64,000 nucleotides of DNA, taken from contig JBLDXI010000012.1 in the NCBI GenBank assembly GCA_047495785.1, positions 124,001-188,000 of the forward strand, given 5' to 3'. The notes under the pieces were generated by a model. That model was not told the origin of the DNA. It made no database searches and worked only from the letters and a program-made list of their open reading frames with translations. Of this stretch, positions 1-64,000 are shown in pieces (the first letter of the stretch is position 1; each line of letters opens with the position of its first letter). This DNA comes from Lepidodermella squamata (taxonomy: Eukaryota; Animalia; Gastrotricha). The position numbers and the translations under genes were made by a program.

Positions 1-326
1 CGTCCGCATTCTGCCGCCCAAGTTCTGTGAATGTCGCCCACTTCCAGGAATTTAATGCAATTCGATGAGCAGAAACCACCGCTTTCTACATCGAATAAAA
101 ATTTCCATCATCTGCGGGTGTAACCTTTTCTAGACACTAGGAATTTCATCTAAGATTGTTCTCGCATCCCTTCTTGAGGGTGTAACTTTTACCGGTTTGA
201 CATTGTTCCTTTTTCATCGATCGATAAGGCAATCAATTGTCAAATAGCGCGTGCATGGAAGTGCAATTTCCTTTTAAACTTTCATGGTCAGGTCACTCCT
301 TAAAACATTACTGGCATAATGTTACT

Positions 327-598
327 GGTGAATCCCTGGGAAATTATATCAGCACATATTTCATCCTCGCTCTCCATTAAATTCTTGTGAACTGTATTTT
401 TTCGTTAAAAAATGTTTTTCCAGCTGCTCAGTTAGACTTGGCTGGTGATTTGCTTAGTGATTAATGAATTCACGAGGGCAATCCCTGGCAACCAGAGCGT
501 CCCGGTAGTCAATATTGGCATTGAAAGCACAGCAAGCCACTGTGACGGCGATTCGGCGTCCGTTTGTTGAAATTATTGACCTTGAACTGTATCATTTC
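327..598. repeat. Duplicated upstream block of channel paralog 1 (copy at 3357-3649)
   Basis: Shared strings ggtgaatccctggg, gagggcaatccctggcaacc, gtcaatattggcattgaaagcaca and gaactgtatcatttc occur in the same order in both copies. Confidence 0.85.
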
Positions 599-698
599 GG
601 CGATAAGTAGCTGCCTAAACTCCGCGGCAGGCCCAATCGTTAAATTGCGCAATCAATCCATCGTATTGTCTCAGTCAGTTAATTTGCTCATTATTTCG

Positions 699-2070
699 AT
701 GGTATGTAACTTGTTTACCTAAAAATCATACAAAGCTTAGAAGTATTATTTTTCCAGGTTGTTCAAGCAGCTTTAAAAGTCACCATCCAACACTACTTCC
801 TGGCAGTGACAATCATTTTCAGGGGTCTATTGGCTGGTGAGGTATCTTCAAAACTATCCCCAAGGGATGAATTTTGCAGCAAACTGGCTTCCAATTGTCC
901 TTGGCTTCAAAGTGACACTGCTATCCCCTCAGATTATCCATTCATTAATGGCTCTTACGATAACACGCCTGTTTCCATCAAATTCAAGCCTGCCTCATTC
1001 CTCGGCATATCAGACCTTCAGCAAACATTCTCTATGCAGGGACAATTTGTGTTAGAATGGCAATTGCCACCTTGCGCTACTTGGAATTCGACAGATGTCG
1101 GCGTACCTGGTCTGGAAGTGGACCATTGCGTGATCAGAAAATCGGATATATGGCTTCCAAGTATTCAGCATTTCAACCAGATAGGGGAGAATGATCCATT
1201 TGCAAGGTAAGATTTCAAACTGACCTTTTCTTATGACGTCAACATGCGCCTTTGCACCTGATCAGTTCCGGCAAATCGGATGAGTATGTGGCTGTGGATA
1301 ATACTGGGATAGTCCACTGGTCAATTCCGAACATGTTCACATCGCAATGCCCCATGTCTTTCGCAAAGTGAGTAATCCATTTATCTTCCTCTGAATTAAA
1401 AACACAATCTATTACATGTTCAAGGTTCCCCTTTGACATTCAAAAATGCGCCATAGAGATCAGTCAGTACAATAAGATGGAGACGTGCGACTTGATACCC
1501 GACCACGATGGTACCATGCGTTACTTCAAAGGTGAACAAGCGTTCAGCGTATTCTCCGAGAGTGACCTGTGGGAACTGGCCAATTTTACTACTGAACGAA
1601 TTTCCCCAGAAAATGAAGACATCATCCGATTCGTGTTCACATTTCAGCGAAAGGCCAACGCTTATACTGCAGTTGTTTTCATACCGATGGCGCTGCTGTC
1701 TTTGCTGCAGTTGAGTATTCTCGGAATGCCAGCAGAAATGCCTGATCGAGCTGCCCTCGCTATGACAGCTTTCTTAGCCTCAGGCGTGCTTCTCAGCTTG
1801 ATAAGTGGTCAGTGCCCAGCAACACCCGAAATTATGCTGATGACAGCCAATCTGACAATTCAAATGACTGTTGGTACATTCATAACAAGCTACACCCTCC
1901 TGGTGTGTCGATTTGCTAACAATCGAAAGTCAAAGTTTTGCGTCAAATCAACTTATTTGGGCTGCTTATCGCTGACATTCGTAGATTTTTGTGATTTGGT
2001 TGTATTTGTTATCGCACTGATTGTTGATGTTACGGTGAACATCGCAGTTTTTCTGATAATGATCAGTTAA
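699..2070 (+). CDS. Cys-loop ligand-gated ion channel subunit, paralog 1 (exons 699-701, 758-1206, 1266-1367, 1425-2070)
   Basis: Spliced product has IWLPSI, a C-x13-C loop (CPMSFAKFPFDIQKC), pre-M1 FQRK and 4 TM segments with M2 PDRAALAMTAFLA. GT-AG introns keep frame. The first exon (ATG|gtatgt) is inferred. Confidence 0.9.
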
Positions 2071-2809
2071 TTATCCCATGAAATACTGAATTTTTCAAAC
2101 AAATGAATAATATGAAAGAAGGGTTTTTAATTCAATTTGAATGTCCTATTGAATTGAGCGAAGCTTTCGAGCTTTCTCTCAGTTCCCGCCAATGTACTGT
2201 TGCAAAAAGCGGTGATATCCTGTGCTATTTTCCACAAGCCACCAAAGAGGTCGAATCCGGACTGCGAGGCGGAGACCCGGCAGTTCGTGAAACTGCTTAT
2301 TCAGCCATTGATGTGAGAAAATAAGGCAGCGCGCCTTCTTGCACATGAATAGCTTATCGTTTGTGGCCAAATCAAATTCCGAAGCATTTCCAGATACACT
2401 GATTTATTCTTCCAATTTGTATCGCGACGTTTAGCAATTAAAAATATGCTACAAGCATATTCAAAGCTTTGGATAGCTTTGGCCAGTCACTGGACCATCA
2501 TATTACACAGCACTCTGGTCTCTGGTCATCTCGTCAAATACAGCATGATGATTCCGTCCAATTTTGACCAATCCCAAACAACGTTTCGTCGAGCTCATCC
2601 TCTTTTTCGAGGAGCCAGTTGTGAAAATTGATTTGCTTCAGGAAATAATCGACCAGCGTAGCTTGGGTTAAGACTTTTTTCAAATCACCAGATTTACGAA
2701 GTTAGATGAGAAAGGAATAAATCCGGGCTTCTTTTAACTTTCATCTTTTTAGCTTTTGTTGTGTGGTCTTTTTTCAAATTCTTTGATGTAAATACAAGTC
2801 TGCCAGGAA

Positions 2810-3009
2810 GGCAGACCGCCATAACAGCGAATACCCGAAACAGCGAACTCGACAAAACAGCGAAAAATCTAATTTGCGACATAACAGCGATTTTAATATA
2901 GGACATTACACAGCATTTTGGGGAGGATTTTTCGCTGTTTCGTCGCTTTCGCTGTTATGTCGGTTTCGCTGTTCTGCGCATTCGCTGTTTTGACGTCCTA
3001 CCGTCTGCC
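2810..3009. mobile_element. Palindromic MITE-like element (aacagcga / tcgctgtt family)
   Basis: Ends ggcagac...gtctgcc. The left half repeats aacagcga and the right half its reverse complement. A related copy lies at 62117-62284. Confidence 0.7.
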
Positions 3010-3356
3010 ATTTACGCGCGCTACCTGGCAGTATAACTAGGCTATCGAGGGATCTTTATTTCGATTTTTATTAGAAAGAGACAATTTGATGACCGACAAA
3101 AGCTTATTAGTAGTTCACGCCAAAATAATGGCCGTGCCGCATCATTAGTGCAACTAAAAATAGCTTTGACTTCGATCTCATCTTAATTTAGCTCGAGTGC
3201 TATTACGCGAACACCCTGTGATCGATATGAAATCGATGATCTGGGTTCATCGTTGATTGCTGGACTAAAATTAAACCGTTTCTCATGTTACTAAAAAGTC
3301 TTAAAGGTAATGGCTAAACTACATATGTGTCTCACAAATTTCAGTTCAATTTTACC

Positions 3357-3649
3357 GGTGAATCCCTGGGGATCGACTACTGAAACGCCAATTTCCCTCT
3401 CTGGAAAATTCCTCTGAATTATCTGCTTAAAACGTTTGAACTGTATTTTTCGTAAAAAAAATTGTCGTTTTATCAGCTGCACTATCATATCCGGTTGGTG
3501 ATTTGCTTAGTGACTAATAAATACACGAGGGCAATCCCTGGCAACCGCAGCGGCCTAGAAGTCAATATTGGCATTGAAAGCACAACAAGCCACTGAGGGC
3601 GACTCCGCGTCCATTTGTTGAAACTATTGATCTTGAACTGTATCATTTC
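3357..3649. repeat. Duplicated upstream block of channel paralog 2
   Basis: Colinear similarity to 327-598. Confidence 0.85.
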
Positions 3650-3758
3650 CGTGATTAGTTACCATCACCATTTAATATCACCCCCAAACGCCGATTTCGG
3701 CAAAAGCTGGCTTTTCAATCAAATTAAACTGTTAATTTCGCATATGTTCATAGCCGCA

Positions 3759-5119
3759 ATGGTATGTACCCTACTTGTATGACCTTTTAACAAAAATCAA
3801 GATCTTCTCTTTGATTCCAGGTTGTTTTGAAAATGAAACTCTGGCAGTTGCTGATTGTTCTAACAATCCTTTCCAACAGTCTACTAGCTGTGGAAGTACC
3901 TCCGAAGTCCTCACCCAGGGATGAATTTTGCAGCAAACTGGCTTCTAATTGTCCTTGGCTTCAAAGTGACACTGCCATCCCCTCAGATTATCCGTTCATT
4001 AATGGCTCTTACGATAATGTTGCTGTTTCCATCAAGTTCAAGCCCGCTGCGTTCCTCGGCATATCAGACCTACAACAGACGTTTTCCATGCAGGGGCAAT
4101 TTGTGTTAGAATGGCAACTGCCACCTTGTGCTGCCTGGAATTCTACGGATGTCGGCGTTCCGGGTCTTGAGATAGACTATTGCGCAATCAGAAAATCAAA
4201 CATTTGGCTTCCAAGCATTCAGCATTTTAATCAAATTGGAGAAAATGACCCCTTTGCCAGGTATTGAAGCCAGGAATTTCACACAAATTCTTACTAAGGC
4301 TTTGAACATTTCCAGTTCCAGCAAATCAGATGAATACGTTGCTGTGGATAGTTCTGGGAGAGTCCATTGGTCGATTCCGAACATGTTCATATCTCAATGC
4401 CCCATGTCCTTTGCAAAGTATGTAATCGTCAATGAAGTAATACGAATGCATAATATTATCATTTTCTACGAAGGTTCCCGTTTGACGTCCAAAAATGTGC
4501 GATTGAGATCAGCCAATACAACAAGCTTGAAACTTGCGACCTCATGCCCGATGAAAATGGCACTGTTCGGTACTTCAAAGGTGAACAGGCTTACGATGTT
4601 TTCTCCCAGAGTGACTTGTGGGAACTGGCCGATTTCACTACTGAACGCATTTCTCCAGAAAATGAAGACATCATCCGATTCGTGTTCACGTTCCAGCGAA
4701 AAGCTAATGCGTACACAGGGGTGGTATTCATACCCATGGCGCTGCTGTCCTTGCTACAGTTGAGTATCCTTGGCATGCCTGCTGAGATGCCTGATCGAGC
4801 TGCTCTGGCAATGACAGCTTTCTTAGCCTCCGGTGTGCTGCTCAGCTTGATAACTGGTCAGATCCCAGCAACACCCGAAATCATGCTGATGACAGCCAAT
4901 CTAACCATTCAAATGACTGTTGGTACATTCATAACAAGCTACACCCTTATTATATGCAGATTCGCCAATAATCGAAAATCAGCATTCAGGGCGAAATCAA
5001 CGTATTTAAGCTGCGTGACACTTTCATTCGTCGATTTTTGTGATTTGGTTGTGTTTCTCATAGCTTTTATTATAGACCTTGGGTCTAACATGGCAGTCTT
5101 TTTGATCATGAGCAGTTAA
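3759..5119 (+). CDS. Cys-loop ligand-gated ion channel subunit, paralog 2 (exons 3759-3761, 3821-4260, 4316-4417, 4474-5119; alternative ATGs 3744 or 3833)
   Basis: Signal peptide MKLWQLLIVLTILSNSLLA, Cys-loop CPMSFAKFPFDVQKC and 4 TM segments. Intron positions are the same as in paralog 1. Confidence 0.9.
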
Positions 5120-5701
5120 TCATATCAATATTACTCTTACTTTTGATATTACTTTTACTAAACAGTAAAGTGACGCGCAGTTGAATCAGATTCGGTTCTT
5201 TTGAAAACTCAGAGGTTCAGCGAGAATTAGGGAGGACTGAATGGATATATAAGGTCGATGGATTTTGATTAAGCTTTCAACAATAACAATGGAATCCGCA
5301 CTTTCATCGATTATTCAAGCACGGACTCTCACACGTTCAAATCTCGGAGTTAGAGATGACGCGTTGAAAATCACGGACCGTTCACGCCAACATGAGCCGA
5401 GTCGCATGAAGTATATACGTCAGCATTCACATTTGATGTCATCGAGCATCTAGTTCATTTCCTTTGATATCTAATATCTAATATCCCTATCGTCATGAAT
5501 GGCAATGAAATGCCGTTTAATTCACTTTCCGCAGCTGAATCAACACTGCGAACGATGAAATACAGCGATATTAATTGGCTGAGTGAAATATTAAGCAAAC
5601 AAAGCTTAGAGCCCATCCAATGTCGGTTTGCTCTAGCAATGTGTTGAATTGACACGAAATCGGCAACTCTGGTAGAATACAAAGCTCCGAAAAACCGAGA
5701 C

Positions 5702-6965
5702 ATGCGGCTTTTAGTCCTATCATCGGCAGCAATCTGCTACCTCGCGGTTGGAATAGTCGGCCAACTTGTTTCACCACGTGAAGAATTTTGTAACAAAGTG
5801 GCCTCAAATTGCCCTTGGCTGCAGAGTGACACAGCTATTCCGTCCGATTACCTCTTCAACAAAACATTTGCGAGCGTCCCCGTCTACGTCAAATTTAAAC
5901 CTGCGTCGTTTTTGGGCATCTCTGATTTGCACCAGACCTTTTCAATACAAGGCGCATTTATCATGCAGTGGCAACTACCTCCGTGTGCCTCGTGGAATGC
6001 AACTGATGTCGGAGTACCTGGCCTAAAAATTGAATCATGCTCAATCCGCAAATCTAAAATTTGGCTACCTAGCATACAACACTTCAATCAAATCGGGGAC
6101 GCCGATCCGTTTGCCAGGTAAATTTTTTAAATAATTAACGATTCATTCTTTTCTACTCTACTTACAGTTCTGGGAAATCAGATGAGTACGTTAGTCTTGA
6201 CAATAACGGCGTCGTCCATTGGTCGATACCCAACATGTTCACCTCGCAATGCCCGATGTCTTTTGCTAAGTAAGCGGTAAAACTCTTTGTGAATTATAGG
6301 CTTCATTTGACTGTTTTAGGTTCCCGTTTGATCGCCAAACATGCGCTATTGAAATCAGTCAATACAACAAGCTCGAAACTTGCAACTTGATCGCCGACGA
6401 ATCAGGAACCAAAGTGTATTTTCAGGAAAGTAATCTCGAGAACGTCTTTTCCACCAGTGACTTGTGGAAACTGGCGAATTTCACAACGGAGCGAATCTCC
6501 CCGGAAAATGAAGACATAATCCGGTTCGTATTCACGTTTCAGCGAAAAGCTGAAGCCTACATCGGCGTGGTATTCGTCCCGATGATGTTGCTCTCCCTCC
6601 TGCAACTGAGTATTATGGGCATGCCAGCTGAAATGGCCGATCGATCTGGCCTGGCAATGACAGCTTTCCTAGCGTCTGGCGTTCTTCTAAGCCTGATCAG
6701 TAGTCAGCTTCCAGCTACGCCGGAATACATGTATTTAACTATCAATCTGGGCATTCAAATGGCAATTGGTACCTTCATTACTAGCTATTCATTGCTCGTA
6801 TGCCGGTTCGCAAACCAACGGAATTCTTCGCTTAAGGCAAAGCATTCGATCGCAAAGTTCACCAGAATCAAAATTGTCGATCTTGTTGATTTTGCTGTGT
6901 TCTTTGCTGCGTTAGTTCTAGATATTCTCGTAAATTTTGCAACATTCATAATGATGAGTACTTAG
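5702..6965 (+). CDS. Cys-loop ligand-gated ion channel subunit, paralog 3 (exons 5702-6117, 6168-6269, 6320-6965)
   Basis: Signal peptide, Cys-loop CPMSFAKFPFDRQTC and M2 ADRSGLAMTAFLA, with conserved intron positions. Confidence 0.9.
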
Positions 6966-7108
6966 TTAGCTCGGAAATCTATTCAAGATCGTACCAAGTT
7001 GCGAATAAAAGTTTACAGTAAACTCAAAATATGTAGGCTTTACTTGAATATCGAAACAAAGATGTGCGCTCTCTAATCTTAAGGTGGAACAAACAAAGGG
7101 GTATAATT

Positions 7109-7495
7109 TTAGTTAGGTGCCATCGGCTTGATGTTTTTTGCACTCGAAAGTCGCATTCCGTTGCGGATAATCATCGGATGTCCTCTGATCCATTTAACCT
7201 TCGGCCGAACTTCCGTTGAATTCAGCTTGCTGGTTACAACTCGAATCTTCTCGCGATTGAACTGCACACGCTGCGGATTGTTGTCTTGCCGCAACGTTTC
7301 GTTCCAGAACGTTTTCGCAACTTGTCTACTGGTTTCCTCCTCAGCGTGTGAGCTGTCATCATTCAGCCAAGTCAGAAATTTCTCCAAGCGGCGTTCACCA
7401 TTTTCTAAGCTCAAGGCATCTGACGACGTTTGGGTGCATATCAGGCCTCCTATGGCTAGGTGGAAGATCAAGGTGTGATAAACAGTTGGAAACAT
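7109..7495 (-). CDS. Small secreted protein/peptide precursor (GRP-motif family)
   Basis: Signal peptide; RR site; KVKWIRGHPMII motif. Confidence 0.75.
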   Translation of the reverse strand: MFPTVYHTLIFHLAIGGLICTQTSSDALSLENGERRLEKFLTWLNDDSSHAEEETSRQVAKTFWNETLRQDNNPQRVQFNREKIRVVTSKLNSTEVRPKVKWIRGHPMIIRNGMRLSSAKNIKPMAPN

Positions 7496-7790
7496 GTTGA
7501 AAGCTAGAAACTATACTGAAATGACCTGAGTCACTTTACGTAAAGCCACGTACACTGAGTTTGCTTTATTAATTTCCGCTTTCTCATTAGTGTTTCCTGC
7601 GAGCGAAGTGCTTACCCGGTTTGACCAAATAAGTTTCGCACTTTTACGGCTAGGTACTAGTTACTACTATCAGGTCATGACGACACTTTCCAACTTTATT
7701 ATTCCCAGAACGCCCACGGACTATGAATCAAAGGGTAAAGATTTTCCGAAAACTATTGCTAACAATGAAAAAGTGTAGCACTGGCTTGAC

Positions 7791-8210
7791 TCATTCATCA
7801 AAAAACAAGTCTTCCTCGCGATCGTTCGGCCCGTGCTCATGAGTTGAGTGGTGGACTTTATCGTTGGCAAATACGTCACGCATATCAAGAGAATCGAGCG
7901 CGTTTTCGTTGTTCATATGCGGGTAGGCTGACAGTGACGTGTGTTGCGGCGTTTCGTCCTGATGACGGCTTAAGGATCGAGGCAGAATGTAGGTGCCATC
8001 GATCAGGTAGTAACCATGTATGTCGTCAATTTCGTCATCGTCGTGCTCTTTCTCCGCTGATTCAACTGAAGAGTGACGATGGAGTAGCCCGGATATTGTG
8101 TTGAACGGGTTGTGAGAGCCAAACATTTTCGACGGCTTGTAAGGTCGGCAATCGATATTAGAGATACAAACAGCGACCAGAATGGCTAAAACTAGGTTAA
8201 ATCTCGTCAT
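7791..8210 (-). CDS. Small secreted His/Asp-rich protein (GYYL family)
   Basis: Signal peptide; LHRHSSVESAE and GYYLIDGTYILP are shared with the 8875 and 9755 ORFs. Confidence 0.85.
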   Translation of the reverse strand: MTRFNLVLAILVAVCISNIDCRPYKPSKMFGSHNPFNTISGLLHRHSSVESAEKEHDDDEIDDIHGYYLIDGTYILPRSLSRHQDETPQHTSLSAYPHMNNENALDSLDMRDVFANDKVHHSTHEHGPNDREEDLFFDE

Positions 8211-8874
8211 TTTTCTTGATTTTCACTAAAAAGGCTTGAAAATTGTTAAAAAATTGGCTCGGTTATTTGATTATAATGAAAAGGTGTAGAACGAGCATGC
8301 CCACTGGGCAACATACATCCGCGGCAAAGTCCGGGGATTTAGGGATTCCGCTGGTGACGCCTATGCAATATTCTCAATTCTTCATAAATATATCGAGTGC
8401 ATGCAAATTATTTGTATGTGTAAAATAGCTATACAAATCAATTTACAGCCACAAAGGACATTGCAGGGTAGTGTATATTCAATTAATAGAAACGATATTT
8501 AAACACCACGCATTGTCAACTTAAGTGGTAAAAACCGAAAAAAACAGGTAATGAAGCGGTAAAAGATTGATATGTCCGATGTCCGCTCACCTTTCCCGCT
8601 GAAAAATAGTTGTTTGTTTGGGACAGAAATCACGAAAATTGATTGCACCTGTTTGGCAGATTTGATTTTCGGCCAAGTAGCAACTCACTGCAGATTTGTA
8701 AATGTGAGAGTGCGGATATGATGATTCTTTTATCAATCGAATCCTGTATCCTGTCTGTGATAGTCTGAATCAATTACCGGTTTGCAAATAAATTTATTTC
8801 AAGTTCGTGATTCATGAGGGTCAGATTCAATTACTGCCCCTAGATCAAGTACTGCATCTCTGGGGTATATATTA

Positions 8875-9201
8875 TTATTTGTTTTCGTAGTAATAATAGT
8901 AATCATCAGATTCGTTGTCGACTGGCGCTGCTGGCTGCTGCGGCTGGACGTCATTAATCGGCGTCAAGTCATTCTCCTCGCTCGCGTCCCTAGCCGGCTT
9001 CACGGGGAAAAAGTACTGGCCATTAATCAGATAATAGCCGAACTCATTGTCCATGTCTGCACCAGCGTGATCTCGCTCAGCCGAGTCCCGTGACCTGTGG
9101 TGATGCAGGCCTTTCGATAAAGTAGAAAATCCTCGATTTTCACCAATCATTAAAGCGAGGATGATAAAACAAGAAAGCAATGTTACGGAGGACATGGTCA
9201 T
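8875..9201 (-). CDS. Small secreted protein (GYYL family)
   Basis: Signal peptide; LHHHRSRDSAE; GYYLINGQYFFP; poly-Tyr tail. Confidence 0.85.
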   Translation of the reverse strand: MTMSSVTLLSCFIILALMIGENRGFSTLSKGLHHHRSRDSAERDHAGADMDNEFGYYLINGQYFFPVKPARDASEENDLTPINDVQPQQPAAPVDNESDDYYYYYENK

Positions 9202-9754
9202 AACTTTGTAGCATCAATGAAATGTAGAACATTGGGTCTATGAAAGCAAATTTATTTATTCACTGACAAAAAGTGTCAGACAATCCTTTTCTTCACCATA
9301 CCCGAGGGAAAGTTATAACGCAAAACAAAATCAGTGTAAAAATGATTGGAGTGGATATTCGTACTCCAATAAGTACGCGTTTTTGACTTAGAAAGGGACA
9401 TCGGCTCGAAATGTTCTACTTTTCAAACTTAGTAAAGCTCAGGCGTCATCTGATTGGAAAAGGCGATTGAGCAGAACCTTTCAGATAGGTCAGGAAGCTC
9501 AAAATTCAGTTGTAATGATAAAATCAAACAAAAATAAGCTTTGTTGACAAGAGGCCAGTTTGTTTTTTCCAACCAGGTGGAGTTTGCGAGTCTTTAGCAA
9601 TTTTTTTTCAATTATCCGCTTCTGGAACCTCTTCTAAGTACAAAGACACGAAAATGCGTACCTATTCTAGTACGAGTATCCAATCCGAAATTTTATTAAA
9701 TGATAGATACCAGCATCCACAATACAATAGTTTACAGAGAATCAGATGCTCATG

Positions 9755-10009
9755 TTATTCCTTATCGAAAAGACCGTCCTTGAAGTAGACACTGTCTTCT
9801 AGGTCATCGAAAGCAGTCCGCGGCAGATGGAATTGGCCGTCAGCCATCAAAAACCCATGAACATCGTCATTCTCCTCGCCAGGATGAGGCAGTTCAGCTG
9901 AGGTCTCCGTATTGTGAACGTGAAGCGCACCAAGAGGAACAGCTTCACAGACGTTCGAAACACAGATCAGCAGTGCGCTGATGACCAAAATTACAATGGA
10001 TGATTGCAT
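9755..10009 (-). CDS. Small secreted protein (GYYL family)
   Basis: Signal peptide; LHVHNTETSAE; GFLMADGQFHLP. Confidence 0.85.
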   Translation of the reverse strand: MQSSIVILVISALLICVSNVCEAVPLGALHVHNTETSAELPHPGEENDDVHGFLMADGQFHLPRTAFDDLEDSVYFKDGLFDKE

Positions 10010-10181
10010 TAGTATATAGGATAATTTATTGCTACAACAGGGTTGGCGGAGTGAAAAACTGGAAAATTCCTCGCCGCGATTTCGCCTTTAAATCGATCTG
10101 GCGTATGAGTAGGCGACCATTTTCTCATAGCTCGATGGTTTTTAAGCGCTTACGCGAGCTGAAAAAAGCGCACGCCGGTTG

Positions 10182-10439
10182 CTAGGCTCTCTGTAATACG
10201 TCATCGTATCCACTTGGGTATCCGTATAGCTCTATATAGACCTGCCACTCCTCTGCGGACAATGGAGAACTAAGGAAGCGATTTCGGATATCCTGCAAAT
10301 CAAACTCAACATCATCGTCCTCCTCGTCTGGCTCTTCGAGTGGCCAGAGACGTTGCGCGTAGCCAGATAGCTCGCAACAACAGAAGACCACCCAACAGCA
10401 CAGGATGGCACCCACAAATGTTGAGTTTGATAGAATCAT
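10182..10439 (-). CDS. Small secreted acidic protein
   Basis: ATG at 10439, hydrophobic leader ending GYA, acidic EEPDEEDDD segment. Confidence 0.7.
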   Translation of the reverse strand: MILSNSTFVGAILCCWVVFCCCELSGYAQRLWPLEEPDEEDDDVEFDLQDIRNRFLSSPLSAEEWQVYIELYGYPSGYDDVLQRA

Positions 10440-10547
10440 TACGCTAAAATAAAACGAGACAGGGGGCGGCAACTGACCATGATTTACTCATTATCACTAT
10501 AATTGCAATCAATTTAAATTGATTTTTTTCAGAACTATCAGATAGTT

Positions 10548-10844
10548 CTACTGACGCGCTAATCTATTCGAAAGTTCTGCAGCCAGTTGTTGAACTGCCA
10601 AAATTTTGCGTTGTTGCGACTGTAAGTCGTCTGCATTTGTGATGATGCCTTGCTTTCGAAGTTGCGCCGCCAGTACTCTGTGAACCGGATCGAGAACTAC
10701 TGTTTGCGGTCCCAATTTCGCCTGCCAGTTGTATTTATAGCCCATGTTACCTTCTTGCGGCACGTAATCAGGCCGACGAGCCACCGTAACATCGTGAAAT
10801 TGTAAAAACAAGACGAAAGTAAGCGTCCAAATAAGCCCAGACAT
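10548..10844 (-). CDS. Small secreted protein (HWQ/helix family)
   Basis: Signal peptide; YNWQ...DP...LAAELSNR; paralog of 11120. Confidence 0.85.
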   Translation of the reverse strand: MSGLIWTLTFVLFLQFHDVTVARRPDYVPQEGNMGYKYNWQAKLGPQTVVLDPVHRVLAAQLRKQGIITNADDLQSQQRKILAVQQLAAELSNRLARQ

Positions 10845-11119
10845 TTCAGTAATATAAGAACGATATTTTGATGGATTGGGGGACTATTCCTGAGTTTTGT
10901 ATGCGTCGAGCCCACTCACGGTTGGTTTAATACTGTGTAGCTCTAACTCGTCGATAAATCAAGCGGTAATTTATGAGCCGAACTCAACTAAAAATTGAAT
11001 CAGCCGGGAGCGAAAAACAATAATTACGCATTCCGTCGATACTTTTATTCAATTCTGCGCTGCGCAAATCTGGTTTGATAATCATGATTTTGTGCTACAA
11101 CATCGGTCAGGCAATGGAA

Positions 11120-11467
11120 CTAGCCTGATTTTTGGGGACCTGGCCGTCGCATAACTCTAGATGCAAATTCCGCTGCTGCAACTCGAATTGCCTCCGCCCG
11201 CCGGTATTGAACCTCAATGCTGTCGGTTTCGGTGACTAAGCCCATTTTTTTCATTTGGTCGACAATCTTCCAGACTGCTGGGTCGTTAAATCGCTGGTTT
11301 AAATTAGCCCGTCCTTGCCAGTGGAAGGAGCCTGTTTGCGGGGTGCTGGTGTTGGCTTGAACGACGAATCGAGTCTTAGATTTGTTGATGTTGATAGGCA
11401 TTGGTAGGCAGACTACGTTAAGCAGAAGGAAACAGACGATTCCGGTCACTCTGAAGGCCATTTTCAT
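11120..11467 (-). CDS. Small secreted protein (HWQ/helix family)
   Basis: Signal peptide; KSKTRF; FHWQ...DP...AAAEFASR; terminal Gly. Confidence 0.85.
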   Translation of the reverse strand: MKMAFRVTGIVCFLLLNVVCLPMPININKSKTRFVVQANTSTPQTGSFHWQGRANLNQRFNDPAVWKIVDQMKKMGLVTETDSIEVQYRRAEAIRVAAAEFASRVMRRPGPQKSG

Positions 11468-11751
11468 TCAGAATACAGTATGTGACGATGAAACCAAAAT
11501 GTCAATGACTGACGGAGCGAAAAGAAGAGGATAAGGCTCTATATTCTCCGCACTTTTTCCCTGGATTTGAGATATTTTGAGCTTAAAATATTATTACGTC
11601 TGCTTTAATCTCACTCAATCGAGCTAATAGAAGGGCAATTGCGAATGGATGGAAATAGAACTGAGCTGAACGATTCAGCTTCCAATACGAGATAAATTTA
11701 CACGCACGAGTTCACTACGCAAATTTCAGTGAAAGCGGACATAACGAATCA

Positions 11752-11958
11752 TTAGTCGTAATCGACCGGTGCCTTGCCATTTCCTTGCCAAAACAGCCGC
11801 ATTGGAACGCTGTCATCGAAATTGGCATAGCTATGCAGTGGATGATTCATCAGGGCGTAATGGAAGATCGTAGATCGCTTTACAATATTGCAGGTTGCCA
11901 AATTCAGAGTAGCCATCAGCAGTACAAGGGAAAGAAGGAAAAACTGCTTAGCAAGCAT
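11752..11958 (-). CDS. Small secreted peptide precursor (WQ motif)
   Basis: Signal peptide; KR site; LFWQGNGK. Confidence 0.75.
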   Translation of the reverse strand: MLAKQFFLLSLVLLMATLNLATCNIVKRSTIFHYALMNHPLHSYANFDDSVPMRLFWQGNGKAPVDYD

Positions 11959-12899
11959 GTTGTTTTAAGATATTTTATGAATGTATGTTCATGAAGCGGA
12001 AAATTCGGAGTAATTACCAAGAATGGGTCATGATATTTGCCTGTCAATATTCCCATGTCAATACTGCTAAAAATAGACATCCATTGATTTTATGGAAATT
12101 AAAACTTCATTATCCTGTCATGTGATGATTTGTTGTGGCTGCTTTCGTCTCAGCGAAATTAGGAAGCGTCAAGTTATACATCTTACGCCATTTGTTTCCA
12201 TTCTAGGCGAGTTGTCCTAGGGGATAAAAGGCTCTAATGGATGCATAGGATACTAATTAGGATGAGGCTGCTCGGCTGTCATAGAGACGGTTTGGCATAG
12301 TTTTTACCATGCTCGAAGTTCTATATAAAAGGGCACAATTGTTACTTTTCCATCCGATTGTCCGAATTCCAGATGACCGCCGAAATGATGATGGAATTTT
12401 GGCAGCTTGACTTGAACATAGCTAACACTCGAGACGGATCCAATTTGGAACCCAGTTGAGATCGTGGCCCATGGTCATATAAGGAGTAATTACTAATTAC
12501 TTAGGTGCCTGGTGGATTTCACCAGGCCAAGTGTAACTTTAATAACAGCTAAAACGAACCCTGGTTTGCTCATTCGTGATTCGTGATTGCGTGAGTGAGA
12601 AAGGGATGACGAAAATGATAAGGAAGGTCTTTCTTTATACTCCGCACGTTCAATAGTTTTGACCAAAGAAGTGGAGCAGTGGGCGAGCAAATAATAGCAA
12701 TTCTATTTTACTGCACTTTGCCCTCAAATTTTACTAGGTAGGGATGTCGTGGTAATGTGGGATACGTGACGTCTTACAGTCAGCCATTTTGTGTCGCTGC
12801 AAATAGCTGTAATGTGGCATGTTTCCAAAATAAACCTAGCTGGTTTAATGCACCATGAGACCCCGGCAGATGTAATCTTGCCACGCCCAAAAAGCCGTG

Positions 12900-12907
12900 T
12901 ATAAAAG
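12900..12907 (+). promoter_or_regulatory. TATA box of the DUF1566 gene
   Basis: tataaaag ~50 nt upstream of the ATG at 12959; AATAAA at 14183-14188 downstream of the stop. Confidence 0.5.
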
Positions 12908-12958
12908 GTGGCTGTAAAAACGGTGTCATAATCAAGAAGTTTTTCTCTCAACGCGACA

Positions 12959-14095
12959 ATGACCTTGTTATTTCTGCTTGCGGCGATCTGCCTCACGGGG
13001 CAAAGTGCATCAGCTGGGTTGACGTACCCTATCGTCCACACTGGCATCGAAGAATTCACGAACGACATCACGTACATTACCAAGCCGAACCCAGGTCAGG
13101 CATTCTACGGCCAGGATGGTCACTACCCAGGCATTAAGGCCAGTTACAAGGACAACAATGACGGAACCGTGACTGATCTCGTCACCGGTCTTATGTGGCA
13201 AAAGTCAATGGGAAGCAAGATGCTCTACACCGCGGCCGTAGGTGCTGCTAATACTCTACGTCTCGGAAATTACGACGACTGGCGAATCCCGACTATCAAG
13301 GAGCTGTACTCTCTCATGCTCTTCACCGGTTACTACGGCACGTCATCGAAAAAGTTTATCGACGACGTTTTCGATCAGCCCTACGGCAACACTTCAGCCG
13401 GCGAGCGGGATTTCGATGCGCAAACGATGAGCTCGACCATGTACATGGGCTACGTTATGGGAAACAGCGAATGCAACTTCGGGGTCAACTTCATCGACGG
13501 CCGTATCAAGTGCTACCCGCGCAACAAAAATATCTACTTCAGGTTTGTCCGCGGCTCGACCAACTACGGATTTAACGACTTGATTTCAAACGGAGACGGA
13601 ACAGTCTCTGATCGGGCGACTGGTCTAGTCTGGCAGCAGTCTGATAGCGGTAAGGGTATGGAGTGGAAAGATGCGTTGGACTATTGCGAGAACCTTGTCC
13701 TGGCTGGCCGGGATGATTGGCGCCTGCCTAACGCGAAGGAACTGCAAAGCATTGTCGACTACAACCGAGGCCCGCAATCGACGAACACCGCCGCAATCAG
13801 CTCGCTGTTTCACTCCACTCAGATACCTGTCCCCAGCGGAGCGGCCAATGCTACGGAATTCGCTTTCTACTGGACCGGAACGACTCACAAGGACGGACCT
13901 CAGCCTAACATGGCGGCTTATGTTTGTTTTGGTCGCGCATATGGCAAAACCTCGTCTGTTATTGACGTCCACGGCGCTGGTGCCCAGAGGAGCGACCCGA
14001 AGAGCGCTCGCGGCCAAACCTACCCGCAATACTTCGGACCCCAGGGTGACTTGAGAACCGTCTACAACTTTGTCCGATGCGTTCGAAACGCGTGA
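12959..14095 (+). CDS. Secreted protein with two DUF1566 (Lcl-like) domains, bacterial type
   Basis: Signal peptide. Two repeats, DGTVTDLVTGLMWQ...DWRIPTIKELYSL and DGTVSDRATGLVWQ...DWRLPNAKELQSIVDY. C-terminal HGAGAQRSDPK...GPQGD...NFVRCVR. Intronless and visibly GC-richer than its flanks. Confidence 0.9.
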   Translation: MTLLFLLAAICLTGQSASAGLTYPIVHTGIEEFTNDITYITKPNPGQAFYGQDGHYPGIKASYKDNNDGTVTDLVTGLMWQKSMGSKMLYTAAVGAANTLRLGNYDDWRIPTIKELYSLMLFTGYYGTSSKKFIDDVFDQPYGNTSAGERDFDAQTMSSTMYMGYVMGNSECNFGVNFIDGRIKCYPRNKNIYFRFVRGSTNYGFNDLISNGDGTVSDRATGLVWQQSDSGKGMEWKDALDYCENLVLAGRDDWRLPNAKELQSIVDYNRGPQSTNTAAISSLFHSTQIPVPSGAANATEFAFYWTGTTHKDGPQPNMAAYVCFGRAYGKTSSVIDVHGAGAQRSDPKSARGQTYPQYFGPQGDLRTVYNFVRCVRNA

Positions 14096-14199
14096 AAATT
14101 GCATGGATTTTGGTGACGGGGCTTTTATTTATGCTGGTTCATAATATAAACATAATATTAAGCTGTCTCTCTATATCTTCTGAATAAAGCTTGCTGGTT

Positions 14200-14409
14200 T
14201 TAATAGTCAGCTCTTATGTTTTTTCCTGGGGGCTTGAGTTGCCATTGGAAATGATGGGCAGAGACGTCGCCGTTATCATGGTTGGCAGATATGTCATTCT
14301 CACCGCTTGCCAGAACGTACTTGGACTTGGGGCGTTTTGCTTCGATATCGCCCAAGAAAAGCAGTCCATTAAGGACTAGAAGAAGGATGATAGCTGAAAC
14401 GAATCTCAT
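14200..14409 (-). CDS. Small secreted peptide (KSK/HWQ family)
   Basis: Signal peptide; RPKSKYVL...HFQWQ; paralog of 14650. Confidence 0.8.
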   Translation of the reverse strand: MRFVSAIILLLVLNGLLFLGDIEAKRPKSKYVLASGENDISANHDNGDVSAHHFQWQLKPPGKNIRADY

Positions 14410-14649
14410 TGTGAAAAAAGCCGTAATCGAAAATAAAGAGTTTGGAATAGTGAGAGAGCTCCAGAGATCTAAAAGCCGGGTTCGCGGTGAACTCTAATAA
14501 GTATTTACATTTTAATAACGCAAAAAACGGAAATCCGCCAATTTTATAAACATTGGGAGAGTGGTTTTTTATTCAAAAAAAACACGCAATCTATCTAGGG
14601 AATGATGTTTTGTGGTTTTATAACGAGTCATTCACCGACTTTTTCATCA

Positions 14650-14883
14650 TCATGTATCGAAGTTGATAGGCTGTCGAACGGGGTGGTGTACTCGATCTTC
14701 GATTTGCCAATGATATCGATAGTCAGACTTGTCGTCGTTTCCGTCGTGGTGATCTTGCAAGGTGTGGAAATTCGACTCGGCACTCTCTAGTATGAACTTT
14801 GATTTCATTCGCCTCAGGGCATCGGCCGCTGACGAAACCACTAGCAAAAGTATCACGGTAAAGAGAAGATTTTTAAACAGCAT
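14650..14883 (-). CDS. Small secreted peptide (KSK/HWQ family)
   Basis: ATG 14883; signal peptide; RRMKSKFIL...RYHWQ. Confidence 0.85.
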   Translation of the reverse strand: MLFKNLLFTVILLLVVSSAADALRRMKSKFILESAESNFHTLQDHHDGNDDKSDYRYHWQIEDRVHHPVRQPINFDT

Positions 14884-14985
14884 TTTCAAGCGGGATAGAA
14901 ACAACAAAAATGAAGTAAATTTTGGCAAGCCATTTCGCTTTTAAGAACTGTCATTTTTTTATTGTTATTTTCTAACAAAAAACCG

Positions 14986-15327
14986 TCACATGTCATTGCG
15001 GTTAGTCGGCCTGGTCTGGCGTATTTTCACCACATACAGGTTATTTCCGGGGTTATTGTACAAAAAGTTGCGTGGGCTTTCTTTCCGTCGCGCCTTTCCT
15101 GTCAGCAAAAAATGCTTCGGATTAGCGGCCATGCCTCGCATTGGTGCAGCCATAAGGATGGCGCTGTTTTGCAGGCCGAACAGCTTCGCTAGAAAATTGA
15201 TCTCCGAAGTTAGTTGAATCGGCTCCTGGCCCTTCGAAACGTCACTGATATCGACCGGGGTGATTTTGAACCGCCCGTCAGAACCTTCAACCAAACACGC
15301 GAGAAGGATAAGAGATAGTAAAATCAT
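14986..15327 (-). CDS. Small secreted basic protein
   Basis: ATG 15327; signal peptide MILLSLILLACLVEG; RRK site. Confidence 0.75.
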   Translation of the reverse strand: MILLSLILLACLVEGSDGRFKITPVDISDVSKGQEPIQLTSEINFLAKLFGLQNSAILMAAPMRGMAANPKHFLLTGKARRKESPRNFLYNNPGNNLYVVKIRQTRPTNRNDM

Positions 15328-15555
15328 TGCCAAAAAGTTGTAAAATAAAAGTCTCTCTGGATACGATGATCGTGATTTTAAAAGTCATTAATATTTCACA
15401 CGTGATTAGGTTGGGGGTGTGACAATTTCTCCGCCTGGCAGCTTTCCCCTCCCACACCGAGTTAGGAATCCTATATTTATCTTACATGTGCGCTGATTTT
15501 ATTGTTTCATTCAAGTATAATTCCCGTGACAGAAGAAAAGACAAATAAAATGTTT

Positions 15556-15969
15556 CTATTTGCTGCCTCGCCGATACAAAGAATCGCTAGGGCTGCGCCA
15601 GTTTCTAACGCCGGCAATTGCGTTCCAATTCAGCGGTCGGTTGTATTTCGTAGCCAGGTAGTTTCGCAGGCGATTTCGGGACATTTCACTGTTACTCGTG
15701 TACGATGATGAATACTTGTAAGGATTCCTATTATAGCTGGAACTTCTCATTTGATTGACCTGAGCAAAACGGCCGCCAGCTCGCTTGACCTGCAACAATA
15801 GCAGATCAGCATCGTCATCACTTTCGGCGGAGCTTTTATCGATGACAACTTGCGGGGAGTCGGCATCGAAGTACACTTCGTCCAATAAATCGTCACTCAA
15901 CGGATTAGCAGAAGATATAGCGAGAAAGCTTTGCAGCAGCAGGCAGATTACGAGCGTGAAAGCGAGCAT
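15556..15969 (-). CDS. Secreted prohormone-like precursor
   Basis: ATG 15969; signal peptide; acidic pro-region, KR, then a basic Tyr/Asn/Arg-rich peptide. TATA-like tatatataa near 16043-16051 on the minus strand. Confidence 0.85.
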   Translation of the reverse strand: MLAFTLVICLLLQSFLAISSANPLSDDLLDEVYFDADSPQVVIDKSSAESDDDADLLLLQVKRAGGRFAQVNQMRSSSYNRNPYKYSSSYTSNSEMSRNRLRNYLATKYNRPLNWNAIAGVRNWRSPSDSLYRRGSK

Positions 15970-16295
15970 GTTTTTCGCCCTAATTTTTCGTCGCCGATTG
16001 TCGAAAAATTGTGATTTATTCTTCGCACTAAAAACTCGGGTGTTATATATAGCGGCATCCCTCGAACCCCGCGTGTTATTCGCGGCTCGAGAGCTCTTCA
16101 CTCTAAGTGATTAGCACCCGTTATATTGCCAGGTGACCGGCTATTCTATAGTTTAAAAACGCCCCCGATAACTGAGGGTTGTGCATCGTCATAAAAAATC
16201 AGTTATAGTGGCCATTAATGGGTCACTAATTGTTGAGAATCGGGACACGAATATACTTGAACGATGATTAAATCTATTTGCACCAACTTTAACTT

Positions 16296-16835
16296 GGCCG
16301 TTGACAAGTGAAAAATGGGATTTCGCAAAAATGCTCGATTTTGATGTCACTTTCAAGTACAATAAACGAGCAGTTGACCGATGTCAACACGAGTTTGATA
16401 GTCATCAGGGTTGCTGAGTTATTGGGCTTTAAAGTTGGCCAGTGAATATGCTGAAATTTTGAAAAATCGCGCCTAAAAAATTGAGTTTTTATTGCCTCAA
16501 TAATCCTCCACGCAATAAATTACAATGTTTTCCTTATGCGCAGTCGGCATTTTATAGGGTAATCTGAGGTGAGGAATTTCTCTGGATATTCGAAAATTTA
16601 GGTGGAATCAAGCTAGTGTCTCCACATCAAACTGAATCGATAATACTTTTAAACGTTCTCCGTCTTTTAAGGAGGATGGGAGCATCCTAGAGGTCTGAAA
16701 TTCGAAAATTTAATATTTGACTGACTAAGAAAATCTTGGACTCGAAGAATCGCTCTTCTTCAAGTCAATACTTTTTGCGATTTGCTAGAAAATACAGAAA
16801 ATTCGCCAAACCCCACTTTTCACTTGCTAACGGTC
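16296..16835. mobile_element. Degenerate MITE-like element
   Basis: Imperfect inverted repeats at 16296-16320 (ggccgttgacaagtgaaaaatggga) and 16811-16835. Confidence 0.45.
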
Positions 16836-17096
16836 ATTTTTTAACCTAAAAGCTAAGATTCATCCCACGTCGGAAGCTGAAACATGTGTCCTTGGGGAAA
16901 ATTAAGGTGTGTTTTCTATTTTTTGTACTTTGCACTTATTATCAGAAGAGTGTTGAACTGATTATAAAAATAGCCTATATGAACCTAAAAACGAGTTTAT
17001 TTCTCTATAAATACAGCAACGAAAAGCGAGATAGCGATTTAATGCCCACCGGTGAAGTGAACAATAAGATTAAAAGGTCTAAAAAACTGCCGGTAT

Positions 17097-17447
17097 TCAG
17101 CTTTTGCCGTAGGACGCGGCTTGCGATGCCTTGACGTTGTTCATACCGCCGGCGAATCGCCGCTTCAAAGCCTCCAAATCGTCGCTAGGATGCCATTCGC
17201 GTCGAAGAACGGTGTGCTCGTAGGTAGGCTTCCAGTTACTTGGGTTGTTATTACCTCGGAACTTGCTCTTCGGCATTTTCATAAAAGGCCGTCGGTTACG
17301 CTCGAAATTATTGTCATCATCCTTAATTTTGCTCATAAGCAGATCGTACATAGATTGGCCATCGTCATTCTCCTCAGCCGAAGCAGCGGCTGATTCCAGA
17401 AAATATAGCGAAAAACATAGAGCGAAAAGTCCGATAAGGGTTCTCAT
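17097..17447 (-). CDS. Secreted prohormone-like precursor
   Basis: Signal peptide; acidic spacer; RR, RR and KRR sites; PKSKF motif. Confidence 0.85.
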   Translation of the reverse strand: MRTLIGLFALCFSLYFLESAAASAEENDDGQSMYDLLMSKIKDDDNNFERNRRPFMKMPKSKFRGNNNPSNWKPTYEHTVLRREWHPSDDLEALKRRFAGGMNNVKASQAASYGKS

Positions 17448-17970
17448 CTTCCAAGGTTGTTTAAATATTTTCTAAAAAATTGGGAAAATGTTTAATTTTA
17501 AGCGAGCAAAAGTTTCAAGGCGGAAATGAAGTCTTCCTGCACTCTGCTCTGGTATGTCGATTCGCGCAGATAATAATGACTTATATCGATATTGCGATTT
17601 TTTCCCTTTTTTGCTTTTCCCCCCGAGTGGGCGGCGCAAGTTTTGTTATCCGATGCGTTTTACATTCTCGAAGAGAAAACAACCAATTAGAGGGGTGATA
17701 ATTTCTGCATAATAATGCGGGGCGATGCATAAGAATATTTCCTGAATTTTTGACAATAGCACTGGGAAGAAAACAAATTATCTTATGACGCAAATGATAG
17801 AACATTTTATTTCCATGCTAAAATTATTGCCATTCTTTTTATTCCTTTGGATAAAGGGTAAACATCATCGCCGTTTCTAAATTTGATTTGTTGAATATTA
17901 GAAGAATGGTGCTATAGCTGGGCACGCAGCCATATAGTGTAAATAGATTGCGAAAAAATCAGGACACATT

Positions 17971-18234
17971 TCAGCGCTGCTCAACTAGGAGAGGCCTGCC
18001 GTACATCCATTGAACGCGAGGCCGGTCGCTATCAATCGCGTTTCGGCTTGATCCAACTCGAACTATCTTTCGGGATGCATACCTGCGGCGTCTTTCAGGC
18101 TCTGCTTTCACGCCAACGAGTTTGCCGAGATCGAGACCTCTGCTGACCGCTAGCCAGTTGGCAGCACTCATGCTATCGGCCGTCGATGCAGAAATTACGA
18201 GTAGGACAGCAAAAATCATCAGGATATTGTTCAT
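17971..18234 (-). CDS. Small secreted peptide precursor (GRP-motif family)
   Basis: ATG 18234; signal peptide; RRR; DRPRVQWMYGRPLLV. Confidence 0.85.
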   Translation of the reverse strand: MNNILMIFAVLLVISASTADSMSAANWLAVSRGLDLGKLVGVKAEPERRRRYASRKIVRVGSSRNAIDSDRPRVQWMYGRPLLVEQR

Positions 18235-18937
18235 TTTCTCCGAATTTAATGAAAAAAATCGCACCTATAAAAGATAAATTTCAATTGAAGTATGCTGAAT
18301 CGCGACATCAACATGAGAATACAGGAAGGCGATATAACGCTTGAAAAGCAGAAATTTGAGAGAATGAATGTTTCCGAACAGTCTGACAGGATGAAACAAA
18401 TGAGGATAAAGCGAAACCTCGAAAGTGATAGTGGTGGAACAGTCCGTTATCGATCGGTATTACCTGTGAAATGCAGTGACTCATTGACCTCTGGGATGCA
18501 GATGTGAGCAACAACATCGAATCAATAAATGAAAATTGAAGTTTATCAATTTTACCGAAGATTTTTTTATATTAGCAGTGGAACATGTAAAAACGAAAGT
18601 TTTATTTCTCTTTCCAGCGAAAGGGAAGATGATACCATACTGTAGCCACCCGCCTCCTCAGCTTCGAAGATGGATTCAAGGAATTTAATTTCTTCAGTAT
18701 AGTCCGGGATAAAATTTGCCACCTGGAATTCGCCTCAGCAGGTAAAAATCAGACGTTTTTTGGCGCAGTTATATTACGTGAGAAACGTGTGATCAAGCTC
18801 ATTAACAAGTGAGTGACATCGCGGGCCTCAAACGTGATCGTGCGAAATGAAACGTGAGAAAATTTTCAAATTAATCAATCATAATTGGCGTTATTTATTG
18901 CTAAAAATATACATTGAAATCTCATAGGACTAAAACA

Positions 18938-19255
18938 TTACGAGTTAGGTTGTACTACGACAGGTCGACCATAAATCCACTGTATCTTCGGTCGGTCTTC
19001 CGTTGGGGGTAGCCGGGCGGTTTTTAGCCGATTAATATTCTTAGCAGCGTACTTTCGATCTTCATTACTCGATTTGCTGTTCGATCGACTCTTCAACAGC
19101 CGGCTGCTTTCATCTGCTAACAACAGCCACGGTTTGCCGTAATTGTCCAAATACAGACCAACGACTGATTGAGACTGATCGGGAAGCTTCAATACAGAGG
19201 AACTTGCAAGGCAGATCATAGCGGCTAAGATCAAGAAATGAAAAATATGATCCAT
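18938..19255 (-). CDS. Small secreted peptide precursor (GRP-motif family)
   Basis: ATG 19255; signal peptide; DRPKIQWIYGRPVVV. Confidence 0.85.
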   Translation of the reverse strand: MDHIFHFLILAAMICLASSSVLKLPDQSQSVVGLYLDNYGKPWLLLADESSRLLKSRSNSKSSNEDRKYAAKNINRLKTARLPPTEDRPKIQWIYGRPVVVQPNS

Positions 19256-19479
19256 CTTAAATTTGAAATGAATGGTTTCACACTGAAAAAACACCTCAAA
19301 GTACTGAAAATTTGATCTATGCATCGCGTGTCGAATAATGTGGGAGTACCACGCTGCGGAAGTATCAATTTCCAGGTATAATAATAATAAAAAAAGAAAT
19401 TTTATAGCACATCAATATACTTTTTATTTTGCCGCGCACAATAAACCGAGCTGTGAGGAAGTACAATAACGCGCTATTT

Positions 19480-19848
19480 TTAGTCGTCGCCTTCAAAAAA
19501 TTTAGACGTGCGCCCTTTTCCGCCTGGTAGTAGCTCGATGTTTTCAACGTCGCCGGCCGTCGTCATCACGCGCCGGCCGTACTCGGCGGCGATCAGGTCC
19601 TGAATGGCGGTGTTGCGCTCCCAAGCTCGCGCAAGTTCAGAATTCGACGCCTGAGTGTTCATAAATTGATTGAAAGGCAACGCGATGCGCTCGAAATTCA
19701 ACGGAACGCTATCTTCATCCAAATCACGGCTTTTCAGCGGGAAGGCAACAGGTTTTCGATTATTACCCGTCTTCGCTCGAGTCGTTAGCCAGGCGTTCGT
19801 AAGGGCGGCAAAAAATAGTAGGGTGACTGCAAAAATTAATGTCCTCAT
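19480..19848 (-). CDS. Small secreted protein (helix AAE family)
   Basis: ATG 19848; signal peptide; AIQDLIAAEYGRR; GKGR. Confidence 0.85.
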   Translation of the reverse strand: MRTLIFAVTLLFFAALTNAWLTTRAKTGNNRKPVAFPLKSRDLDEDSVPLNFERIALPFNQFMNTQASNSELARAWERNTAIQDLIAAEYGRRVMTTAGDVENIELLPGGKGRTSKFFEGDD

Positions 19849-20083
19849 TTTAATATACTGACTGGAAAATGATCCTCGAGTTGATGTAATATACTGGGTC
19901 TTAATTATTGACTTAATATGACCGGCGGCGGTCATTTTCACACGTAGGTGTGAGATTATTTATTTGCATTCTCACATTTAATTTCAACAAAACTTTTATT
20001 ACCTCCTCAAACAATAAGTGCGCGATAATACACCTGGAAGCAAAATAAAAACGAGGGTCAATTATGTATGTCTGCGCGTGGGA

Positions 20084-20530
20084 TTAATTAAATCCAGGAT
20101 CGATGTCAGCGTAGACAGTCTCGATAGGAACTGGTTCAGCTTTTGTCAACTTGTCGTACTGCAAATCAGTACCGCCCATCGCCTTCCAGAATCGGTAGGC
20201 TAAATCTGCTGCGGCTTGGTGAATTTCGTCGTTTTTGTGCCACTCCCCGTTCGCGTCATTAGCAGCCGCCGCTTTGCTGAGCCGGTCCAATTCCTCGAGG
20301 ATTGAGTCGTGTTGGACACTTGGCGCTGGGTCTGTCGGCGCTACACCCTCGGCTTGCCAGTGATAGCGACGCGAGTCGAGCTCCTGATCCAACGCGTCGT
20401 CCTCCGGTCGAAAGTCGAAGCCGTTGCCCAAGAAGAATTTCGACCGGCTTGAAGGTGGAGCGCGGCCGTAACCTGCCTCCACGAACTGCGAACTTACAGC
20501 TATAGCAGAAATAACGATAAAAGCCAGCAT
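20084..20530 (-). CDS. Small secreted protein (KSK/HWQ/helix family)
   Basis: ATG 20530; signal peptide; RSKFFL; RRYHWQ; IHQAAADLAYR. Confidence 0.85.
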   Translation of the reverse strand: MLAFIVISAIAVSSQFVEAGYGRAPPSSRSKFFLGNGFDFRPEDDALDQELDSRRYHWQAEGVAPTDPAPSVQHDSILEELDRLSKAAAANDANGEWHKNDEIHQAAADLAYRFWKAMGGTDLQYDKLTKAEPVPIETVYADIDPGFN

Positions 20531-21032
20531 TTTATTTCCGAAAAAAATCAACTGTCGGGGATGTCTGGTTTAGAGAAAGGCGAGGTGTGAAGAACTCTTT
20601 ATAAACTATGAAAAAAGCAGTAGTTCTCGACAATCCCGAGGGCCGATTTCGTATATAGGGCAATAAAAATAATTAAAACATCCGCCTTCTCGGAAATGCG
20701 GTGTAGAGCCGTGGGATCAATTGAGAATCCTTCACACCCGCATTTTTCGTCTTATCTACGAAGGCGGGCTTCATCAATATTAAGTCACGAAAAGGGCCTA
20801 AAATAGAAACTTTGATGAGTTTACACCCCAGATAAATAATAAGAACTAGATTCTAGATTCATAAAGCAATAAAGAGGGCTTTATGTGGGAGAGATAACAA
20901 CACATTGTCATGCCCGCTGGATGCTATAGATGATGGGGAAATAATGAGGGCGTCTAAAATTAGAAGGACAAAACGGAAAAAAATCCGAACTTAGAAATTG
21001 CTTTGTAAATTTTTAATACACCTTCTATTTGC

Positions 21033-21206
21033 GGTCGATCGAAACTGATGCCGTCCCTGAGCTTAGGATTTTTAATTTAGCTACCTGGCGCCCTAAGCTA
21101 CGTATCGATACTATCGATAAATACTATCGATGTTGGGTTCCAGGTTCCACGCCGGCTGAAAAATCACTGATTTGTAAAATCGATACTTGGAATCGATGTC
21201 GGCTCT
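21033..21206. repeat. Dispersed repeat rich in atcgat (copies at 50659-50730 and 56964-57123)
   Basis: Reverse complement of 56964-57123 (e.g. aaatcgatacttggaatcgat vs atcgattccaagtatcgattt). Confidence 0.75.
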
Positions 21207-21816
21207 CCAAGCTGAAATATAACTAACAAAATGACCGCTCATAGCGGTTATAAACCGCGGTTAAGCATGATAACAAAAATTTAGATTCCAAAGAAGATAT
21301 AAAGCTCGAAAAATCATATTTTTCTCCGAAATTAGACCCAAAGGTCAATAAAAACTGAACACTCACAATACCATTCCAAGCCAATGAGCGCTTGAAAGAA
21401 CCCGCTAGTTTTCCAACTTTATTCAATTTTGATTTCGATTTCCTAAACTCAGGTAAGAAATAGTAAAATCGCAAAAATTTGCCGAAGAATCTGTAACCTT
21501 TTTACACACATGAATAATTAATTTCTGAATCTTCGAAATGTACCCATGTCCAAAAATATCCTTCGTGACTCAGGTGGTTGAGGGCTTATTTGGCCTGATT
21601 TTTTACCGGTATCTGTATGCATTTATGTATGTATATGTAGGATAGATCAGGACGAGAAGCAACTCGACCTAATTCCTTAATTTTAGACGATTTTGCGATG
21701 AAAAGGTTTCGACCTAAAAATGTAATACGAGTCTTTATTTTGCCACATATTTAATCCACGAATAAATTTTATCAACGGTAAATTGTAAAAATCTAACAGT
21801 TGCCTTGAACAGCTTT

Positions 21817-22212
21817 CTAGTTTTGAGTGCCCTTTGTCTGAAACTTCGTCCCATATCGCCTGTTCTGGTACTGGATCCGATGTGATGATGCCGGCCTGCT
21901 GTGAAGGGTATCCATAAAATTCTTCAGGTATAACTTTACATCCTCAGGTAAAGTTGATGCAGCTTGGTGGCTAACCGTCGACCGGCCTCGCTTGCCAATG
22001 AGAGGCCATAGCCAAGGATTGCCGGTATTGTAAGTGCTCGGCTCGTAATTTTGGTCGTAATTAATTTCCTCGTCTTGAACGCCGTCTTCGTAGTTGTTGA
22101 TTTGCCACTGAGCTATCGCAGCTTCATCCTCTGGGAACTCGGCATCCAAAGATGCAGAGACGACGTTAATAACAAATAAGGCTAATAAAGCTAAAATCTT
22201 TGGCATGGTCAT
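21817..22212 (-). CDS. Secreted prohormone-like precursor
   Basis: ATG 22212; signal peptide; acidic region ending PWLWPLI-GKR (amidation plus cleavage site). Confidence 0.85.
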   Translation of the reverse strand: MTMPKILALLALFVINVVSASLDAEFPEDEAAIAQWQINNYEDGVQDEEINYDQNYEPSTYNTGNPWLWPLIGKRGRSTVSHQAASTLPEDVKLYLKNFMDTLHSRPASSHRIQYQNRRYGTKFQTKGTQN

Positions 22213-22377
22213 TCTCGTTTTTTCCCCAGAAAATGCAGAACGAAAAAGCAAGTAATGTCAATTTTAATGGTTTTATTTTCCTTACTCACGGATTCAATTA
22301 GCGATTCAAGTGCGGGGTACAACGCATCAGTGGGCGCAAGGCATACTGTTTACGAATTTTTTCAAAATTATGTTGTT

Positions 22378-22656
22378 TCAATTAATAGGCCTCTCGTTGA
22401 AGCGGATGTATGTCAGCGGGCGGCCGCCGGCCATTAGTACATGACCGCCGGGAAATTGAACGCGTTCGATCGACTTGTTGTTGTCCATATTCGCAGCAAA
22501 AGTTTTACCTGCAACTGACGCCCGCCGGCCGCTATTTCCAAGAGCGCCGGCTAATTCACGGCTGGACAGCTCAGCGTAGTCTTCGAAATAGCCCGAGACA
22601 ACGGTGGTGATGAAGGCCAATATTAAAATAATAGCTAGGTGCACTCGAGTCATCAT
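22378..22656 (-). CDS. Small secreted peptide precursor (GRP-motif variant)
   Basis: Signal peptide; GRR; VLMAGGRPLTYI. Confidence 0.8.
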   Translation of the reverse strand: MMTRVHLAIILILAFITTVVSGYFEDYAELSSRELAGALGNSGRRASVAGKTFAANMDNNKSIERVQFPGGHVLMAGGRPLTYIRFNERPIN

Positions 22657-22887
22657 TGCGAGAGTTTTAGTTCGAAAAAATCTGGAAATTTTGATTGCGT
22701 GAAGTGCTATAATGATTACATCGGCGTAGTTGTCTCGCGAATCTCCATGGGCGCAAATGAGCCCCGCAGAGATTATTGACTCGGTTAAATTCTAGAAAAA
22801 ATCCCACGCAACTTATAATAACAATCCTGTTGTTTTTATTGTGTTTTCTGAATAAATTATGAGCGTTTCCTAGTTAAGTTTTTAGGC

Positions 22888-23199
22888 TCAGCCTTTAGTT
22901 CTGATAACAGCGGACGGCCGCCATTTGTTCAGCCCTTTTGAGTTGTAGTTCTTGAAGGTCGGCTTTGACTTTTCATCGTTGCTGCTATCGAGTGGTTTTG
23001 CCAGAAAATTCCATCGGCTGATTGATGAGACTGGTTTCGGCGGGAGGGCGTTGCTTTGAAATGCCGCCCGCTTCCAAATAAAACTGAACTCAGGGGCGAA
23101 TGGTAGGATATCTGTTTCAACTCGCTCCTCGCTAGACTGAGCTGCTGTTGCGACGAATTGAACAGCAGCCAAGAAGCAAAAGCTAGCAATCGCGATCAT
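22888..23199 (-). CDS. Secreted peptide precursor
   Basis: Signal peptide; KR; terminal Gly. Confidence 0.8.
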   Translation of the reverse strand: MIAIASFCFLAAVQFVATAAQSSEERVETDILPFAPEFSFIWKRAAFQSNALPPKPVSSISRWNFLAKPLDSSNDEKSKPTFKNYNSKGLNKWRPSAVIRTKG

Positions 23200-23530
23200 G
23201 TTGGGTTTTTTCGTTGTAAAATGATGGTCAGCGAGTTTTATTTTATATTGTATTATGGCGGGTGTGTGCGCGTCCCCCGCGCCTTTTCGTAATTAAGGCT
23301 GCGCATCGCTGAGCACGCAAATAGCAAATAATCCCCATTCAGATTTTCTTCTATTTTTTTTTACTAATTGATCTTCACGTACAAACACATCTGACGTGAT
23401 TCCTTTGGGAAGTGACAACACTTACAGTAAAAGCACTTGTAGTTGAGACTAGACCGGAAATAGCACAACAATTTCGCAAAAAACGGCAAATAATTAAGTC
23501 ACTTCAATTTTCGGCCTGCCAAAATTGTCG

Positions 23531-23731
23531 TCAAGTGCGATTTCCATCCCATACAAATTGAGGGTTTTTATTGGCGTTCGAGTAGCCGGCCTTTTGATTT
23601 TGCTTGATAACCGAAATTGAGTTCGAGAAGCGACGCCGTTGAATTGCAATGTCCATGTAATCGCCAAAGGGTGAACAGGCCACGGTTACCAAAAGGAGAT
23701 AGCAAATCAAGACGGCGAAAGTTGCCTTCAT
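23531..23731 (-). CDS. Small secreted peptide precursor
   Basis: ATG 23731; MKATFAVLICYLLLVTVACS leader; RRR; PQFVWDG. Confidence 0.75.
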   Translation of the reverse strand: MKATFAVLICYLLLVTVACSPFGDYMDIAIQRRRFSNSISVIKQNQKAGYSNANKNPQFVWDGNRT

Positions 23732-24661
23732 GTTATTAGAAAACTCCGCCCTAAAATTGGATAAAATGTTGTTTTTAATATTTTTGAGAAATCGCGCAGA
23801 GATTGCAAAATCAATTGAGATAAGATAAGGCCAGCAATCGGTCATAAATTATTTATGTTGTTTGTGTCACGCTTCATTTATCTATCATTATCCCTGATTT
23901 GATAGAACTTGGTCATTTTTGTTATTATTGCTACGTCAAATGTTTTCGGATGACTCGAGGGAGAACGAAAAGTGAGCGAGCCATGAATAATGGCCAACAA
24001 AAGCATCATCGTGCGTTTCGGGTGCGTTCATGTCAATGTCAAGGTGCCTTAAAATGCTCTCGTAGAATCCAGGGACTCATATATAGTTCATGGTTCAGTA
24101 AACTTACTATCAAGTACAATGTCTCATTCTCTAAAAATTCGGCATTTAAGACCAAAATTCTGGGCTTTTATGTTTGTTAGCAACCGTTGCTATGGTAAAG
24201 CGTCATTTTTTTATTTTCGATTTCTATAATTCCAAGATGGCTCTTCAGAAAAACTCTAAAACCCCCTTCATATTTCGAGGTCAACTTGAGATGAGCTGAC
24301 CCTTTTTTCTGAATAATTAGCGGGAGGAGCAGCGTTTTAATGGGACAATGTACCACCTAAAAAATATGAAATTAGAACATTTTAAAACATGTGCATCCTT
24401 CCGAATCGAATATATTACAAAGAAAATATAATTTTATGAGTATTCGGGACATTTTTTGCTGGCAAATGGAGTTGCTTCATTGAGGTAGGTAATTAAGCGT
24501 AAAAACAAGTCATTTTTTTGTAGAATTTCGATAAATGGCCACGCACGAAAAATATTTTATTACTCTTAAGAGGGTATCAAAAAAACATCAGGTATCTGAA
24601 ACAAAGAAACAGTTTATTTATTGGTCTCATGGGTATCTGATGACGTCGTTGCGGGGGCAAA

Positions 24662-24892
24662 TCAAGCTCGGCTCCGCGTACTTTCGAGAAGTTTCTGCCG
24701 ATCATGTTTACGGGCTATAGCAGCTTTATGCTGGAATCGCTGAACTTTTTCGAGTTGTTTCCTCGCCTCGCCAGACACGTCTCGCAACTTAATACTGCCG
24801 CTTTTCAGCAATCTCGCTCCATTAATGCTATTCCGACAGTCAACCATCATAAAGGCTAGACAAACCAATAGGAAAATAGCCGAAAACTTCAT
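24662..24892 (-). CDS. Small secreted cationic helical peptide
   Basis: Signal peptide MKFSAIFLLVCLAFMMVDC; K/R-rich mature region. Confidence 0.8.
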   Translation of the reverse strand: MKFSAIFLLVCLAFMMVDCRNSINGARLLKSGSIKLRDVSGEARKQLEKVQRFQHKAAIARKHDRQKLLESTRSRA

Positions 24893-25027
24893 GATGTAGA
24901 TAAAAATTAATAGATAAATACATCTTGAAAGTCAACAAAATTGCCGCTTTTTTTCACGCCTCATCGGTTTTATTACTATGTTATCACGGCACATTAAGGA
25001 CAAGAAAAACATCGGAAGTTGTTCGAG

Positions 25028-25381
25028 TCAGGCTTCTAGGCTGACGATCCCTGCAATTCCGATGCGTGGGCCGTGGTTATACGACAAAGATTCATCCGAC
25101 CGTGAATTCCGCTGCCTCAGATCGTTCGGCAGCCGCAGAATTCTGTAGGGTAGGCCGCGTTTCGAGTAGTACCGATTGTTGAAAACCGCATGATCGTCAT
25201 CATCATGCGCGTCATTCGTATAAATTTCGTTGAAAAGATCCGCGTTGAAGTTCATATTTTTGACGTATAAACTCAACGGGTCAATTTCGTCCTCCGGCTG
25301 GTATCGGTTCATGTAAGGATTGGCGGTGCAATAAACAAAAATCGAAGCCGATAATAGCAAAATCGAATGCGAAATCATCAT
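25028..25381 (-). CDS. Secreted prohormone-like precursor
   Basis: Signal peptide; acidic pro-region; KR. Confidence 0.85.
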   Translation of the reverse strand: MMISHSILLLSASIFVYCTANPYMNRYQPEDEIDPLSLYVKNMNFNADLFNEIYTNDAHDDDDHAVFNNRYYSKRGLPYRILRLPNDLRQRNSRSDESLSYNHGPRIGIAGIVSLEA

Positions 25382-25768
25382 TATTATTCGTTAAAAAAAA
25401 TTGTGCGGGAAACTGGACCTGAAAATCGAATCCTGGATATATACGACTCAGTGATGAGGGGTTTGACACATTATAAAAATTGATAACATTATTATTATTT
25501 GTTTTTATACCACGAGGTCATTGCGCATTATTGAAAAATCGGACCGCAATGTGCATTTAATTGCTCGTTTTACGTTGCTCTATCGATTCAAATTCAACGA
25601 AGCGTATTCTTTTGGGACGCCCTACACGCATCCCTGTGAGCTTTAACTCATTGTTATTATCTCAAGGTGGGCGTAAAGATGAACTCGGACTTGCATGGTG
25701 GGGGCGAATATTACTTATTTATTCGATTTGAAAATTATTGCGAAACATCGGTAAAAATCACATTTGTT

Positions 25769-26128
25769 TCAGTCTTCATCGAACTCGTACGGCCCCAAGA
25801 CTTGATCGCCGAGAAAGAAGTTGCTGAACGTAGCCTTGTCAACATTGTCATACGGTGTTAAGTAGATTTCCTCACTTGAGGGCGAAACAACATTCTCCGC
25901 CTCGCCAGATATTTCCTCAGCGCTTAACATTGGCGCTGATGAATAATCCGTGTTTCGAATCGCCTTTTCTTTGTCGTAGAACATGTCGTTGAAGCTGTTC
26001 GGATTAGGCTGGCTCATCGGGGCTCGGTAGTAGAGACCAGGCGGGAATAACCGAGGGGAACATGTAGTGGGTAGAATTTGAAGCCATCCGAACAGGCTTA
26101 AAATAAGGGCGAAGTTACACCTACTCAT
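25769..26128 (-). CDS. Small secreted acidic protein
   Basis: Signal peptide; acidic/aromatic mature region. Confidence 0.8.
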   Translation of the reverse strand: MSRCNFALILSLFGWLQILPTTCSPRLFPPGLYYRAPMSQPNPNSFNDMFYDKEKAIRNTDYSSAPMLSAEEISGEAENVVSPSSEEIYLTPYDNVDKATFSNFFLGDQVLGPYEFDED

Positions 26129-26609
26129 GACTTAAAAAATGAAATCCTAATAAAATATCGAGAAATTTAAATCAATTTGGTCGCACGCGCAATTACGGTG
26201 ATTAAATCGCTCACACCCCCAACTAATTCCAAGATATTGTCTAGCCAGATAGGTAAATCAACGTAGGTCACGTGGCTGCATAAGCAATATAAAAACCGTA
26301 ATGCGTCGGAAAATTATTAGGGTCAAAGTGATTACCGAACACGCGTTTTTTTGCGGAGTAATAATATCAATCGAAAATATAGTAATTACCTGGAAATGCG
26401 ATTCGGCCGTTTTCCGCCACGTTTATTTCAAACAATGGCGCGTGATACGTTCTACACTCAGTCTGAACTGCCCTACTCACTTCCGCGCTTGATTTTTGTT
26501 TCCCACTCAATAAAACCGAACCAGCCGCTTTATTCCTTTTTAGCAACAAAAAAATGAGAAAAATCTTGAAGAGTTCGTAAAACATCCGAGAGTTTTGCCC
26601 TTTTGTTCG

Positions 26610-27023
26610 TTATTCATCGAAAATACTACGCAATTCATCGGCGTTGTCATTCAGAAATTGGAATCGGCCCGTTGTGAAGGGGCGGGAGAGTGTCCACAAC
26701 TGCGCAACCGCGCCCTGGTTGTTTTGCTGATGTTGGCTCCTCGAAACGCTGTTTGACTGCTTATTACTGCTCCTCTGCTTATTCTGCTGCTGCTGCTGCC
26801 CCATCATCCTATTCATCGCGTCCAAGTGGCCGATTAGCGTTTGATAGCTTGGGTTTGTTAAATAGTCATTCAGCTCAGTGTCGAGGGACGAAAAAGGCTG
26901 AAAGTCGAAGTTTTCGTGGATGTTGGAGTTGAATTTCATAACTTTTGAGTCGGCGATAGGCTTGCAATCAGTTCCAAGCAACACTGAACAGGCCAATACA
27001 GCCAATGGGAGAAGTATTATCAT
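26610..27023 (-). CDS. Small secreted Gln/Asn-rich protein
   Basis: Signal peptide; poly-Q/N low-complexity segment. Confidence 0.8.
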   Translation of the reverse strand: MIILLPLAVLACSVLLGTDCKPIADSKVMKFNSNIHENFDFQPFSSLDTELNDYLTNPSYQTLIGHLDAMNRMMGQQQQQNKQRSSNKQSNSVSRSQHQQNNQGAVAQLWTLSRPFTTGRFQFLNDNADELRSIFDE

Positions 27024-27725
27024 GATAGATAAAGCCTAATATATGAAAGGTAGTCGGATTTGTTTAAATTACAATCGCAATATAATCGTTTCTATTGTAC
27101 TGGGAATTAAATAAGCAATCAAATTAAATTACATTTCGTTATTATCGAAAATAAGCAGTTTTTATATGCTATTGAGTTATATAAAATCAGTGATATTTTA
27201 TTTAGAAACTATAGGGCTTTGGCTGTTTTTCAAGGCAACCCCCCGCACATTTCTAGGGACAAACATGAGGATTAAGTTAATGACTCATACCCCGCCTATA
27301 GTGTGCAAAAACATGTAGAGCTTACGCAGCGGGTTTTCTAAAAAAAATGTTATCCTCAGTTGTGGGCGCTCTCGGGCCGAGTTTTTTTTTATAACGGAGG
27401 GAGAATTGTATTAGGCGATAAGTGGCCGTCCGATATAGAGAAAAATCGCCATAATAAGTTCTTCATTCAGGATTAAAAAAGTGATATCTTGTCATTATTC
27501 AGCTTTCAGCTCTAATTGGGATTACAGGAACACTGCAGGCTATATCGATGATTGCTCATTAAGTGATTGCAAAATCCTGCAAGAGACCTGGAGCTAAAAA
27601 ATTCTAATTATTTCAAAATATTAAGACTAAAATATTTCCAGTATTTCTAAATTTTTATTAAAAAAAATGTCCAAGATGTTTTTGAAGGAAGTTGTATAAG
27701 CACGTGATGCGCAGGAGGATGTTGA

Positions 27726-27983
27726 TCACCCTTTCGGATTCATGAAAAGTGCTCGTCCGAAGCTGCGCATAGCTGGCTTGAAAGGCTCTCTGAACGGAAA
27801 ATTGCTTCCGATATTCGGCCACGCCACGTCATCTGCGTATTCGTCACTGCTCGATCCGTCGTCGTAGTACGGATTCCACGGTTGTTGACTGCCATGCACG
27901 TTCCTACTGTAAATCAGATGGGCTGAATTAGAGCAGCAGATAAACACGGCGAGTAGTAGAAGAAGAATTCTAAAATTTCGCAT
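27726..27983 (-). CDS. Small secreted peptide precursor
   Basis: Signal peptide; MRSF-GR and terminal NPK-G possible amidation sites. Confidence 0.8.
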   Translation of the reverse strand: MRNFRILLLLLAVFICCSNSAHLIYSRNVHGSQQPWNPYYDDGSSSDEYADDVAWPNIGSNFPFREPFKPAMRSFGRALFMNPKG

Positions 27984-28123
27984 ATTTTTATTTTTTCAAA
28001 ATAAAAACAAGAAAATTCGTCAGCGAGTTTTTATTGTTTACGACAAAATTTCACGCTCAACTTCTTTTTTTTATTGCTTTATGTGAGCGCGTCTTGAGAC
28101 ATTCGATAATTAACAATCGGCTC

Positions 28124-28507
28124 TCAGCGCCGCCCGCGGCGAATGACAACCGGCCTGCCGTGTATCCACCGGACAATCGGACGGTCATCGTCAGTATTCG
28201 AGAACGCGACTGAATCATCTTCATCAAATTCCCTCGCTTTATCATCCTGAGGTGCCACAACAACTTGGCCGTTGTAGAAGGACCGCTGCCGCTTAGGCAT
28301 CACTGCATCGTCCACGCCGTGTGAATCATGCGTTATCGAATTGTATTGCTGTAGCTGCATGTCGAACCACCGCCTGAGCCGGGCATCCCGATCTAAATCG
28401 CTCGATTGGTAATAGCTATCGATTGGTCCGAATTGGTACTGCTCAACGGAATCATCGGCGAAAGCTTTCGCGAGAAAGAGTATCAAAAAAATTGTCTGCA
28501 AATGCAT
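28124..28507 (-). CDS. Secreted peptide precursor (GRP-motif family)
   Basis: ATG 28507; signal peptide; RR and KR sites; DRPIVRWIHGRPVVIRRGRR. Confidence 0.85.
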   Translation of the reverse strand: MHLQTIFLILFLAKAFADDSVEQYQFGPIDSYYQSSDLDRDARLRRWFDMQLQQYNSITHDSHGVDDAVMPKRQRSFYNGQVVVAPQDDKAREFDEDDSVAFSNTDDDRPIVRWIHGRPVVIRRGRR

Positions 28508-29016
28508 GTCTAATTGCCTGAAAATTCGAAAATTTGAATTTATATAATGCAACATCAGAAGATGTTTTTGAGCAGGATGAAAGCTGACAGATGTATCGAC
28601 CTTTATGGCAAAAGGTGACCGTGACCACGAGATTCGTGCTATCGTCTGATCGAAATTAATCAAATCAATTCATCTTATACGGCCCCCTCCTCTTCAAATA
28701 ATGACTAAACATACGGGGACGTTTTTTTTCTATCAGCGTAGGATTCAGAGGCAATTTTTCACCACACCCTGGTCTGGATATACTGCGTCATAAATAAGGC
28801 TTATTTGATATATTGGAAAAGCGCTAGAAAAATTGAAAAAATGTCCTTTCGGCTGCTAATATAATTGAATGATAAAAATCAGTCAGTTGAATGAGTAATA
28901 AAGTCGTACCAGTATATTATTTACCCCAAAAGAGTCGAAATTAGTACGCTTAATTAATTAATTTATTAATTAGCGATGCTGAAATTTGCATGCAGAACAC
29001 AAGAATGGGACTGTTT

Positions 29017-29310
29017 TTAGTACGCCATAAGTGGTCTGAAAATAGGCAGGCGATACGAAATAGGTCGGCGAAAGTACGAACCAGGGTAGAAAAAAGCGTC
29101 GTTATTCAGCTCTGAAATGGCATCATTGTTATTGTCCGTGATAGCGTCGCCGAACAGCATGTCCATGCCACTTCGCCTGTATACGGTCAGGGCTTCTTCA
29201 TCCGGCGAATCAGGTGAATCGAAGTCGCGCAAATCTTCTGGCGAACTCGTGACAGATCCGGAGCAAATAATTATCGCGAAAATCATGACAGCAGCGAAAA
29301 CTCTCAACAT
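29017..29310 (-). CDS. Secreted peptide precursor
   Basis: Signal peptide; acidic spacer; two RR sites. Confidence 0.8.
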   Translation of the reverse strand: MLRVFAAVMIFAIIICSGSVTSSPEDLRDFDSPDSPDEEALTVYRRSGMDMLFGDAITDNNNDAISELNNDAFFYPGSYFRRPISYRLPIFRPLMAY

Positions 29311-29458
29311 GGCGTTTTGTTTTTATTTGAGAACGCAAATATGAAAAACAAAACAAAATCAACGTGGCTGGGCCATTTTATATTATAACTTCCTCGCTGG
29401 ATTTAAATTCAATTAACAGGGATGACCATACGCAATCATAGGAAATCGATTTCTGCCA

Positions 29459-29773
29459 TTATATAGTGTTTCTAAGGCGGTAATTCGTGAATTTAGCGTT
29501 CGCATCGTGGTTCAGCTTTGCCTTGATGACGTAATTCGTGTTACGCTGCGTTGTCGTCGACCATAGCTCAGGCCTGTCAACGTTTTTCAGGTCGTTACGC
29601 ATCATTTTCACGGCGCCCCTCTTGTCGGCGAAAAATGGATTTCGCCCTTCGAAGATGTCGTCATACGTTGCTTGTCCCGTGTAAAAATCAGCCAACAATT
29701 CATCGTAAGGTCCGCAGTAACTCGTGGCCAGAAGAAGACCAGAAATTATCAGCAAAACATATAGATAAGACAT
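29459..29773 (-). CDS. Secreted prohormone-like precursor
   Basis: Signal peptide; acidic pro-region; KR. Confidence 0.8.
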   Translation of the reverse strand: MSYLYVLLIISGLLLATSYCGPYDELLADFYTGQATYDDIFEGRNPFFADKRGAVKMMRNDLKNVDRPELWSTTTQRNTNYVIKAKLNHDANAKFTNYRLRNTI

Positions 29774-29907
29774 TTTTGTGTAAAAAAGCGGGAAATAATA
29801 GTTCCACGATTATTTTTATTTTAATACACCCGAGAAATTTCCTAAATATGGCTATTATCTATCATGTGACGGATTAAGTTAGTTCGGTAATGGAAGGCCT
29901 CTAATTC

Positions 29908-30378
29908 TTATCGACGGCCGACTCGAAGGAGGCGGGGAGAGCCACTTCGGCCAACGCGGAGAAGACGGGCATTACCACTGCGGCCGACTCGCAGCAGACG
30001 GGCATTTCCACTCCGGCCAACGCGAAGGAGCTTCGCATTTCCACTCCTGCCCACTCGGAGTAGCTTCGCATTGCCGCTTCTGCCCACTCGCAGTAGCCTC
30101 GCATTGCCACTTCGTCCGACGCGGACGAGGCGCGGCTTCGACGCGTCTCGCTTCATAAGCGGGTGGTACATTTCGCCGTCGTCGACTGACAGCATGCTCG
30201 GGTTGTAGTCGGATGCAGTCGGGACGCCGTAGCTGAACGGGTAGTCGTAGGCCTCAGGCAGGTCGAACAGCTTCGCGAGGGCGCCATCGTCCTGTCCGAG
30301 CAACAAGCTCATAGGAATCGCCTCAACATTCACAGCGCAAAGCGCGGCCAAAGCGATAAAGCAGCTAACGGAAATCAT
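29908..30378 (-). CDS. Multi-copy amidated neuropeptide precursor (RVamide; SGNA[R/K]LLRV-G-R)
   Basis: Signal peptide, acidic pro-region and KR, then 7 tandem peptides each ending RV-G-R, the last ending GRR-stop. Confidence 0.92.
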   Translation of the reverse strand: MISVSCFIALAALCAVNVEAIPMSLLLGQDDGALAKLFDLPEAYDYPFSYGVPTASDYNPSMLSVDDGEMYHPLMKRDASKPRLVRVGRSGNARLLRVGRSGNAKLLRVGRSGNAKLLRVGRSGNARLLRVGRSGNARLLRVGRSGSPRLLRVGRR

Positions 30379-30533
30379 TTTATTTTTCGTAAAGTGCGAA
30401 ATTGAAATAGGAAATAAAAACGGGTCTGAATGTTATTGCTAGATCAGCGCGCAATTTATTTGATGATGATGACCATGCGAAAATTGAAAAGTTAAACCCG
30501 GATATGGGCACTCGAGTCAATTACGCGTGGCTT

Positions 30534-30842
30534 TCATAGAACGAAAGCTCGATAGGCGGCGAATTTACGCGCACCGCCCCGCTCGTCACGATCCTGGTAT
30601 CTTCGCTGCTGCTTTATTGAACCCATGGCGGACGCACTTCTTCTGACTCTTCTCGCCAGATCTGAGTCAGTGCGAGGAGTTGTCACAGCGTTAATTTGCC
30701 GCGTGGTTCTCAACCTAGGATTTAGATGCATTTGATTTTGGAAATACCATGCGTCCTGAAAAAAGTCGAAATGGTCGTTAGCCTGGATGATCTCGATAGT
30801 AACTGCTAGGCAAATCAGCGCGATAAACTGGAAATTTCTCAT
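30534..30842 (-). CDS. Secreted peptide precursor
   Basis: ATG 30842; signal peptide; furin-like RVRR; RR and RK sites. Confidence 0.8.
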   Translation of the reverse strand: MRNFQFIALICLAVTIEIIQANDHFDFFQDAWYFQNQMHLNPRLRTTRQINAVTTPRTDSDLARRVRRSASAMGSIKQQRRYQDRDERGGARKFAAYRAFVL

Positions 30843-30909
30843 CTCGGAAAAAAAATTGAATGCCGTGATCAATTTTATTATTCATAACCGTGCAGCGGCA
30901 TTAAAACAA

Positions 30910-31212
30910 CTACAGCACTACGTTTCGGTAGAAACTGTTAAATAATTCATCATCCAATTCAGGCGTATGATGGTAATTTTGCTGATGCTGATCGGCACTA
31001 GCTAGCGGCAACGAGTAGTCACCGTCCCCTGGCTCCTCGGTGTCGTCGATATTATTACTCGAATTAGCCTTCCCTTCCACGTCGTTGAGGTTGTAGTTCG
31101 GGTGAATGTAAAACCTAGCCAAATATTCGTCATCCTGATCTCGGACGAAAATGAAAGGCAGGCCGGTTATGCTCAAAATCATCATTAAAAATACGAAAAA
31201 AGTGGACAGCAT
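30910..31212 (-). CDS. Small secreted acidic protein (HPNYN family)
   Basis: Signal peptide; IHPNYNLNDVE. Confidence 0.8.
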   Translation of the reverse strand: MLSTFFVFLMMILSITGLPFIFVRDQDDEYLARFYIHPNYNLNDVEGKANSSNNIDDTEEPGDGDYSLPLASADQHQQNYHHTPELDDELFNSFYRNVVL

Positions 31213-31366
31213 TTTTATTTATTAAGAAATTCGGAGAAATGAGGCCACTATCCAATATATAGTTTTCCACCTACAGGCAGGTAGGTAGGTACATAAAACA
31301 AAAAGGGTTTTCAAACTACTTCCGACAGGTGATTTATAGACGGCGCCTTATATCGTAGGTGTGAAT

Positions 31367-31627
31367 TCAATGGTCTCTAACAGGATATGGGACGCCTCCA
31401 ATCCATTGATACTTAGGTTTGTTACGGCCATTCGATGAAAAGCTGTTCCACGCAGCTCTTCGCACTAAATCAATCGAATCCGCCGCATTGTCGTCAGCAT
31501 CCTGCTCCTCCACTTCGAAGTCGGGAAGATAAACGCTGAGATCGGCCCTTTTGTTAAGGCGGATTGGCTGCGGGTGGCAGACGGCAATTACAAGAGCCGT
31601 GGTCAGAATGTAGCGTAAAACTCTCAT
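31367..31627 (-). CDS. Secreted peptide precursor (GRP-motif family)
   Basis: Signal peptide; KR and RR; KPKYQWIGGVPYPV. Confidence 0.85.
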   Translation of the reverse strand: MRVLRYILTTALVIAVCHPQPIRLNKRADLSVYLPDFEVEEQDADDNAADSIDLVRRAAWNSFSSNGRNKPKYQWIGGVPYPVRDH

Positions 31628-31971
31628 TTTTCTCTGCGAGACAAGACTTGGTAAAAATGAACCCAGAGTATTTGTGTTGTTATTTCAAGCGCATTATGTA
31701 GTGCGGTTGCGGAGTATAATAAAAAAAAACCGCCCGCTGCGCAATTAATCAAGCGCAAATTTACTCATCGTCGTACATATAAATCAATGCTAATAGACGA
31801 TAAATATGTAGCCGCTGAGGAAAGTTAATAATTTATTAGATCGCATTTTAGACTTATATATTATTGTTGTTCTCTTTAGGAGATTGACCCATGAAAATCG
31901 CAAGGCCGTTTTTTCAGCCGCCGAGGGATTTAAACACGTGAAAAATGTCATTACCATAGATTTTTACGTCT

Positions 31972-32274
31972 TCATTTGCCATGGATCTTATCGAAGTTGC
32001 GCATAGCTCCAGGTCCTCGAGCCCTACCACCGCGTTTCGCGATTAAGTAAGGCGATAGCCAGTCGGTCAGCTGAGCATGGGAATGGTGATGCTGAGACGG
32101 GTACATCGCCTCGACGTCATTCATGATGTTGTAGACGTGTGACTCATCCTCTGGGTTGTAGTTAGGGTGCATGATGGTGTGGCTGGATGGATCGTTTTCT
32201 GGAGGCATGTTGTGATTGAAAACGAAAGCTTGGCAGCTCAAAACTGCCGTAGCCAAAATAGCGAAGAAAATCAT
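31972..32274 (-). CDS. Secreted peptide precursor (HPNYN family)
   Basis: Signal peptide; HPNYN...ESH...DVE...DWLSP...KRG; terminal GK; paralog of 35728. Confidence 0.88.
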   Translation of the reverse strand: MIFFAILATAVLSCQAFVFNHNMPPENDPSSHTIMHPNYNPEDESHVYNIMNDVEAMYPSQHHHSHAQLTDWLSPYLIAKRGGRARGPGAMRNFDKIHGK

Positions 32275-32782
32275 GTCGATTTGTTACACCGCGAAACTAA
32301 GTCGAAATTTTCGCCTTTTTATAAAGCTGGTTTAATCAAGCGTGGAAAATAGAGTGAAAAAGGAAGCAGCTAAACCTGGAATTCTAATTATCAACTTATT
32401 CCGACTGAGTGAGTAGGAATCAAGTAGGAAACCCGAGAAATCTGTGTGGGCTGGAGTTCTAAGGGACATTTTTAGGGGGGTTATGTTGGAATCTAGCTTA
32501 AACTTTCCGTATCTTTTCCCAAGTTAGGCTAAAACTTGAGCCGAGATCTTTCTAAAAATCCAATTACTCCGGGACACTTTTCTAGTGTTGTCCTATATAA
32601 TTTCTAAAACCAATTGTTAAATCGTCCCTTTTTAATTTTCAATGTGTCATCTGCAAGAAGCAAGTGAGATTATAGAATATTATGGAACGATTGAGTTTTT
32701 CAGCTTTTTCCCGCGGTGTCAATATGAAAAAATAACTAGGTAGAAAGAATTTGATAGGATTTCACGGCTAACCAGTTGGCTA

Positions 32783-33971
32783 CCGTAACGTGTGGTGATT
32801 GTGGACACGGTAACTTTGGACACTTTCGGCTTTGCAGGTGTTTAGCTTTTCAGGCTTGAACGTTTAAATCATGGGGGGTTTTGCATAAAATTCTCCGTCT
32901 CTTCAGCTTTCGTTTGAAATAAAAATCAAGACGATTGGAGCTGAAATCGGATTTCAGAAAAAGTTGCAAGCAGCTAGACTTTGGGTGCCGTTTTGGGACC
33001 CCCCTTCTATCTTTCTGAAAATCGAACAGTTTTCAATAAAAATTGGCATGAGCATTCTCCTATATTTACTCTCCCGATAATCGAAGAAAAAATGACAATC
33101 CGTCGACGCGTTTTAGCAGGACATTTACCTGAAAAACAGGTGAAAATTGGGGTAATTTTGGACACTTTTGGACGGGTTAAGTATGCTGCTGCGCAGAAAA
33201 GTATTTTTATTGAACTTGCGAGAAACAGATGATGCGCCATCTGTTTATAATTTTTTCGAAATCTGACCCAAGATAAATTCACTGTAAAAAATCTCTGGCT
33301 ATATAGCAGTTGGTATTTAGCCACTTGGGGTAATTACTGTTTCACAATTTCGAATAAAATAGGATAAATAGCCAAATATATTTAACTTTGAGAGGAATCC
33401 AATTAATGTTCCATATTTTGCTTTGATGATAATTACAGGATGAAACATACCCATTTAATATGGGACTGCGATAGCGATGTTTTTGGCCCATAAGTGAGAA
33501 AAGAAACGTTGCGCAAAACAGCAGCCTTGCTCATTTCAAAATTCAAATTTTTCGTTAATTACCCAAAATAATTTCATTTGGGTAAATAGCCCGCGTAAAA
33601 TAATTTGAAGGGCTAAATAGGAGGTTCTATGGGGGGTTTTTATCCAAACAACTATATGGGCTCGAGTGGCTAATTAGCGGATATATAGCCAGAGATTTTT
33701 TACAGTGTTGAAAAACCATGAATAACAGATAATTCACAATGAAATTGCAATGAAATTGCAATGAAATTGCATATGCAAATGATTGTCCAAAGTTACCGGA
33801 ACACATATTAATTAGCCAAAGGTCAGGTAAAATTCAAAAAATTTCTGGAATTTGCAGTAAATTCAAGAACCACCGTCCCCACCTTTGGTAAAAATCTCAG
33901 AAATTTAGGAGCAAAGGCTGATTTTTAATGTTCGAAAAACACGTTTTGTCCAAAGTTACCACTCGTTACGG
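32783..33971. mobile_element. Non-autonomous DNA transposon (CCGT...ACGG TIR, TA flanks)
   Basis: ta|ccgtaacgtgtggt ... accactcgttacgg|ta, with internal ggtaactttggac / gtccaaagttacc repeats. Confidence 0.8.
33280..33707. mobile_element. Nested MITE with CACTG termini
   Basis: TIR cactgtaaaaaatctctggctatata / tatatagccagagattttttacagtg, flanked by tt on both sides. Confidence 0.85.
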
Positions 33972-35727
33972 TATTTATTATTATTATTGTTATTAAATGA
34001 TTCAGGAATTATACACACGTTTAGAATATCGACGGCCTACCGGAGGCAAAGCTGGACGATCAGGACCGAGGACTATTTTCTTTGTAAATTAGCTAGCCTT
34101 GAATTTGATGCCAACTATGAACCGACTGAATTATAATGGCTTCTCACAAACACCGCCGAGGAGCCATGTCAACGAGGCAACCAACCATCATTAATTATAA
34201 GAACTTGGGCGAATCCCCATGCTTGAATTTGAAATAATTTTAAAATAATTTGAATTTGAATAATATGCCCTGGAAAAAAGGACAACCCATAGTTACGAAA
34301 CAGTGAGACAACTTGCTGCACAATGCCAATTCTGTTCGTCATTTCTAGTTCTCACGCGAAGTATTTTTGAACTATCATGCGAATTGGCAAATTTTTTCTC
34401 TGAATTTGCCATTTAGCTGGGGAGAATTCATGGCCACCTAGCTATTATTGTTCGGGTGAAGCTTCTGTTGAATTTTGAATTTTTTTGCATTATTCTTCTC
34501 AAAAAATGTAGTTGGGCATTTCCAAAATGGCCTAAAATTCATGAAATCTGCAGCTGATCTGAAGCTAGTCTATTTTTGTGCCACGAAGATGTACATGGTT
34601 AATCAGTATAATCTTAATCGGTTAGATATTAGTGAATACCGGTGCATCATGGCGAAATCCAGCGCTTCAGGAATTCGGTCAACTGGGCTGAAAACCCTAT
34701 GAAAACTCACCTGATACCTTCCATTTTATGATTACGAAATTTTGTTTATGTCTCTAAAATTCTGAACACGAGTATGACCTAATTTCTTACTTCAGCTCGA
34801 ATGACCTGAGCGTAACAAAATAAACTTGGGCAAATTAATTCGATTTATAAATTGGCGAACAAATTGGGGCGGATTGGGGACAATAATATATAATAGTTCA
34901 ATGCCTGAAATAATAATTTTTCATCGGTCCTGAGCGTGGAAAAATTAGTAAGCCTATTAAGCCTACCTGAGCGTTCGCCAATTATAAATGAAATTGGCGA
35001 TATTATAATTTTAAATAATAATTATTTTGCGATGAATTCAACGCAGAAAACGTTTATCATTGACCGATCGCAAACGAAATAGTCGGGACGGTCGAGAAAT
35101 TTTGCAAGTAATTTAGCTGCCGAAAATTCAGATATTTTACTGAATAAGTATTGGAAATAAAAATATTATATGCACTTTCAACTTTTCGAAATTTTGAATT
35201 CCGCGCCATCGAGCAATGGCGCGATAAGACGCGCCATCCGCCGGTTGGGCCGTAATACCCGTTTTTTTGTAAACCTCCTCGTACATGGTTTGCAAAATTC
35301 GGAGTTTAAACCAGGTTTAGCGGATAAAACCTCTAAAACCTGCAAATTTTCTCTCATTGGTACATAGGTTTTTTAATCGAACATAGGAATTTTCTTCTAT
35401 TGCTCCATTTTATATACGCGAACAATGGTGAGTCCCAATACGCAACAATGGTTGCTTTGGAAATGAGAGGAAAACTTAAACCTTAAACCTTAATCCAACA
35501 TAAGGAAGGTTCCAACATACGCCCCTAGATGTTTCAGATGCCATAATCCTAAAAATTAGGTGAGCTTGAACTGCAAGCCAAATTGATTTTGAATTTGAAA
35601 CTGCCGGAAACAACTTTTTTCTCAGGGTTAAACGGACTTGCAATCCTCAAATCGATTTTATTAGTGTATATAAAATAGATATAATCGGCGAAACCTGTGC
35701 TGATCACTGAACATTTATAAGTCATCT

Positions 35728-36072
35728 CTACCCGCGATTTTTGTTCGAGCCAGTCTTTCCTGCTTTGCTGGCAGCACGGTGTAGATTTCCAGAAAAGCCG
35801 CGCTTCTCAACAACGGCGCTGCCGTCATCTGTATTAGGGGACAGCCAATCGAACAGAGAGTGCGAGTGGTCTTGCTGAGACGGAAGCAGCGTTTCCACAT
35901 CGCCCAGGATGTTATGCAAATGCGATTCGAACTCGGCGTTGTAGTTCGGATTCAGTAGGCTCTGCATTATCGGATCTTGATTATTGTTCGACAGCTGGTT
36001 GTAGTTGTAGACGAAACCGCTGCTACAAACGATTAGCGCGACGAATAGCGCAGCGAAAAATGTCCACAGCAT
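35728..36072 (-). CDS. Secreted peptide precursor (HPNYN family)
   Basis: Signal peptide; NPNYN...ESH...DVE...DWLSP...KRG; terminal Gly. Confidence 0.88.
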   Translation of the reverse strand: MLWTFFAALFVALIVCSSGFVYNYNQLSNNNQDPIMQSLLNPNYNAEFESHLHNILGDVETLLPSQQDHSHSLFDWLSPNTDDGSAVVEKRGFSGNLHRAASKAGKTGSNKNRG

Positions 36073-37039
36073 CTTCGAATTCGGGGTAAAAAGAATAATT
36101 TCGAGAGAAAAATAAAACCTAGTAACAAATTAAAGTCCACGTGACAATCAAAAACAAGATTTTTTAAATTTCGAACTATTCAAGCGTTAGTAGTACGGAA
36201 GAGATGACGCTCGAAGGGGGCTGTCTGCGAATGACAGCTTTATCGTCAGCAAATTATTTTTATAATTACAAGCAAAGTGGAATGTTGAATTCAGTGGCGA
36301 ACTTCCGAAAATCCAATACACCGCTAATTCTTAAAGAACATAATAATAAATCTCCGTTGAGCACTTTTGCTCAAGTATGCGCAACTTGTGCTCAATTTTC
36401 TCAATGAGTGCTCAAAATGTGCACAAAGTGTGCTCAAAGTAGCCCGCGTTGGATTTTCCTAATTAACTTTTCTCGAAGGAGCAGTTTCATGGCGTTAAGC
36501 AGGAAACTGCGTGGTTTAAATCTCCGTGGTGGACCAGTTGATCACCGATTGTGCACAAGAAGGGCTCAACGGAGACATAACCACAGAAAATTATAAGGAA
36601 AAATTTGCACATTTAAATGTTTGGAAATCAGGCGTGATACGAAGCCTTGTGATCTCTCGCCTAAAAATTTCGAGAAATTTCGATTCGAGTTCATTTATGC
36701 CAGTTTTTAAGGTGACAAAGGTAAACAGAACTGTGTTTGCCTCTCATTCCTCTGACGAAAAATGTGCCCGCTCCACTCATTCCGTATCACCTCTCACCTC
36801 AAAAATGACACAAAAAACGTGAAATTCGAATTTTTCGACGTTATTCTTTTGGTTGATCGTTTTATAGCAAGCAGCTGATAGTTATGAAGGTCACAATGTT
36901 AGACGATTTGACCCATAAAACACGAAGAGCTTTTATTACAAAAGTCTATTAGGTCAATTGCGCGATGCTAGCAAAAAGTCGGTCATCAGTCATCATTTGA
37001 TCTTGAAGAATTAAGAAATGCAAAGAATGACCATCTTGG

Positions 37040-37070
37040 CAAGTGATGTTAAGGTACTTAACATCACTTG
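37040..37070. mobile_element. 31-bp hairpin insertion with 8-bp target-site duplication (hAT-like remnant)
   Basis: catcttgg|caagtgatgttaag-gta-cttaacatcacttg|catcttgg. Confidence 0.7.
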
Positions 37071-37267
37071 CATCTTGGAGGGCGTATATGAACCCTAAAA
37101 TTGTCCGATTTTTAACCAACGCCTTCGAATCGAAACCGACAAATGATCACGAGTTTAATTTATCTAATAGCGATAAGTAGCTATGTTACAGGCCTAAAAT
37201 AGCAATTAACGCCCACCGTCTAATCATCATCATCATGAAGTTTTTTACTATTGTCCAAGCTCCACAC

Positions 37268-37576
37268 CTACATGCGAGTTTCGCGTATGACGTAGGGTTT
37301 CCCAGCGACCCAATGGACGTTCCTGCTAACGCTGAGTTTGCCTTGCTGAACATTCGAGGCTGGTCTGCTGCGTTTCGCCATGAAATACGGCATGAATCCG
37401 AGACTGGGCTCGCTTTGTTGCACGGTATCAGGGGCGAAGAATGAATCCTGATCGTTCGCCATTTGATAGAACGCGTCCGAGTCGTATTCTTTGATATTGG
37501 ACGGCTCTACGGACATGTACGGCACTTCTGCCGAGACGGCTAAAATTACACTGGCAAGTATCAAAATTCTAATCAT
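37268..37576 (-). CDS. Secreted peptide precursor (GRP-motif family)
   Basis: Signal peptide; acidic pro-region; KR; NVHWVAGKPYVI. Confidence 0.85.
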   Translation of the reverse strand: MIRILILASVILAVSAEVPYMSVEPSNIKEYDSDAFYQMANDQDSFFAPDTVQQSEPSLGFMPYFMAKRSRPASNVQQGKLSVSRNVHWVAGKPYVIRETRM

Positions 37577-37779
37577 TTTGCAGCCGTTAAATAAGTTTGA
37601 AATCTTCTGCTGGGGTTTATAAGGCCCTCAGGAACCAGGGCTGCGGTGCTTCGGAGCATGAAACGCCCTGGTCAGGAAGTGGGAAATTATGATGTCATCG
37701 CGTCAAATAGCCCGTAAATCACGTTTTATTTATCGAAAAGGAATCATATTATAGAATTCAAGCATAGAAGTCACTACTA

Positions 37780-38058
37780 CTAATAGTAATCATTCCACAG
37801 TTCGTATCTGTCGACGTGAAGAAGATCGTTGTTTGAAATCGGGCGAAGATTTCGTCGACCATATCGCTCTTCTCGAGCTGCTGCTAACAATTGTTGCTTC
37901 CTGTCGATTTCATCTTGCTTCTGCTTGAGAAACCGCACGTAGTTCGGGTCCATGAGGAGTTCAGTCGCCGAGGCTGATTCGTCATTGTCATAAGCGGCGT
38001 TGACAGCAGCTAAACCACAGATTGTCACGAAAATCAACGCAATAGAAATAAAATGCAT
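37780..38058 (-). CDS. Secreted peptide precursor
   Basis: Signal peptide; helical segment ending RY-GRR. Confidence 0.85.
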   Translation of the reverse strand: MHFISIALIFVTICGLAAVNAAYDNDESASATELLMDPNYVRFLKQKQDEIDRKQQLLAAAREERYGRRNLRPISNNDLLHVDRYELWNDYY

Positions 38059-38259
38059 TATCGTAAATTAAAATTCTGAAAAAATGAATGAATGAATGGT
38101 GCGCAGTTTCATAGCTTTCAAATCCTACGCCTTACGAAGTCCGCGTAACTAGGAGATAGAGACGAAGAGGCAATCATAAAGCATCTCACGTGTCTTTATT
38201 ATCATCTCATATCGGAAATTAAGGAATCTCTATTATGCATCCTACGATATGAATTCCGG

Positions 38260-38628
38260 CTATATTAGTGTAAAAGGAGAGGTGGAAAATGTACTAATCG
38301 TAATCTTCTTGATTATGACCCCGTGCATAGCGTACCAGTCACTGCTGGACGGGTCAAAAGCGTCTTGCTGAAAGGTATTTTGGCCCAGTTTGGATAGGAT
38401 ATAGGCCTGAATTTCACTCTCGAGAAATCCGTAGAATTCATCAAGCAAAATCTGGTCATCCGATGGCAGCTCTTCTTCGCTACCGTGTTCTGAATTAAGC
38501 TCGGTAGGCTCTAGCCAGTAGCTGTGAACATCGTCATAGGCCGACGGCCGGCGTGGCGAGCAAATGGCGCCGCTGCAGATCACCGACAAGATAACACAGC
38601 AAATCAGTGGCGCGCAATTAATTTTCAT
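38260..38628 (-). CDS. Small secreted acidic protein
   Basis: Signal peptide; acidic mature region. Confidence 0.75.
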   Translation of the reverse strand: MKINCAPLICCVILSVICSGAICSPRRPSAYDDVHSYWLEPTELNSEHGSEEELPSDDQILLDEFYGFLESEIQAYILSKLGQNTFQQDAFDPSSSDWYAMHGVIIKKITISTFSTSPFTLI

Positions 38629-39125
38629 TGCTTGATGCTATTTCAGTGCAATAATTGCTCGCTGGGTCGAATGAGACTGCTAACTTTATTACGTGCGTCG
38701 GCCTTGTATTTCAATTAATTACCACGCTTCTTTTTCAGTCAAAAGGCGGAAATTGTGACGCTTGCTCAAGTGTTCGGACATCACGATTTTTACTAATCAC
38801 GTTAAAGGCCGGAAGGCAGTGAATATAGAGGACAAATGATTTGGCCCACAGTAGTATCTCTGAATTTTAAGGCAGCTTTATTTCGAGCCAATTCAATCGG
38901 AAATATTTCATCGCAGTTTCTTATCACTGAGCCGAAACGCCGAGCAAAAACAACAATTAATAAGTACGCTCAGAATGACGCCAAAAATCACGCCGAAAAG
39001 CTGGTTTTAAGAAAGTTTGAACTAACACAAAAGCCGCTGGGGAGATCCCTCGGACATTCCGTGGGTGTAAAAATATCTCGTATAAATGGGGCCAGAACTC
39101 AACCAGATGAGATTTGTTTTCGCTG

Positions 39126-39290
39126 ATGCAAAAAATGAATAATATTTTGCGTGTTATTGTGATCTTCTTTTTACTGCTCATCTTTCAAAACGGCGTTGAT
39201 GCTCGATATGGCAGGATTTATCGCGACTTCATGGCGAACTTGCGGAAGTCCAACAACGAACTATCGTTCAACAATGAAAATCAAGGATGA
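39126..39290 (+). CDS. 54-aa secreted peptide absent from the ORF track
   Basis: Manual translation MQKMNNILRVIVIFFLLLIFQNGVDA-RYGRIYRDFMANLRKSNNELSFNNENQG*. VDA cleavage site and terminal Gly. Confidence 0.65.
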   Translation: MQKMNNILRVIVIFFLLLIFQNGVDARYGRIYRDFMANLRKSNNELSFNNENQG

Positions 39291-39451
39291 TGCTTAACGG
39301 ACTACATGAGATCGAGTTTCATCGACTTTTAACAAGACATTACTTTATTCGAAAAACGTGCTTATAATTTTGAAATATCAGATTAAAGATTGAGGTGGGA
39401 AGTGTTCACATTTTTGTAGTCCAGAGGGAAACAGGAAGTCGTATTCTCAGG

Positions 39452-39667
39452 TCAAAAGACTTCGTGCATTTCCGGTTTAAAATAAGCTCGGTCACGCAGC
39501 GCCTGCTCGAAATCAATCAAATTGACGTAATGATCCGGGTCAAGCAGCGGGTCGTTGCCGTTCGCTGATGTCATGTCTAAAACTTCAGACAAGAACACGT
39601 TCGGGTCGTCCTCGCATTTAACTAGAATAAAAGCCAGTGCAAAGATGAAAACTATTTTAAGCTGCAT
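39452..39667 (-). CDS. Small secreted acidic peptide
   Basis: Signal peptide MQLKIVFIFALAFILVKC; LLDPDHYV resembles LLMDPNYV of 37780. Confidence 0.75.
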   Translation of the reverse strand: MQLKIVFIFALAFILVKCEDDPNVFLSEVLDMTSANGNDPLLDPDHYVNLIDFEQALRDRAYFKPEMHEVF

Positions 39668-39807
39668 TTTTTAAATAAATAATTTACCACGCACTTGAAA
39701 TAAAAATTCGAAATAATTTATTTGCGGCGCTGGATAAAGCCATGATTTATTTTCAATTAAAATTCGGATTTTTTTATTTGATCGATAAAATGAGTATATC
39801 AGGGAAG

Positions 39808-40134
39808 TTAGTCTCGTAAAGCTTTCGCCCAAGTCAGAAGTTCTTCTTCGGCAGCCGCTGCACTCGCCTCGTCGTCGCCATCTTCATCTTCCGCCGCCTC
39901 AACCGGCTCGTCCTCTTCCCGAGCCGTATCGTCATCTTCCTCGGCCTCTCGCTGCAGCCTCTCCATAACTTGCATTTGATACATAAGCTGTCGCAGCATT
40001 TTGTCCTGATCCGGGCTCGCGATTTGCGAAGTTTCGTTGCTGTCCGATTTAGTGACAGGTGCAGAGTCGGCCGAGCCTAATACGAGGCTGACAACTAGGG
40101 TTGCCACAACGGCCAACATCGTTAAATTCGACAT
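39808..40134 (-). CDS. Secreted highly acidic (granin-like composition) protein
   Basis: ATG 40134; signal peptide; E/D-rich tract. Confidence 0.85.
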   Translation of the reverse strand: MSNLTMLAVVATLVVSLVLGSADSAPVTKSDSNETSQIASPDQDKMLRQLMYQMQVMERLQREAEEDDDTAREEDEPVEAAEDEDGDDEASAAAAEEELLTWAKALRD

Positions 40135-40631
40135 TGTTATATATATACTCGGACCTAAAAGTTTGGAAAAAATCCGAAACGTATATATCTCACAAATTAC
40201 GTCCGGCGATGAGAGGGTGTTATTGGCGCGATGTTTTATTATTGAGTTTCTTGAATGAGCTTGTTTGTTCCTACACAAAATCACGCGCATCGATTCCTAC
40301 GTTGCATTGTCTGCGGCCTATAAAGCAATTTAGGAAAAAAGCCTTCATCATTCCCACGCATGATCGAATTGCTTTCTACGCAGCACACCTGTAAAATAAA
40401 TAAGAGAAACGCACCAGAAATATTCTATATTATAGTATGAGTTGGATAATCGCATGAAAAAGTGCGTGTAAAAATAGAAACGAAATATTCCAATTTTTCG
40501 TGAAAACTCTGAGGGCGTCTCATTTTTGTCAGTGCTTTTCGGTCCCATCAGACAAAAAAATGGCGATAATCACGGCGAAAAATAGTTTTATTACCAAAAA
40601 AATATATGAGTCATAAAATGGAAGTATATCC

Positions 40632-41009
40632 TTATAATCCTTTGTTGGCCATTGAGATAAGAACAGCCGGTGACATTGGGATGAAACTCGGATCAGGATA
40701 AACCGGGTAACTGGTTTTATGCCGATGTTTTCTCAGGTGTTTCGTTAAATGATGATGGTAATGCGTGTGGTGCAGCGTTTTAGCCAGATTTTCCAGTATC
40801 GCGCCGGCGCGTTTAAAGTGACTGAATTGCTTCGAATGAGTCACTGGGTGGTTCGACTTTGAATGAAACAGCGGCACAGTTTTACGATGATATATATTGT
40901 TAATCGTGGTCCGCCATATTTCTGAAGCAGGAGAATCTGCACTACAGTAGGAAACTACCAATCCGAGAATGATAAAGGCGATAAAAGGGATCAGCTTCGT
41001 TTTCAGCAT
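40632..41009 (-). CDS. Secreted His-rich basic protein
   Basis: Signal peptide; KR; HHTHYHHHLTKHLRKHRH. Confidence 0.8.
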   Translation of the reverse strand: MLKTKLIPFIAFIILGLVVSYCSADSPASEIWRTTINNIYHRKTVPLFHSKSNHPVTHSKQFSHFKRAGAILENLAKTLHHTHYHHHLTKHLRKHRHKTSYPVYPDPSFIPMSPAVLISMANKGL

Positions 41010-41300
41010 TTCTTAATCTTAATCTGAGGAAATTGTTGATAGTGAGATGGCTAAGTTGTTATCAGCAGACCCTGCGATATTAGATTAACCTGTTCTAATT
41101 CGGTTACAAACCGGACGAGAATTTATTTTTGAACAACTAGAGTGTCACTGAGGGCCGGGTTTGGTTTAACGTTTAACGTGACGTCAAACAGTCTAGTTAT
41201 GTCGGAAATTTGTTTATTCAATCATGCATAAAACAAAGTGACACATATAGACGAATCTACCCTGTCTGTAGTCTTATTGAATCAGGATCATTAGTTCGGA

Positions 41301-41591
41301 CTAAGTTGAGTAGCGGAACGGCTTAGATGGCCTCAATCCGACCTCATCCGGGATGTTTTTCTCGCCTGAGTGTGGTTTGCTGTTAACTCGGGACGGTGCG
41401 TTACTTCGAAACGCGGCACCTAGGGACCCACGTTTTCCGGCTATGATGGCTGAATACCAGTTATTACCCGGTGCGTATTCGAAGTCATTAAGCCTGTGCT
41501 GTGATGAGTATCCATAATCATACGCCTCTTGACCCGAAATGACCTCGGCGAAGATCAAGAAAAAAACTGCGACAACATAATATCGGTGCAT
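41301..41591 (-). CDS. Secreted peptide precursor
   Basis: ATG 41591; signal peptide; N-terminal Q and WYSAIIA-GKR (possible pyroGlu and amide). Confidence 0.82.
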   Translation of the reverse strand: MHRYYVVAVFFLIFAEVISGQEAYDYGYSSQHRLNDFEYAPGNNWYSAIIAGKRGSLGAAFRSNAPSRVNSKPHSGEKNIPDEVGLRPSKPFRYST

Positions 41592-41822
41592 ATTTATGAT
41601 GCTTAATATCAAGAAAAATGCGATATTGAAATATATTTGGCAGAAAAATTGTCGGCCTAAACCATTAGTGTGATTACAGCGTAGGCAATTTTTCCTAATA
41701 TTGGCGTTCTATTTCTTTAGAGTTTTTTGGCCCTTTATAACCTCGACGCGTTTTAATTGAACAATTTATAATTAAACAATTAAGATTCACTGTTATAAGA
41801 GTGTGTCATGAGTTTTTTGCTT

Positions 41823-42137
41823 TCAACCCTTGGCGAATCCCAGCTTGAGTTTGTTGAAACTGCCATTGTTAAGTTGGTGCAATTTCGCGCTGTTGACATA
41901 GATCCTAACAATTTTCGCCTTGGGCTTGAGGGTAACAACTGCTTTATTGGGCCGATTTTCCTTGGCTATTTTGATGTTTTGTCTTGAACCATCGCCAAAG
42001 CTAGCAGCTAGTCGATTCATTCGCTCATTATCCGCCTTAAAGTTGTAAATGTCATTGGCCAATATCGACTCAACCTGGTTAAGGCCGATTAGACAGCTTA
42101 GAAAAACCACGAAAAAAACTGCTAAAAATTTATTCAT
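41823..42137 (-). CDS. Small secreted basic protein
   Basis: Signal peptide; K/N-rich; KIVRIYV; terminal Gly. Confidence 0.8.
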   Translation of the reverse strand: MNKFLAVFFVVFLSCLIGLNQVESILANDIYNFKADNERMNRLAASFGDGSRQNIKIAKENRPNKAVVTLKPKAKIVRIYVNSAKLHQLNNGSFNKLKLGFAKG

Positions 42138-42534
42138 TTTTTTACGAGGATAAAAAAATGGCCGAATACAAGATAAAATCTTTCGGATGAGACACTATGT
42201 GTGGGTGTAATTATCGATGATTAATCGCAGCCTCGAATGAATTTAGGGGACACATTCTGAGATATTTTTAGATTATACTGCATACGCAGAAGTTTTCGCG
42301 GCAATCTTGTATTTGCATATCGACCTAAAAATGGCCATTTTTTATTTCGTGAAAATTTGAGTTTGGGAGGGCGATCCTCGGATAATTATCGCAAGAGTGG
42401 TGATTTTTTGCTTTTGCGAATTCATGGCGAAATTTTGCGAAAATAAAATTACTGTGAAAATTCCAACATACGAATTTTATTTCAAGTCTTTAATCGAACA
42501 AAATTGTATAATTAACATTAAGTTATTAAGTTTT

Positions 42535-42957
42535 TTATTTTCGAACAGCGGCTACGATTTTGTAAGGACGGCCGTTGATATATCGGATCTGGTTGCTTTC
42601 CTTGCCGCGTTTCTGGAAGTTGTCGAAAGTGTAACGGCCTCGCTTTTCCTCCTCGCCTGATACGAAATCGCCGCCGAACAGCCAGTCAGAGGCTGATCGG
42701 CGATCTCGCCACGCCGTGCTTTTCACCGAGCTCCAACCGCGCTTCATAACATCACCCCTCCAGTTGCCGCTCTTCTTCTTCTCGCGCCAGCCTCGCTTGT
42801 CGAACGGCTGGAATGTCATGCCGTCTTCAGTCAGCTCCCACCGCCCCGAACTTGCTCGCTTGGCAACTGAATGCGAGTTGACACCTGAAAAAGCTTCACT
42901 CAAAACAACCACTGCCACTGTGGCGACAACAATAACAGATTTGTATGAAAGCGACAT
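42535..42957 (-). CDS. Multi-peptide (Trp-rich) neuropeptide-like precursor with GRP motif
   Basis: Signal peptide; five KR plus RR/KKK sites; KR-GW twice; QIRYINGRPYKI. Confidence 0.88.
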   Translation of the reverse strand: MSLSYKSVIVVATVAVVVLSEAFSGVNSHSVAKRASSGRWELTEDGMTFQPFDKRGWREKKKSGNWRGDVMKRGWSSVKSTAWRDRRSASDWLFGGDFVSGEEEKRGRYTFDNFQKRGKESNQIRYINGRPYKIVAAVRK

Positions 42958-43366
42958 CTTGAAGGTTTTTTTAACTACACCGGAAAAATCGCAGAATGAT
43001 TTTTCGACAAAATATTCCCTTACTCTCGAGTGCAGCTTTTAACGACATTTCCCAACAGGGCTGGATCGTTTTGTTTTAAAATAGCGTCAAAAATAGCAAT
43101 CATATCATATGATAATCGCCCCCTTTCGTCCTATGACCTTAGGGAGTCTATCATCACGCCCTCAAAAATGAAAAAAAAATTTGCTCTGGCTTCGAAATTA
43201 AATTGCGCACTGATATAATTGATTAAGGCGTATGACGAGAGAGTTAATAATTGGACGATCTGGCTTATAAAAGCCGCCAATTTTAAGGGGAAGAATCATC
43301 ATTCGAATTCTCAGCTCAATCAAGTCTTTCTTGTATAATCTTCGCTGTATTCATTTTTCGGTGAAA

Positions 43367-44274
43367 ATGCCCGCCCCTAACAAAACCGCGTTGATCCTGT
43401 TGGCCGACAACCAAGAAGAGGTTGAATTCGTGACAACCGTCGATGTCCTCCGCCGTGCTGAGATCACCGTCACCATCGCTGGGCTGAACAGCTCCGAACT
43501 CGTCAAGTGCTGCCAGGGTGTCCAGATCAAGCCTGACACTTCGCTGAAGGACGCCATGTCAAGCGACAAGCACTACGATGTTGTCATCTTGCCAGGTGGA
43601 CCCGGTGCTAAGGCCTTTGCGGACTCTGAGGAAGTTCGCAAGCTGCTCAAGGAACAAGAAAGCTCGAAGCGCTACATTGCTGCTATCTGCGGAGGTAAAA
43701 TTCTCATTCATTCGAAATTTAAGAGAGAAAACCTTTTATTGGTATACTGTGTTATATACAAACTATAACATTGCCTTTGAGACACAGGATTATAAATTAT
43801 TAAGTTTATAATTTGATGAGATTAATTGATGAATTAATTGCTTGAATGATTGATTAGTTAGCGTCTTTGAGTAGGTTGGCTATTTGAGTAAAGATGATTA
43901 TTCAGGATCCTAATGCTATCCTTAAGGATTTGATGGGCCATTTAATTTAATTTTCAATAAAATTCAAATTTAAAAATTTAAAATTTTAATCCTTTTAAAT
44001 CCTAATTTTTTAACCTTGCTTTTTAGCTCCTGCCATGATTTTCCCCAAGTTCAAAATTGCCGAGAATCGTAATGTTACTTCGGACCCGAAACTGAAGGAC
44101 CAACTCGCTGGACTGTCGGCCTACAAGTACAAGGAAGATAACACTGTTGTCGACGGCAACATCATCACAAGCCGCGGTATCGGCACTGCCTTCGACTTTG
44201 GCCTTGCCATTGTTTCGGAGCTATGCGGACCAGACCACATTGCCCCGCTGAAGGAAGCCATGCTGCTGAAATGA
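43367..44274 (+). CDS. PARK7: DJ-1/PfpI family protein (exons 43367-43694, 44027-44274)
   Basis: EEVEFVTTVDVLRRA, YDVVILPGG, IAAIC|GAP and DGNIITSRGIGTAFDFGLAIV. The GT-AG intron restores frame. Confidence 0.93.
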
Positions 44275-44530
44275 ACCGCCGGCTTCAAAACTTACTAATC
44301 TATTGACTCAATGATTGAAATTTCCTAAGCAATCTGATGAAATCTGATCAAATTTTTCTCTTTCTGTTCCTTTCCGAATAAAATTGAAGAAATGGCATGC
44401 AAAAAGTGACATTTTTTATTCAATTTTTATCGCTAATAACAATCAAGACTGAAAAATCAAAGAATTTATAAAGAGACCCTAATAATTGAAATCGATAGGT
44501 TCTCGGTATCCTAGGACGAGTTCGGTCGTT

Positions 44531-44887
44531 TCAGCCGATAAGTTTTCCGCTGAAAAAGCCTTGTTGTAGTTTAGTTATTACTTCTCTCGGTACCGGCTTT
44601 CTCAGCTGTCCCTTCCCCTCCAGATCTTCGGTCGCTTCGCTTTGCGGCGCTGCTTTGTTATAGTGCTTATCCATTAAATTGTTTACCACGGCGAACTTCG
44701 AAGGCGCTATTCGCCTTGCTACCAACGCGTTGCCGTAGTAGCCAGGGTTGAGGAAGCTTGCTTTCGGCTGCCAGTTGAACGCCTGAAAGTCTTCCGGTTC
44801 CTTTAAAATCGCCACGTCTTTGCCCTCGGCGTATAGAATCAGCATACCAATGATGAAAAGGGCTAACTCAGGTACGAAAGCACTCAT
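44531..44887 (-). CDS. Small secreted protein (WQ motif)
   Basis: ATG 44887; signal peptide; FNWQ; RR; terminal Gly. Confidence 0.8.
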   Translation of the reverse strand: MSAFVPELALFIIGMLILYAEGKDVAILKEPEDFQAFNWQPKASFLNPGYYGNALVARRIAPSKFAVVNNLMDKHYNKAAPQSEATEDLEGKGQLRKPVPREVITKLQQGFFSGKLIG

Positions 44888-45715
44888 TTTCAGCGGTGAA
44901 TTCAAAATGCGAAGAAATTTCTAGAGAATAATCGGGATTTCGGCTGGTAAGAACGACCTACCGGCTTTTTTATTCATGGCGGAGGTGTGACGTGGTGATG
45001 ATTTATTTCCGATAATGACAAAATAATTATAGTCATTTTTAGAGTCATGAGAAATCCAAGCCAACGAGTTCGTTCAAATTATTCAAAATCGCGTGACATC
45101 GGTCCTAAAACACGGAAAACCGCGCAAAATTTTCAAAATTATGAGAAAAATTATTCCCCTTGACCTAATGACCACGGGGTCAATACTTTATTTTCCGGCT
45201 ATTATTAGCTGAAAGTTTTCTCCAAAAATCACCCGAAATATTTAGAAATGTATCGATTCGTCGCCGTGAAAAATTACCTGTAACTTAGAGCAATTAATTG
45301 TGCACGTCGAGATTTCAAGTCGCAGGTTTAGGAGATTATAGATCAGTTACCCGACTTTTCTGTGGTCCATTTCAATGGAAGAACTATACCTAAGATAATT
45401 GGCGTGATGACGCCGCTGAACAATTTAAACCAAGCTAATTACCAGACCTGACAGTTTAGCACCTCACCGACTGTCATTGACGAGTCGAAATATCAAAGAT
45501 TCACGGAAATCGAGGGCCGATTTTAGATTTCAGGTGATCAATTAAAAAGTTTAACCCCTTACAATGATATCAAATCGCGGGGTTAATAAAATGTTTTCGA
45601 GAAATTACATGGTCCAAAAATTTTACGAAATAAATACCCAACTCAGCAGTTAATCATAGCCATTTGATGTCTTTATACAAGACGTTCAACATCGCAAAAT
45701 TTGTCATAAAGCAAA

Positions 45716-46039
45716 ATGATGAGCTTGAATATACTCCTTGCAACGTTTCCTATCCTAATCATCGCCCTAGCATCTGCTGCTAAGGATCCTAAAGAAAAAA
45801 ATGGGCTGTACAAAAAACCATTGCTATCGATTTTACTGGATAAAAGCCAAAAACCTGCAGAGCCAATAGACACGAGACCTTCCAGACGATTTGTCGATCA
45901 TCATCAGACGACGACCCCAAAAACGACAACGACTACGCCACGGCCCATCATTGAACCGCTCAATTTCGATCGTAAATACGATTTACAAGTCAAGTGGTAT
46001 GCTGGTAAAATGTTTGTCATCCGCCATAAAGTTGATTAA
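45716..46039 (+). CDS. Small secreted protein (GRP-motif variant)
   Basis: Signal peptide; Thr-rich linker; QVKWYAGKMFVI. Confidence 0.82.
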   Translation: MMSLNILLATFPILIIALASAAKDPKEKNGLYKKPLLSILLDKSQKPAEPIDTRPSRRFVDHHQTTTPKTTTTTPRPIIEPLNFDRKYDLQVKWYAGKMFVIRHKVD

Positions 46040-46165
46040 ACACCTTTTTTATAATGATTTTCATACAATAAACGCGATTGGCCAGCCAATGTTTATAGAT
46101 CCTATGTTTGCACTTTATTATTTTCCCCTTAAAAGCTATAAGGGAATTCAGAATTTACGATAACC

Positions 46166-47099
46166 ATGGATATGATTATTTTAATAATTTCAAGTTTTTG
46201 CCTTCTGGTTTATGGGGCGCCGAATCCTGACATGCCCCCGCCTGCCCCCACGCCATGGGAGCAAAGAGATAGTATGATTATGGGGATGGCTCAGAAGCTG
46301 ATATCTCACTATAAGGAAGATCCAACCAACGCGAAAGATGCGACATGTTTGTCCCAACTCGGCGACAACCAAGTCGTAGAATTTGTCATCGACCTGGCGC
46401 CTTCGCCTGCCAGTGACGCAACAGATCGAATGGTCAACGACCACCCGTTGAAGTTTCTGATAGGCGGGCAGCTGAAAGACGCAACCGAAGCGTACTTTGA
46501 GACGATTCAAATGTTTTTGGATGACGTGACAGTTGGGATGAAGCCTGAGCAAACGAGCGCTGTAATTGTGGATGGCAGCCTTAAATACTACATTCGAGGA
46601 CGATCGGTCAATGCCTCTGGGGATAAGGATAAAGAACCTGACAATATGGCCGATTTGTTGGTTCTTTACCCAAAAATGACGAACTACGTCGAGGACAGTC
46701 CTTATAAGGAATATTGGACTAACAACCTTGGCCGAATGGTTCGTCTGGCTCTTGAGGCTAGAAACAATGGCCTTCCTCTCGGTAAAATAATCCACCTTAA
46801 TTTTCATGAATTTTTGAAATTTATTTCAAGGCCTGGGCAAGAAGGATTCGAATCTGAAGCCGATCTTTCGTGTCGTTATCACTGATGGAGCATCTGGATT
46901 AGCTGTAACTGATTTGACCGATGATCCGGGCATTACCTATGTCGTCGACGTTGGGAATCGGCGCTGCTTGAATAAACTAACTGCCGATCTTATCCTGAAG
47001 ATGCCCGGTGTTTACGATGCAGATAGCCTGCTGAAAATGGCTTTCCTGCCGAGAACCTTGCGATACCTCGCTTGCAAAACTGGCATTCGAGGCCAGTGA
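46166..47099 (+). CDS. Secreted protein with divergent VWA-like domain (exons 46166-46781, 46831-47099)
   Basis: Signal peptide; VEFVIDLAPS (degenerate DxSxS), VVITDGAS and ITYVVDVG. A 49-nt intron joins two track ORFs in frame. Confidence 0.7.
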
Positions 47100-47500
47100 A
47101 AATTCCCAGTAATAATCCTAAAAAAATGACAAATATCTCGTTTTCATTCGTGTTTTTATCAGTGTTCCTCTTCGTTTTAGCTTTACTTAATTGCTCCTGA
47201 TTAGAATTATTAATAAATTAGTGTGTTTGAAAGGGCGAAAAGACACAAATTTGCCTAAAACTATCCGAGATGAATTCTAAGTCAAGATCACCCCAATATT
47301 AAAAGGCGATTATTTTCCAATTATAGGATAACGCTATAAAACTACTGATATCAGATTCGGATTCCTCGATGCGGGTTACCCCTTGTGATCAACATGGCGT
47401 TGTACGGATCCGCCAAATTGTACACTTTAAATGGCGATTTTTGTTATAAATTGTCGACAATTCACGGTTGTACACTTTCAATGTGACATATATATACATA

Positions 47501-48446
47501 CAGTAAAAGTGGTGTAAACCGGAGTCGTCTAAACCGGAATTTCTCTAAACCGGACGGATTTCAGTGGCTCTTGCAGAAAGTGTGGACTTTACATAATAAA
47601 TTTGTCGTCTAAACCGGACTCTGTAAACCGGAATTTTCCTAATTCGGAGCGATTTTAGACGTGGGAAGGTTAAAAAGTCCGGTTTAGACCCTTTTTTACT
47701 TGTTTTTCGTCATTTTCAAAACGCTTGGAACCCGGCTCTTCCGAGGCGTTAACCTTGGTGTTGCTTATGAAGCTTATGACAGCCAAGTTTGGATGATCCA
47801 CTGCGCCACCTCTGCTTATGAAATATAATGACGATTAACTCCTGCTTATATACTTTTTTGTGAATAATACGATATCCCTTGTTACAAGATCTAATTGATC
47901 AGTGAATACCTAAATCAAGGTAGTGGATTGGGATTTTTGGGAGTTTCAGGAACTTCCGCGAATTCCAAATGAAAAAATGCCGGCTAAATCGTAGGCCGAA
48001 CCTAGCCGAAACATTTAGTTCGACATAGTTCGGCCAGGATTTATAATTATTGACGTTGTAAAATGAATCTAAAAAATGCGGACTCTAGCAAGTTCTGATA
48101 TGCGTAATTAGTTCGGCCAAGCACGGCTATGTCAAAAATTGGTCGTCCACGATCCTCCACGCCCGAAAATGTTTGACCACATCTCAAAACGTTCGGCCAG
48201 GTTCGACCAGGCAAAACGTGCTTCGACTAGGTTCGGCCAAAACGGGTTCGACCAATTGGTGCCGATGGGGCAGGAAATATAGTTTTTTTCATTCTTAAAT
48301 CTGCTATTAACCGTATTATCTAAGCGCAAATTTAGACTTCGATTTCCTAAGCCGGACTTAGTCCGGTGGTCGTATAGACCGGATTCGCTCTAAACCGGAC
48401 GATTTTGCCTGGCGCGCTGCTAGTCCGGTTTACACGACTTTTACTG
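47501..48446. mobile_element. Tc1/mariner-type non-autonomous element (CAGT TIR, TA flanks)
   Basis: ta|cagtaaaagtggtgtaaaccgga ... tccggtttacacgacttttactg|ta (1 mismatch). Internal taaaccgga repeats, plus a gttcggcca-repeat block at ~47990-48260 that may be nested. Confidence 0.85.
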
Positions 48447-49371
48447 TATATATATAGTACTAGTTCAGGAGCCATAGTAGGAGTCAAAAGGAGCCATAGG
48501 AGCCAAGATCAAAACCTCTGCTAATAATCGATTTCCCCAACATCCATTATAAGTTCGAAGTCCAATTATCTATGGCCTATAGTTTTAAAAGCTGTTCGTT
48601 TTCAGCTTTACACAGCTCTGCAAGGTCCAAAGATGGCAATTTTCTCATCTTCGTATCGATTTGTGTTTTAGCTGTCAAGGAACTAGGAAACGGGGCGAAC
48701 TAACACAACCTAAAATTCGTTCAATCTTTGGAACAAATCTCAAGCGGTTGAAAATGTTCCCTTCCTAAACCAGACCACATTACTCAATTTAGGCCAGATT
48801 GTTGGATTTTGGATGAAATTTTCTTATTTATCGAATTTCAAAAATGTCCTGAACGAAAATGTGTTTTCGAATTTTCCCCAAGATTCGTGGTCAAATAAAA
48901 ATAAATTTAGACTAAATTATCCTAATTTTTCCACTTCAATTCATTCTTCATTAGATTACTGCATTGGCTTTTGAAATTATTAATCATTTGAAAATTTGAC
49001 TTAATCTGCTTCAGAACCGAAAAATTATTAATTTTGCTTCGATTTCGGCTTTGAATGCTATGCAAGATAGCTTATTTGACCACAGTGTGAATGCATTTGG
49101 ACTATTTGGACTATAGAAGACAGAAGACCGTAATAAAAAAATATGGGCTGATGATTAATCCCTGCTTCATTTTCCAGTACATACACACCAAATTCCTACT
49201 GAGCTGCGCAAAAGAAGAGAAGGATGGAGAACGCAATACTTTTTATGCGTGTATATTCACTGAGCTGCAGCTCCCCTATGATCATCGTATACATCAGCCG
49301 TTGGTATTAATAAATACGCAAGACTCTGCATTCATTTTTTCTTCTGCGCCCGCATTTTTCGCCTCTCAAGC

Positions 49372-52203
49372 ATGTTCACCGCAAGCGATCAGTACGAGGT
49401 TAAGCGACAATTGGGCAGTGGTGGCTTCGGTTTCGCCTACCTGGTTCAGCAGCGAGGTGTTGCCGAAAATGGCTACGTCAACGAACGGCTCTACGTCATT
49501 AAGGAGGTTAATCTAGCCCGGTTGGAAGCAAGTTACGCCGGCGATGAGGCGAATCAGGCCAAAGTTCGTAAATACACGTTCGACGAGGCTGAAATTATGA
49601 AATCGCTCGATAATCGTAATATCGTCAAAGTTTACAGCTCATTTCTCGAGGGCGATATTTTTCGAATTGCCATGGAGTACTGCGACTCTGGCACGTTGAA
49701 AGATGTGATAATAGCTCAACGCGGCGTGCCATTTGCCGAAACGCAAATTCGCCACTGGATGGCTCAATTGGTCACGACGTTGAAATTTCTGCATAATCGA
49801 AGAATTTTACATCGAGATGTCAAAGCTGAGAATGTCTTCCTAGCCGCTAATAAAACTATAGTCAAGCTCGGTGATTTCGGCATAGCTAAATCGATGAATA
49901 AGTAATGCTGGTAAAAATTAATACATTTTTATTAATTTTTTCTGGATTTTTCAGCACCTCAGTCGGCCACACTTTCATAGGGACTCCTACCCATATGCCT
50001 CCTGAATTACTTCGCGGTGAAGATTACACTTACAAGTCAGAAGTTTGGGCCCTTGGAGTGCTACTTTACGAATTAATCGCTCAACGTTTACCTGTAAATT
50101 GCGAAAAAAATCCCAACAACATTTTTTGGATATTTTCCCAATTTTTCAGTTTACCGGAAATAATTTTGGAATAATATTTCAGCTCATCATGGGGTGAGTT
50201 ATGCCTCTGTAAAAATTTTTGAAATATTTTTTGTCAATTTTTCTAGACCTGAGCCAGCGCCGTCCTTGCCAACCTCATACAGCTCGGATCTCCGAGAACT
50301 CGTTGAGAACAAAATGCTCAACAAAAATATGGAAGAGCGGCCAACAATGTTGGAAATTATCGGCGAATCTTTTATACTTCAAACCATCGCAGAGATGGCA
50401 AATTTTCAAAAATCTCATCACCCAGCTCCAGTGGCAGTCATCATCCAGCCAGAGGTTCCACAAGTGCCAAGCAATCCGTCTAGACCTGTAAGCGTTTTTG
50501 GATTTTGGTCAAAAACCTATAAAGAGGATTCCAACACCAAATTTATCGAAAATTATGTGTTTGAATTTCAATTTTTTTGTTATCCGGCCAACCGATACTC
50601 CTCACTATTCCGCACATTTTCCGCCAATTAAGACTTGAAAATACATTTCTGTCCGCAGGGCCGATATCGATTTGAAGTATCGATTTCGAAAATAAGTGAT
50701 TTTTCCGATATTAGCTTTCTAGGAAGCCAATATTTAAAAGTCTCCACAGCGTGTAAAATGAGATGCGAAGTCATATCTCATGGCCAGAAAAATCTTAGAA
50801 AAAGTCTAAAACGCCGTAAGAATAGTAATCAGGTATGTCTCATGTGAAAGAGATTAAAAAAATCCGAAGAAATTTAATCCAACCAGGTAAAAACCAAACT
50901 ACCGAACCATTTACCATCAGGATTTTTAGGGTTTTCTCCAGTAAGTTTTCGATTTCTTCGGTAAAATCGTGGATAAAGGATGGACGATTCTCCCCGTGGG
51001 CTTAATTTCAAAAAATTAGGTCAATGTCTTTAAGGTTTTTTTGAAATTACAAAATGATTGCACTACTTATGGTACACACTGTACACACCCGAGGGTACCA
51101 GGCAGGCAGCCTTTCATAAAAACCGGGGTCATAATGTTATCATTATAGATCAAAAGAGAAAATTTTGAAATTGCAAAAAATCGAACAATTTAGTGCTGGA
51201 ATTTTAACTTTATTAGCGCAAATATTTTACGCTTTTTTTTAATAAGGTGCATGACCTGTTAAAAGCTGCGCAAGACGGAGATTTGCTAACAGTACGTGAC
51301 ATAGTCACATCGTTCAATCAAGATCAGCTGACGTCACCTGAAACGTGGTCACGAGCCCCGGGAAATGCAGACAACGACACCCCGCTTCACTTAGCAGCCT
51401 GGCGTGACCAGATCGACGCTGTCAAGCTAATGTGGCCCCAGATGTCAGGACTAGCAGTATGGCAAAACAACGACAAACAGGCGCCGATTCATTTAGCCGC
51501 CCTCAGTAATGCGAAACGCGTCGTCGAGTTTTTCCTAGAACAAAAGCCGGAAATTGTCGAGCTGAAAAGTGATTATCTAGGCCGAAATGCTTTACACGCC
51601 GCTGCCGAGCGTGGACACCTTGATCTATGCAAAATTCTTGTCTCAAAATTTAAGGCGGATGTTTTCGCTAAGACAAATCAGGAAGATGGGGAGAAACTAG
51701 CCATTCATCTCGCTGCATTTTGCGGCCATGTTAATATCGTCAAATTCCTACTTGAAACTTGCCCGTATCTGATCGATGCTCGAACTGGAGATGGCGATTG
51801 GCCTATTCATTTGGCTGCAATTGGAGGTCAGGTTAAAGTCGTCGAATTCCTCATATTACAGCGAGGGTTGAATCCTAATGTTAGGAATGACAAATACGGA
51901 AGAACAGCTCTTCACCTAGCCTGCGAATTCGGCCATCTTGAACTCGTCGAACGATTAGTCCTTACCCTAAAAGCTGACATTTGGGCTGAGACTAAGGTTG
52001 AAGATTTCAAAAAATTGCCGATTCACATGGCGGCGTGGCAGGGCAGATTTGATATTGTCAGATTCCTGATTGGTTACCAGCCTAAACTTGCCGATGCGAA
52101 GGATTCTCAGGGCTTCACGCCGTTACTACGAGCTCAAGCAAGTGGAGAAATCAATCAAGCGAGACAGATTGTCGATTATCTAGAATCTCTACCACCGATA
52201 TGA
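49372..52203 (+). CDS. NEK-like Ser/Thr kinase fused to C-terminal ankyrin repeats (exons 49372-49901, 49955-50093, 50150-50193, 50247-50487, 51247-52203)
   Basis: GSGGFG, YVIKEV, HRDVKAENVFL, KLGDFGIAK and GTPTHMPPE motifs. About 8-9 TPLHxAA-type repeats. A phase-0 donor at 50488 matches the acceptor at 51246; the ankyrin ORF starts at GTG right after AG. Confidence 0.8.
50659..50730. repeat. Partial copy of the atcgat dispersed repeat, in the kinase intron
   Basis: gccgatatcgatttgaagtatcgatttc...gatttttccgat matches the 56964 copy. Confidence 0.6.
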
Positions 52204-52291
52204 ATTTTTATTCAATGACCGAGCCTTAATAAAATGACAATTTTTTGAATAATCTAAAATATTTTATCTACGTCCTCCGGGTTGCGATTGT

Positions 52292-52678
52292 TTACATTCG
52301 CGACCTTGCAAAGTAGCGTTGACGGCTGCCGGCTTGAACAGGAATTACTTGCCCCGGTTCAGCGGCTTGATCCTTGGTTTCGTTGTTTCCAGCGCCATCA
52401 GTTACGCGGAAAGGGCGGCCATTGATGAATCGAATAGGGACGTAGCTGTTAGACCGATCGTCAGTCTCCTCCTCCTCCTGAGGTTCGTCGTAAGTTTTCG
52501 GGGCGATAACGTTTCCAAATAATGGCTTGTTATTCTGGCGGTTATTAAGGAAGATGCGGAAAAAAGCTTCCTCATCAACAGGTCGAACGTCGTCGCTTAG
52601 AAAATCATCATCATCAGCTGAGGCGTGTTTGAAAATCACGCAAAGCACAAAAACAGCGTAATAGCCCAAAAATTGCAT
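52292..52678 (-). CDS. Secreted peptide precursor (GRP-motif family)
   Basis: ATG 52678; signal peptide; acidic region; PIRFINGRPFRV. Confidence 0.85.
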   Translation of the reverse strand: MQFLGYYAVFVLCVIFKHASADDDDFLSDDVRPVDEEAFFRIFLNNRQNNKPLFGNVIAPKTYDEPQEEEETDDRSNSYVPIRFINGRPFRVTDGAGNNETKDQAAEPGQVIPVQAGSRQRYFARSRM

Positions 52679-53135
52679 AATAACAAATCTTGAGAAATAT
52701 ATATCAAGCGATAAACCTAGAAAAACACACAATTCTGCGAAAGTCGAAGATCAAAAATGGCAGATGAATAAAAAAAGATGATCATATTCCATTAGGATAA
52801 TCTCCCATGGGTGACCATTAGTTGTTTTTTTCGAGAGCCTAAAAGCCTGTAATGTTTCGCCTATCGATTTCATGCGGCTAAATGTATTCGTTCTCGACGT
52901 GACGTAGGCGAAAAAACGTAAGTCATTACAGCGTGACCCAAATTTAATTGCCGATGATCGTATCAATTACGCGCTCATTGACGCGTGAAAAATGTTCCGC
53001 CTGAGTTCCACAAAATGAAAAAAATGCTCCGTTTATTTCGCCCTCATGATTCAGAAATCAATATATTATGTATTTTTTTTAATTAAAATATTTCCTAAAA
53101 TGCTTATTAGCTAAGGATATTGTGGGTGATTTTTT

Positions 53136-53492
53136 TTAATAATTGTTGTTGTAGACTTTGTAAGGTCGGCCATCGATTACTTTCATCTGATAGCCATTTT
53201 TCGAATTTCCGCCGATCGCATATTGCTGTCGCCGCCTGTTGACGATAGGGCCGTCGTAGTTGTCCTCGTTATTGAGGTAGAGGGTGGCAGCTGGACCGGT
53301 TCTTAGTCCAAGACCGCTTCTTCGCCGATTTCCGAAAATTCCGCCGCCGCCCATTCGAAGGACGTTGAATCGGTTAGCGGACGGTAGGACCAAATCGGCA
53401 TCGGGCATGTCGCATCTCACCTCGATAATTTGCAGCAAAATCAAGCTGCTAAGAAGAGTTAGAGAGATACAGGATGCAGCAGACTGATGCAT
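53136..53492 (-). CDS. Secreted peptide precursor (GRP-motif family)
   Basis: Signal peptide; two RRR sites; QMKVIDGRPYKV. Confidence 0.85.
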   Translation of the reverse strand: MHQSAASCISLTLLSSLILLQIIEVRCDMPDADLVLPSANRFNVLRMGGGGIFGNRRRSGLGLRTGPAATLYLNNEDNYDGPIVNRRRQQYAIGGNSKNGYQMKVIDGRPYKVYNNNY

Positions 53493-54525
53493 TTTTTCAG
53501 CGAAAATTATATTCTAGAAAAAAAACAGAAAAATTAGAAATTTCGACATGCCAAAGGCGCGTAATGATTAGTGCACTTTGAAATACTTGATCTTCTATTT
53601 TAAGGGCCGCGGGCCATTTGCGTAGGGTGTTTTGGTCAATACTTATGAAATGATTGACATAAAGAAGAGAAGCGCTACTTAATTTTATTCAAATCGACAC
53701 TTTCCCAAGAAAAACTAACATGGCGCGTGGGCATATATTTGGTGGTAGGAAATTATGAGTCAGGCGATGAAACAGGCCCAGGGTCTTCTATATAACAACT
53801 ATTCCGACGAGGATTAAATCGGCATTACAGTTAGCGAGAGGGATAAGCCAAACAATAATATATTTTTACAACAGTTTTCACCAAAAAAAGGAAATGAAGG
53901 GGAAAATTTAAGCAAGCGTGGATGAGTGTTCGATATTTTCAAAGATTGTTTACGAGTATTGAGTTCATTTCTCATGCGATTTATTATTAAGGAATCGAAA
54001 TAAACCAATCTATAATAGCTGGATATCACGCGAGGACATGGCCGGATGTTCGCAAAGGATACTCATATCCTGTGAAATTGACCCACGTCCGCACGTGATT
54101 AAGCAGTCGACTTATTTCAAATAGGTGATGTGTCCATTTTGGCTCAGGTCAGAATATTTAGCACTGCCTGAGAGAGTTTAGGTACTTTGACAGACCGAGA
54201 AACGAGGTAAAAATCGTAAAAATTAAATTATTTGAAAAATATCAGATCTTTCTGAAGCAGCGATGTTCTAATATAACAGGCTATAAAACCCGCCATGAAA
54301 CTGTTCAACTTGACTTGAATCTAATTATGCAAAATTGGCATTCTGTATAAAAAAATCAAGAGAGTGAAGAAAACGTGACAGCATCACAATATTATTTTCT
54401 TTTTTTGATCATTCGATTTTGAAAAATTCAAATTTTTCTTTTTTAATTGTTTATATAAAACATACGAAGTTATTTCTTATATATTGTTTTGATAAAATTG
54501 TTTTTTTTCCAAATTTAGGATTTCG

Positions 54526-54608
54526 GGTTAGAGGTTAAGGTTTTCAGAGTCAGGGTTAGGGTTTTGGGGATAGGATATGATTAAGGCTGAGGTTAGGGTT
54601 AGGGTTAG
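54526..54608 (+). repeat. Degenerate TTAGGG-like interstitial repeat
   Basis: ggttagggttagggttag plus degenerate units. Confidence 0.6.
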
Positions 54609-54929
54609 CCGAATTGACAGGAAAATTTGCTACTGCGTCGACAAAAGGCTCAAAATTGAGAGTTAAAAACGATTGAGGTCAAAATGTAAATTCCAGTCTT
54701 GATGATTTCAGCAAAGCGTGGGAACATTTTATAACCTCAAATTAATTACGATAAGAATAGAATGTACTGGGAATTAAAAACCTCCAATCACTCAGGTGGG
54801 AGGAGATACCGGTGAGAATAACTTCATTCCGCTTGCCTGTAATATTGTCTCTTTTTACTCGAAATCGAAATCAAGGGGTTCAAAATTTAGTTAATTATCA
54901 CAAATTATATTAGGATGTTCCTGTTCCTG

Positions 54930-55217
54930 TTAGTCATCATTGATTCTCCGCATTAGGTTGTAGGCGTAGCGAGCCTTGGCGAAATTGAGGGGCGTAAATC
55001 GTTGCCGATTGCCATTTTGCAATCGCCTTGCATCAGGGCTTTTCGATTTCGCCTTCTCCTTCACGCTGTTTGGATCGAAGAAATACCCACCACTGTCATC
55101 GTAAGATCGCCTATTACGAAGAAGGCTACTGGTGGCTGATACTTGATTATCGCTGATAAAAATCAGACAGATTAAACCCAAAATTAGACGGGAGAATAAA
55201 GTCCTGAAAATTCTCAT
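54930..55217 (-). CDS. Secreted peptide precursor
   Basis: Signal peptide; RNRR and two more RR sites. Confidence 0.8.
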   Translation of the reverse strand: MRIFRTLFSRLILGLICLIFISDNQVSATSSLLRNRRSYDDSGGYFFDPNSVKEKAKSKSPDARRLQNGNRQRFTPLNFAKARYAYNLMRRINDD

Positions 55218-55406
55218 TTTCCGATCTGCGAAAATTTTTGCTTTGAACCTGATGACTTCATGAAGGGGCCCAAGTAGAACAAAGTTGTAGGCGTAGCAAT
55301 TTAAATTTTATTTCCAAATCAATTAGCTTCAAGTATTTAGCTGCGCAACTTCTGCATGGACAGTGCGATTAGTTGGCGCAAATGGGCTATTTAATTATTA
55401 ATTGCT

Positions 55407-55676
55407 TCATTGGCGACCTCGGAAGACACGGCCTTTTATGAAGCGAATGACGTAAGGCTGCTTCTGCGATGAGGCGGCTGAATTGTCCTCGTATTCAGCG
55501 CTTGGCTTTGTTGTCCAGGGCGACATTGGCTGATCTAGCAATAACAGATCTTCATCATCAGGAATTTCGCCTCGATTTCTGGGACGAAGGTCAAGCCGTT
55601 GTCTGTTTTGCGCAGCCTCGCAGCATGCAAAAATAATTATGAAAATTATAAAAAAATTGAAATTCAAAACTCTCAT
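55407..55676 (-). CDS. Secreted peptide precursor (GRP-motif variant)
   Basis: ATG 55676; signal peptide; YVIRFIKGRVFRGR. Confidence 0.82.
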   Translation of the reverse strand: MRVLNFNFFIIFIIIFACCEAAQNRQRLDLRPRNRGEIPDDEDLLLLDQPMSPWTTKPSAEYEDNSAASSQKQPYVIRFIKGRVFRGRQ

Positions 55677-55803
55677 CGTCAAAACTGAAAAATGTGATTA
55701 TGCGCCATAAATTTTTAATTTTATTTCTAGGCATGAAAAATTTCATTTCCGCGTGGAAAAATTTGGCAACGATTTTTTACAGGATGTTAGAGTTTGATCG
55801 CCT

Positions 55804-56073
55804 TTATTCGCCGTCGTTATTTTTCAGCCTATACGGCCGTCCGTGGAGAAATCGCAGGTGCGATGGGGGCAGCAGTGCTGCGTCGCCATCCCGGTTACTA
55901 TTTGTTGAATCAACAGCAGCGATTGCTAACTTGACCAGCTGAAACTGCTTGGCTAATCGTCTGTCGTTGAGTTGCTCCGCATCGTCGTCCTCCTCCCAAT
56001 ACGCCCTAACTGCTGGGGCGATAAAAATAGTAAACAATAGCAGCAGCACAGATATTCTAGCGATAAAATGCAT
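55804..56073 (-). CDS. Secreted peptide precursor (GRP-motif family)
   Basis: Signal peptide; acidic stretch; RR; HLRFLHGRPYRL. Confidence 0.85.
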   Translation of the reverse strand: MHFIARISVLLLLFTIFIAPAVRAYWEEDDDAEQLNDRRLAKQFQLVKLAIAAVDSTNSNRDGDAALLPPSHLRFLHGRPYRLKNNDGE

Positions 56074-56963
56074 TTTTAAAGAGGATATGCGGAAAAAAAC
56101 ATGAATAAAACTTTATTTTTTAAATTAATTTTAGGGCGTCAGGCGATTGGCGAGACTTTATTGATTGAAAAATTACATTACCATCGAGTTGTAATTCGAT
56201 TGAGTAGCTGGATGTAAATTCTGAGCTTAGTACTTCAAGTTGAACAAATGTAAGCAATGATGGAAGGAATAAATTGACATTCGCACTTGTAAAAAAGGAA
56301 AAAGAAGAACTTCAAAATTTAGCCTCTAAAATGACCCTCTAGGGACTTGGGTCCGTACTTTAGCTAGCGACCACTACGACCGATGACGAACAATAGCATG
56401 GAAAAATAACCAAAATGCATAAAAATTGAGAGCAGAAAAACTCCTTGATTTGCGGTCAATTAAAGCATTTAGGTACAATAAAAGCTACAAAAAAACAAGA
56501 AAATTGAAAAAATTCTGGGAGGAAATGTTCGAAAAATGTGCAACAAAAAAACATCTTCCAAATTTGGCTCTTTCCTGGGACTGGGAGTCGCCGAGAATGC
56601 AGTTTCCTTGTTTGATTCAAGGTTTCGCATCACTACGTATCAACACTTCGGGAGTCTGAAATTATTCGGAAAATTTCAAAATGGCGAAAAATCACAAAAA
56701 TTCGTCAATTTCACGAAAATCATGTGACTTGTCTCAATAAAATTGTGAAATAATTATCCATCGATTTATATATGGCTCATGGCAATAGCATGCAAGTTTC
56801 GGCTGCTGATTTAACCTAGTTTTTATTGAAATGGTCGACGGTATGGATACAATTTGGACGATTTGGAATTTTTTGTTTCCATGTCTCACTGATAGACTTT
56901 CATATTACGCGTACTTCGCGATATGAGTGGTCAGGTTACGAATTATAGTTCATCCTATACCTA

Positions 56964-57123
56964 GAGCCGATATCGATTCCAAGTATCGATTTTCCAAATC
57001 AGCGATTTTTCCGATTTCAGCCGTCTTGGAACCCAACATCGATAATTTTTCTACGTAGCTTAGGGCACCATATAGCTATAATAAAAAATCCTAGGTTCAG
57101 GATTATCACCAGTATTATCGATC
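56964..57123. repeat. Dispersed atcgat repeat copy
   Basis: Reverse complement of 21033-21206. Confidence 0.75.
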
Positions 57124-57801
57124 AAAAATAAAAACAACGAAATCGCAAAGAATCTGAAAAATGTAGTGCCAGGGACGCTTAAATTTAGTGCTGGAACCCC
57201 ATTTTTAGTGGTGGAAATATTTGGTGTAAAATGTGTGGCCGAAGATATGGGTTAAATGTTGGACACCTCATTAGCATATGCGCAGTTATATTGAACCGCG
57301 CAGAAATCAAATTTTTCATAGAATCAAACGCGCTCAACTTGTACCAAATTCCACTAGGTTTCCTTTGCTCTTCCCGTCACTTCATATTAGCGCTATATTA
57401 TAGCTTTAGGTCGTGCCCAACTTTTCGACTTGAACTAAATACCTCATTCAGGAGCAGTCAACTTGATGTGATAGCGCTTCTTGAACATATTTCTCAGTTT
57501 CACCGCACTCATGTCGGCGATAATTTGATAAACAACTGTGTCATCATTTGACGTGAGGAATGTACATGACATGGCGAATTGGACATGATGATCGAAAAAA
57601 TGCGGCACGCTGTGCTATCTACTTACTGCCGAAGCGGCTTAATAGCAAAATAGACCACCACAGGTTCACACTTATCTGTCAGTAGCACAACAACAGTGAG
57701 CTATGCGCTATTCAATAAAATTTAGCCAGCAGTTTAAATCAGCAGTTCAAATGTAGACTCAACAACATTTTGGCTTTTTTTCAGGCTGCAACTCACTTCT
57801 C

Positions 57802-58137
57802 ATGGCTTATAGCGTCGATGTATATTTACCGATTATTTTCTTACTCATAGCTTCATCAATCCTGCAACCAACTCATTGTCTGTATGGTGAAATTTTACGC
57901 GGCCACGGCGGTTCGACGATAAAAGGCGGACCAATCCTCCTTAATATGCTGAAAAATCGCTTGCGACCTTGCAACGATTCGAGCCCGGATTTTCATCGAA
58001 TTGATGGCAAAAGCGGCTGCCTACCGCCTGCTAGCTTTCAACATCATCCTGATCTCGACCGAAGCCGCTATTCATCATTCGATAATTTGATGCTAAAAAA
58101 GCTACAGCGTGAAATGCGCCTTAAAATTCAATTGTGA
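57802..58137 (+). CDS. Small secreted protein with one Cys pair
   Basis: Signal peptide; C-NDSSPDFHRIDGKSG-C; tttttcag acceptor just upstream of the ATG. Confidence 0.75.
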   Translation: MAYSVDVYLPIIFLLIASSILQPTHCLYGEILRGHGGSTIKGGPILLNMLKNRLRPCNDSSPDFHRIDGKSGCLPPASFQHHPDLDRSRYSSFDNLMLKKLQREMRLKIQL

Positions 58138-58552
58138 CATTTTCACGCATATTCGACTATAAAAATAACAATAAATGTCCCGAAATATTCCACATTAATT
58201 TTATCTGGAAGTACGCGTGGTGACCTCATGGTATAATTGTGGTCACTATAACAAAAATAATGGGAATGTCTCTAAATTTTCGCCGCCTCGTTGAGTATTA
58301 GCATACGGTTTCCGACAGTCGCCCTCTGTTTACAGCACCGTTCGCATTAAATCTCAGACATGCCTCATTGATAAATCGATTCTCCTACGACGATGAAGCC
58401 GGAGTTGCATGGAGCGGAACTGTAACCCTTTGTAATAGTATTAATTTCCGCACTTGAGCTATTAATTATTTACGGGTTTTCTCCTCCGCAACAAGCCTTA
58501 TATCTTGCGCGCCAGCTCTTGAGAGTAAGGACTGTGATTTTAGGTGAAAAAT

Positions 58553-58903
58553 ATGTCGTACCTGCTTACCAGCAATTTTGCGATTTTATTCGCTATACTC
58601 AGCCTTACATTCCACGAAAATTCCGCGACCTCAAACCGAGATCTGGAACGTTCCATCGGCAACCCGCTGCACTGGCAAACGTCGGATACGGCGATTTCAA
58701 CAGCTACTAATGCCGATGTTTTGCAGAATTATTTTAAAATTTTGATGCGGCTCGATGAAAATGTCAAGCAAAAAGCTACTAAGAAGGGCAAGGAGCTGTT
58801 AAACAACGCTATGATGGCTGTAGTCGCCGAGATGCGGAAAAACGCTCGTCGAGCTACGCAAAGCCGCTCCCGAGCCGAAATACCCATACATCCAATTATA
58901 TAA
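58553..58903 (+). CDS. Small secreted protein (HWQT/helix family)
   Basis: ATG 58553; signal peptide; PLHWQTS...AMMAVVAEMRK. Confidence 0.85.
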   Translation: MSYLLTSNFAILFAILSLTFHENSATSNRDLERSIGNPLHWQTSDTAISTATNADVLQNYFKILMRLDENVKQKATKKGKELLNNAMMAVVAEMRKNARRATQSRSRAEIPIHPII

Positions 58904-58955
58904 TTTATTTACTTCTACAATGAATTTCATTTATTTACAATAAAATTCTGAAATT

Positions 58956-59330
58956 CTAATAAGGTTTGTCTGAGTTGAAAACTACAGCTTTCGGGCCTTT
59001 GCTGCTGCGTACTGATACGTAGATTTTTCGCGGCTTTCGCAGTCTGTGGTCGCGTAGAAGTTCCTGGGTCTCAGCCAGGGCATCGTCATAGTTTTTCTGC
59101 TTCGATAGAATCACAGCTTTTCTCGCATTGTTCCGCATCTTCAGCGGCCCTTTTTCCGCCTGAGGTAGATCCGAATTCGGTCGAGCGAGAGAATTTGGGT
59201 CCCATGCCGTCCTGATAAAGTTCAACTTGACGACCTCGCGAGAAGTCGAAGGACCTTCAAAATCATTTCGATGAGCCCAGCTCAGATGAAAAGTCAGAAA
59301 AGCTAGCGAAATTACGAAAAAATTCGACAT
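58956..59330 (-). CDS. Small secreted basic protein
   Basis: Signal peptide; KAVILSK and RKIYV resemble KAVVTLK and RIYV of 41823. Confidence 0.8.
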   Translation of the reverse strand: MSNFFVISLAFLTFHLSWAHRNDFEGPSTSREVVKLNFIRTAWDPNSLARPNSDLPQAEKGPLKMRNNARKAVILSKQKNYDDALAETQELLRDHRLRKPRKIYVSVRSSKGPKAVVFNSDKPY

Positions 59331-59914
59331 TTTTTATTACACCAGCAAAATGTCGCAAATGACCCGAAATCGCATGAATAAGCCTCATTTTGAAATTGAC
59401 CTCGCGTTAGCAACGGAAAACTTGAAAATAAATTGTTTATTAAATTTTATTATCCATACCCCCAGCTCAATTTAATGAGAATTAAAAAGCGTGGGATATT
59501 TTTCAATTTGCAGCACCGACTTTTCGAATTTTATGTTTCAAGTGTTTTGTTCCGAATATTATTCAAGGTAAACGCCCTAATACGCATTAGAAATTGTGTT
59601 GTTTATCAACAATAAAGATGACCCTCTCTTGAATTTTTTGAACAACATTGGTCGTTTTTATATCAATTTATTCGATTTGTTAAACGCTGAATGAAACGTG
59701 GGCTATATGAAATAATGAGTTTTTCACCTCCGTAATTCACAGAAAACGCTACCTTATGTGTTTTTTATTTGTTTCTATCGGCCCACAATGCGGATTATGA
59801 AGATCACTGGCGCGTATTAATAAGTCCCAATTCACGTGAAGTGCGACATTGATTGCGGAAACGAGAGTCAAGCCAACGTTTTTAATTTATATAGCTCCAC
59901 ATTAAAAAAACGAT

Positions 59915-60292
59915 ATGGATAACTTAACCATCTTATTATTCGTAGCAATCAGCCTTTTCGTCGAAGCTTCACATCAGGCTAACATTCGAGGCCAGCCTGT
60001 TAAAGAAAAGCAAAAGATCGAAACAAGATCTGGTCCGGTTCGATTTCACTGGCAAACCGAGTCGACCGCAGCGGAAAACGAGCACTATTCGCGGTTTTTA
60101 GAGGCTTATAACCGGCTCCTTGGCAGGCTCAAGGTCAGCACGAAGGTCAGCGCGGATGGCAAGCCGACTGGGTTCGACGAAAATCTGCCATTGGCTATCA
60201 GCGCCCTGGTTGAGGAATTCAAGCGCGGGTCAATGTTGAAGACAAGGCTCGCCAAGCAAAAACAATTAGGCGATTTGAATAAACAGAATTGA
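59915..60292 (+). CDS. Small secreted protein (HWQT/helix family)
   Basis: Signal peptide; RFHWQTE...LAISALVEEFKR. Confidence 0.88.
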   Translation: MDNLTILLFVAISLFVEASHQANIRGQPVKEKQKIETRSGPVRFHWQTESTAAENEHYSRFLEAYNRLLGRLKVSTKVSADGKPTGFDENLPLAISALVEEFKRGSMLKTRLAKQKQLGDLNKQN

Positions 60293-60376
60293 AATTCCGA
60301 TTATTTTATATAATAACTCATTTATTACATTTGAAATTATGCCGACTAGCACGGTGAAATAAATTATATTTTTTTA

Positions 60377-60607
60377 TCACGGAAAGCGCTGGATAGGTCT
60401 GTTTCTATTGAAATTTGATCCTAGATTGCTCCAAACCATGCCTTTAATTCGCTTCCAAGTCGACGGGCGGACGGTTGCAGCAGCCATTTTTGAAGAGAGC
60501 GGCCTGTGAATTCTATTTGCCCGGCCACTGCTTGCCGTCTCGGCTTGAAGCGTCGAGAAGGCCAAAATCATTAAAGTCGCTGTAAATAGAAGCGCTAAAC
60601 AATTCAT
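60377..60607 (-). CDS. Small secreted cationic peptide
   Basis: Signal peptide; KR; R-rich. Confidence 0.78.
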   Translation of the reverse strand: MNCLALLFTATLMILAFSTLQAETASSGRANRIHRPLSSKMAAATVRPSTWKRIKGMVWSNLGSNFNRNRPIQRFP

Positions 60608-61399
60608 CCCGCTATATTGCGTAAAATAAATGATAAGTAACTAAAGACAGGGCATCGTAAAATAAGACCAAGTAAGGGTGCTGCGTGGCGATGCTAAGCT
60701 GTGGTTTCCTATTAGATACGGCTATGCGTCCTAAAAATGAAATCAATTATTCATATGAAAATCGGCTCAAGAGTGCAGCTATCTGTTAATGATGCGCTAT
60801 TACGTAGGTCAGCCCACCTTATAGTCAAATCACACGTGACTGAGAGTGGCTTGTTAACGTCACAACAGCAGACTATTCCGACAACTCGTCTAGTAAACAA
60901 TTGATAATAGGGATTTAATTTTTAATATTAAAATTGGAACAGCAATTTTTTTTCAAGAAATCGAAATAAATCATGAACGGAATTCTTCAGCCATAATAAA
61001 ATGGCCTATATATTTCGTCTTCGCACCCTTGGTTATAGTCATCATAAGTACGAATAAATATTATTTTCCTCATTGATTACGGTCAATTTTTCATCATTAG
61101 AGATTTATTACTTTTTAGCGTGGCCATTGAGTGGACACGCAGCTATTATTAGTGCGAACTTTTGATGCTGGGAATTTTTATTTCCTATATGCCCACGCTT
61201 GCGTGCGGGCATTTGATTTACTGAAGTGCGCAATAGTTATACGAAAAAGCGGGAACGGAAGTTGCTACTCAAATTTACGGGGTTTTTCGTGTAAACCCGG
61301 AATTTCCAGGCTACAATATCCTTATAACGAGGCCTGATTTTTCTCACTTATTCGTTAGTTCGTATAATTCTGGTCAGGTCAATTTTTTGCTCGAATATT

Positions 61400-61786
61400 A
61401 TGTTGCGATTAATTATCGAAATACTCTCAGTTTTTGCGGTTGTAAATTTCGAATTTTCCGCTTCATGGCCAGTCGACGTAATGGATAGGTCAGCTCGTTC
61501 TGCCGAGGTGGATATGACAGGCAGGCGATTTCACTGGCAAACAGAAATGACAGCGAAGCAGACAGAGATCCAAACTAAACTTCTCGAAGGCCTTTACCAT
61601 CAAATTCTCGAAGAATTGACTGCGATTGAAAGTAGCGGTCGCGTTGATGGCACTGAAGCCACTGATCCAGCTATGCTACAACAGGCGGCTATGGCGATCG
61701 CCAAGGAGTACTGGCTCGCTGCCATGTTGAAAGCTCAGCTTATTCATCATCACAGCGACGATGACAAGGCGCATGATCCTCAATAG
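61400..61786 (+). CDS. Small secreted protein (HWQT/helix family)
   Basis: Signal peptide; RRFHWQTE...AAMAIAKEYW. Confidence 0.88.
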   Translation: MLRLIIEILSVFAVVNFEFSASWPVDVMDRSARSAEVDMTGRRFHWQTEMTAKQTEIQTKLLEGLYHQILEELTAIESSGRVDGTEATDPAMLQQAAMAIAKEYWLAAMLKAQLIHHHSDDDKAHDPQ

Positions 61787-62116
61787 ACATCATGTATAAT
61801 ACCACTGAGAGATTGCGAGTATAAATTAAAACCTTAATTTTATTAGCGAGGTTGGCTTTTACCGAAACCTTCGTTACGACAGAACACAGCAATATATTTT
61901 TTTTATGAATTTTATGACCGATAACCACGGAAAAAGATATTTTGATGCCACTCTCAAGATCAATCCCAGTTGAACGTAGGAATCCATCCCATATTCAAGT
62001 TCAAATGGTGTCGAAATTCGAAAGAAACTACCTAAATCTATCAAAAATGGCTATTTTGCCCTGGTGGGAAACTTGATGACCAGAAAAATGGTATTTTGAG
62101 GATAGACGATAAGATG

Positions 62117-62284
62117 GGCAGAACAGCTAATACCAAAAACAGCAAATGCGACAAAACAGCAAGTGGCATAACAGCAGAAACCCGCTGAATCTTCTTCATA
62201 GTAAGTTTTCGCTGTTTTGTCGCGAAATAAAAATTTGCTGTTATGTCGCATTCGCTGTTCTGAGAAGTTGCTGTTATGTCGCCG
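62117..62284. mobile_element. Second copy of the aacagc / gctgtt palindromic MITE-like family
   Basis: Left half has aacagc repeats and right half gctgtt repeats; shares gctgttatgtcg and cgcattcgctgtt with 2810-3009. Confidence 0.65.
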
Positions 62285-64000
62285 TTCAACTTTTTCATAC
62301 CACACATTTTATTCAAAGAAAATTCCCGTTCAATTTACTATCGATAGGTCAAACCCTGGTCGTTCCATGGTATTCCATCCAAGTAAAATAGATCTGGACA
62401 CGAATTAGGGTAACTTGGCCATATGACTATTTTTTCACTCGAAGAGGAACTATTTTTGGCAATAACAAGGATGATGATTCATCAGCCAGATTTTATTGAG
62501 CATTTTACACATGAAAACTGCCAAGATTCCATATAAAATTCAGGTGACTTAAGCTCTCTTTATTTCCAAGTCAAAGGTGTCGCTTGAATGCTGCCATTGA
62601 GAGGAATGATCTGTGGGTGAAAACTCCGTAGCCCTAAGATCCCAGAAACACGAGATATTGACAGCCAAAATCTCGAGGCATAAAGTCGATCAGCTGGTAT
62701 TGCCGATTTAGCGTAAACATACCCTCATCTCAGGAAGACGAACAATTTGAACGGAACAACACGTGGCTGCACGAAGATGGCACCGTGTCGCAAGTAACGA
62801 CGCGATTTACCGAATGTGAAAATGAAGCGCCGTTTATGTACAGGCGCCTGGCCGACGCTGCGGCAAATGGGCTGCGCATCACCATGCCGCTGCTGGCAGT
62901 GCCCTCCTGCTCCTTAAACCGGCATCCGTTTTACCCGATAGAATGCCAGACGAAGGGGCACTTCACACCCTGAATTACCGTACGGGCGAATCATCTTCAT
63001 GGAGCCGATCATGCGCCTAGCGCTGCATCGTAGCAGGCTGGAACAGGTGCTTGGCACGATGGACATCCCGCGACTTGAGTACTGTTCCTTAACATGGAAT
63101 GCGCGCATTACCCTGCCAGCACGATTCAACCTGAGGCAGATTCCGCCATTTTCCTGTTCGCTGAGTTGGAAGAGGTGGCGTTGATAAGTAACGATTGGCG
63201 GTGCGAGCATTTTGTTAGTGGAGGTACTCGGTAGGTTCCACGCAACCGAATGGCCGACTGCCAAATTTTTCTTGATGACCGAATGAACATGAGACAGATG
63301 AACGCGACTGGATATCTGGTCACTCCCAGCATACCGTACAACTTTCCCGACCAGCCATTATAAGTCGGCTTATGAACTTTTTTAAATTCTAATTCTACTT
63401 TTAGAGCATAATAGATTCATCTACTAAGCCGTGTTGTATTTAAATATCGTTAGCGTCGTTGAATCTTGTTTACGTCAGCTTCAAATTGAAAGAGCGGCTT
63501 ATTACGTGTGAATGATGAAACAAATGACCTTTCACCTTGAAACTGTCGTAAAAAAGCCTATAAATCCGAGGTATTCAACGACGCTAAAGTTATCACCTTT
63601 TTGTCATTGTCATTGAAACGATTCAAGGGGAAAGGTGTAAAAACGCGTCCAGTCTTTACACCAGTGCAAAGATGACCAGTGTTTACGTCCTCATGCTGGC
63701 GACTGGCCAATTAAGTTGCCAGTTAGGCATGGAATGTGCCCAGTCGGGAGTGTCCAGGCCTATTCTGGGTTTTTAGACCTGGAAGAGGCCCAAAAGAAGC
63801 CTGAGTTTTCAGTACATTTTTCGTGGATTTTTGCTGGGCCTGGAAGTGGCCTCAAAATGGCCTGAGATTCTAACGCATTTTTTGAGAGTTTTTCGCCAGG
63901 TCCGATCTGGGCCTAAAAATATAACGCAACTGCAACTAACTGCAAGCCTAATATGGACTCACTGCAATGCGCGGATCGCGGATTTTCACTGTAGTAGCTC

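Follow-up and report, generated by a model that had tools for sequence, protein, structure and literature searches.

Neuropeptide genes are usually dispersed or form clusters of a few paralogues. Their preproproteins, processed by PC1/3-PC2, carboxypeptidase E and PAM, are small Cys-free precursors with a signal peptide, acidic spacers, KR or RR sites and Gly amide donors. Drosophila Bomanins and the C. elegans nlp/cnc clusters are clustered, taxonomically restricted host-defence peptide genes. The vertebrate SCPP cluster, of about 20 or more tandem genes, encodes caseins, enamel matrix proteins and salivary proteins (histatin, statherin); its genes are multi-exonic, with a common exon plan and an SxE phosphorylation cassette. 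Clustered and taxonomically restricted host-defence genes are also known from Hydra, for the arminins and other antimicrobial peptides (PMC10945409).

We compared these systems with a locus of 58 small genes in a window of 64,000 nucleotides, the whole stretch of DNA analysed. The locus has the general build of neuropeptide preproproteins, down to one member with seven RV-Gly-Arg units, but it has no sequence relation to known peptide families, its dibasic sites are not enriched and are missing from a quarter of the genes, and it packs 58 genes into 55 kb. With the clustered host-defence genes it shares short orphan secreted peptides in tandem, some having a cationic C-terminal part behind an anionic pro-piece, and some predicted to be amidated; however, it is much larger, mixes at least seven unrelated-looking families and is under very strong purifying selection. 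Like the SCPP genes, it encodes Cys-poor disordered secreted proteins that originated by local duplication and diverged past alignability. Unlike them, its genes are intronless, and their much smaller products carry convertase and amidation signals.

Gene content of the locus

An ORF listing together with our own leader scan gave 58 ATG ORFs at 7109-61786 that do not overlap and encode 54-156 aa; the minus strand carries 52 of them and the plus strand 6 (one-strand bias 52/58, P=3e-10). Every one has a signal-peptide-like leader, whose uncharged, hydrophobic core of 9 residues falls within the first ~27 positions and is accompanied by a -3/-1-compatible site; these leaders and sites were called by simple rules and are hence predicted. 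The initial annotation had reported the same counts, lengths and leaders. With the hydrophobicity cut-off set strictly, 52 ORFs remain between 7 and 62 kb, against a mean of 1.7 and a maximum of 7 in 30 Markov-2 shuffles of the DNA. An additional secreted ORF of 239 aa, beyond the 58, lies at 46166-46885. Inside the cluster there is a secreted gene of bacterial type (Lcl_C/DUF1566).

The predicted genes are listed below. Every row derives from the leader scan, that of 29908-30378 from the ORF listing; families were assigned by blastp/jackhmmer and family alignments.

7109-7495, minus: family A1 (GRP-tail), 128 aa (leader ORF; blastp/jackhmmer; A1 alignment)
7791-8210, minus: family C (acidic, GYYLIDG motif), 139 aa
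8875-9201, minus: family C, 108 aa
9755-10009, minus: family C, 84 aa
10182-10439, minus: acidic singleton, possibly C-like, 85 aa
10548-10844, minus: family B (HWQ), 98 aa
11120-11467, minus: family B, 115 aa, Gly at end
11752-11958, minus: family B (short), 68 aa
14200-14409, minus: family B (short), 69 aa
14650-14883, minus: family B (short), 77 aa
14986-15327, minus: singleton, 113 aa
15556-15969, minus: singleton, 137 aa, acidic pro-region, KR, then basic tail
17097-17447, minus: singleton, 116 aa
17971-18234, minus: family A1, 87 aa
18938-19255, minus: family A1, 105 aa
19480-19848, minus: family B (divergent, without HWQ), 122 aa
20084-20530, minus: family B, 148 aa, YHWQ immediately after RR
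21817-22212, minus: singleton, 131 aa, putative amidation/cleavage site ...PLI-GKR-G
22378-22656, minus: singleton, 92 aa, GGRP close to C-terminus
22888-23199, minus: singleton, 103 aa, Gly at end, promoter 14-mer as in the 27726 gene
23531-23731, minus: singleton, 66 aa
24662-24892, minus: singleton, strongly basic, 76 aa
25028-25381, minus: singleton, 117 aa, acidic pro-region, KR-G
25769-26128, minus: singleton, strongly acidic, 119 aa, without dibasic site
26610-27023, minus: singleton, Gln-rich, 137 aa
27726-27983, minus: family E, 85 aa, Gly at end (cDNA contigs; 4 synonymous differences)
28124-28507, minus: family A1, 127 aa, ...RRGRR end (cDNA contig with SMART adapter at its 28022 end; differences: 2 synonymous, 2 nonsynonymous)
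29017-29310, minus: singleton, 97 aa (cDNA; in-frame 3-nt insertion)
29459-29773, minus: family F, 104 aa, KR-G site (cDNA)
29908-30378, minus: canonical multi-copy precursor, 156 aa, KR and seven x4-R/K-L-[LV]-R-V-G-R units (cDNA depth highest in test stretch; 3 synonymous differences)
30534-30842, minus: singleton, 102 aa, several RR sites (cDNA)
30910-31212, minus: acidic, weakly D-like, 100 aa (cDNA)
31367-31627, minus: family A1, 86 aa, RR, then 29-aa C-terminal peptide (cDNA; 5 synonymous differences, in-frame 6-nt deletion)
31972-32274, minus: family D, 100 aa, KR-G, GK at end (cDNA)
35728-36072, minus: family D, 114 aa, KR-G, Gly at end (blastp to 31972 gene)
37268-37576, minus: family A1, 102 aa, KR, then 33-aa C-terminal peptide
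37780-38058, minus: family F, 92 aa
38260-38628, minus: singleton, acidic, 122 aa
39126-39290, plus: singleton, 54 aa, Gly at end
39452-39667, minus: singleton, acidic, 71 aa
39808-40134, minus: singleton, extremely acidic (net -20), 108 aa
40632-41009, minus: singleton, His-rich basic, 125 aa
41301-41591, minus: singleton, 96 aa, putative amidation/cleavage site ...IIA-GKR-G
41823-42137, minus: singleton, Lys-rich, 104 aa, Gly at end
42535-42957, minus: family A2, 140 aa, multi-peptide layout, four KR-G sites
44531-44887, minus: singleton, 118 aa, Gly at end
45716-46039, plus: family A1, 107 aa
52292-52678, minus: family A2, 128 aa, internal motif and extra tail
53136-53492, minus: family A2, 118 aa, RRR, then 30-aa C-terminal peptide
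54930-55217, minus: singleton, 95 aa
55407-55676, minus: family A2, 89 aa
55804-56073, minus: family A2, 89 aa
57802-58137, plus: singleton, 111 aa, sole member with 3 Cys past leader, weakest member
58553-58903, plus: family B, 116 aa
58956-59330, minus: singleton, basic, 124 aa
59915-60292, plus: family B, 125 aa
60377-60607, minus: family E, basic, 76 aa
61400-61786, plus: family B, 128 aa, FHWQ immediately after RR

Transcription and selection

Gene signals were scored in 59 ORFs, the 58 of the cluster plus the 239-aa neighbour. AATAAA occurs within 200 nt past the stop in 50 of them (background 0.28), with a peak at 20-100 nt, and a purine occupies position -3 in 55. A SMART-adapter cDNA library was examined over a 6-kb test stretch at 27-33 kb. 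Its contigs take in all nine ORFs there, drop to zero coverage in three intergenic bins and contain no splice joints in this stretch. A few cluster genes have TATA boxes; in gene 31972-32274 the box (~32316-32323) precedes the cDNA 5' end (~32291-32299) by about 25 nt. No upstream motif common to the cluster genes was found; genes 22888-23199 and 27726-27983 have a promoter 14-mer in common.

Strain or species differences in the test stretch comprise 19 synonymous and 3 nonsynonymous changes, with sites at 1:3.46 (P=3.5e-10); dN/dS is about 0.05 (22 substitutions, nine genes). Indels measure 3, 6 and 3 nt within ORFs, and 1, 2, 2, 24, 6 and 2 nt outside them. The test-stretch genes are under strong purifying selection. 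Transcripts and selective constraint had both been named beforehand as checks on the annotation, and both were found, the former for each of the nine ORFs examined.

ORFs arising by chance, or decayed pseudogenes whose starts are hydrophobic, would fit the small ORF size and the missing homologues, and nothing else. This reading is refuted, with a residual probability that we put close to nil, by the 30-fold excess over shuffles, the placement of poly(A) signals, the start context, the cDNA coverage, the 19:3 synonymous excess, the in-frame indels, and the avoidance of Cys and sequons described below. The cluster ORFs are genuine secreted-protein genes, and transcription was seen for the nine examined.

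Families and local duplication

Most of the ORFs had been described as not alignable. At the DNA level this holds, in that no similarity between cluster ORFs was found, but a decoy-controlled iterative profile search placed 31 of the 58 in seven very divergent protein families. Adjacent same-family pairs number 11 (2.8 expected, P<1e-4). The ORFs are therefore not independent inventions: half belong to families whose members adjoin, and the families arose through local duplication. As the initial annotation had stated, the locus is not a recent tandem array. The two family D genes, 31972-32274 and 35728-36072, are 50% identical (blastp).

Family A (12 genes) has a conserved C-terminal tail, [KR]-[VI]-x-[WFY]-[IMV]-x-G-[RK]-P-x-x-[VI], modelled as a beta-hairpin (local pLDDT ~88) in a chain that is otherwise of low confidence. 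Family B (10 genes) has a [YF]-H-W-Q element plus a helical hairpin. Both families conserve 12-70 residues. Nothing similar was found in Pfam, NCBIfam, two very large protein collections, metagenome contigs or the literature searched, which supports the earlier suggestion of a lineage-specific locus; nor was there a match to any known neuropeptide family, or a homologue of gene 29908-30378. As a source of new candidate bioactive peptides the locus is unusually large.

Composition of the products

Past position 22, Cys makes up 0.14% of residues, compared with 2.3% in other ORFs of the same DNA. After the leader it is absent from 53 of the 58 ORFs, bearing out the description of nearly all as Cys-free. 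N-x-[ST] sequons are depleted three-fold: 36.9 would be expected and 12 occur (z=-4.5). Once the leader is removed about 35-135 aa remain; these short mature parts are mostly disordered by prediction, and therefore should exit the cell as linear unmodified chains. Composition is very heterogeneous, with His-rich, Gln-rich, Lys-rich and Asp/Glu-rich members: 10 genes have strongly acidic products and 11 strongly cationic ones, His-rich and Lys-rich products among the latter. The acidic pro-region attributed to many ORFs was only partly confirmed, with 19 showing an acidic N-half and a basic C-half and 3 the reverse.

Fast-diverged, intrinsically disordered, uncleaved structural or matrix proteins, which like products of the SCPP cluster would form or regulate a cuticle, egg coat, cement or biomineral, could have such compositions. 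In favour of this, the products are Cys-free, mostly disordered by prediction and unalignable, yet their genes are locally duplicated; many members are acidic, and S-x-E is mildly enriched (33 vs 20.8). We nevertheless consider this improbable, since the products are very small, typical low-complexity repeats are missing except in one clear repeat gene, amidation-type ends and KRG sites are enriched, and the sequon depletion is unexpected for matrix glycoproteins.

Cleavage and amidation signals

Expected numbers of dibasic and Gly-basic sites came from within-protein shuffles. The many KR/RR and Gly-basic sites remarked on initially proved to be of two kinds: KR (23 vs 23.5 expected) and RR (44 vs 36) are at chance level, whereas G[KR] (62 vs 39.5) and KRG (11 vs 1.3) are enriched. 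Proteins ending in Gly or Gly-basic number 10 of 58 (3.7 expected, P=0.004). In most members of family A, a dibasic site lies 29-55 residues ahead of the C-terminus, and in 6-7 of the 10 family B members [YF]HWQ is preceded by a basic residue. One gene only, 29908-30378, has the classic multi-copy layout, with KR followed by seven ...R-V-G-R repeats.

The prohormone layout originally proposed for the locus is thus partly supported and applies to part of the cluster only. For it speak the seven-copy ...LLRV-Gly-Arg gene, the KRG sites, the C-terminal Gly ends and the position of family motifs beside basic sites. A uniform prohormone model fails because dibasic sites are entirely missing from 16 genes and 10 proteins are strongly acidic, with nothing to cleave.

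Candidate functions

Our best explanation, to which we give a little less than an even chance, is an old lineage-specific cluster of 58 intronless genes whose products leave by regulated secretion as extracellular signalling peptides, most likely of neuro-, endocrine- or pheromone-type. We infer the signalling role and the cell type, as well as the cleavage and amidation steps. The 58 independent genes, each with a start context and a poly(A) signal to itself, would stem from repeated rounds of tandem duplication within the locus, after which the copies diverged deeply. Each product would carry an ER signal peptide, removed first; convertases would then cut at KR/RR, often KR-G, carboxypeptidase would trim, and the C-terminus would be amidated wherever Gly becomes exposed. 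Candidate receptor-binding cores are the conserved beta-hairpin tail in family A, the [YF]-H-W-Q N-terminus plus helical hairpin in family B, and the repeated ...LLRV-amide of gene 29908-30378. Strongly acidic members without a cleavage site may be granin-like co-packaged cargo, or may be active uncleaved. Against signalling, there is no match to known neuropeptide families and only one multi-copy gene; against short peptides, many members would act as 30-110-aa proteins.

A serious though somewhat doubtful possibility is an exocrine or host-defence battery, a gland, epidermal or gut peptide cocktail co-expressed in one secretory cell type, with products of antimicrobial, mucus, adhesive, pheromone-carrier or seminal-fluid type. 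Its layout, signal peptide, acidic pro-piece, KR and cationic peptide, has analogues in frog-skin peptides, Hydra arminin, and the Drosophila Bomanin and C. elegans nlp/cnc clusters. The 19:3 excess of acidic-to-basic ORFs and the 11 strongly cationic products agree with it, as do the mixed composition, lack of introns, a few TATA boxes, dense co-orientation with a promoter per gene, and the bacterial-type secreted gene within the cluster. Amidation and multi-copy precursors occur in antimicrobial peptides too. However, 10 members are strongly acidic, no common upstream motif was found, and a 9-residue amidated repeat with short terminal motifs at basic sites is more typical of ligands. Immune, venom or reproductive secreted proteins rarely show a dN/dS as low as about 0.05, a value that suits receptor-constrained ligands better.

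Within the signalling reading, one described peptide resembles the repeat of gene 29908-30378. Tribolium CAPA-1, a CAPA/periviscerokinin (PRXamide) peptide, ends in ...SLRVamide (PMC4210869, PMC6585902), and the predicted repeat peptide in ...LLRV-amide. Unlike CAPA, the repeat has no Pro in its core, precursor homology is not detectable, and seven near-identical copies take the place of a CAPA and pyrokinin mix. The resemblance amounts to four residues and may be due to chance.

A dense, strand-biased cluster of small secreted-protein genes

Between positions 7109 and 61786 of the window, whose base composition is that of eukaryotic DNA (~41% G+C), lie 58 non-overlapping ATG-initiated ORFs of 54–156 aa, each opening with a hydrophobic, uncharged leader, a putative N-terminal signal peptide. 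Fifty-two are on the minus strand and six on the plus strand (P=3e-10), identical to the counts reported in the initial annotation, and the median inter-ORF gap is 294 nt. Leaders and cleavage sites were called by rule-based heuristics; by these, 58/58 have a hydrophobic core free of charged residues and a site that satisfies the -3/-1 rule. A stricter leader rule was passed by 52 ORFs in the 7–62 kb interval, whereas 30 Markov-2 shuffles averaged 1.7 and never exceeded 7. No extra ORFs of 28–53 aa with all of these properties were found.

Other genes lie beside or within the cluster. The 239-aa ORF among them is included wherever totals of 59 are given.

1–7 kb (400–7000), plus strand: three tandem Cys-loop-channel-like genes, short and multi-exon, left of the cluster
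12959–14095, plus strand: bacterial-type Lcl_C/DUF1566 gene, interrupting the cluster
43.3–44.3 kb: DJ-1 gene, interrupting the cluster
46166–46885, plus strand: secreted 239-aa ORF among the peptide genes, with 2 Cys, an orphan without a Pfam match, bigger than and unlike the others
49.4–50.6 kb: protein kinase gene, interrupting the cluster
51.2–52.2 kb: ankyrin-repeat gene, interrupting the cluster

Transcription and purifying selection in a nine-gene sample

Three public sequencing runs were compared over 27001–33000, a 6-kb segment with nine of the ORFs. Run X1 behaves as genomic DNA, judging from its even depth (~70–100), and run X2 is a cDNA library, since its tails match the SMART template-switch/PCR adapter; the third, X3, gave patchy, ORF-centred coverage like that of X2. 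Contigs from X2 spanned 9/9 ORFs, with zero in intergenic bins 27201–27600, 28601–28800 and 32401–32800. Skip-type joints were not reported in the cDNA over these nine genes, indicating that they are intronless.

Differences among the runs in this segment comprised 19 synonymous, 3 nonsynonymous and 12 non-coding changes. Given 644 synonymous and 2227 nonsynonymous sites in the nine ORFs, the synonymous excess is strong (binomial P=3.5e-10) and dN/dS is roughly 0.05, an estimate from a small sample of nine genes in which close lineages are compared. The three indels within ORFs were of 3, 6 and 3 nt; the six outside were of 1, 2, 2, 24, 6 and 2 nt. Codon usage of the cluster correlated with that of the window's ordinary genes at r=0.62, versus 0.39 and 0.54 for the off-frame readings, a weak supporting signal. 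The initial annotation had made its proposal of a peptide-precursor locus depend on transcripts and purifying selection; both were found in the genes sampled, and the proposal survives on these points.

Signs that the ORFs are genes extend across the cluster. AATAAA occurs within 200 nt past the stop codon of 50/59 ORFs, compared with a fraction of 0.28 of random windows, and lies mostly 20–100 nt downstream; a purine is at -3 before the ATG in 55/59. The 31972 gene (31972–32274, minus strand) has its cDNA 5′ end ~17–25 nt upstream of the ATG, with a TATAAAAA box ~25 nt further upstream; the gene has a TATA promoter of its own, and its transcript lacks a spliced leader. Spliced-leader trans-splicing and operons were considered because TTTTCAG-like strings precede many ATGs. 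They were rejected for the 31972 gene, whose 5′ end is the sole one mapped, because the extra cDNA letters are accounted for by the template-switch oligo and a strain difference in the genomic 5′ UTR, and because of the TATA box ~25 nt upstream. The TCAG strings before ATGs are compatible with an initiator. TATAWA at -110 to -30 was only modestly enriched (11/59, background 0.086), and no motif common to the upstream regions was found, the only enriched words being the A/T-rich strings AATAAAA and TTTTTCA, the latter initiator-like.

Several smaller observations concern transcript ends and promoters. The 14-mer TAAAACTCGCTGAC occurs on the minus strand at 23227–23240 and 28019–28032, with 0 and 1 mismatch, in two promoters only, 28–49 nt upstream of the ATG in the 22888 and 27726 genes, whose proteins are dissimilar; it may be a leftover of a common promoter. 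In three genes (18938–19324, 23531–23845 and 39808–40290) an in-frame ATG lies 23–52 codons 5′ of the leader-bearing ATG, and in the 39808 gene a TATA-like box is visible downstream of this upstream ATG. One cDNA contig (31822–31948) stops at 31948 in a plus-strand A run, on the wrong side for a minus-strand poly(A) tail; antisense transcription, internal priming and an artefact of library construction are possible explanations. Rfam yielded no match.

Protein families and local duplication

At the DNA level no repeats were found among the peptide genes; the window's only recent tandem copies are the channel genes. Protein comparison told more. With leaders removed, and with reversed and shuffled sequences serving as decoys, pairwise phmmer searches linked 17 ORFs, and iterative profiles grouped 31/58 into sets of 10, 7, 5, 3, 2, 2 and 2, with 27 singletons; the 239-aa ORF was also a singleton. 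The initial description of most members as non-alignable thus holds for DNA, where no similarity was seen, but not for protein, where these 31 fall into families. The named families are as follows.

Family A: 12 genes in two subgroups; C-terminal motif [KR]-[VI]-x-[WFY]-[IMV]-x-G-[RK]-P-x-x-[VI]
Family B: 10 genes; [YF]-H-W-Q; the longer proteins continue with a predicted helical hairpin
Family C: 3 genes; acidic, with the motif G-Y-Y-L-I-D-G-x-Y
Family D: two genes with 50% identity

AlphaFold modelled the family A motif as a beta-hairpin (local pLDDT ~88), with the remainder of the chain at low confidence; pTM was ≤0.33 in both predicted-structure models. Adjacent pairs from the same family numbered 11 versus 2.8 expected (P<1e-4), evidence that the cluster grew by local tandem duplication. 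The cluster is old, its nucleotide similarity having been lost, and its recent evolution has been conservative. The locus also informs the origin of orphan genes, since its 58 "orphans" demonstrably did not each arise independently: with half still in families of neighbours, duplication and runaway divergence, rather than de novo birth, explain much of the apparent novelty.

Product composition and precursor-like features

Cysteine makes up only 0.14% of residues after position 22, and is absent there from 53/58 ORFs, versus 2.3% in other ORFs of the window DNA. N-x-[ST] sequons are likewise depleted, with 12 observed where within-protein shuffling predicts 36.9 (z=-4.5). Joint avoidance across genes that do not align is as expected for ER-transiting chains that need to stay linear and unglycosylated, and it could serve as a simple signature for finding similar loci genome-wide. 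The products are otherwise diverse in composition: some are rich in His, Gln or Lys, 10 are strongly acidic (net charge -8 or below) and 11 strongly basic. The N-terminal half is acidic and the C-terminal half basic in 19/58, the reverse in 3, an imbalance in keeping with a prohormone layout. S-x-E is mildly enriched (33 vs 20.8).

A textbook precursor is encoded by the 29908 gene (29908–30378, minus strand): a leader, an acidic spacer, KR, then seven nine-to-ten-residue units ending R-V-G-R, from which ...LLRV-amide peptides are predicted. The 42535 gene (42535–42957, minus strand) has four KR|G sites (putative KR cleavage sites followed by Gly) and a partial multi-copy arrangement of two GW... 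peptides; multi-copy peptides are absent from the other 56 genes. Family A members mostly carry a dibasic site 29–55 residues from the C-terminus, cleavage at which would release a hairpin-bearing peptide, and in six or seven of the ten family B members a basic residue directly precedes HWQ. Clusterwide, KRG (11 vs 1.3) and G[KR] (62 vs 39.5) are enriched, and a Gly or Gly-basic C-terminus is found in 10/58 versus 3.7 expected (P=0.004). A Gly amide donor is accordingly available in a subset only, namely these C-termini, the seven internal V-G-R of the 29908 gene and the GKR sites, GKR(G) following a hydrophobic stretch in two genes (21817 and 41301). The amidated products predicted for the 29908, 21817 and 41301 genes are SGNA[KR]LLRV-amide, ...NPWLWPLI-amide and ...WYSAIIA-amide, respectively. 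Simple dibasic sites are at chance frequency (KR 23 vs 23.5, RR 44 vs 36 expected), and 16/58 genes have none. The prohormone layout described in the initial annotation therefore fits perhaps a third to half of the genes, not nearly all, given the chance frequency of KR/RR, the 16 without dibasic sites and the 10 that are plainly acidic.

Possible signalling, exocrine or structural roles of the products

The cluster is real, old, locally duplicated and, over the nine genes sampled, intronless; its products are small, linear, secreted, constrained and without known relatives. An artefact reading is excluded. As to function, the likeliest reading, which we hold tentatively, is that the majority of the genes encode precursors of extracellular signalling peptides that would take the regulated secretory route; their putative receptor-binding cores would be the conserved hairpin, the HWQ motif and LLRV-amide. 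Four results point this way: dN/dS is very low, short terminal motifs are conserved beside basic sites, amidation-type ends are over-represented, and Cys and sequons are avoided.

The chief competing reading, a mixture of exocrine or host-defence secretions, is a distinct possibility. In its favour are the varied composition of the products, the change from an acidic to a cationic half in 19 genes, the dense grouping of intronless genes mostly on one strand, and the presence of a bacterial-type secreted gene among them. Cationic host-defence precursors would run signal peptide, anionic pro-piece, cationic mature peptide; 19/58 have the matching polarity and 3 the opposite, with 11 products strongly basic and 10 strongly acidic overall. 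The low dN/dS speaks against this reading, as the rapid or diversifying evolution of host-defence precursors was not seen in the nine genes compared between close lineages (19 synonymous vs 3 nonsynonymous changes). A structural, matrix-type role is less likely still, indeed improbable. Like the SCPP cluster, the locus is a tandem array of genes for secreted, disordered, Cys-poor proteins that arose by local duplication. SCPP genes, however, have a common multi-exon plan and an SxE phosphorylation cassette, whereas here the nine genes show no splice joints and S-x-E enrichment is only mild.

Returning to signalling peptides, we regard it as doubtful that the locus amounts to a large unseen peptidergic repertoire, in which at least four new ligand families plus ~27 singletons would have arisen and been kept in a 55-kb "nursery". 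The four families would be GRP-hairpin C-terminal peptides, [YF]HWQ peptides, acidic GYYLIDG proteins and LLRV-amides. Were it so, this would to our knowledge be by far the largest animal neuropeptide or hormone gene cluster, and a natural system for following the origin of new peptide ligands and presumably of their receptors. If the products are bioactive, they would supply dozens of ligands without known relatives, whose cores are short, conserved and simple to synthesise, and the sequence would suffice to start receptor de-orphanisation, peptidomics and knock-outs.

Searches for relatives

Relatives were sought at several depths. Pfam and NCBIfam matched 0/59 ORFs beyond chance. The family A profile had no match among 5.8 billion proteins, nor did a four-member family A alignment scanned against metagenome contigs. 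When the family B profile was run exhaustively against 1.84 billion representatives, nothing real emerged; its sole matches, bacterial Ig-like repeat proteins with reiterated YQWQ, were dismissed as chance multi-copy matches. The 29908 repeat precursor as a single query found no relative, exact-sequence look-ups were blank, and a language-model atlas search gave no match. Across these collections there was thus no sequence homology to described peptide families, and the predicted peptides were not found in the literature searched. Since the protein collections seem to lack the organism and its near relatives, the blank results mark the sequences as new to the databases and do not mean that relatives lack them.

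The sole parallel for the ...LRV-amide ending predicted for the 29908 gene was an atypical Tribolium CAPA peptide ending ...SLRVamide (PMC4210869, PMC6585902), a likeness of only four residues. The CAPA/periviscerokinin (PRXamide) core is F/L-P-R-[VIL]-amide, whereas the end predicted for the 29908 gene is L-L-R-V-amide, with no Pro. So short a likeness lacking the defining Pro does not amount to CAPA membership.

Neighbouring genes and repeats

The bacterial-type gene at 12959–14095 is intronless and lies within a run of family B genes, in the window's highest-G+C segment (47.7%). Its secreted 378-aa protein has two Lcl_C/DUF1566 domains (E=6e-43), with no exact copy on record, and the gene is a candidate horizontal acquisition from bacteria. 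The three channel-like genes share 70–87% DNA identity. Neither half of the channel-like protein was recognised by Pfam, and the transmembrane half scored 0.96 against Neur_chan_memb clusters by language-model features; the intracellular loop is seemingly very short, as in prokaryote-type channels.

In the 3.4-kb gene-free gap at 32.3–35.7 kb, X1 depth at 32401–33000 rises from ~75 to 1,600–8,600 while cDNA depth is nearly nil, which suggests that the cluster here contains an inserted transposon fragment or repeat of high copy number. Two short non-coding elements of 77 and 41 nt recur ~6 kb apart with 76–81% identity (50657–50733/56963–57039 and 51187–51227/57182–57222), and could mark the termini of a small mobile element or else a segmental duplication. 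An imperfect minisatellite of ~17-nt period (TTCGCTGTT...) flanks the cluster, at 2813–2995 and again ~59.3 kb away at 62112–62281.

Follow-up and report, generated by a model that had tools for sequence, protein, structure and literature searches.

A 12-residue motif, predicted to fold as a β-hairpin, marks a family of small secreted proteins in the gastrotrich Lepidodermella squamata. The family is real and previously undescribed, and the most plausible reading of its 17 members is as tandem paralogs that have diverged and together make up one lineage-restricted gene family. Thirteen of them lie in a stretch of 64 000 nucleotides (GCA_047495785.1, JBLDXI010000012.1:124001-188000; hereafter the window), for which the original prediction had quoted 13 motif strings from named open reading frames (ORFs). 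All 13 strings are present in those ORFs, whose boundaries are the coordinates it gave, and no further instances had been missed within the window. In refined form the motif reads [IV]-[RKQ]-[WF]-[IV]-x-G-[RK]-P-[YFLV]-x-[VI]-R.

The motif is far above chance. A strict pattern ([WFY][IMLV]xG[RK]Pxx[VIL]), scanned in six frames of the window, yielded eight matches compared with a mean of 0.19 (maximum 2) in 100 dinucleotide-type shuffles, while a looser pattern yielded 13 compared with 1.15. Among 217 signal-peptide-like ORFs of contig C12 (44-308 kb), the strict pattern was found in eight, against 0.03 when residues were shuffled within proteins. Enrichment over shuffled controls, a check proposed with the original prediction, thus reaches 40-fold or more. 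The proposed location, usually near the C-terminus, also held: in 14 of 17 members, 2-9 residues separate the end of the motif from the stop codon, the distances in the other three being 13, 18 and 36.

The window members are single-exon ORFs of 84-140 aa, each with a signal-peptide-like start. Their motifs lie on the minus strand in 12 of 13 cases. From the low-numbered end, ORF 7109..7495 (minus strand, 128 aa, no Pfam match) carries VKWIRGHPMIIR at 7163-7198, followed by an 18-residue tail, and scores 20.9 bits against the family profile. Next come 17971..18234 (minus, 87 aa counted from the ATG, with an N-terminus resembling a signal peptide; VQWMYGRPLLVE at 17980-18015, 22.2 bits) and 18938..19255 (minus, 105 aa; IQWIYGRPVVVQ at 18950-18985, 24.7 bits), the second of which was modelled with AlphaFold2. 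The weakest and doubtful member, 22378..22653 (minus, 91 aa; VLMAGGRPLTYI at 22405-22440, 13.9 bits, E 1.3), has no aromatic residue at the W/F position (LMAGGRPLTY). It is followed on the same strand by 28124..28507 (127 aa; VRWIHGRPVVIR at 28139-28174, 22.8 bits), with an acidic middle and the tail RGRR, by 31367..31627 (86 aa; YQWIGGVPYPVR at 31376-31411, 18.8 bits), in which V replaces R/K, and by 37268..37576 (102 aa; VHWVAGKPYVIR at 37283-37318, 18.4 bits). ORF 42535..42957 (minus, 140 aa; IRYINGRPYKIV at 42553-42588, 23.5 bits) has several upstream KR sites, and its hairpin starts six residues past one of them. The sole plus-strand member, 45719..46039 (106 aa; 18.6 bits), carries VKWYAGKMFVIR at 45989-46024, with M in place of P. 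The remaining four are again on the minus strand: 52292..52678 (128 aa; IRFINGRPFRVT at 52400-52435, 20.2 bits), with the longest tail at 36 aa; 53136..53492 (118 aa; MKVIDGRPYKVY at 53151-53186, 21.6 bits); 55407..55676 (89 aa; 18.3 bits), with a degenerate hairpin, IRFIKGRVFRGR, at 55413-55448; and 55804..56073 (89 aa; LRFLHGRPYRLK at 55822-55857, 18.5 bits).

When the entire 121-Mb genome was searched with a profile, four members were added to these 13, and all 17 fall on contig C12 between 74 and 259 kb. In two whole-genome profile searches, only C12 members scored above approximately 18 bits, matches elsewhere being at chance level. When all ORFs of a 264-kb stretch of C12 were scanned, the scores were bimodal, with 16 members at 18-25 bits; one short ORF at 15.2 bits lacks an export signal and is probably a repeat. 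A genome-wide DNA-pattern search for I-N-G-R-P-[YF] gave three matches on C12 and two elsewhere, against nine for the reversed control. The off-cluster matches (patterns on C11 and C15, weak profile matches on C45 and C48) lack both an export signal and DNA similarity, and were rejected as chance; one of them sits in a retroelement-like ORF, and neither of the two pattern matches is a family gene. The surrounding region of C12 is a cluster of at least 260 kb with approximately 200 small secreted-protein genes, of which approximately 17 encode the hairpin. Other proteins of the cluster have acidic-aromatic C-terminal tails, and divergent Cys-loop channel-like genes lie at its edge. For dN/dS estimates, the assembly was searched for a second haplotype contig; none was found, the only match being an intergenic satellite.

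Every member has the same order of parts within a single ORF: signal peptide, variable region, hairpin and short tail. A hydrophobic, signal-peptide-like N-terminal stretch is present in 17 of 17, the mature part is free of cysteine in 16 of 17 and no hairpin contains one (0 of 17). Each gene consists of one coding exon with a splice acceptor ahead of it, and the middle region, of 50-100 residues, is cysteine-free, evolves fast and is probably disordered. Similarity among members outside the motif is almost nil. The exception is the adjacent pair 17971/18938, paralogous at BLAST level (E 5e-10 over 36 aa, reaching beyond the motif); apart from this pair, only a few weakly similar pairs were found. 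Conserved residues are encoded by scrambled codons (four for G, five for R and four for P), so the constraint acts on the protein. The suggestion that the motif is conserved while the rest diverges is therefore upheld. The description of the proteins as otherwise unrelated precursors is not: since they occupy 185 kb of one contig, all but one of the 17 on the minus strand, and share one architecture, they look like diverged tandem paralogs, and their location, strand, gene organization and order of domains all agree with common descent across the 17 members. A second, N-terminal motif is common to the member at C12:74089 and other genes of the cluster, whose products terminate in variants of the NG turn.

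These observations weigh on the alternative that the motif arose by convergence in unrelated genes, or reflects chance or sequence composition. Proteins that cannot be aligned outside the motif are what convergence would give, and the four similar MVQW[VIL]NG repeats of P0001, an unrelated, bacterial-looking protein, indicate that hairpins of this kind can also arise elsewhere. On the other side stand the enrichment over shuffles, the confinement to one stretch and largely one strand with identical architecture, the relatedness of 17971 and 18938 beyond the motif, and the N-terminal motif that ties C12:74089 to other cluster genes. We disfavour this alternative and regard it as highly improbable.

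Searches for relatives, covering Pfam-A, the PDB, protein databases and metagenome contigs, identified no ortholog. None of the 17 members had a Pfam-A match near any gathering score, and no neuropeptide family was matched. A profile search of the PDB with the 17-member family, carried to an E value of 10, matched no sequence, a word-indexed protein search with the 17-protein alignment returned 1274 candidates but none at E up to 1, and a single-protein search with 53136-53492 found no relatives. Exact look-ups of two members returned no record, a result of little weight. Metagenome contigs contained 22 stretches matching [IL]R[FY][IVY]NGRP[YFL][KR], none of which was confirmed by tblastn, and the best scores of an ESM Atlas feature search (0.83) were within the range reached by shuffled proteins. 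When 1.84 billion proteins were searched exhaustively with the profile, P0001 was the only significant match (E 9e-7); a single copy of the motif scores at most approximately 28 bits, which is below significance in that search, so it is no proof of absence. P0001 (181 aa, from metagenome contigs) matches the hairpin profile through four MVQW[VIL]-[NA]-G-x-x-[LIV] repeats and adjoins two clostripain-like (Peptidase_C11) genes. It differs from the family in its bacterial-type gene context, lack of a signal peptide and four motif copies rather than one, and it keeps the basic-Pro pair in only one of the four repeats. No relatives of P0001 itself were found, and its similarity to the hairpin family is probably convergent.

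The original prediction had proposed a β-hairpin around the x-G turn, to be checked with AlphaFold. AlphaFold2 models of two members, both resting on one common 17-sequence alignment, placed a strand-turn-strand exactly on the motif, with 5 + 5 residues, a two-residue x-G turn and pLDDT of approximately 93-94, so that the proposal is borne out at the level of prediction. For 18938..19255, the strands span residues 90-94 and 97-101, and block 91-100 has a pLDDT of 93. In both models, the N-terminal helix (the modelled signal peptide) is confident, while the middle of the protein has a pLDDT of approximately 55. The motif is thus predicted to fold as a 2:2 hairpin, its aromatic residue opposite the proline, and the predicted pairing gives one hydrophobic face (aromatic, Pro, I/V) and an opposite, basic face. 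ESMFold2, run on a 32-residue hairpin fragment without an alignment, gave a pLDDT below 50. A complex prediction for two such 32-residue fragments scored 0.02, which neither supports nor opposes binding.

Expression was assessed over one 5.9-kb stretch, where RNA-like sequence was examined as contigs; three of the four members tested are clearly covered and the fourth thinly. For 53136..53492, the mRNA runs from approximately 53515, a spliced-leader junction, to 53016, the poly(A) site, with no intron joint reported, and the trans-spliced leader 23-mer occurs 45 times in the genome. One RNA-like contig (X2 record 16, 55353-55710) covers the whole of 55407..55676, and coverage of 55804..56073 is thin. 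Two alleles of 52292..52678 were seen in RNA-like X2/X3 contigs spanning 52227-52659. In one allele contig, hairpin residues 82-92 are unchanged, while manual codon mapping of the sequence upstream of the hairpin identified three synonymous changes, one Y-to-F replacement and one codon deletion.

What might the hairpin do? The reading that we favour, whose chances we place somewhat short of even, is that the members are diverged paralogs in which the hairpin forms the putative active, partner-binding end of a processed C-terminal peptide. The hairpin would be the functional core of a secreted precursor, as other peptide precursors likewise conserve only the mature peptide. Convertase-type cleavage at dibasic sites 4-60 residues upstream would release a C-terminal peptide acting as a ligand or as an antimicrobial or other effector, and the middle region would be a disposable propiece. 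Upstream dibasic pairs are indeed enriched (34 observed compared with 24 ± 3.9 in shuffles, P ~0.006). Against the reading, there is no fixed distance between hairpin and cleavage site, the last upstream dibasic site lying 4 to more than 60 residues away across the 17 members, and three of the 17 have no dibasic site. Tails are heterogeneous (2-36 residues) and carry no consistent C-terminal Gly amidation signal in the 17 members, RGRR of 28124 being the only one readable as Gly-(basic). Asparaginyl-endopeptidase-type N|G processing was ruled out, N or D preceding Gly in only 6 of 17 members. Net charge of the 12-residue hairpin averages +2.7 (range 0 to +5), with +3 to +5 in 11 members and 0 to +2 in six; the values of 0 to +1 in four hairpins are a poor fit to a general membrane-active peptide. 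Middle-region charges, which vary from -12 to +8 among members, ruled out any general rule by which an anionic propiece accompanies a cationic peptide.

The variable distance to any cleavage site would be expected if the proteins stayed whole and the C-terminal hairpin anchored their differing disordered chains to a common extracellular partner or, by strand pairing, to each other. Such docking or co-assembly could take place, for instance, in the cuticle or scales, the egg-shell or an adhesive. We consider it unlikely, although several features fit: the hairpin ends long, diverse and probably disordered chains, one tag is shared by 17 paralogs whose 'payload' differs, the predicted hairpin has a hydrophobic and a basic face, and the acidic-aromatic tails of other cluster proteins could be its counterparts. 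The middle regions, however, show no recognizable constraint or repeat of the kind typical of structural proteins. A bolder reading, which we hold to be distinctly improbable, is that the cysteine-free hairpin represents a novel type of recognition tag, autonomous and extracellular, which one shared partner reads on 17 different secreted chains. Candidates for the partner would be a matrix component of the cuticle or adhesive of the gastrotrich, or a receptor, for example one encoded by the divergent Cys-loop channel-like genes that border the cluster.

Loop-type sorting signals have been described for some vertebrate prohormones, and the hairpin, a short structured loop within otherwise unstructured secretory proteins, bears a formal resemblance to them. 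It might target precursors to a specific secretory granule or glandular product, or promote their condensation, and have no role afterwards. The presence of the hairpin in only approximately 17 of the approximately 200 secreted-protein genes of the cluster means that it is no general sorting signal for that class, and we rate this possibility as very unlikely.

The favoured reading, a processed C-terminal peptide, can be set beside known systems. Lineage-restricted families of secreted peptide precursors are known from other invertebrates, for example the arminin/periculin-type families of Hydra and the nlp/cnc-type clusters of Caenorhabditis elegans. The gene family described here resembles them in its small, tandem-clustered genes without relatives outside the lineage, and in the succession of signal peptide, fast-evolving propiece and short conserved, often cationic C-terminal block. 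It differs in having no fixed cleavage or amidation site and in a conserved block predicted to be a cysteine-free β-hairpin, and no sequence similarity was found. Classical neuropeptide and prohormone precursors likewise combine a signal peptide, upstream dibasic sites (enriched here) and conservation of only a short block among paralogs, but the block here is not flanked by dibasic sites and has neither repeated copies nor an amidation signal. Tachyplesin, protegrin, arenicin and thanatin are cationic β-hairpin antimicrobial peptides locked by one or two disulfides. They share with the family a 12-20-residue hairpin rich in Arg/Lys and aromatic residues at the C-terminus of a secreted precursor, whereas the family hairpins lack cysteine, vary in charge from 0 to +5 and place Pro after the turn; no homology to these four peptides was found. 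Trpzip peptides are designed tryptophan-zipper hairpins with an Asn-Gly type I' turn. The predicted family hairpin would resemble them in being self-contained and 12 residues long, in its two-residue x-G turn (often N-G), after which a basic residue comes, and in aromatic packing across the strands. Unlike trpzip, the family hairpin is natural and lies within longer secreted proteins, and its aromatic residue is predicted to face proline, not a second tryptophan.

To our knowledge, very little molecular work has been done on gastrotrichs, and in Lepidodermella squamata at least 260 kb are given over to a single cluster of approximately 200 secreted-protein genes that are orphans. The hairpin family is itself a well-defined orphan, as is common among animals that have been sampled sparsely, and a disulfide-free, naturally selected 12-residue hairpin would be of interest for peptide structure and design. 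If the hairpin does serve as a recognition tag, it would represent a natural, modular 'tag-and-payload' system that arose de novo in one animal lineage. As one of the few sets in the cluster with a clear, testable constrained element, the family provides an entry point to the role of the cluster, be it in defence, signalling or the production of secreted material.

The original prediction held that 13 small precursors share a hairpin-like motif, usually near the C-terminus, and all 13 of the quoted strings were recovered in the ORFs named for them. Searched in all six frames, the window gave eight matches to the strict pattern [WFY][IMLV]xG[RK]Pxx[VIL], against a mean of 0.19 and a maximum of two in 100 shuffles, and a looser pattern gave 13 matches versus 1.15 in shuffles. 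The strict pattern was also present in eight signal-peptide-like ORFs between 44 and 308 kb of the contig, C12 (on which the window spans 124001–188000), compared with 0.03 after residue shuffling. This enrichment, together with the presence of every string, confirms the observation far beyond chance, and convergence or coincidence is a very unlikely source of the motif. In 14 of the 17 members that we now recognize, 2–9 residues separate the end of the motif from the stop, in keeping with the predicted position.

The family was delimited with a 17-column profile, searched in six frames against the whole 121-Mb, 151-contig assembly. This recovered the 13 window genes plus C12:74101, C12:116521 and C12:259138, and a pattern scan added C12:215684; the profile search yielded no further members genome-wide, its remaining matches (on C45, C48 and C15) being at chance level. 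A DNA-pattern search for I-N-G-R-P-[YF] found three cluster genes and two sites outside, versus nine for the reversed control pattern, and the two off-cluster matches were rejected as family genes on inspection. Scores for all ORFs in a 264-kb stretch were bimodal, with sixteen members at 18–25 bits. LMAGGRPLTY, one of the originally quoted instances, scored 13.9 bits, and the membership of that gene is doubtful. A 15.2-bit short ORF that has no export signal and carries WAHGRP, a string found again nearby, is probably a repeat; all other local matches fell under 8 bits. The gene at C12:96415–96732 ends in VWINGKAFKL and its relatives at 112088 and 113300 have Q-N-G turn variants at the C-terminal end, and all three share an N-terminal D-[DE]-V-H-[GS]-[YH] with the member at C12:74089. 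Given these turn variants and the common N-terminal motif, the family may be slightly larger than 17, with its short motifs arranged as a mosaic. The fuller form of this second motif, D-[DE]-V-H-[GS]-[YH]-x-[LF], closely follows the signal peptide in the proteins at C12:74089–74376 (two copies), 96415–96732, 112088–112369 and 162260–162628 (window 38260–38628), three of which end in an N-G-turn hairpin-like motif.

Column statistics for the 17 members give the consensus [IV]-[RKQ]-[WF]-[IV]-x-G-[RK]-P-[YFLV]-[KRV]-[VI]-R, with Gly in 17 of 17, and Pro, Arg/Lys and Trp/Phe/Tyr each in 15. Two flavours can be distinguished: a Trp type, [QKR]-W-[IM]-x-G-R-P followed by three aliphatic residues, mostly at C12:116–170 kb, and an I-R-F-I-N-G-R-P-[YF]-K-V type, mostly at 166–259 kb plus 74 kb. 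This regional distribution fits local duplication. The conserved residues use varied codons (all four for Gly, five for Arg, all four for Pro), so conservation of the motif is at the protein level and old; the same variety rules out recent gene conversion or a DNA element as its cause. The precursors had been described as otherwise unrelated; the family is confined to one locus, and we prefer to regard its members as diverged tandem paralogues.

Two members, at window 18938–19255 and C12:74089–74376, were modelled with AlphaFold2 from a single alignment of the 17 proteins. In both models the signal peptide forms a confident N-terminal helix, the middle of the protein is of low confidence (pLDDT about 50–60), and the C-terminal part is a hairpin in which the x-G pair connects two strands of five residues each; pLDDT is 93–94 over a 10-residue block containing most of this hairpin. 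In the predicted register the aromatic residue sits opposite the proline, with flanking I/V on that face and the conserved basic residues on the other. In 10 of 17 members the motif Gly is preceded by N, D, G or H, which are favourable at the first position of type I′ turns. ESMFold2 was unsure on bare 32-residue fragments. The proposed β-hairpin with an x-G turn is thus backed by structure prediction, for two members sharing one alignment.

The hairpin is the only element of the family constrained at the protein level. What stays conserved while the rest of a secreted precursor family diverges is usually the mature, active peptide, and for this reason we tentatively favour, of the roles originally suggested for the hairpin, that of a bioactive core. 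Under this reading, convertase-type cleavage would free a C-terminal peptide from a secreted precursor, and the hairpin would form its partner-binding core. Members have an export-type start, and the mature part is cysteine-free in 16 of 17; the hairpins carry a mean charge of +2.7 (at least +3 in 11 of 17), and upstream dibasic pairs number 34 against 24 ± 3.9 expected from composition (P about 0.006). However, no cleavage site lies at a fixed distance from the hairpin among the 17 members, their variable tails include no consistent amidation signal, and the charge of four hairpins is close to zero. The main rival, which we consider possible if somewhat unlikely, is that the proteins remain intact and use the hairpin to attach diverse disordered chains to one common partner or to each other. 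A purely sorting role for the hairpin is improbable and fits poorly with the presence of the motif in only about 17 of the roughly 200 cluster genes.

Four public sequencing runs were compared over window 50800–56700. X1 covers this region evenly and is likely a DNA run, whereas X2 and X3 cover genes only: at the intergenic interval 53558–54739 their depths are 0–2 and 0, respectively, versus 87 for X1. Two T-runs, at 53016 and 54833, terminate X2 contigs; they represent the poly(A) tails of genes on the minus strand. With gene-only coverage and poly(A) ends, X2 and X3 behave as RNA, a label their record does not carry. This RNA-like coverage is good over members 52292, 53136 and 55407 and thin over 55804. 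At 53515, in the 5′ end of gene 53136–53492 (window 53493–53516), both runs pass into the same 21–23 letters of leader that do not belong to the genomic sequence there (transcript sense TCTGCGAATTTGATTTGTGTCTA). The 23-mer was not found in the window and has 45 copies in the genome, some of them in arrays of about 680 bp period (C17:1137309–1142026, C19:1472966–1476087 and C54:2837689–2839197). Such a leader, with copies arrayed elsewhere in the genome, is characteristic of spliced-leader trans-splicing. In most members a T-rich tract finishes in AG 10–40 bases upstream of the ATG; in many, AATAAA occurs no more than 150 bases downstream of the stop. An allelic contig of gene 52292 has an identical hairpin, and the differences upstream of it are three synonymous substitutions, one replacement of Y by F and the loss of one codon, which points weakly in the expected direction. 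Each of three runs showed two allelic contig versions, differing at 18 of 207 positions (window 52227–52433) and 7 of 172 (53199–53370), so heterozygosity or strain divergence is very high there.

Small ORFs with a hydrophobic, signal-peptide-like start, most on the minus strand, fill the window from about 7.1 to 56 kb, and C12:44–308 kb holds 217 such ORFs. Several motif-less cluster proteins close with acidic-aromatic tails (such as ...LFFDE, ...GLFDKE, ...YEFDED and ...SIFDE; window 7791–8210, 9755–10009, 25769–26128 and 26610–27023, all minus strand), possibly a second C-terminal motif class of charge opposite to that of the hairpin. At window 12959–14095 (plus strand) lies an intact ORF of 378 aa that has an export-type start and strongly matches the Lcl C-terminal domain (PF07603, E 6e-43); a paralogue stands some 88 kb from it, at C12:224892–226037 (plus strand). 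This domain is known mostly from bacteria, and its presence within an animal's secreted-protein cluster could represent a horizontally acquired, lectin-like gene. At the cluster edge, window 800–7000 (plus strand) contains a multi-exon gene in three tandem copies, whose exons give weak matches to Neur_chan_LBD, the Cys-loop receptor ligand-binding domain (E 0.003–0.035, under the gathering score). The cluster is interrupted by protein-kinase-domain exons (window 49091–50631, plus strand) and by an intact 318-aa ankyrin-repeat ORF (51247–52203, plus strand) covered by the RNA-like runs. A short intergenic repeat at about 54475–54610, which elsewhere has a periodicity of about 42–48 bp, shows about 77% identity to satellite-like arrays on C13, C21, C33 and C46.

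None of the 17 members matched Pfam, a PDB sequence search gave no match to the family and word-indexed protein searches found no relatives. When 1.84 billion proteins were searched exhaustively with the profile, a single match came back (E 9e-7), the 181-aa metagenome protein P0001 (L021:712–1257), a K/E/P-rich chain with four MVQW[VIL]-[NA]-G repeats. Its gene immediately precedes two clostripain-like (Peptidase_C11) genes on a contig of bacterial type, it has no relatives in a 5.8-billion-protein collection, and we read its likeness to the family as convergent. Our failure to find a relative outside this genome is weak evidence, because gastrotrich data are scarce and a lone 12-residue motif falls below significance in such large libraries.

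In its way of working the family is closest to lineage-restricted clusters of secreted peptide precursors, and the conserved core most resembles cationic β-hairpin peptides or designed N-G-turn tryptophan zippers. Unlike classical neuropeptide precursors it lacks defining flanking cleavage sites and amidation, and unlike disulfide-locked hairpin antimicrobials it has no cysteine. Judged by sequence, it matches no curated family and appears to be new and unnamed. Among the many orphan secreted families of this genome, this one offers in its hairpin a clean, testable feature in an almost unstudied phylum.
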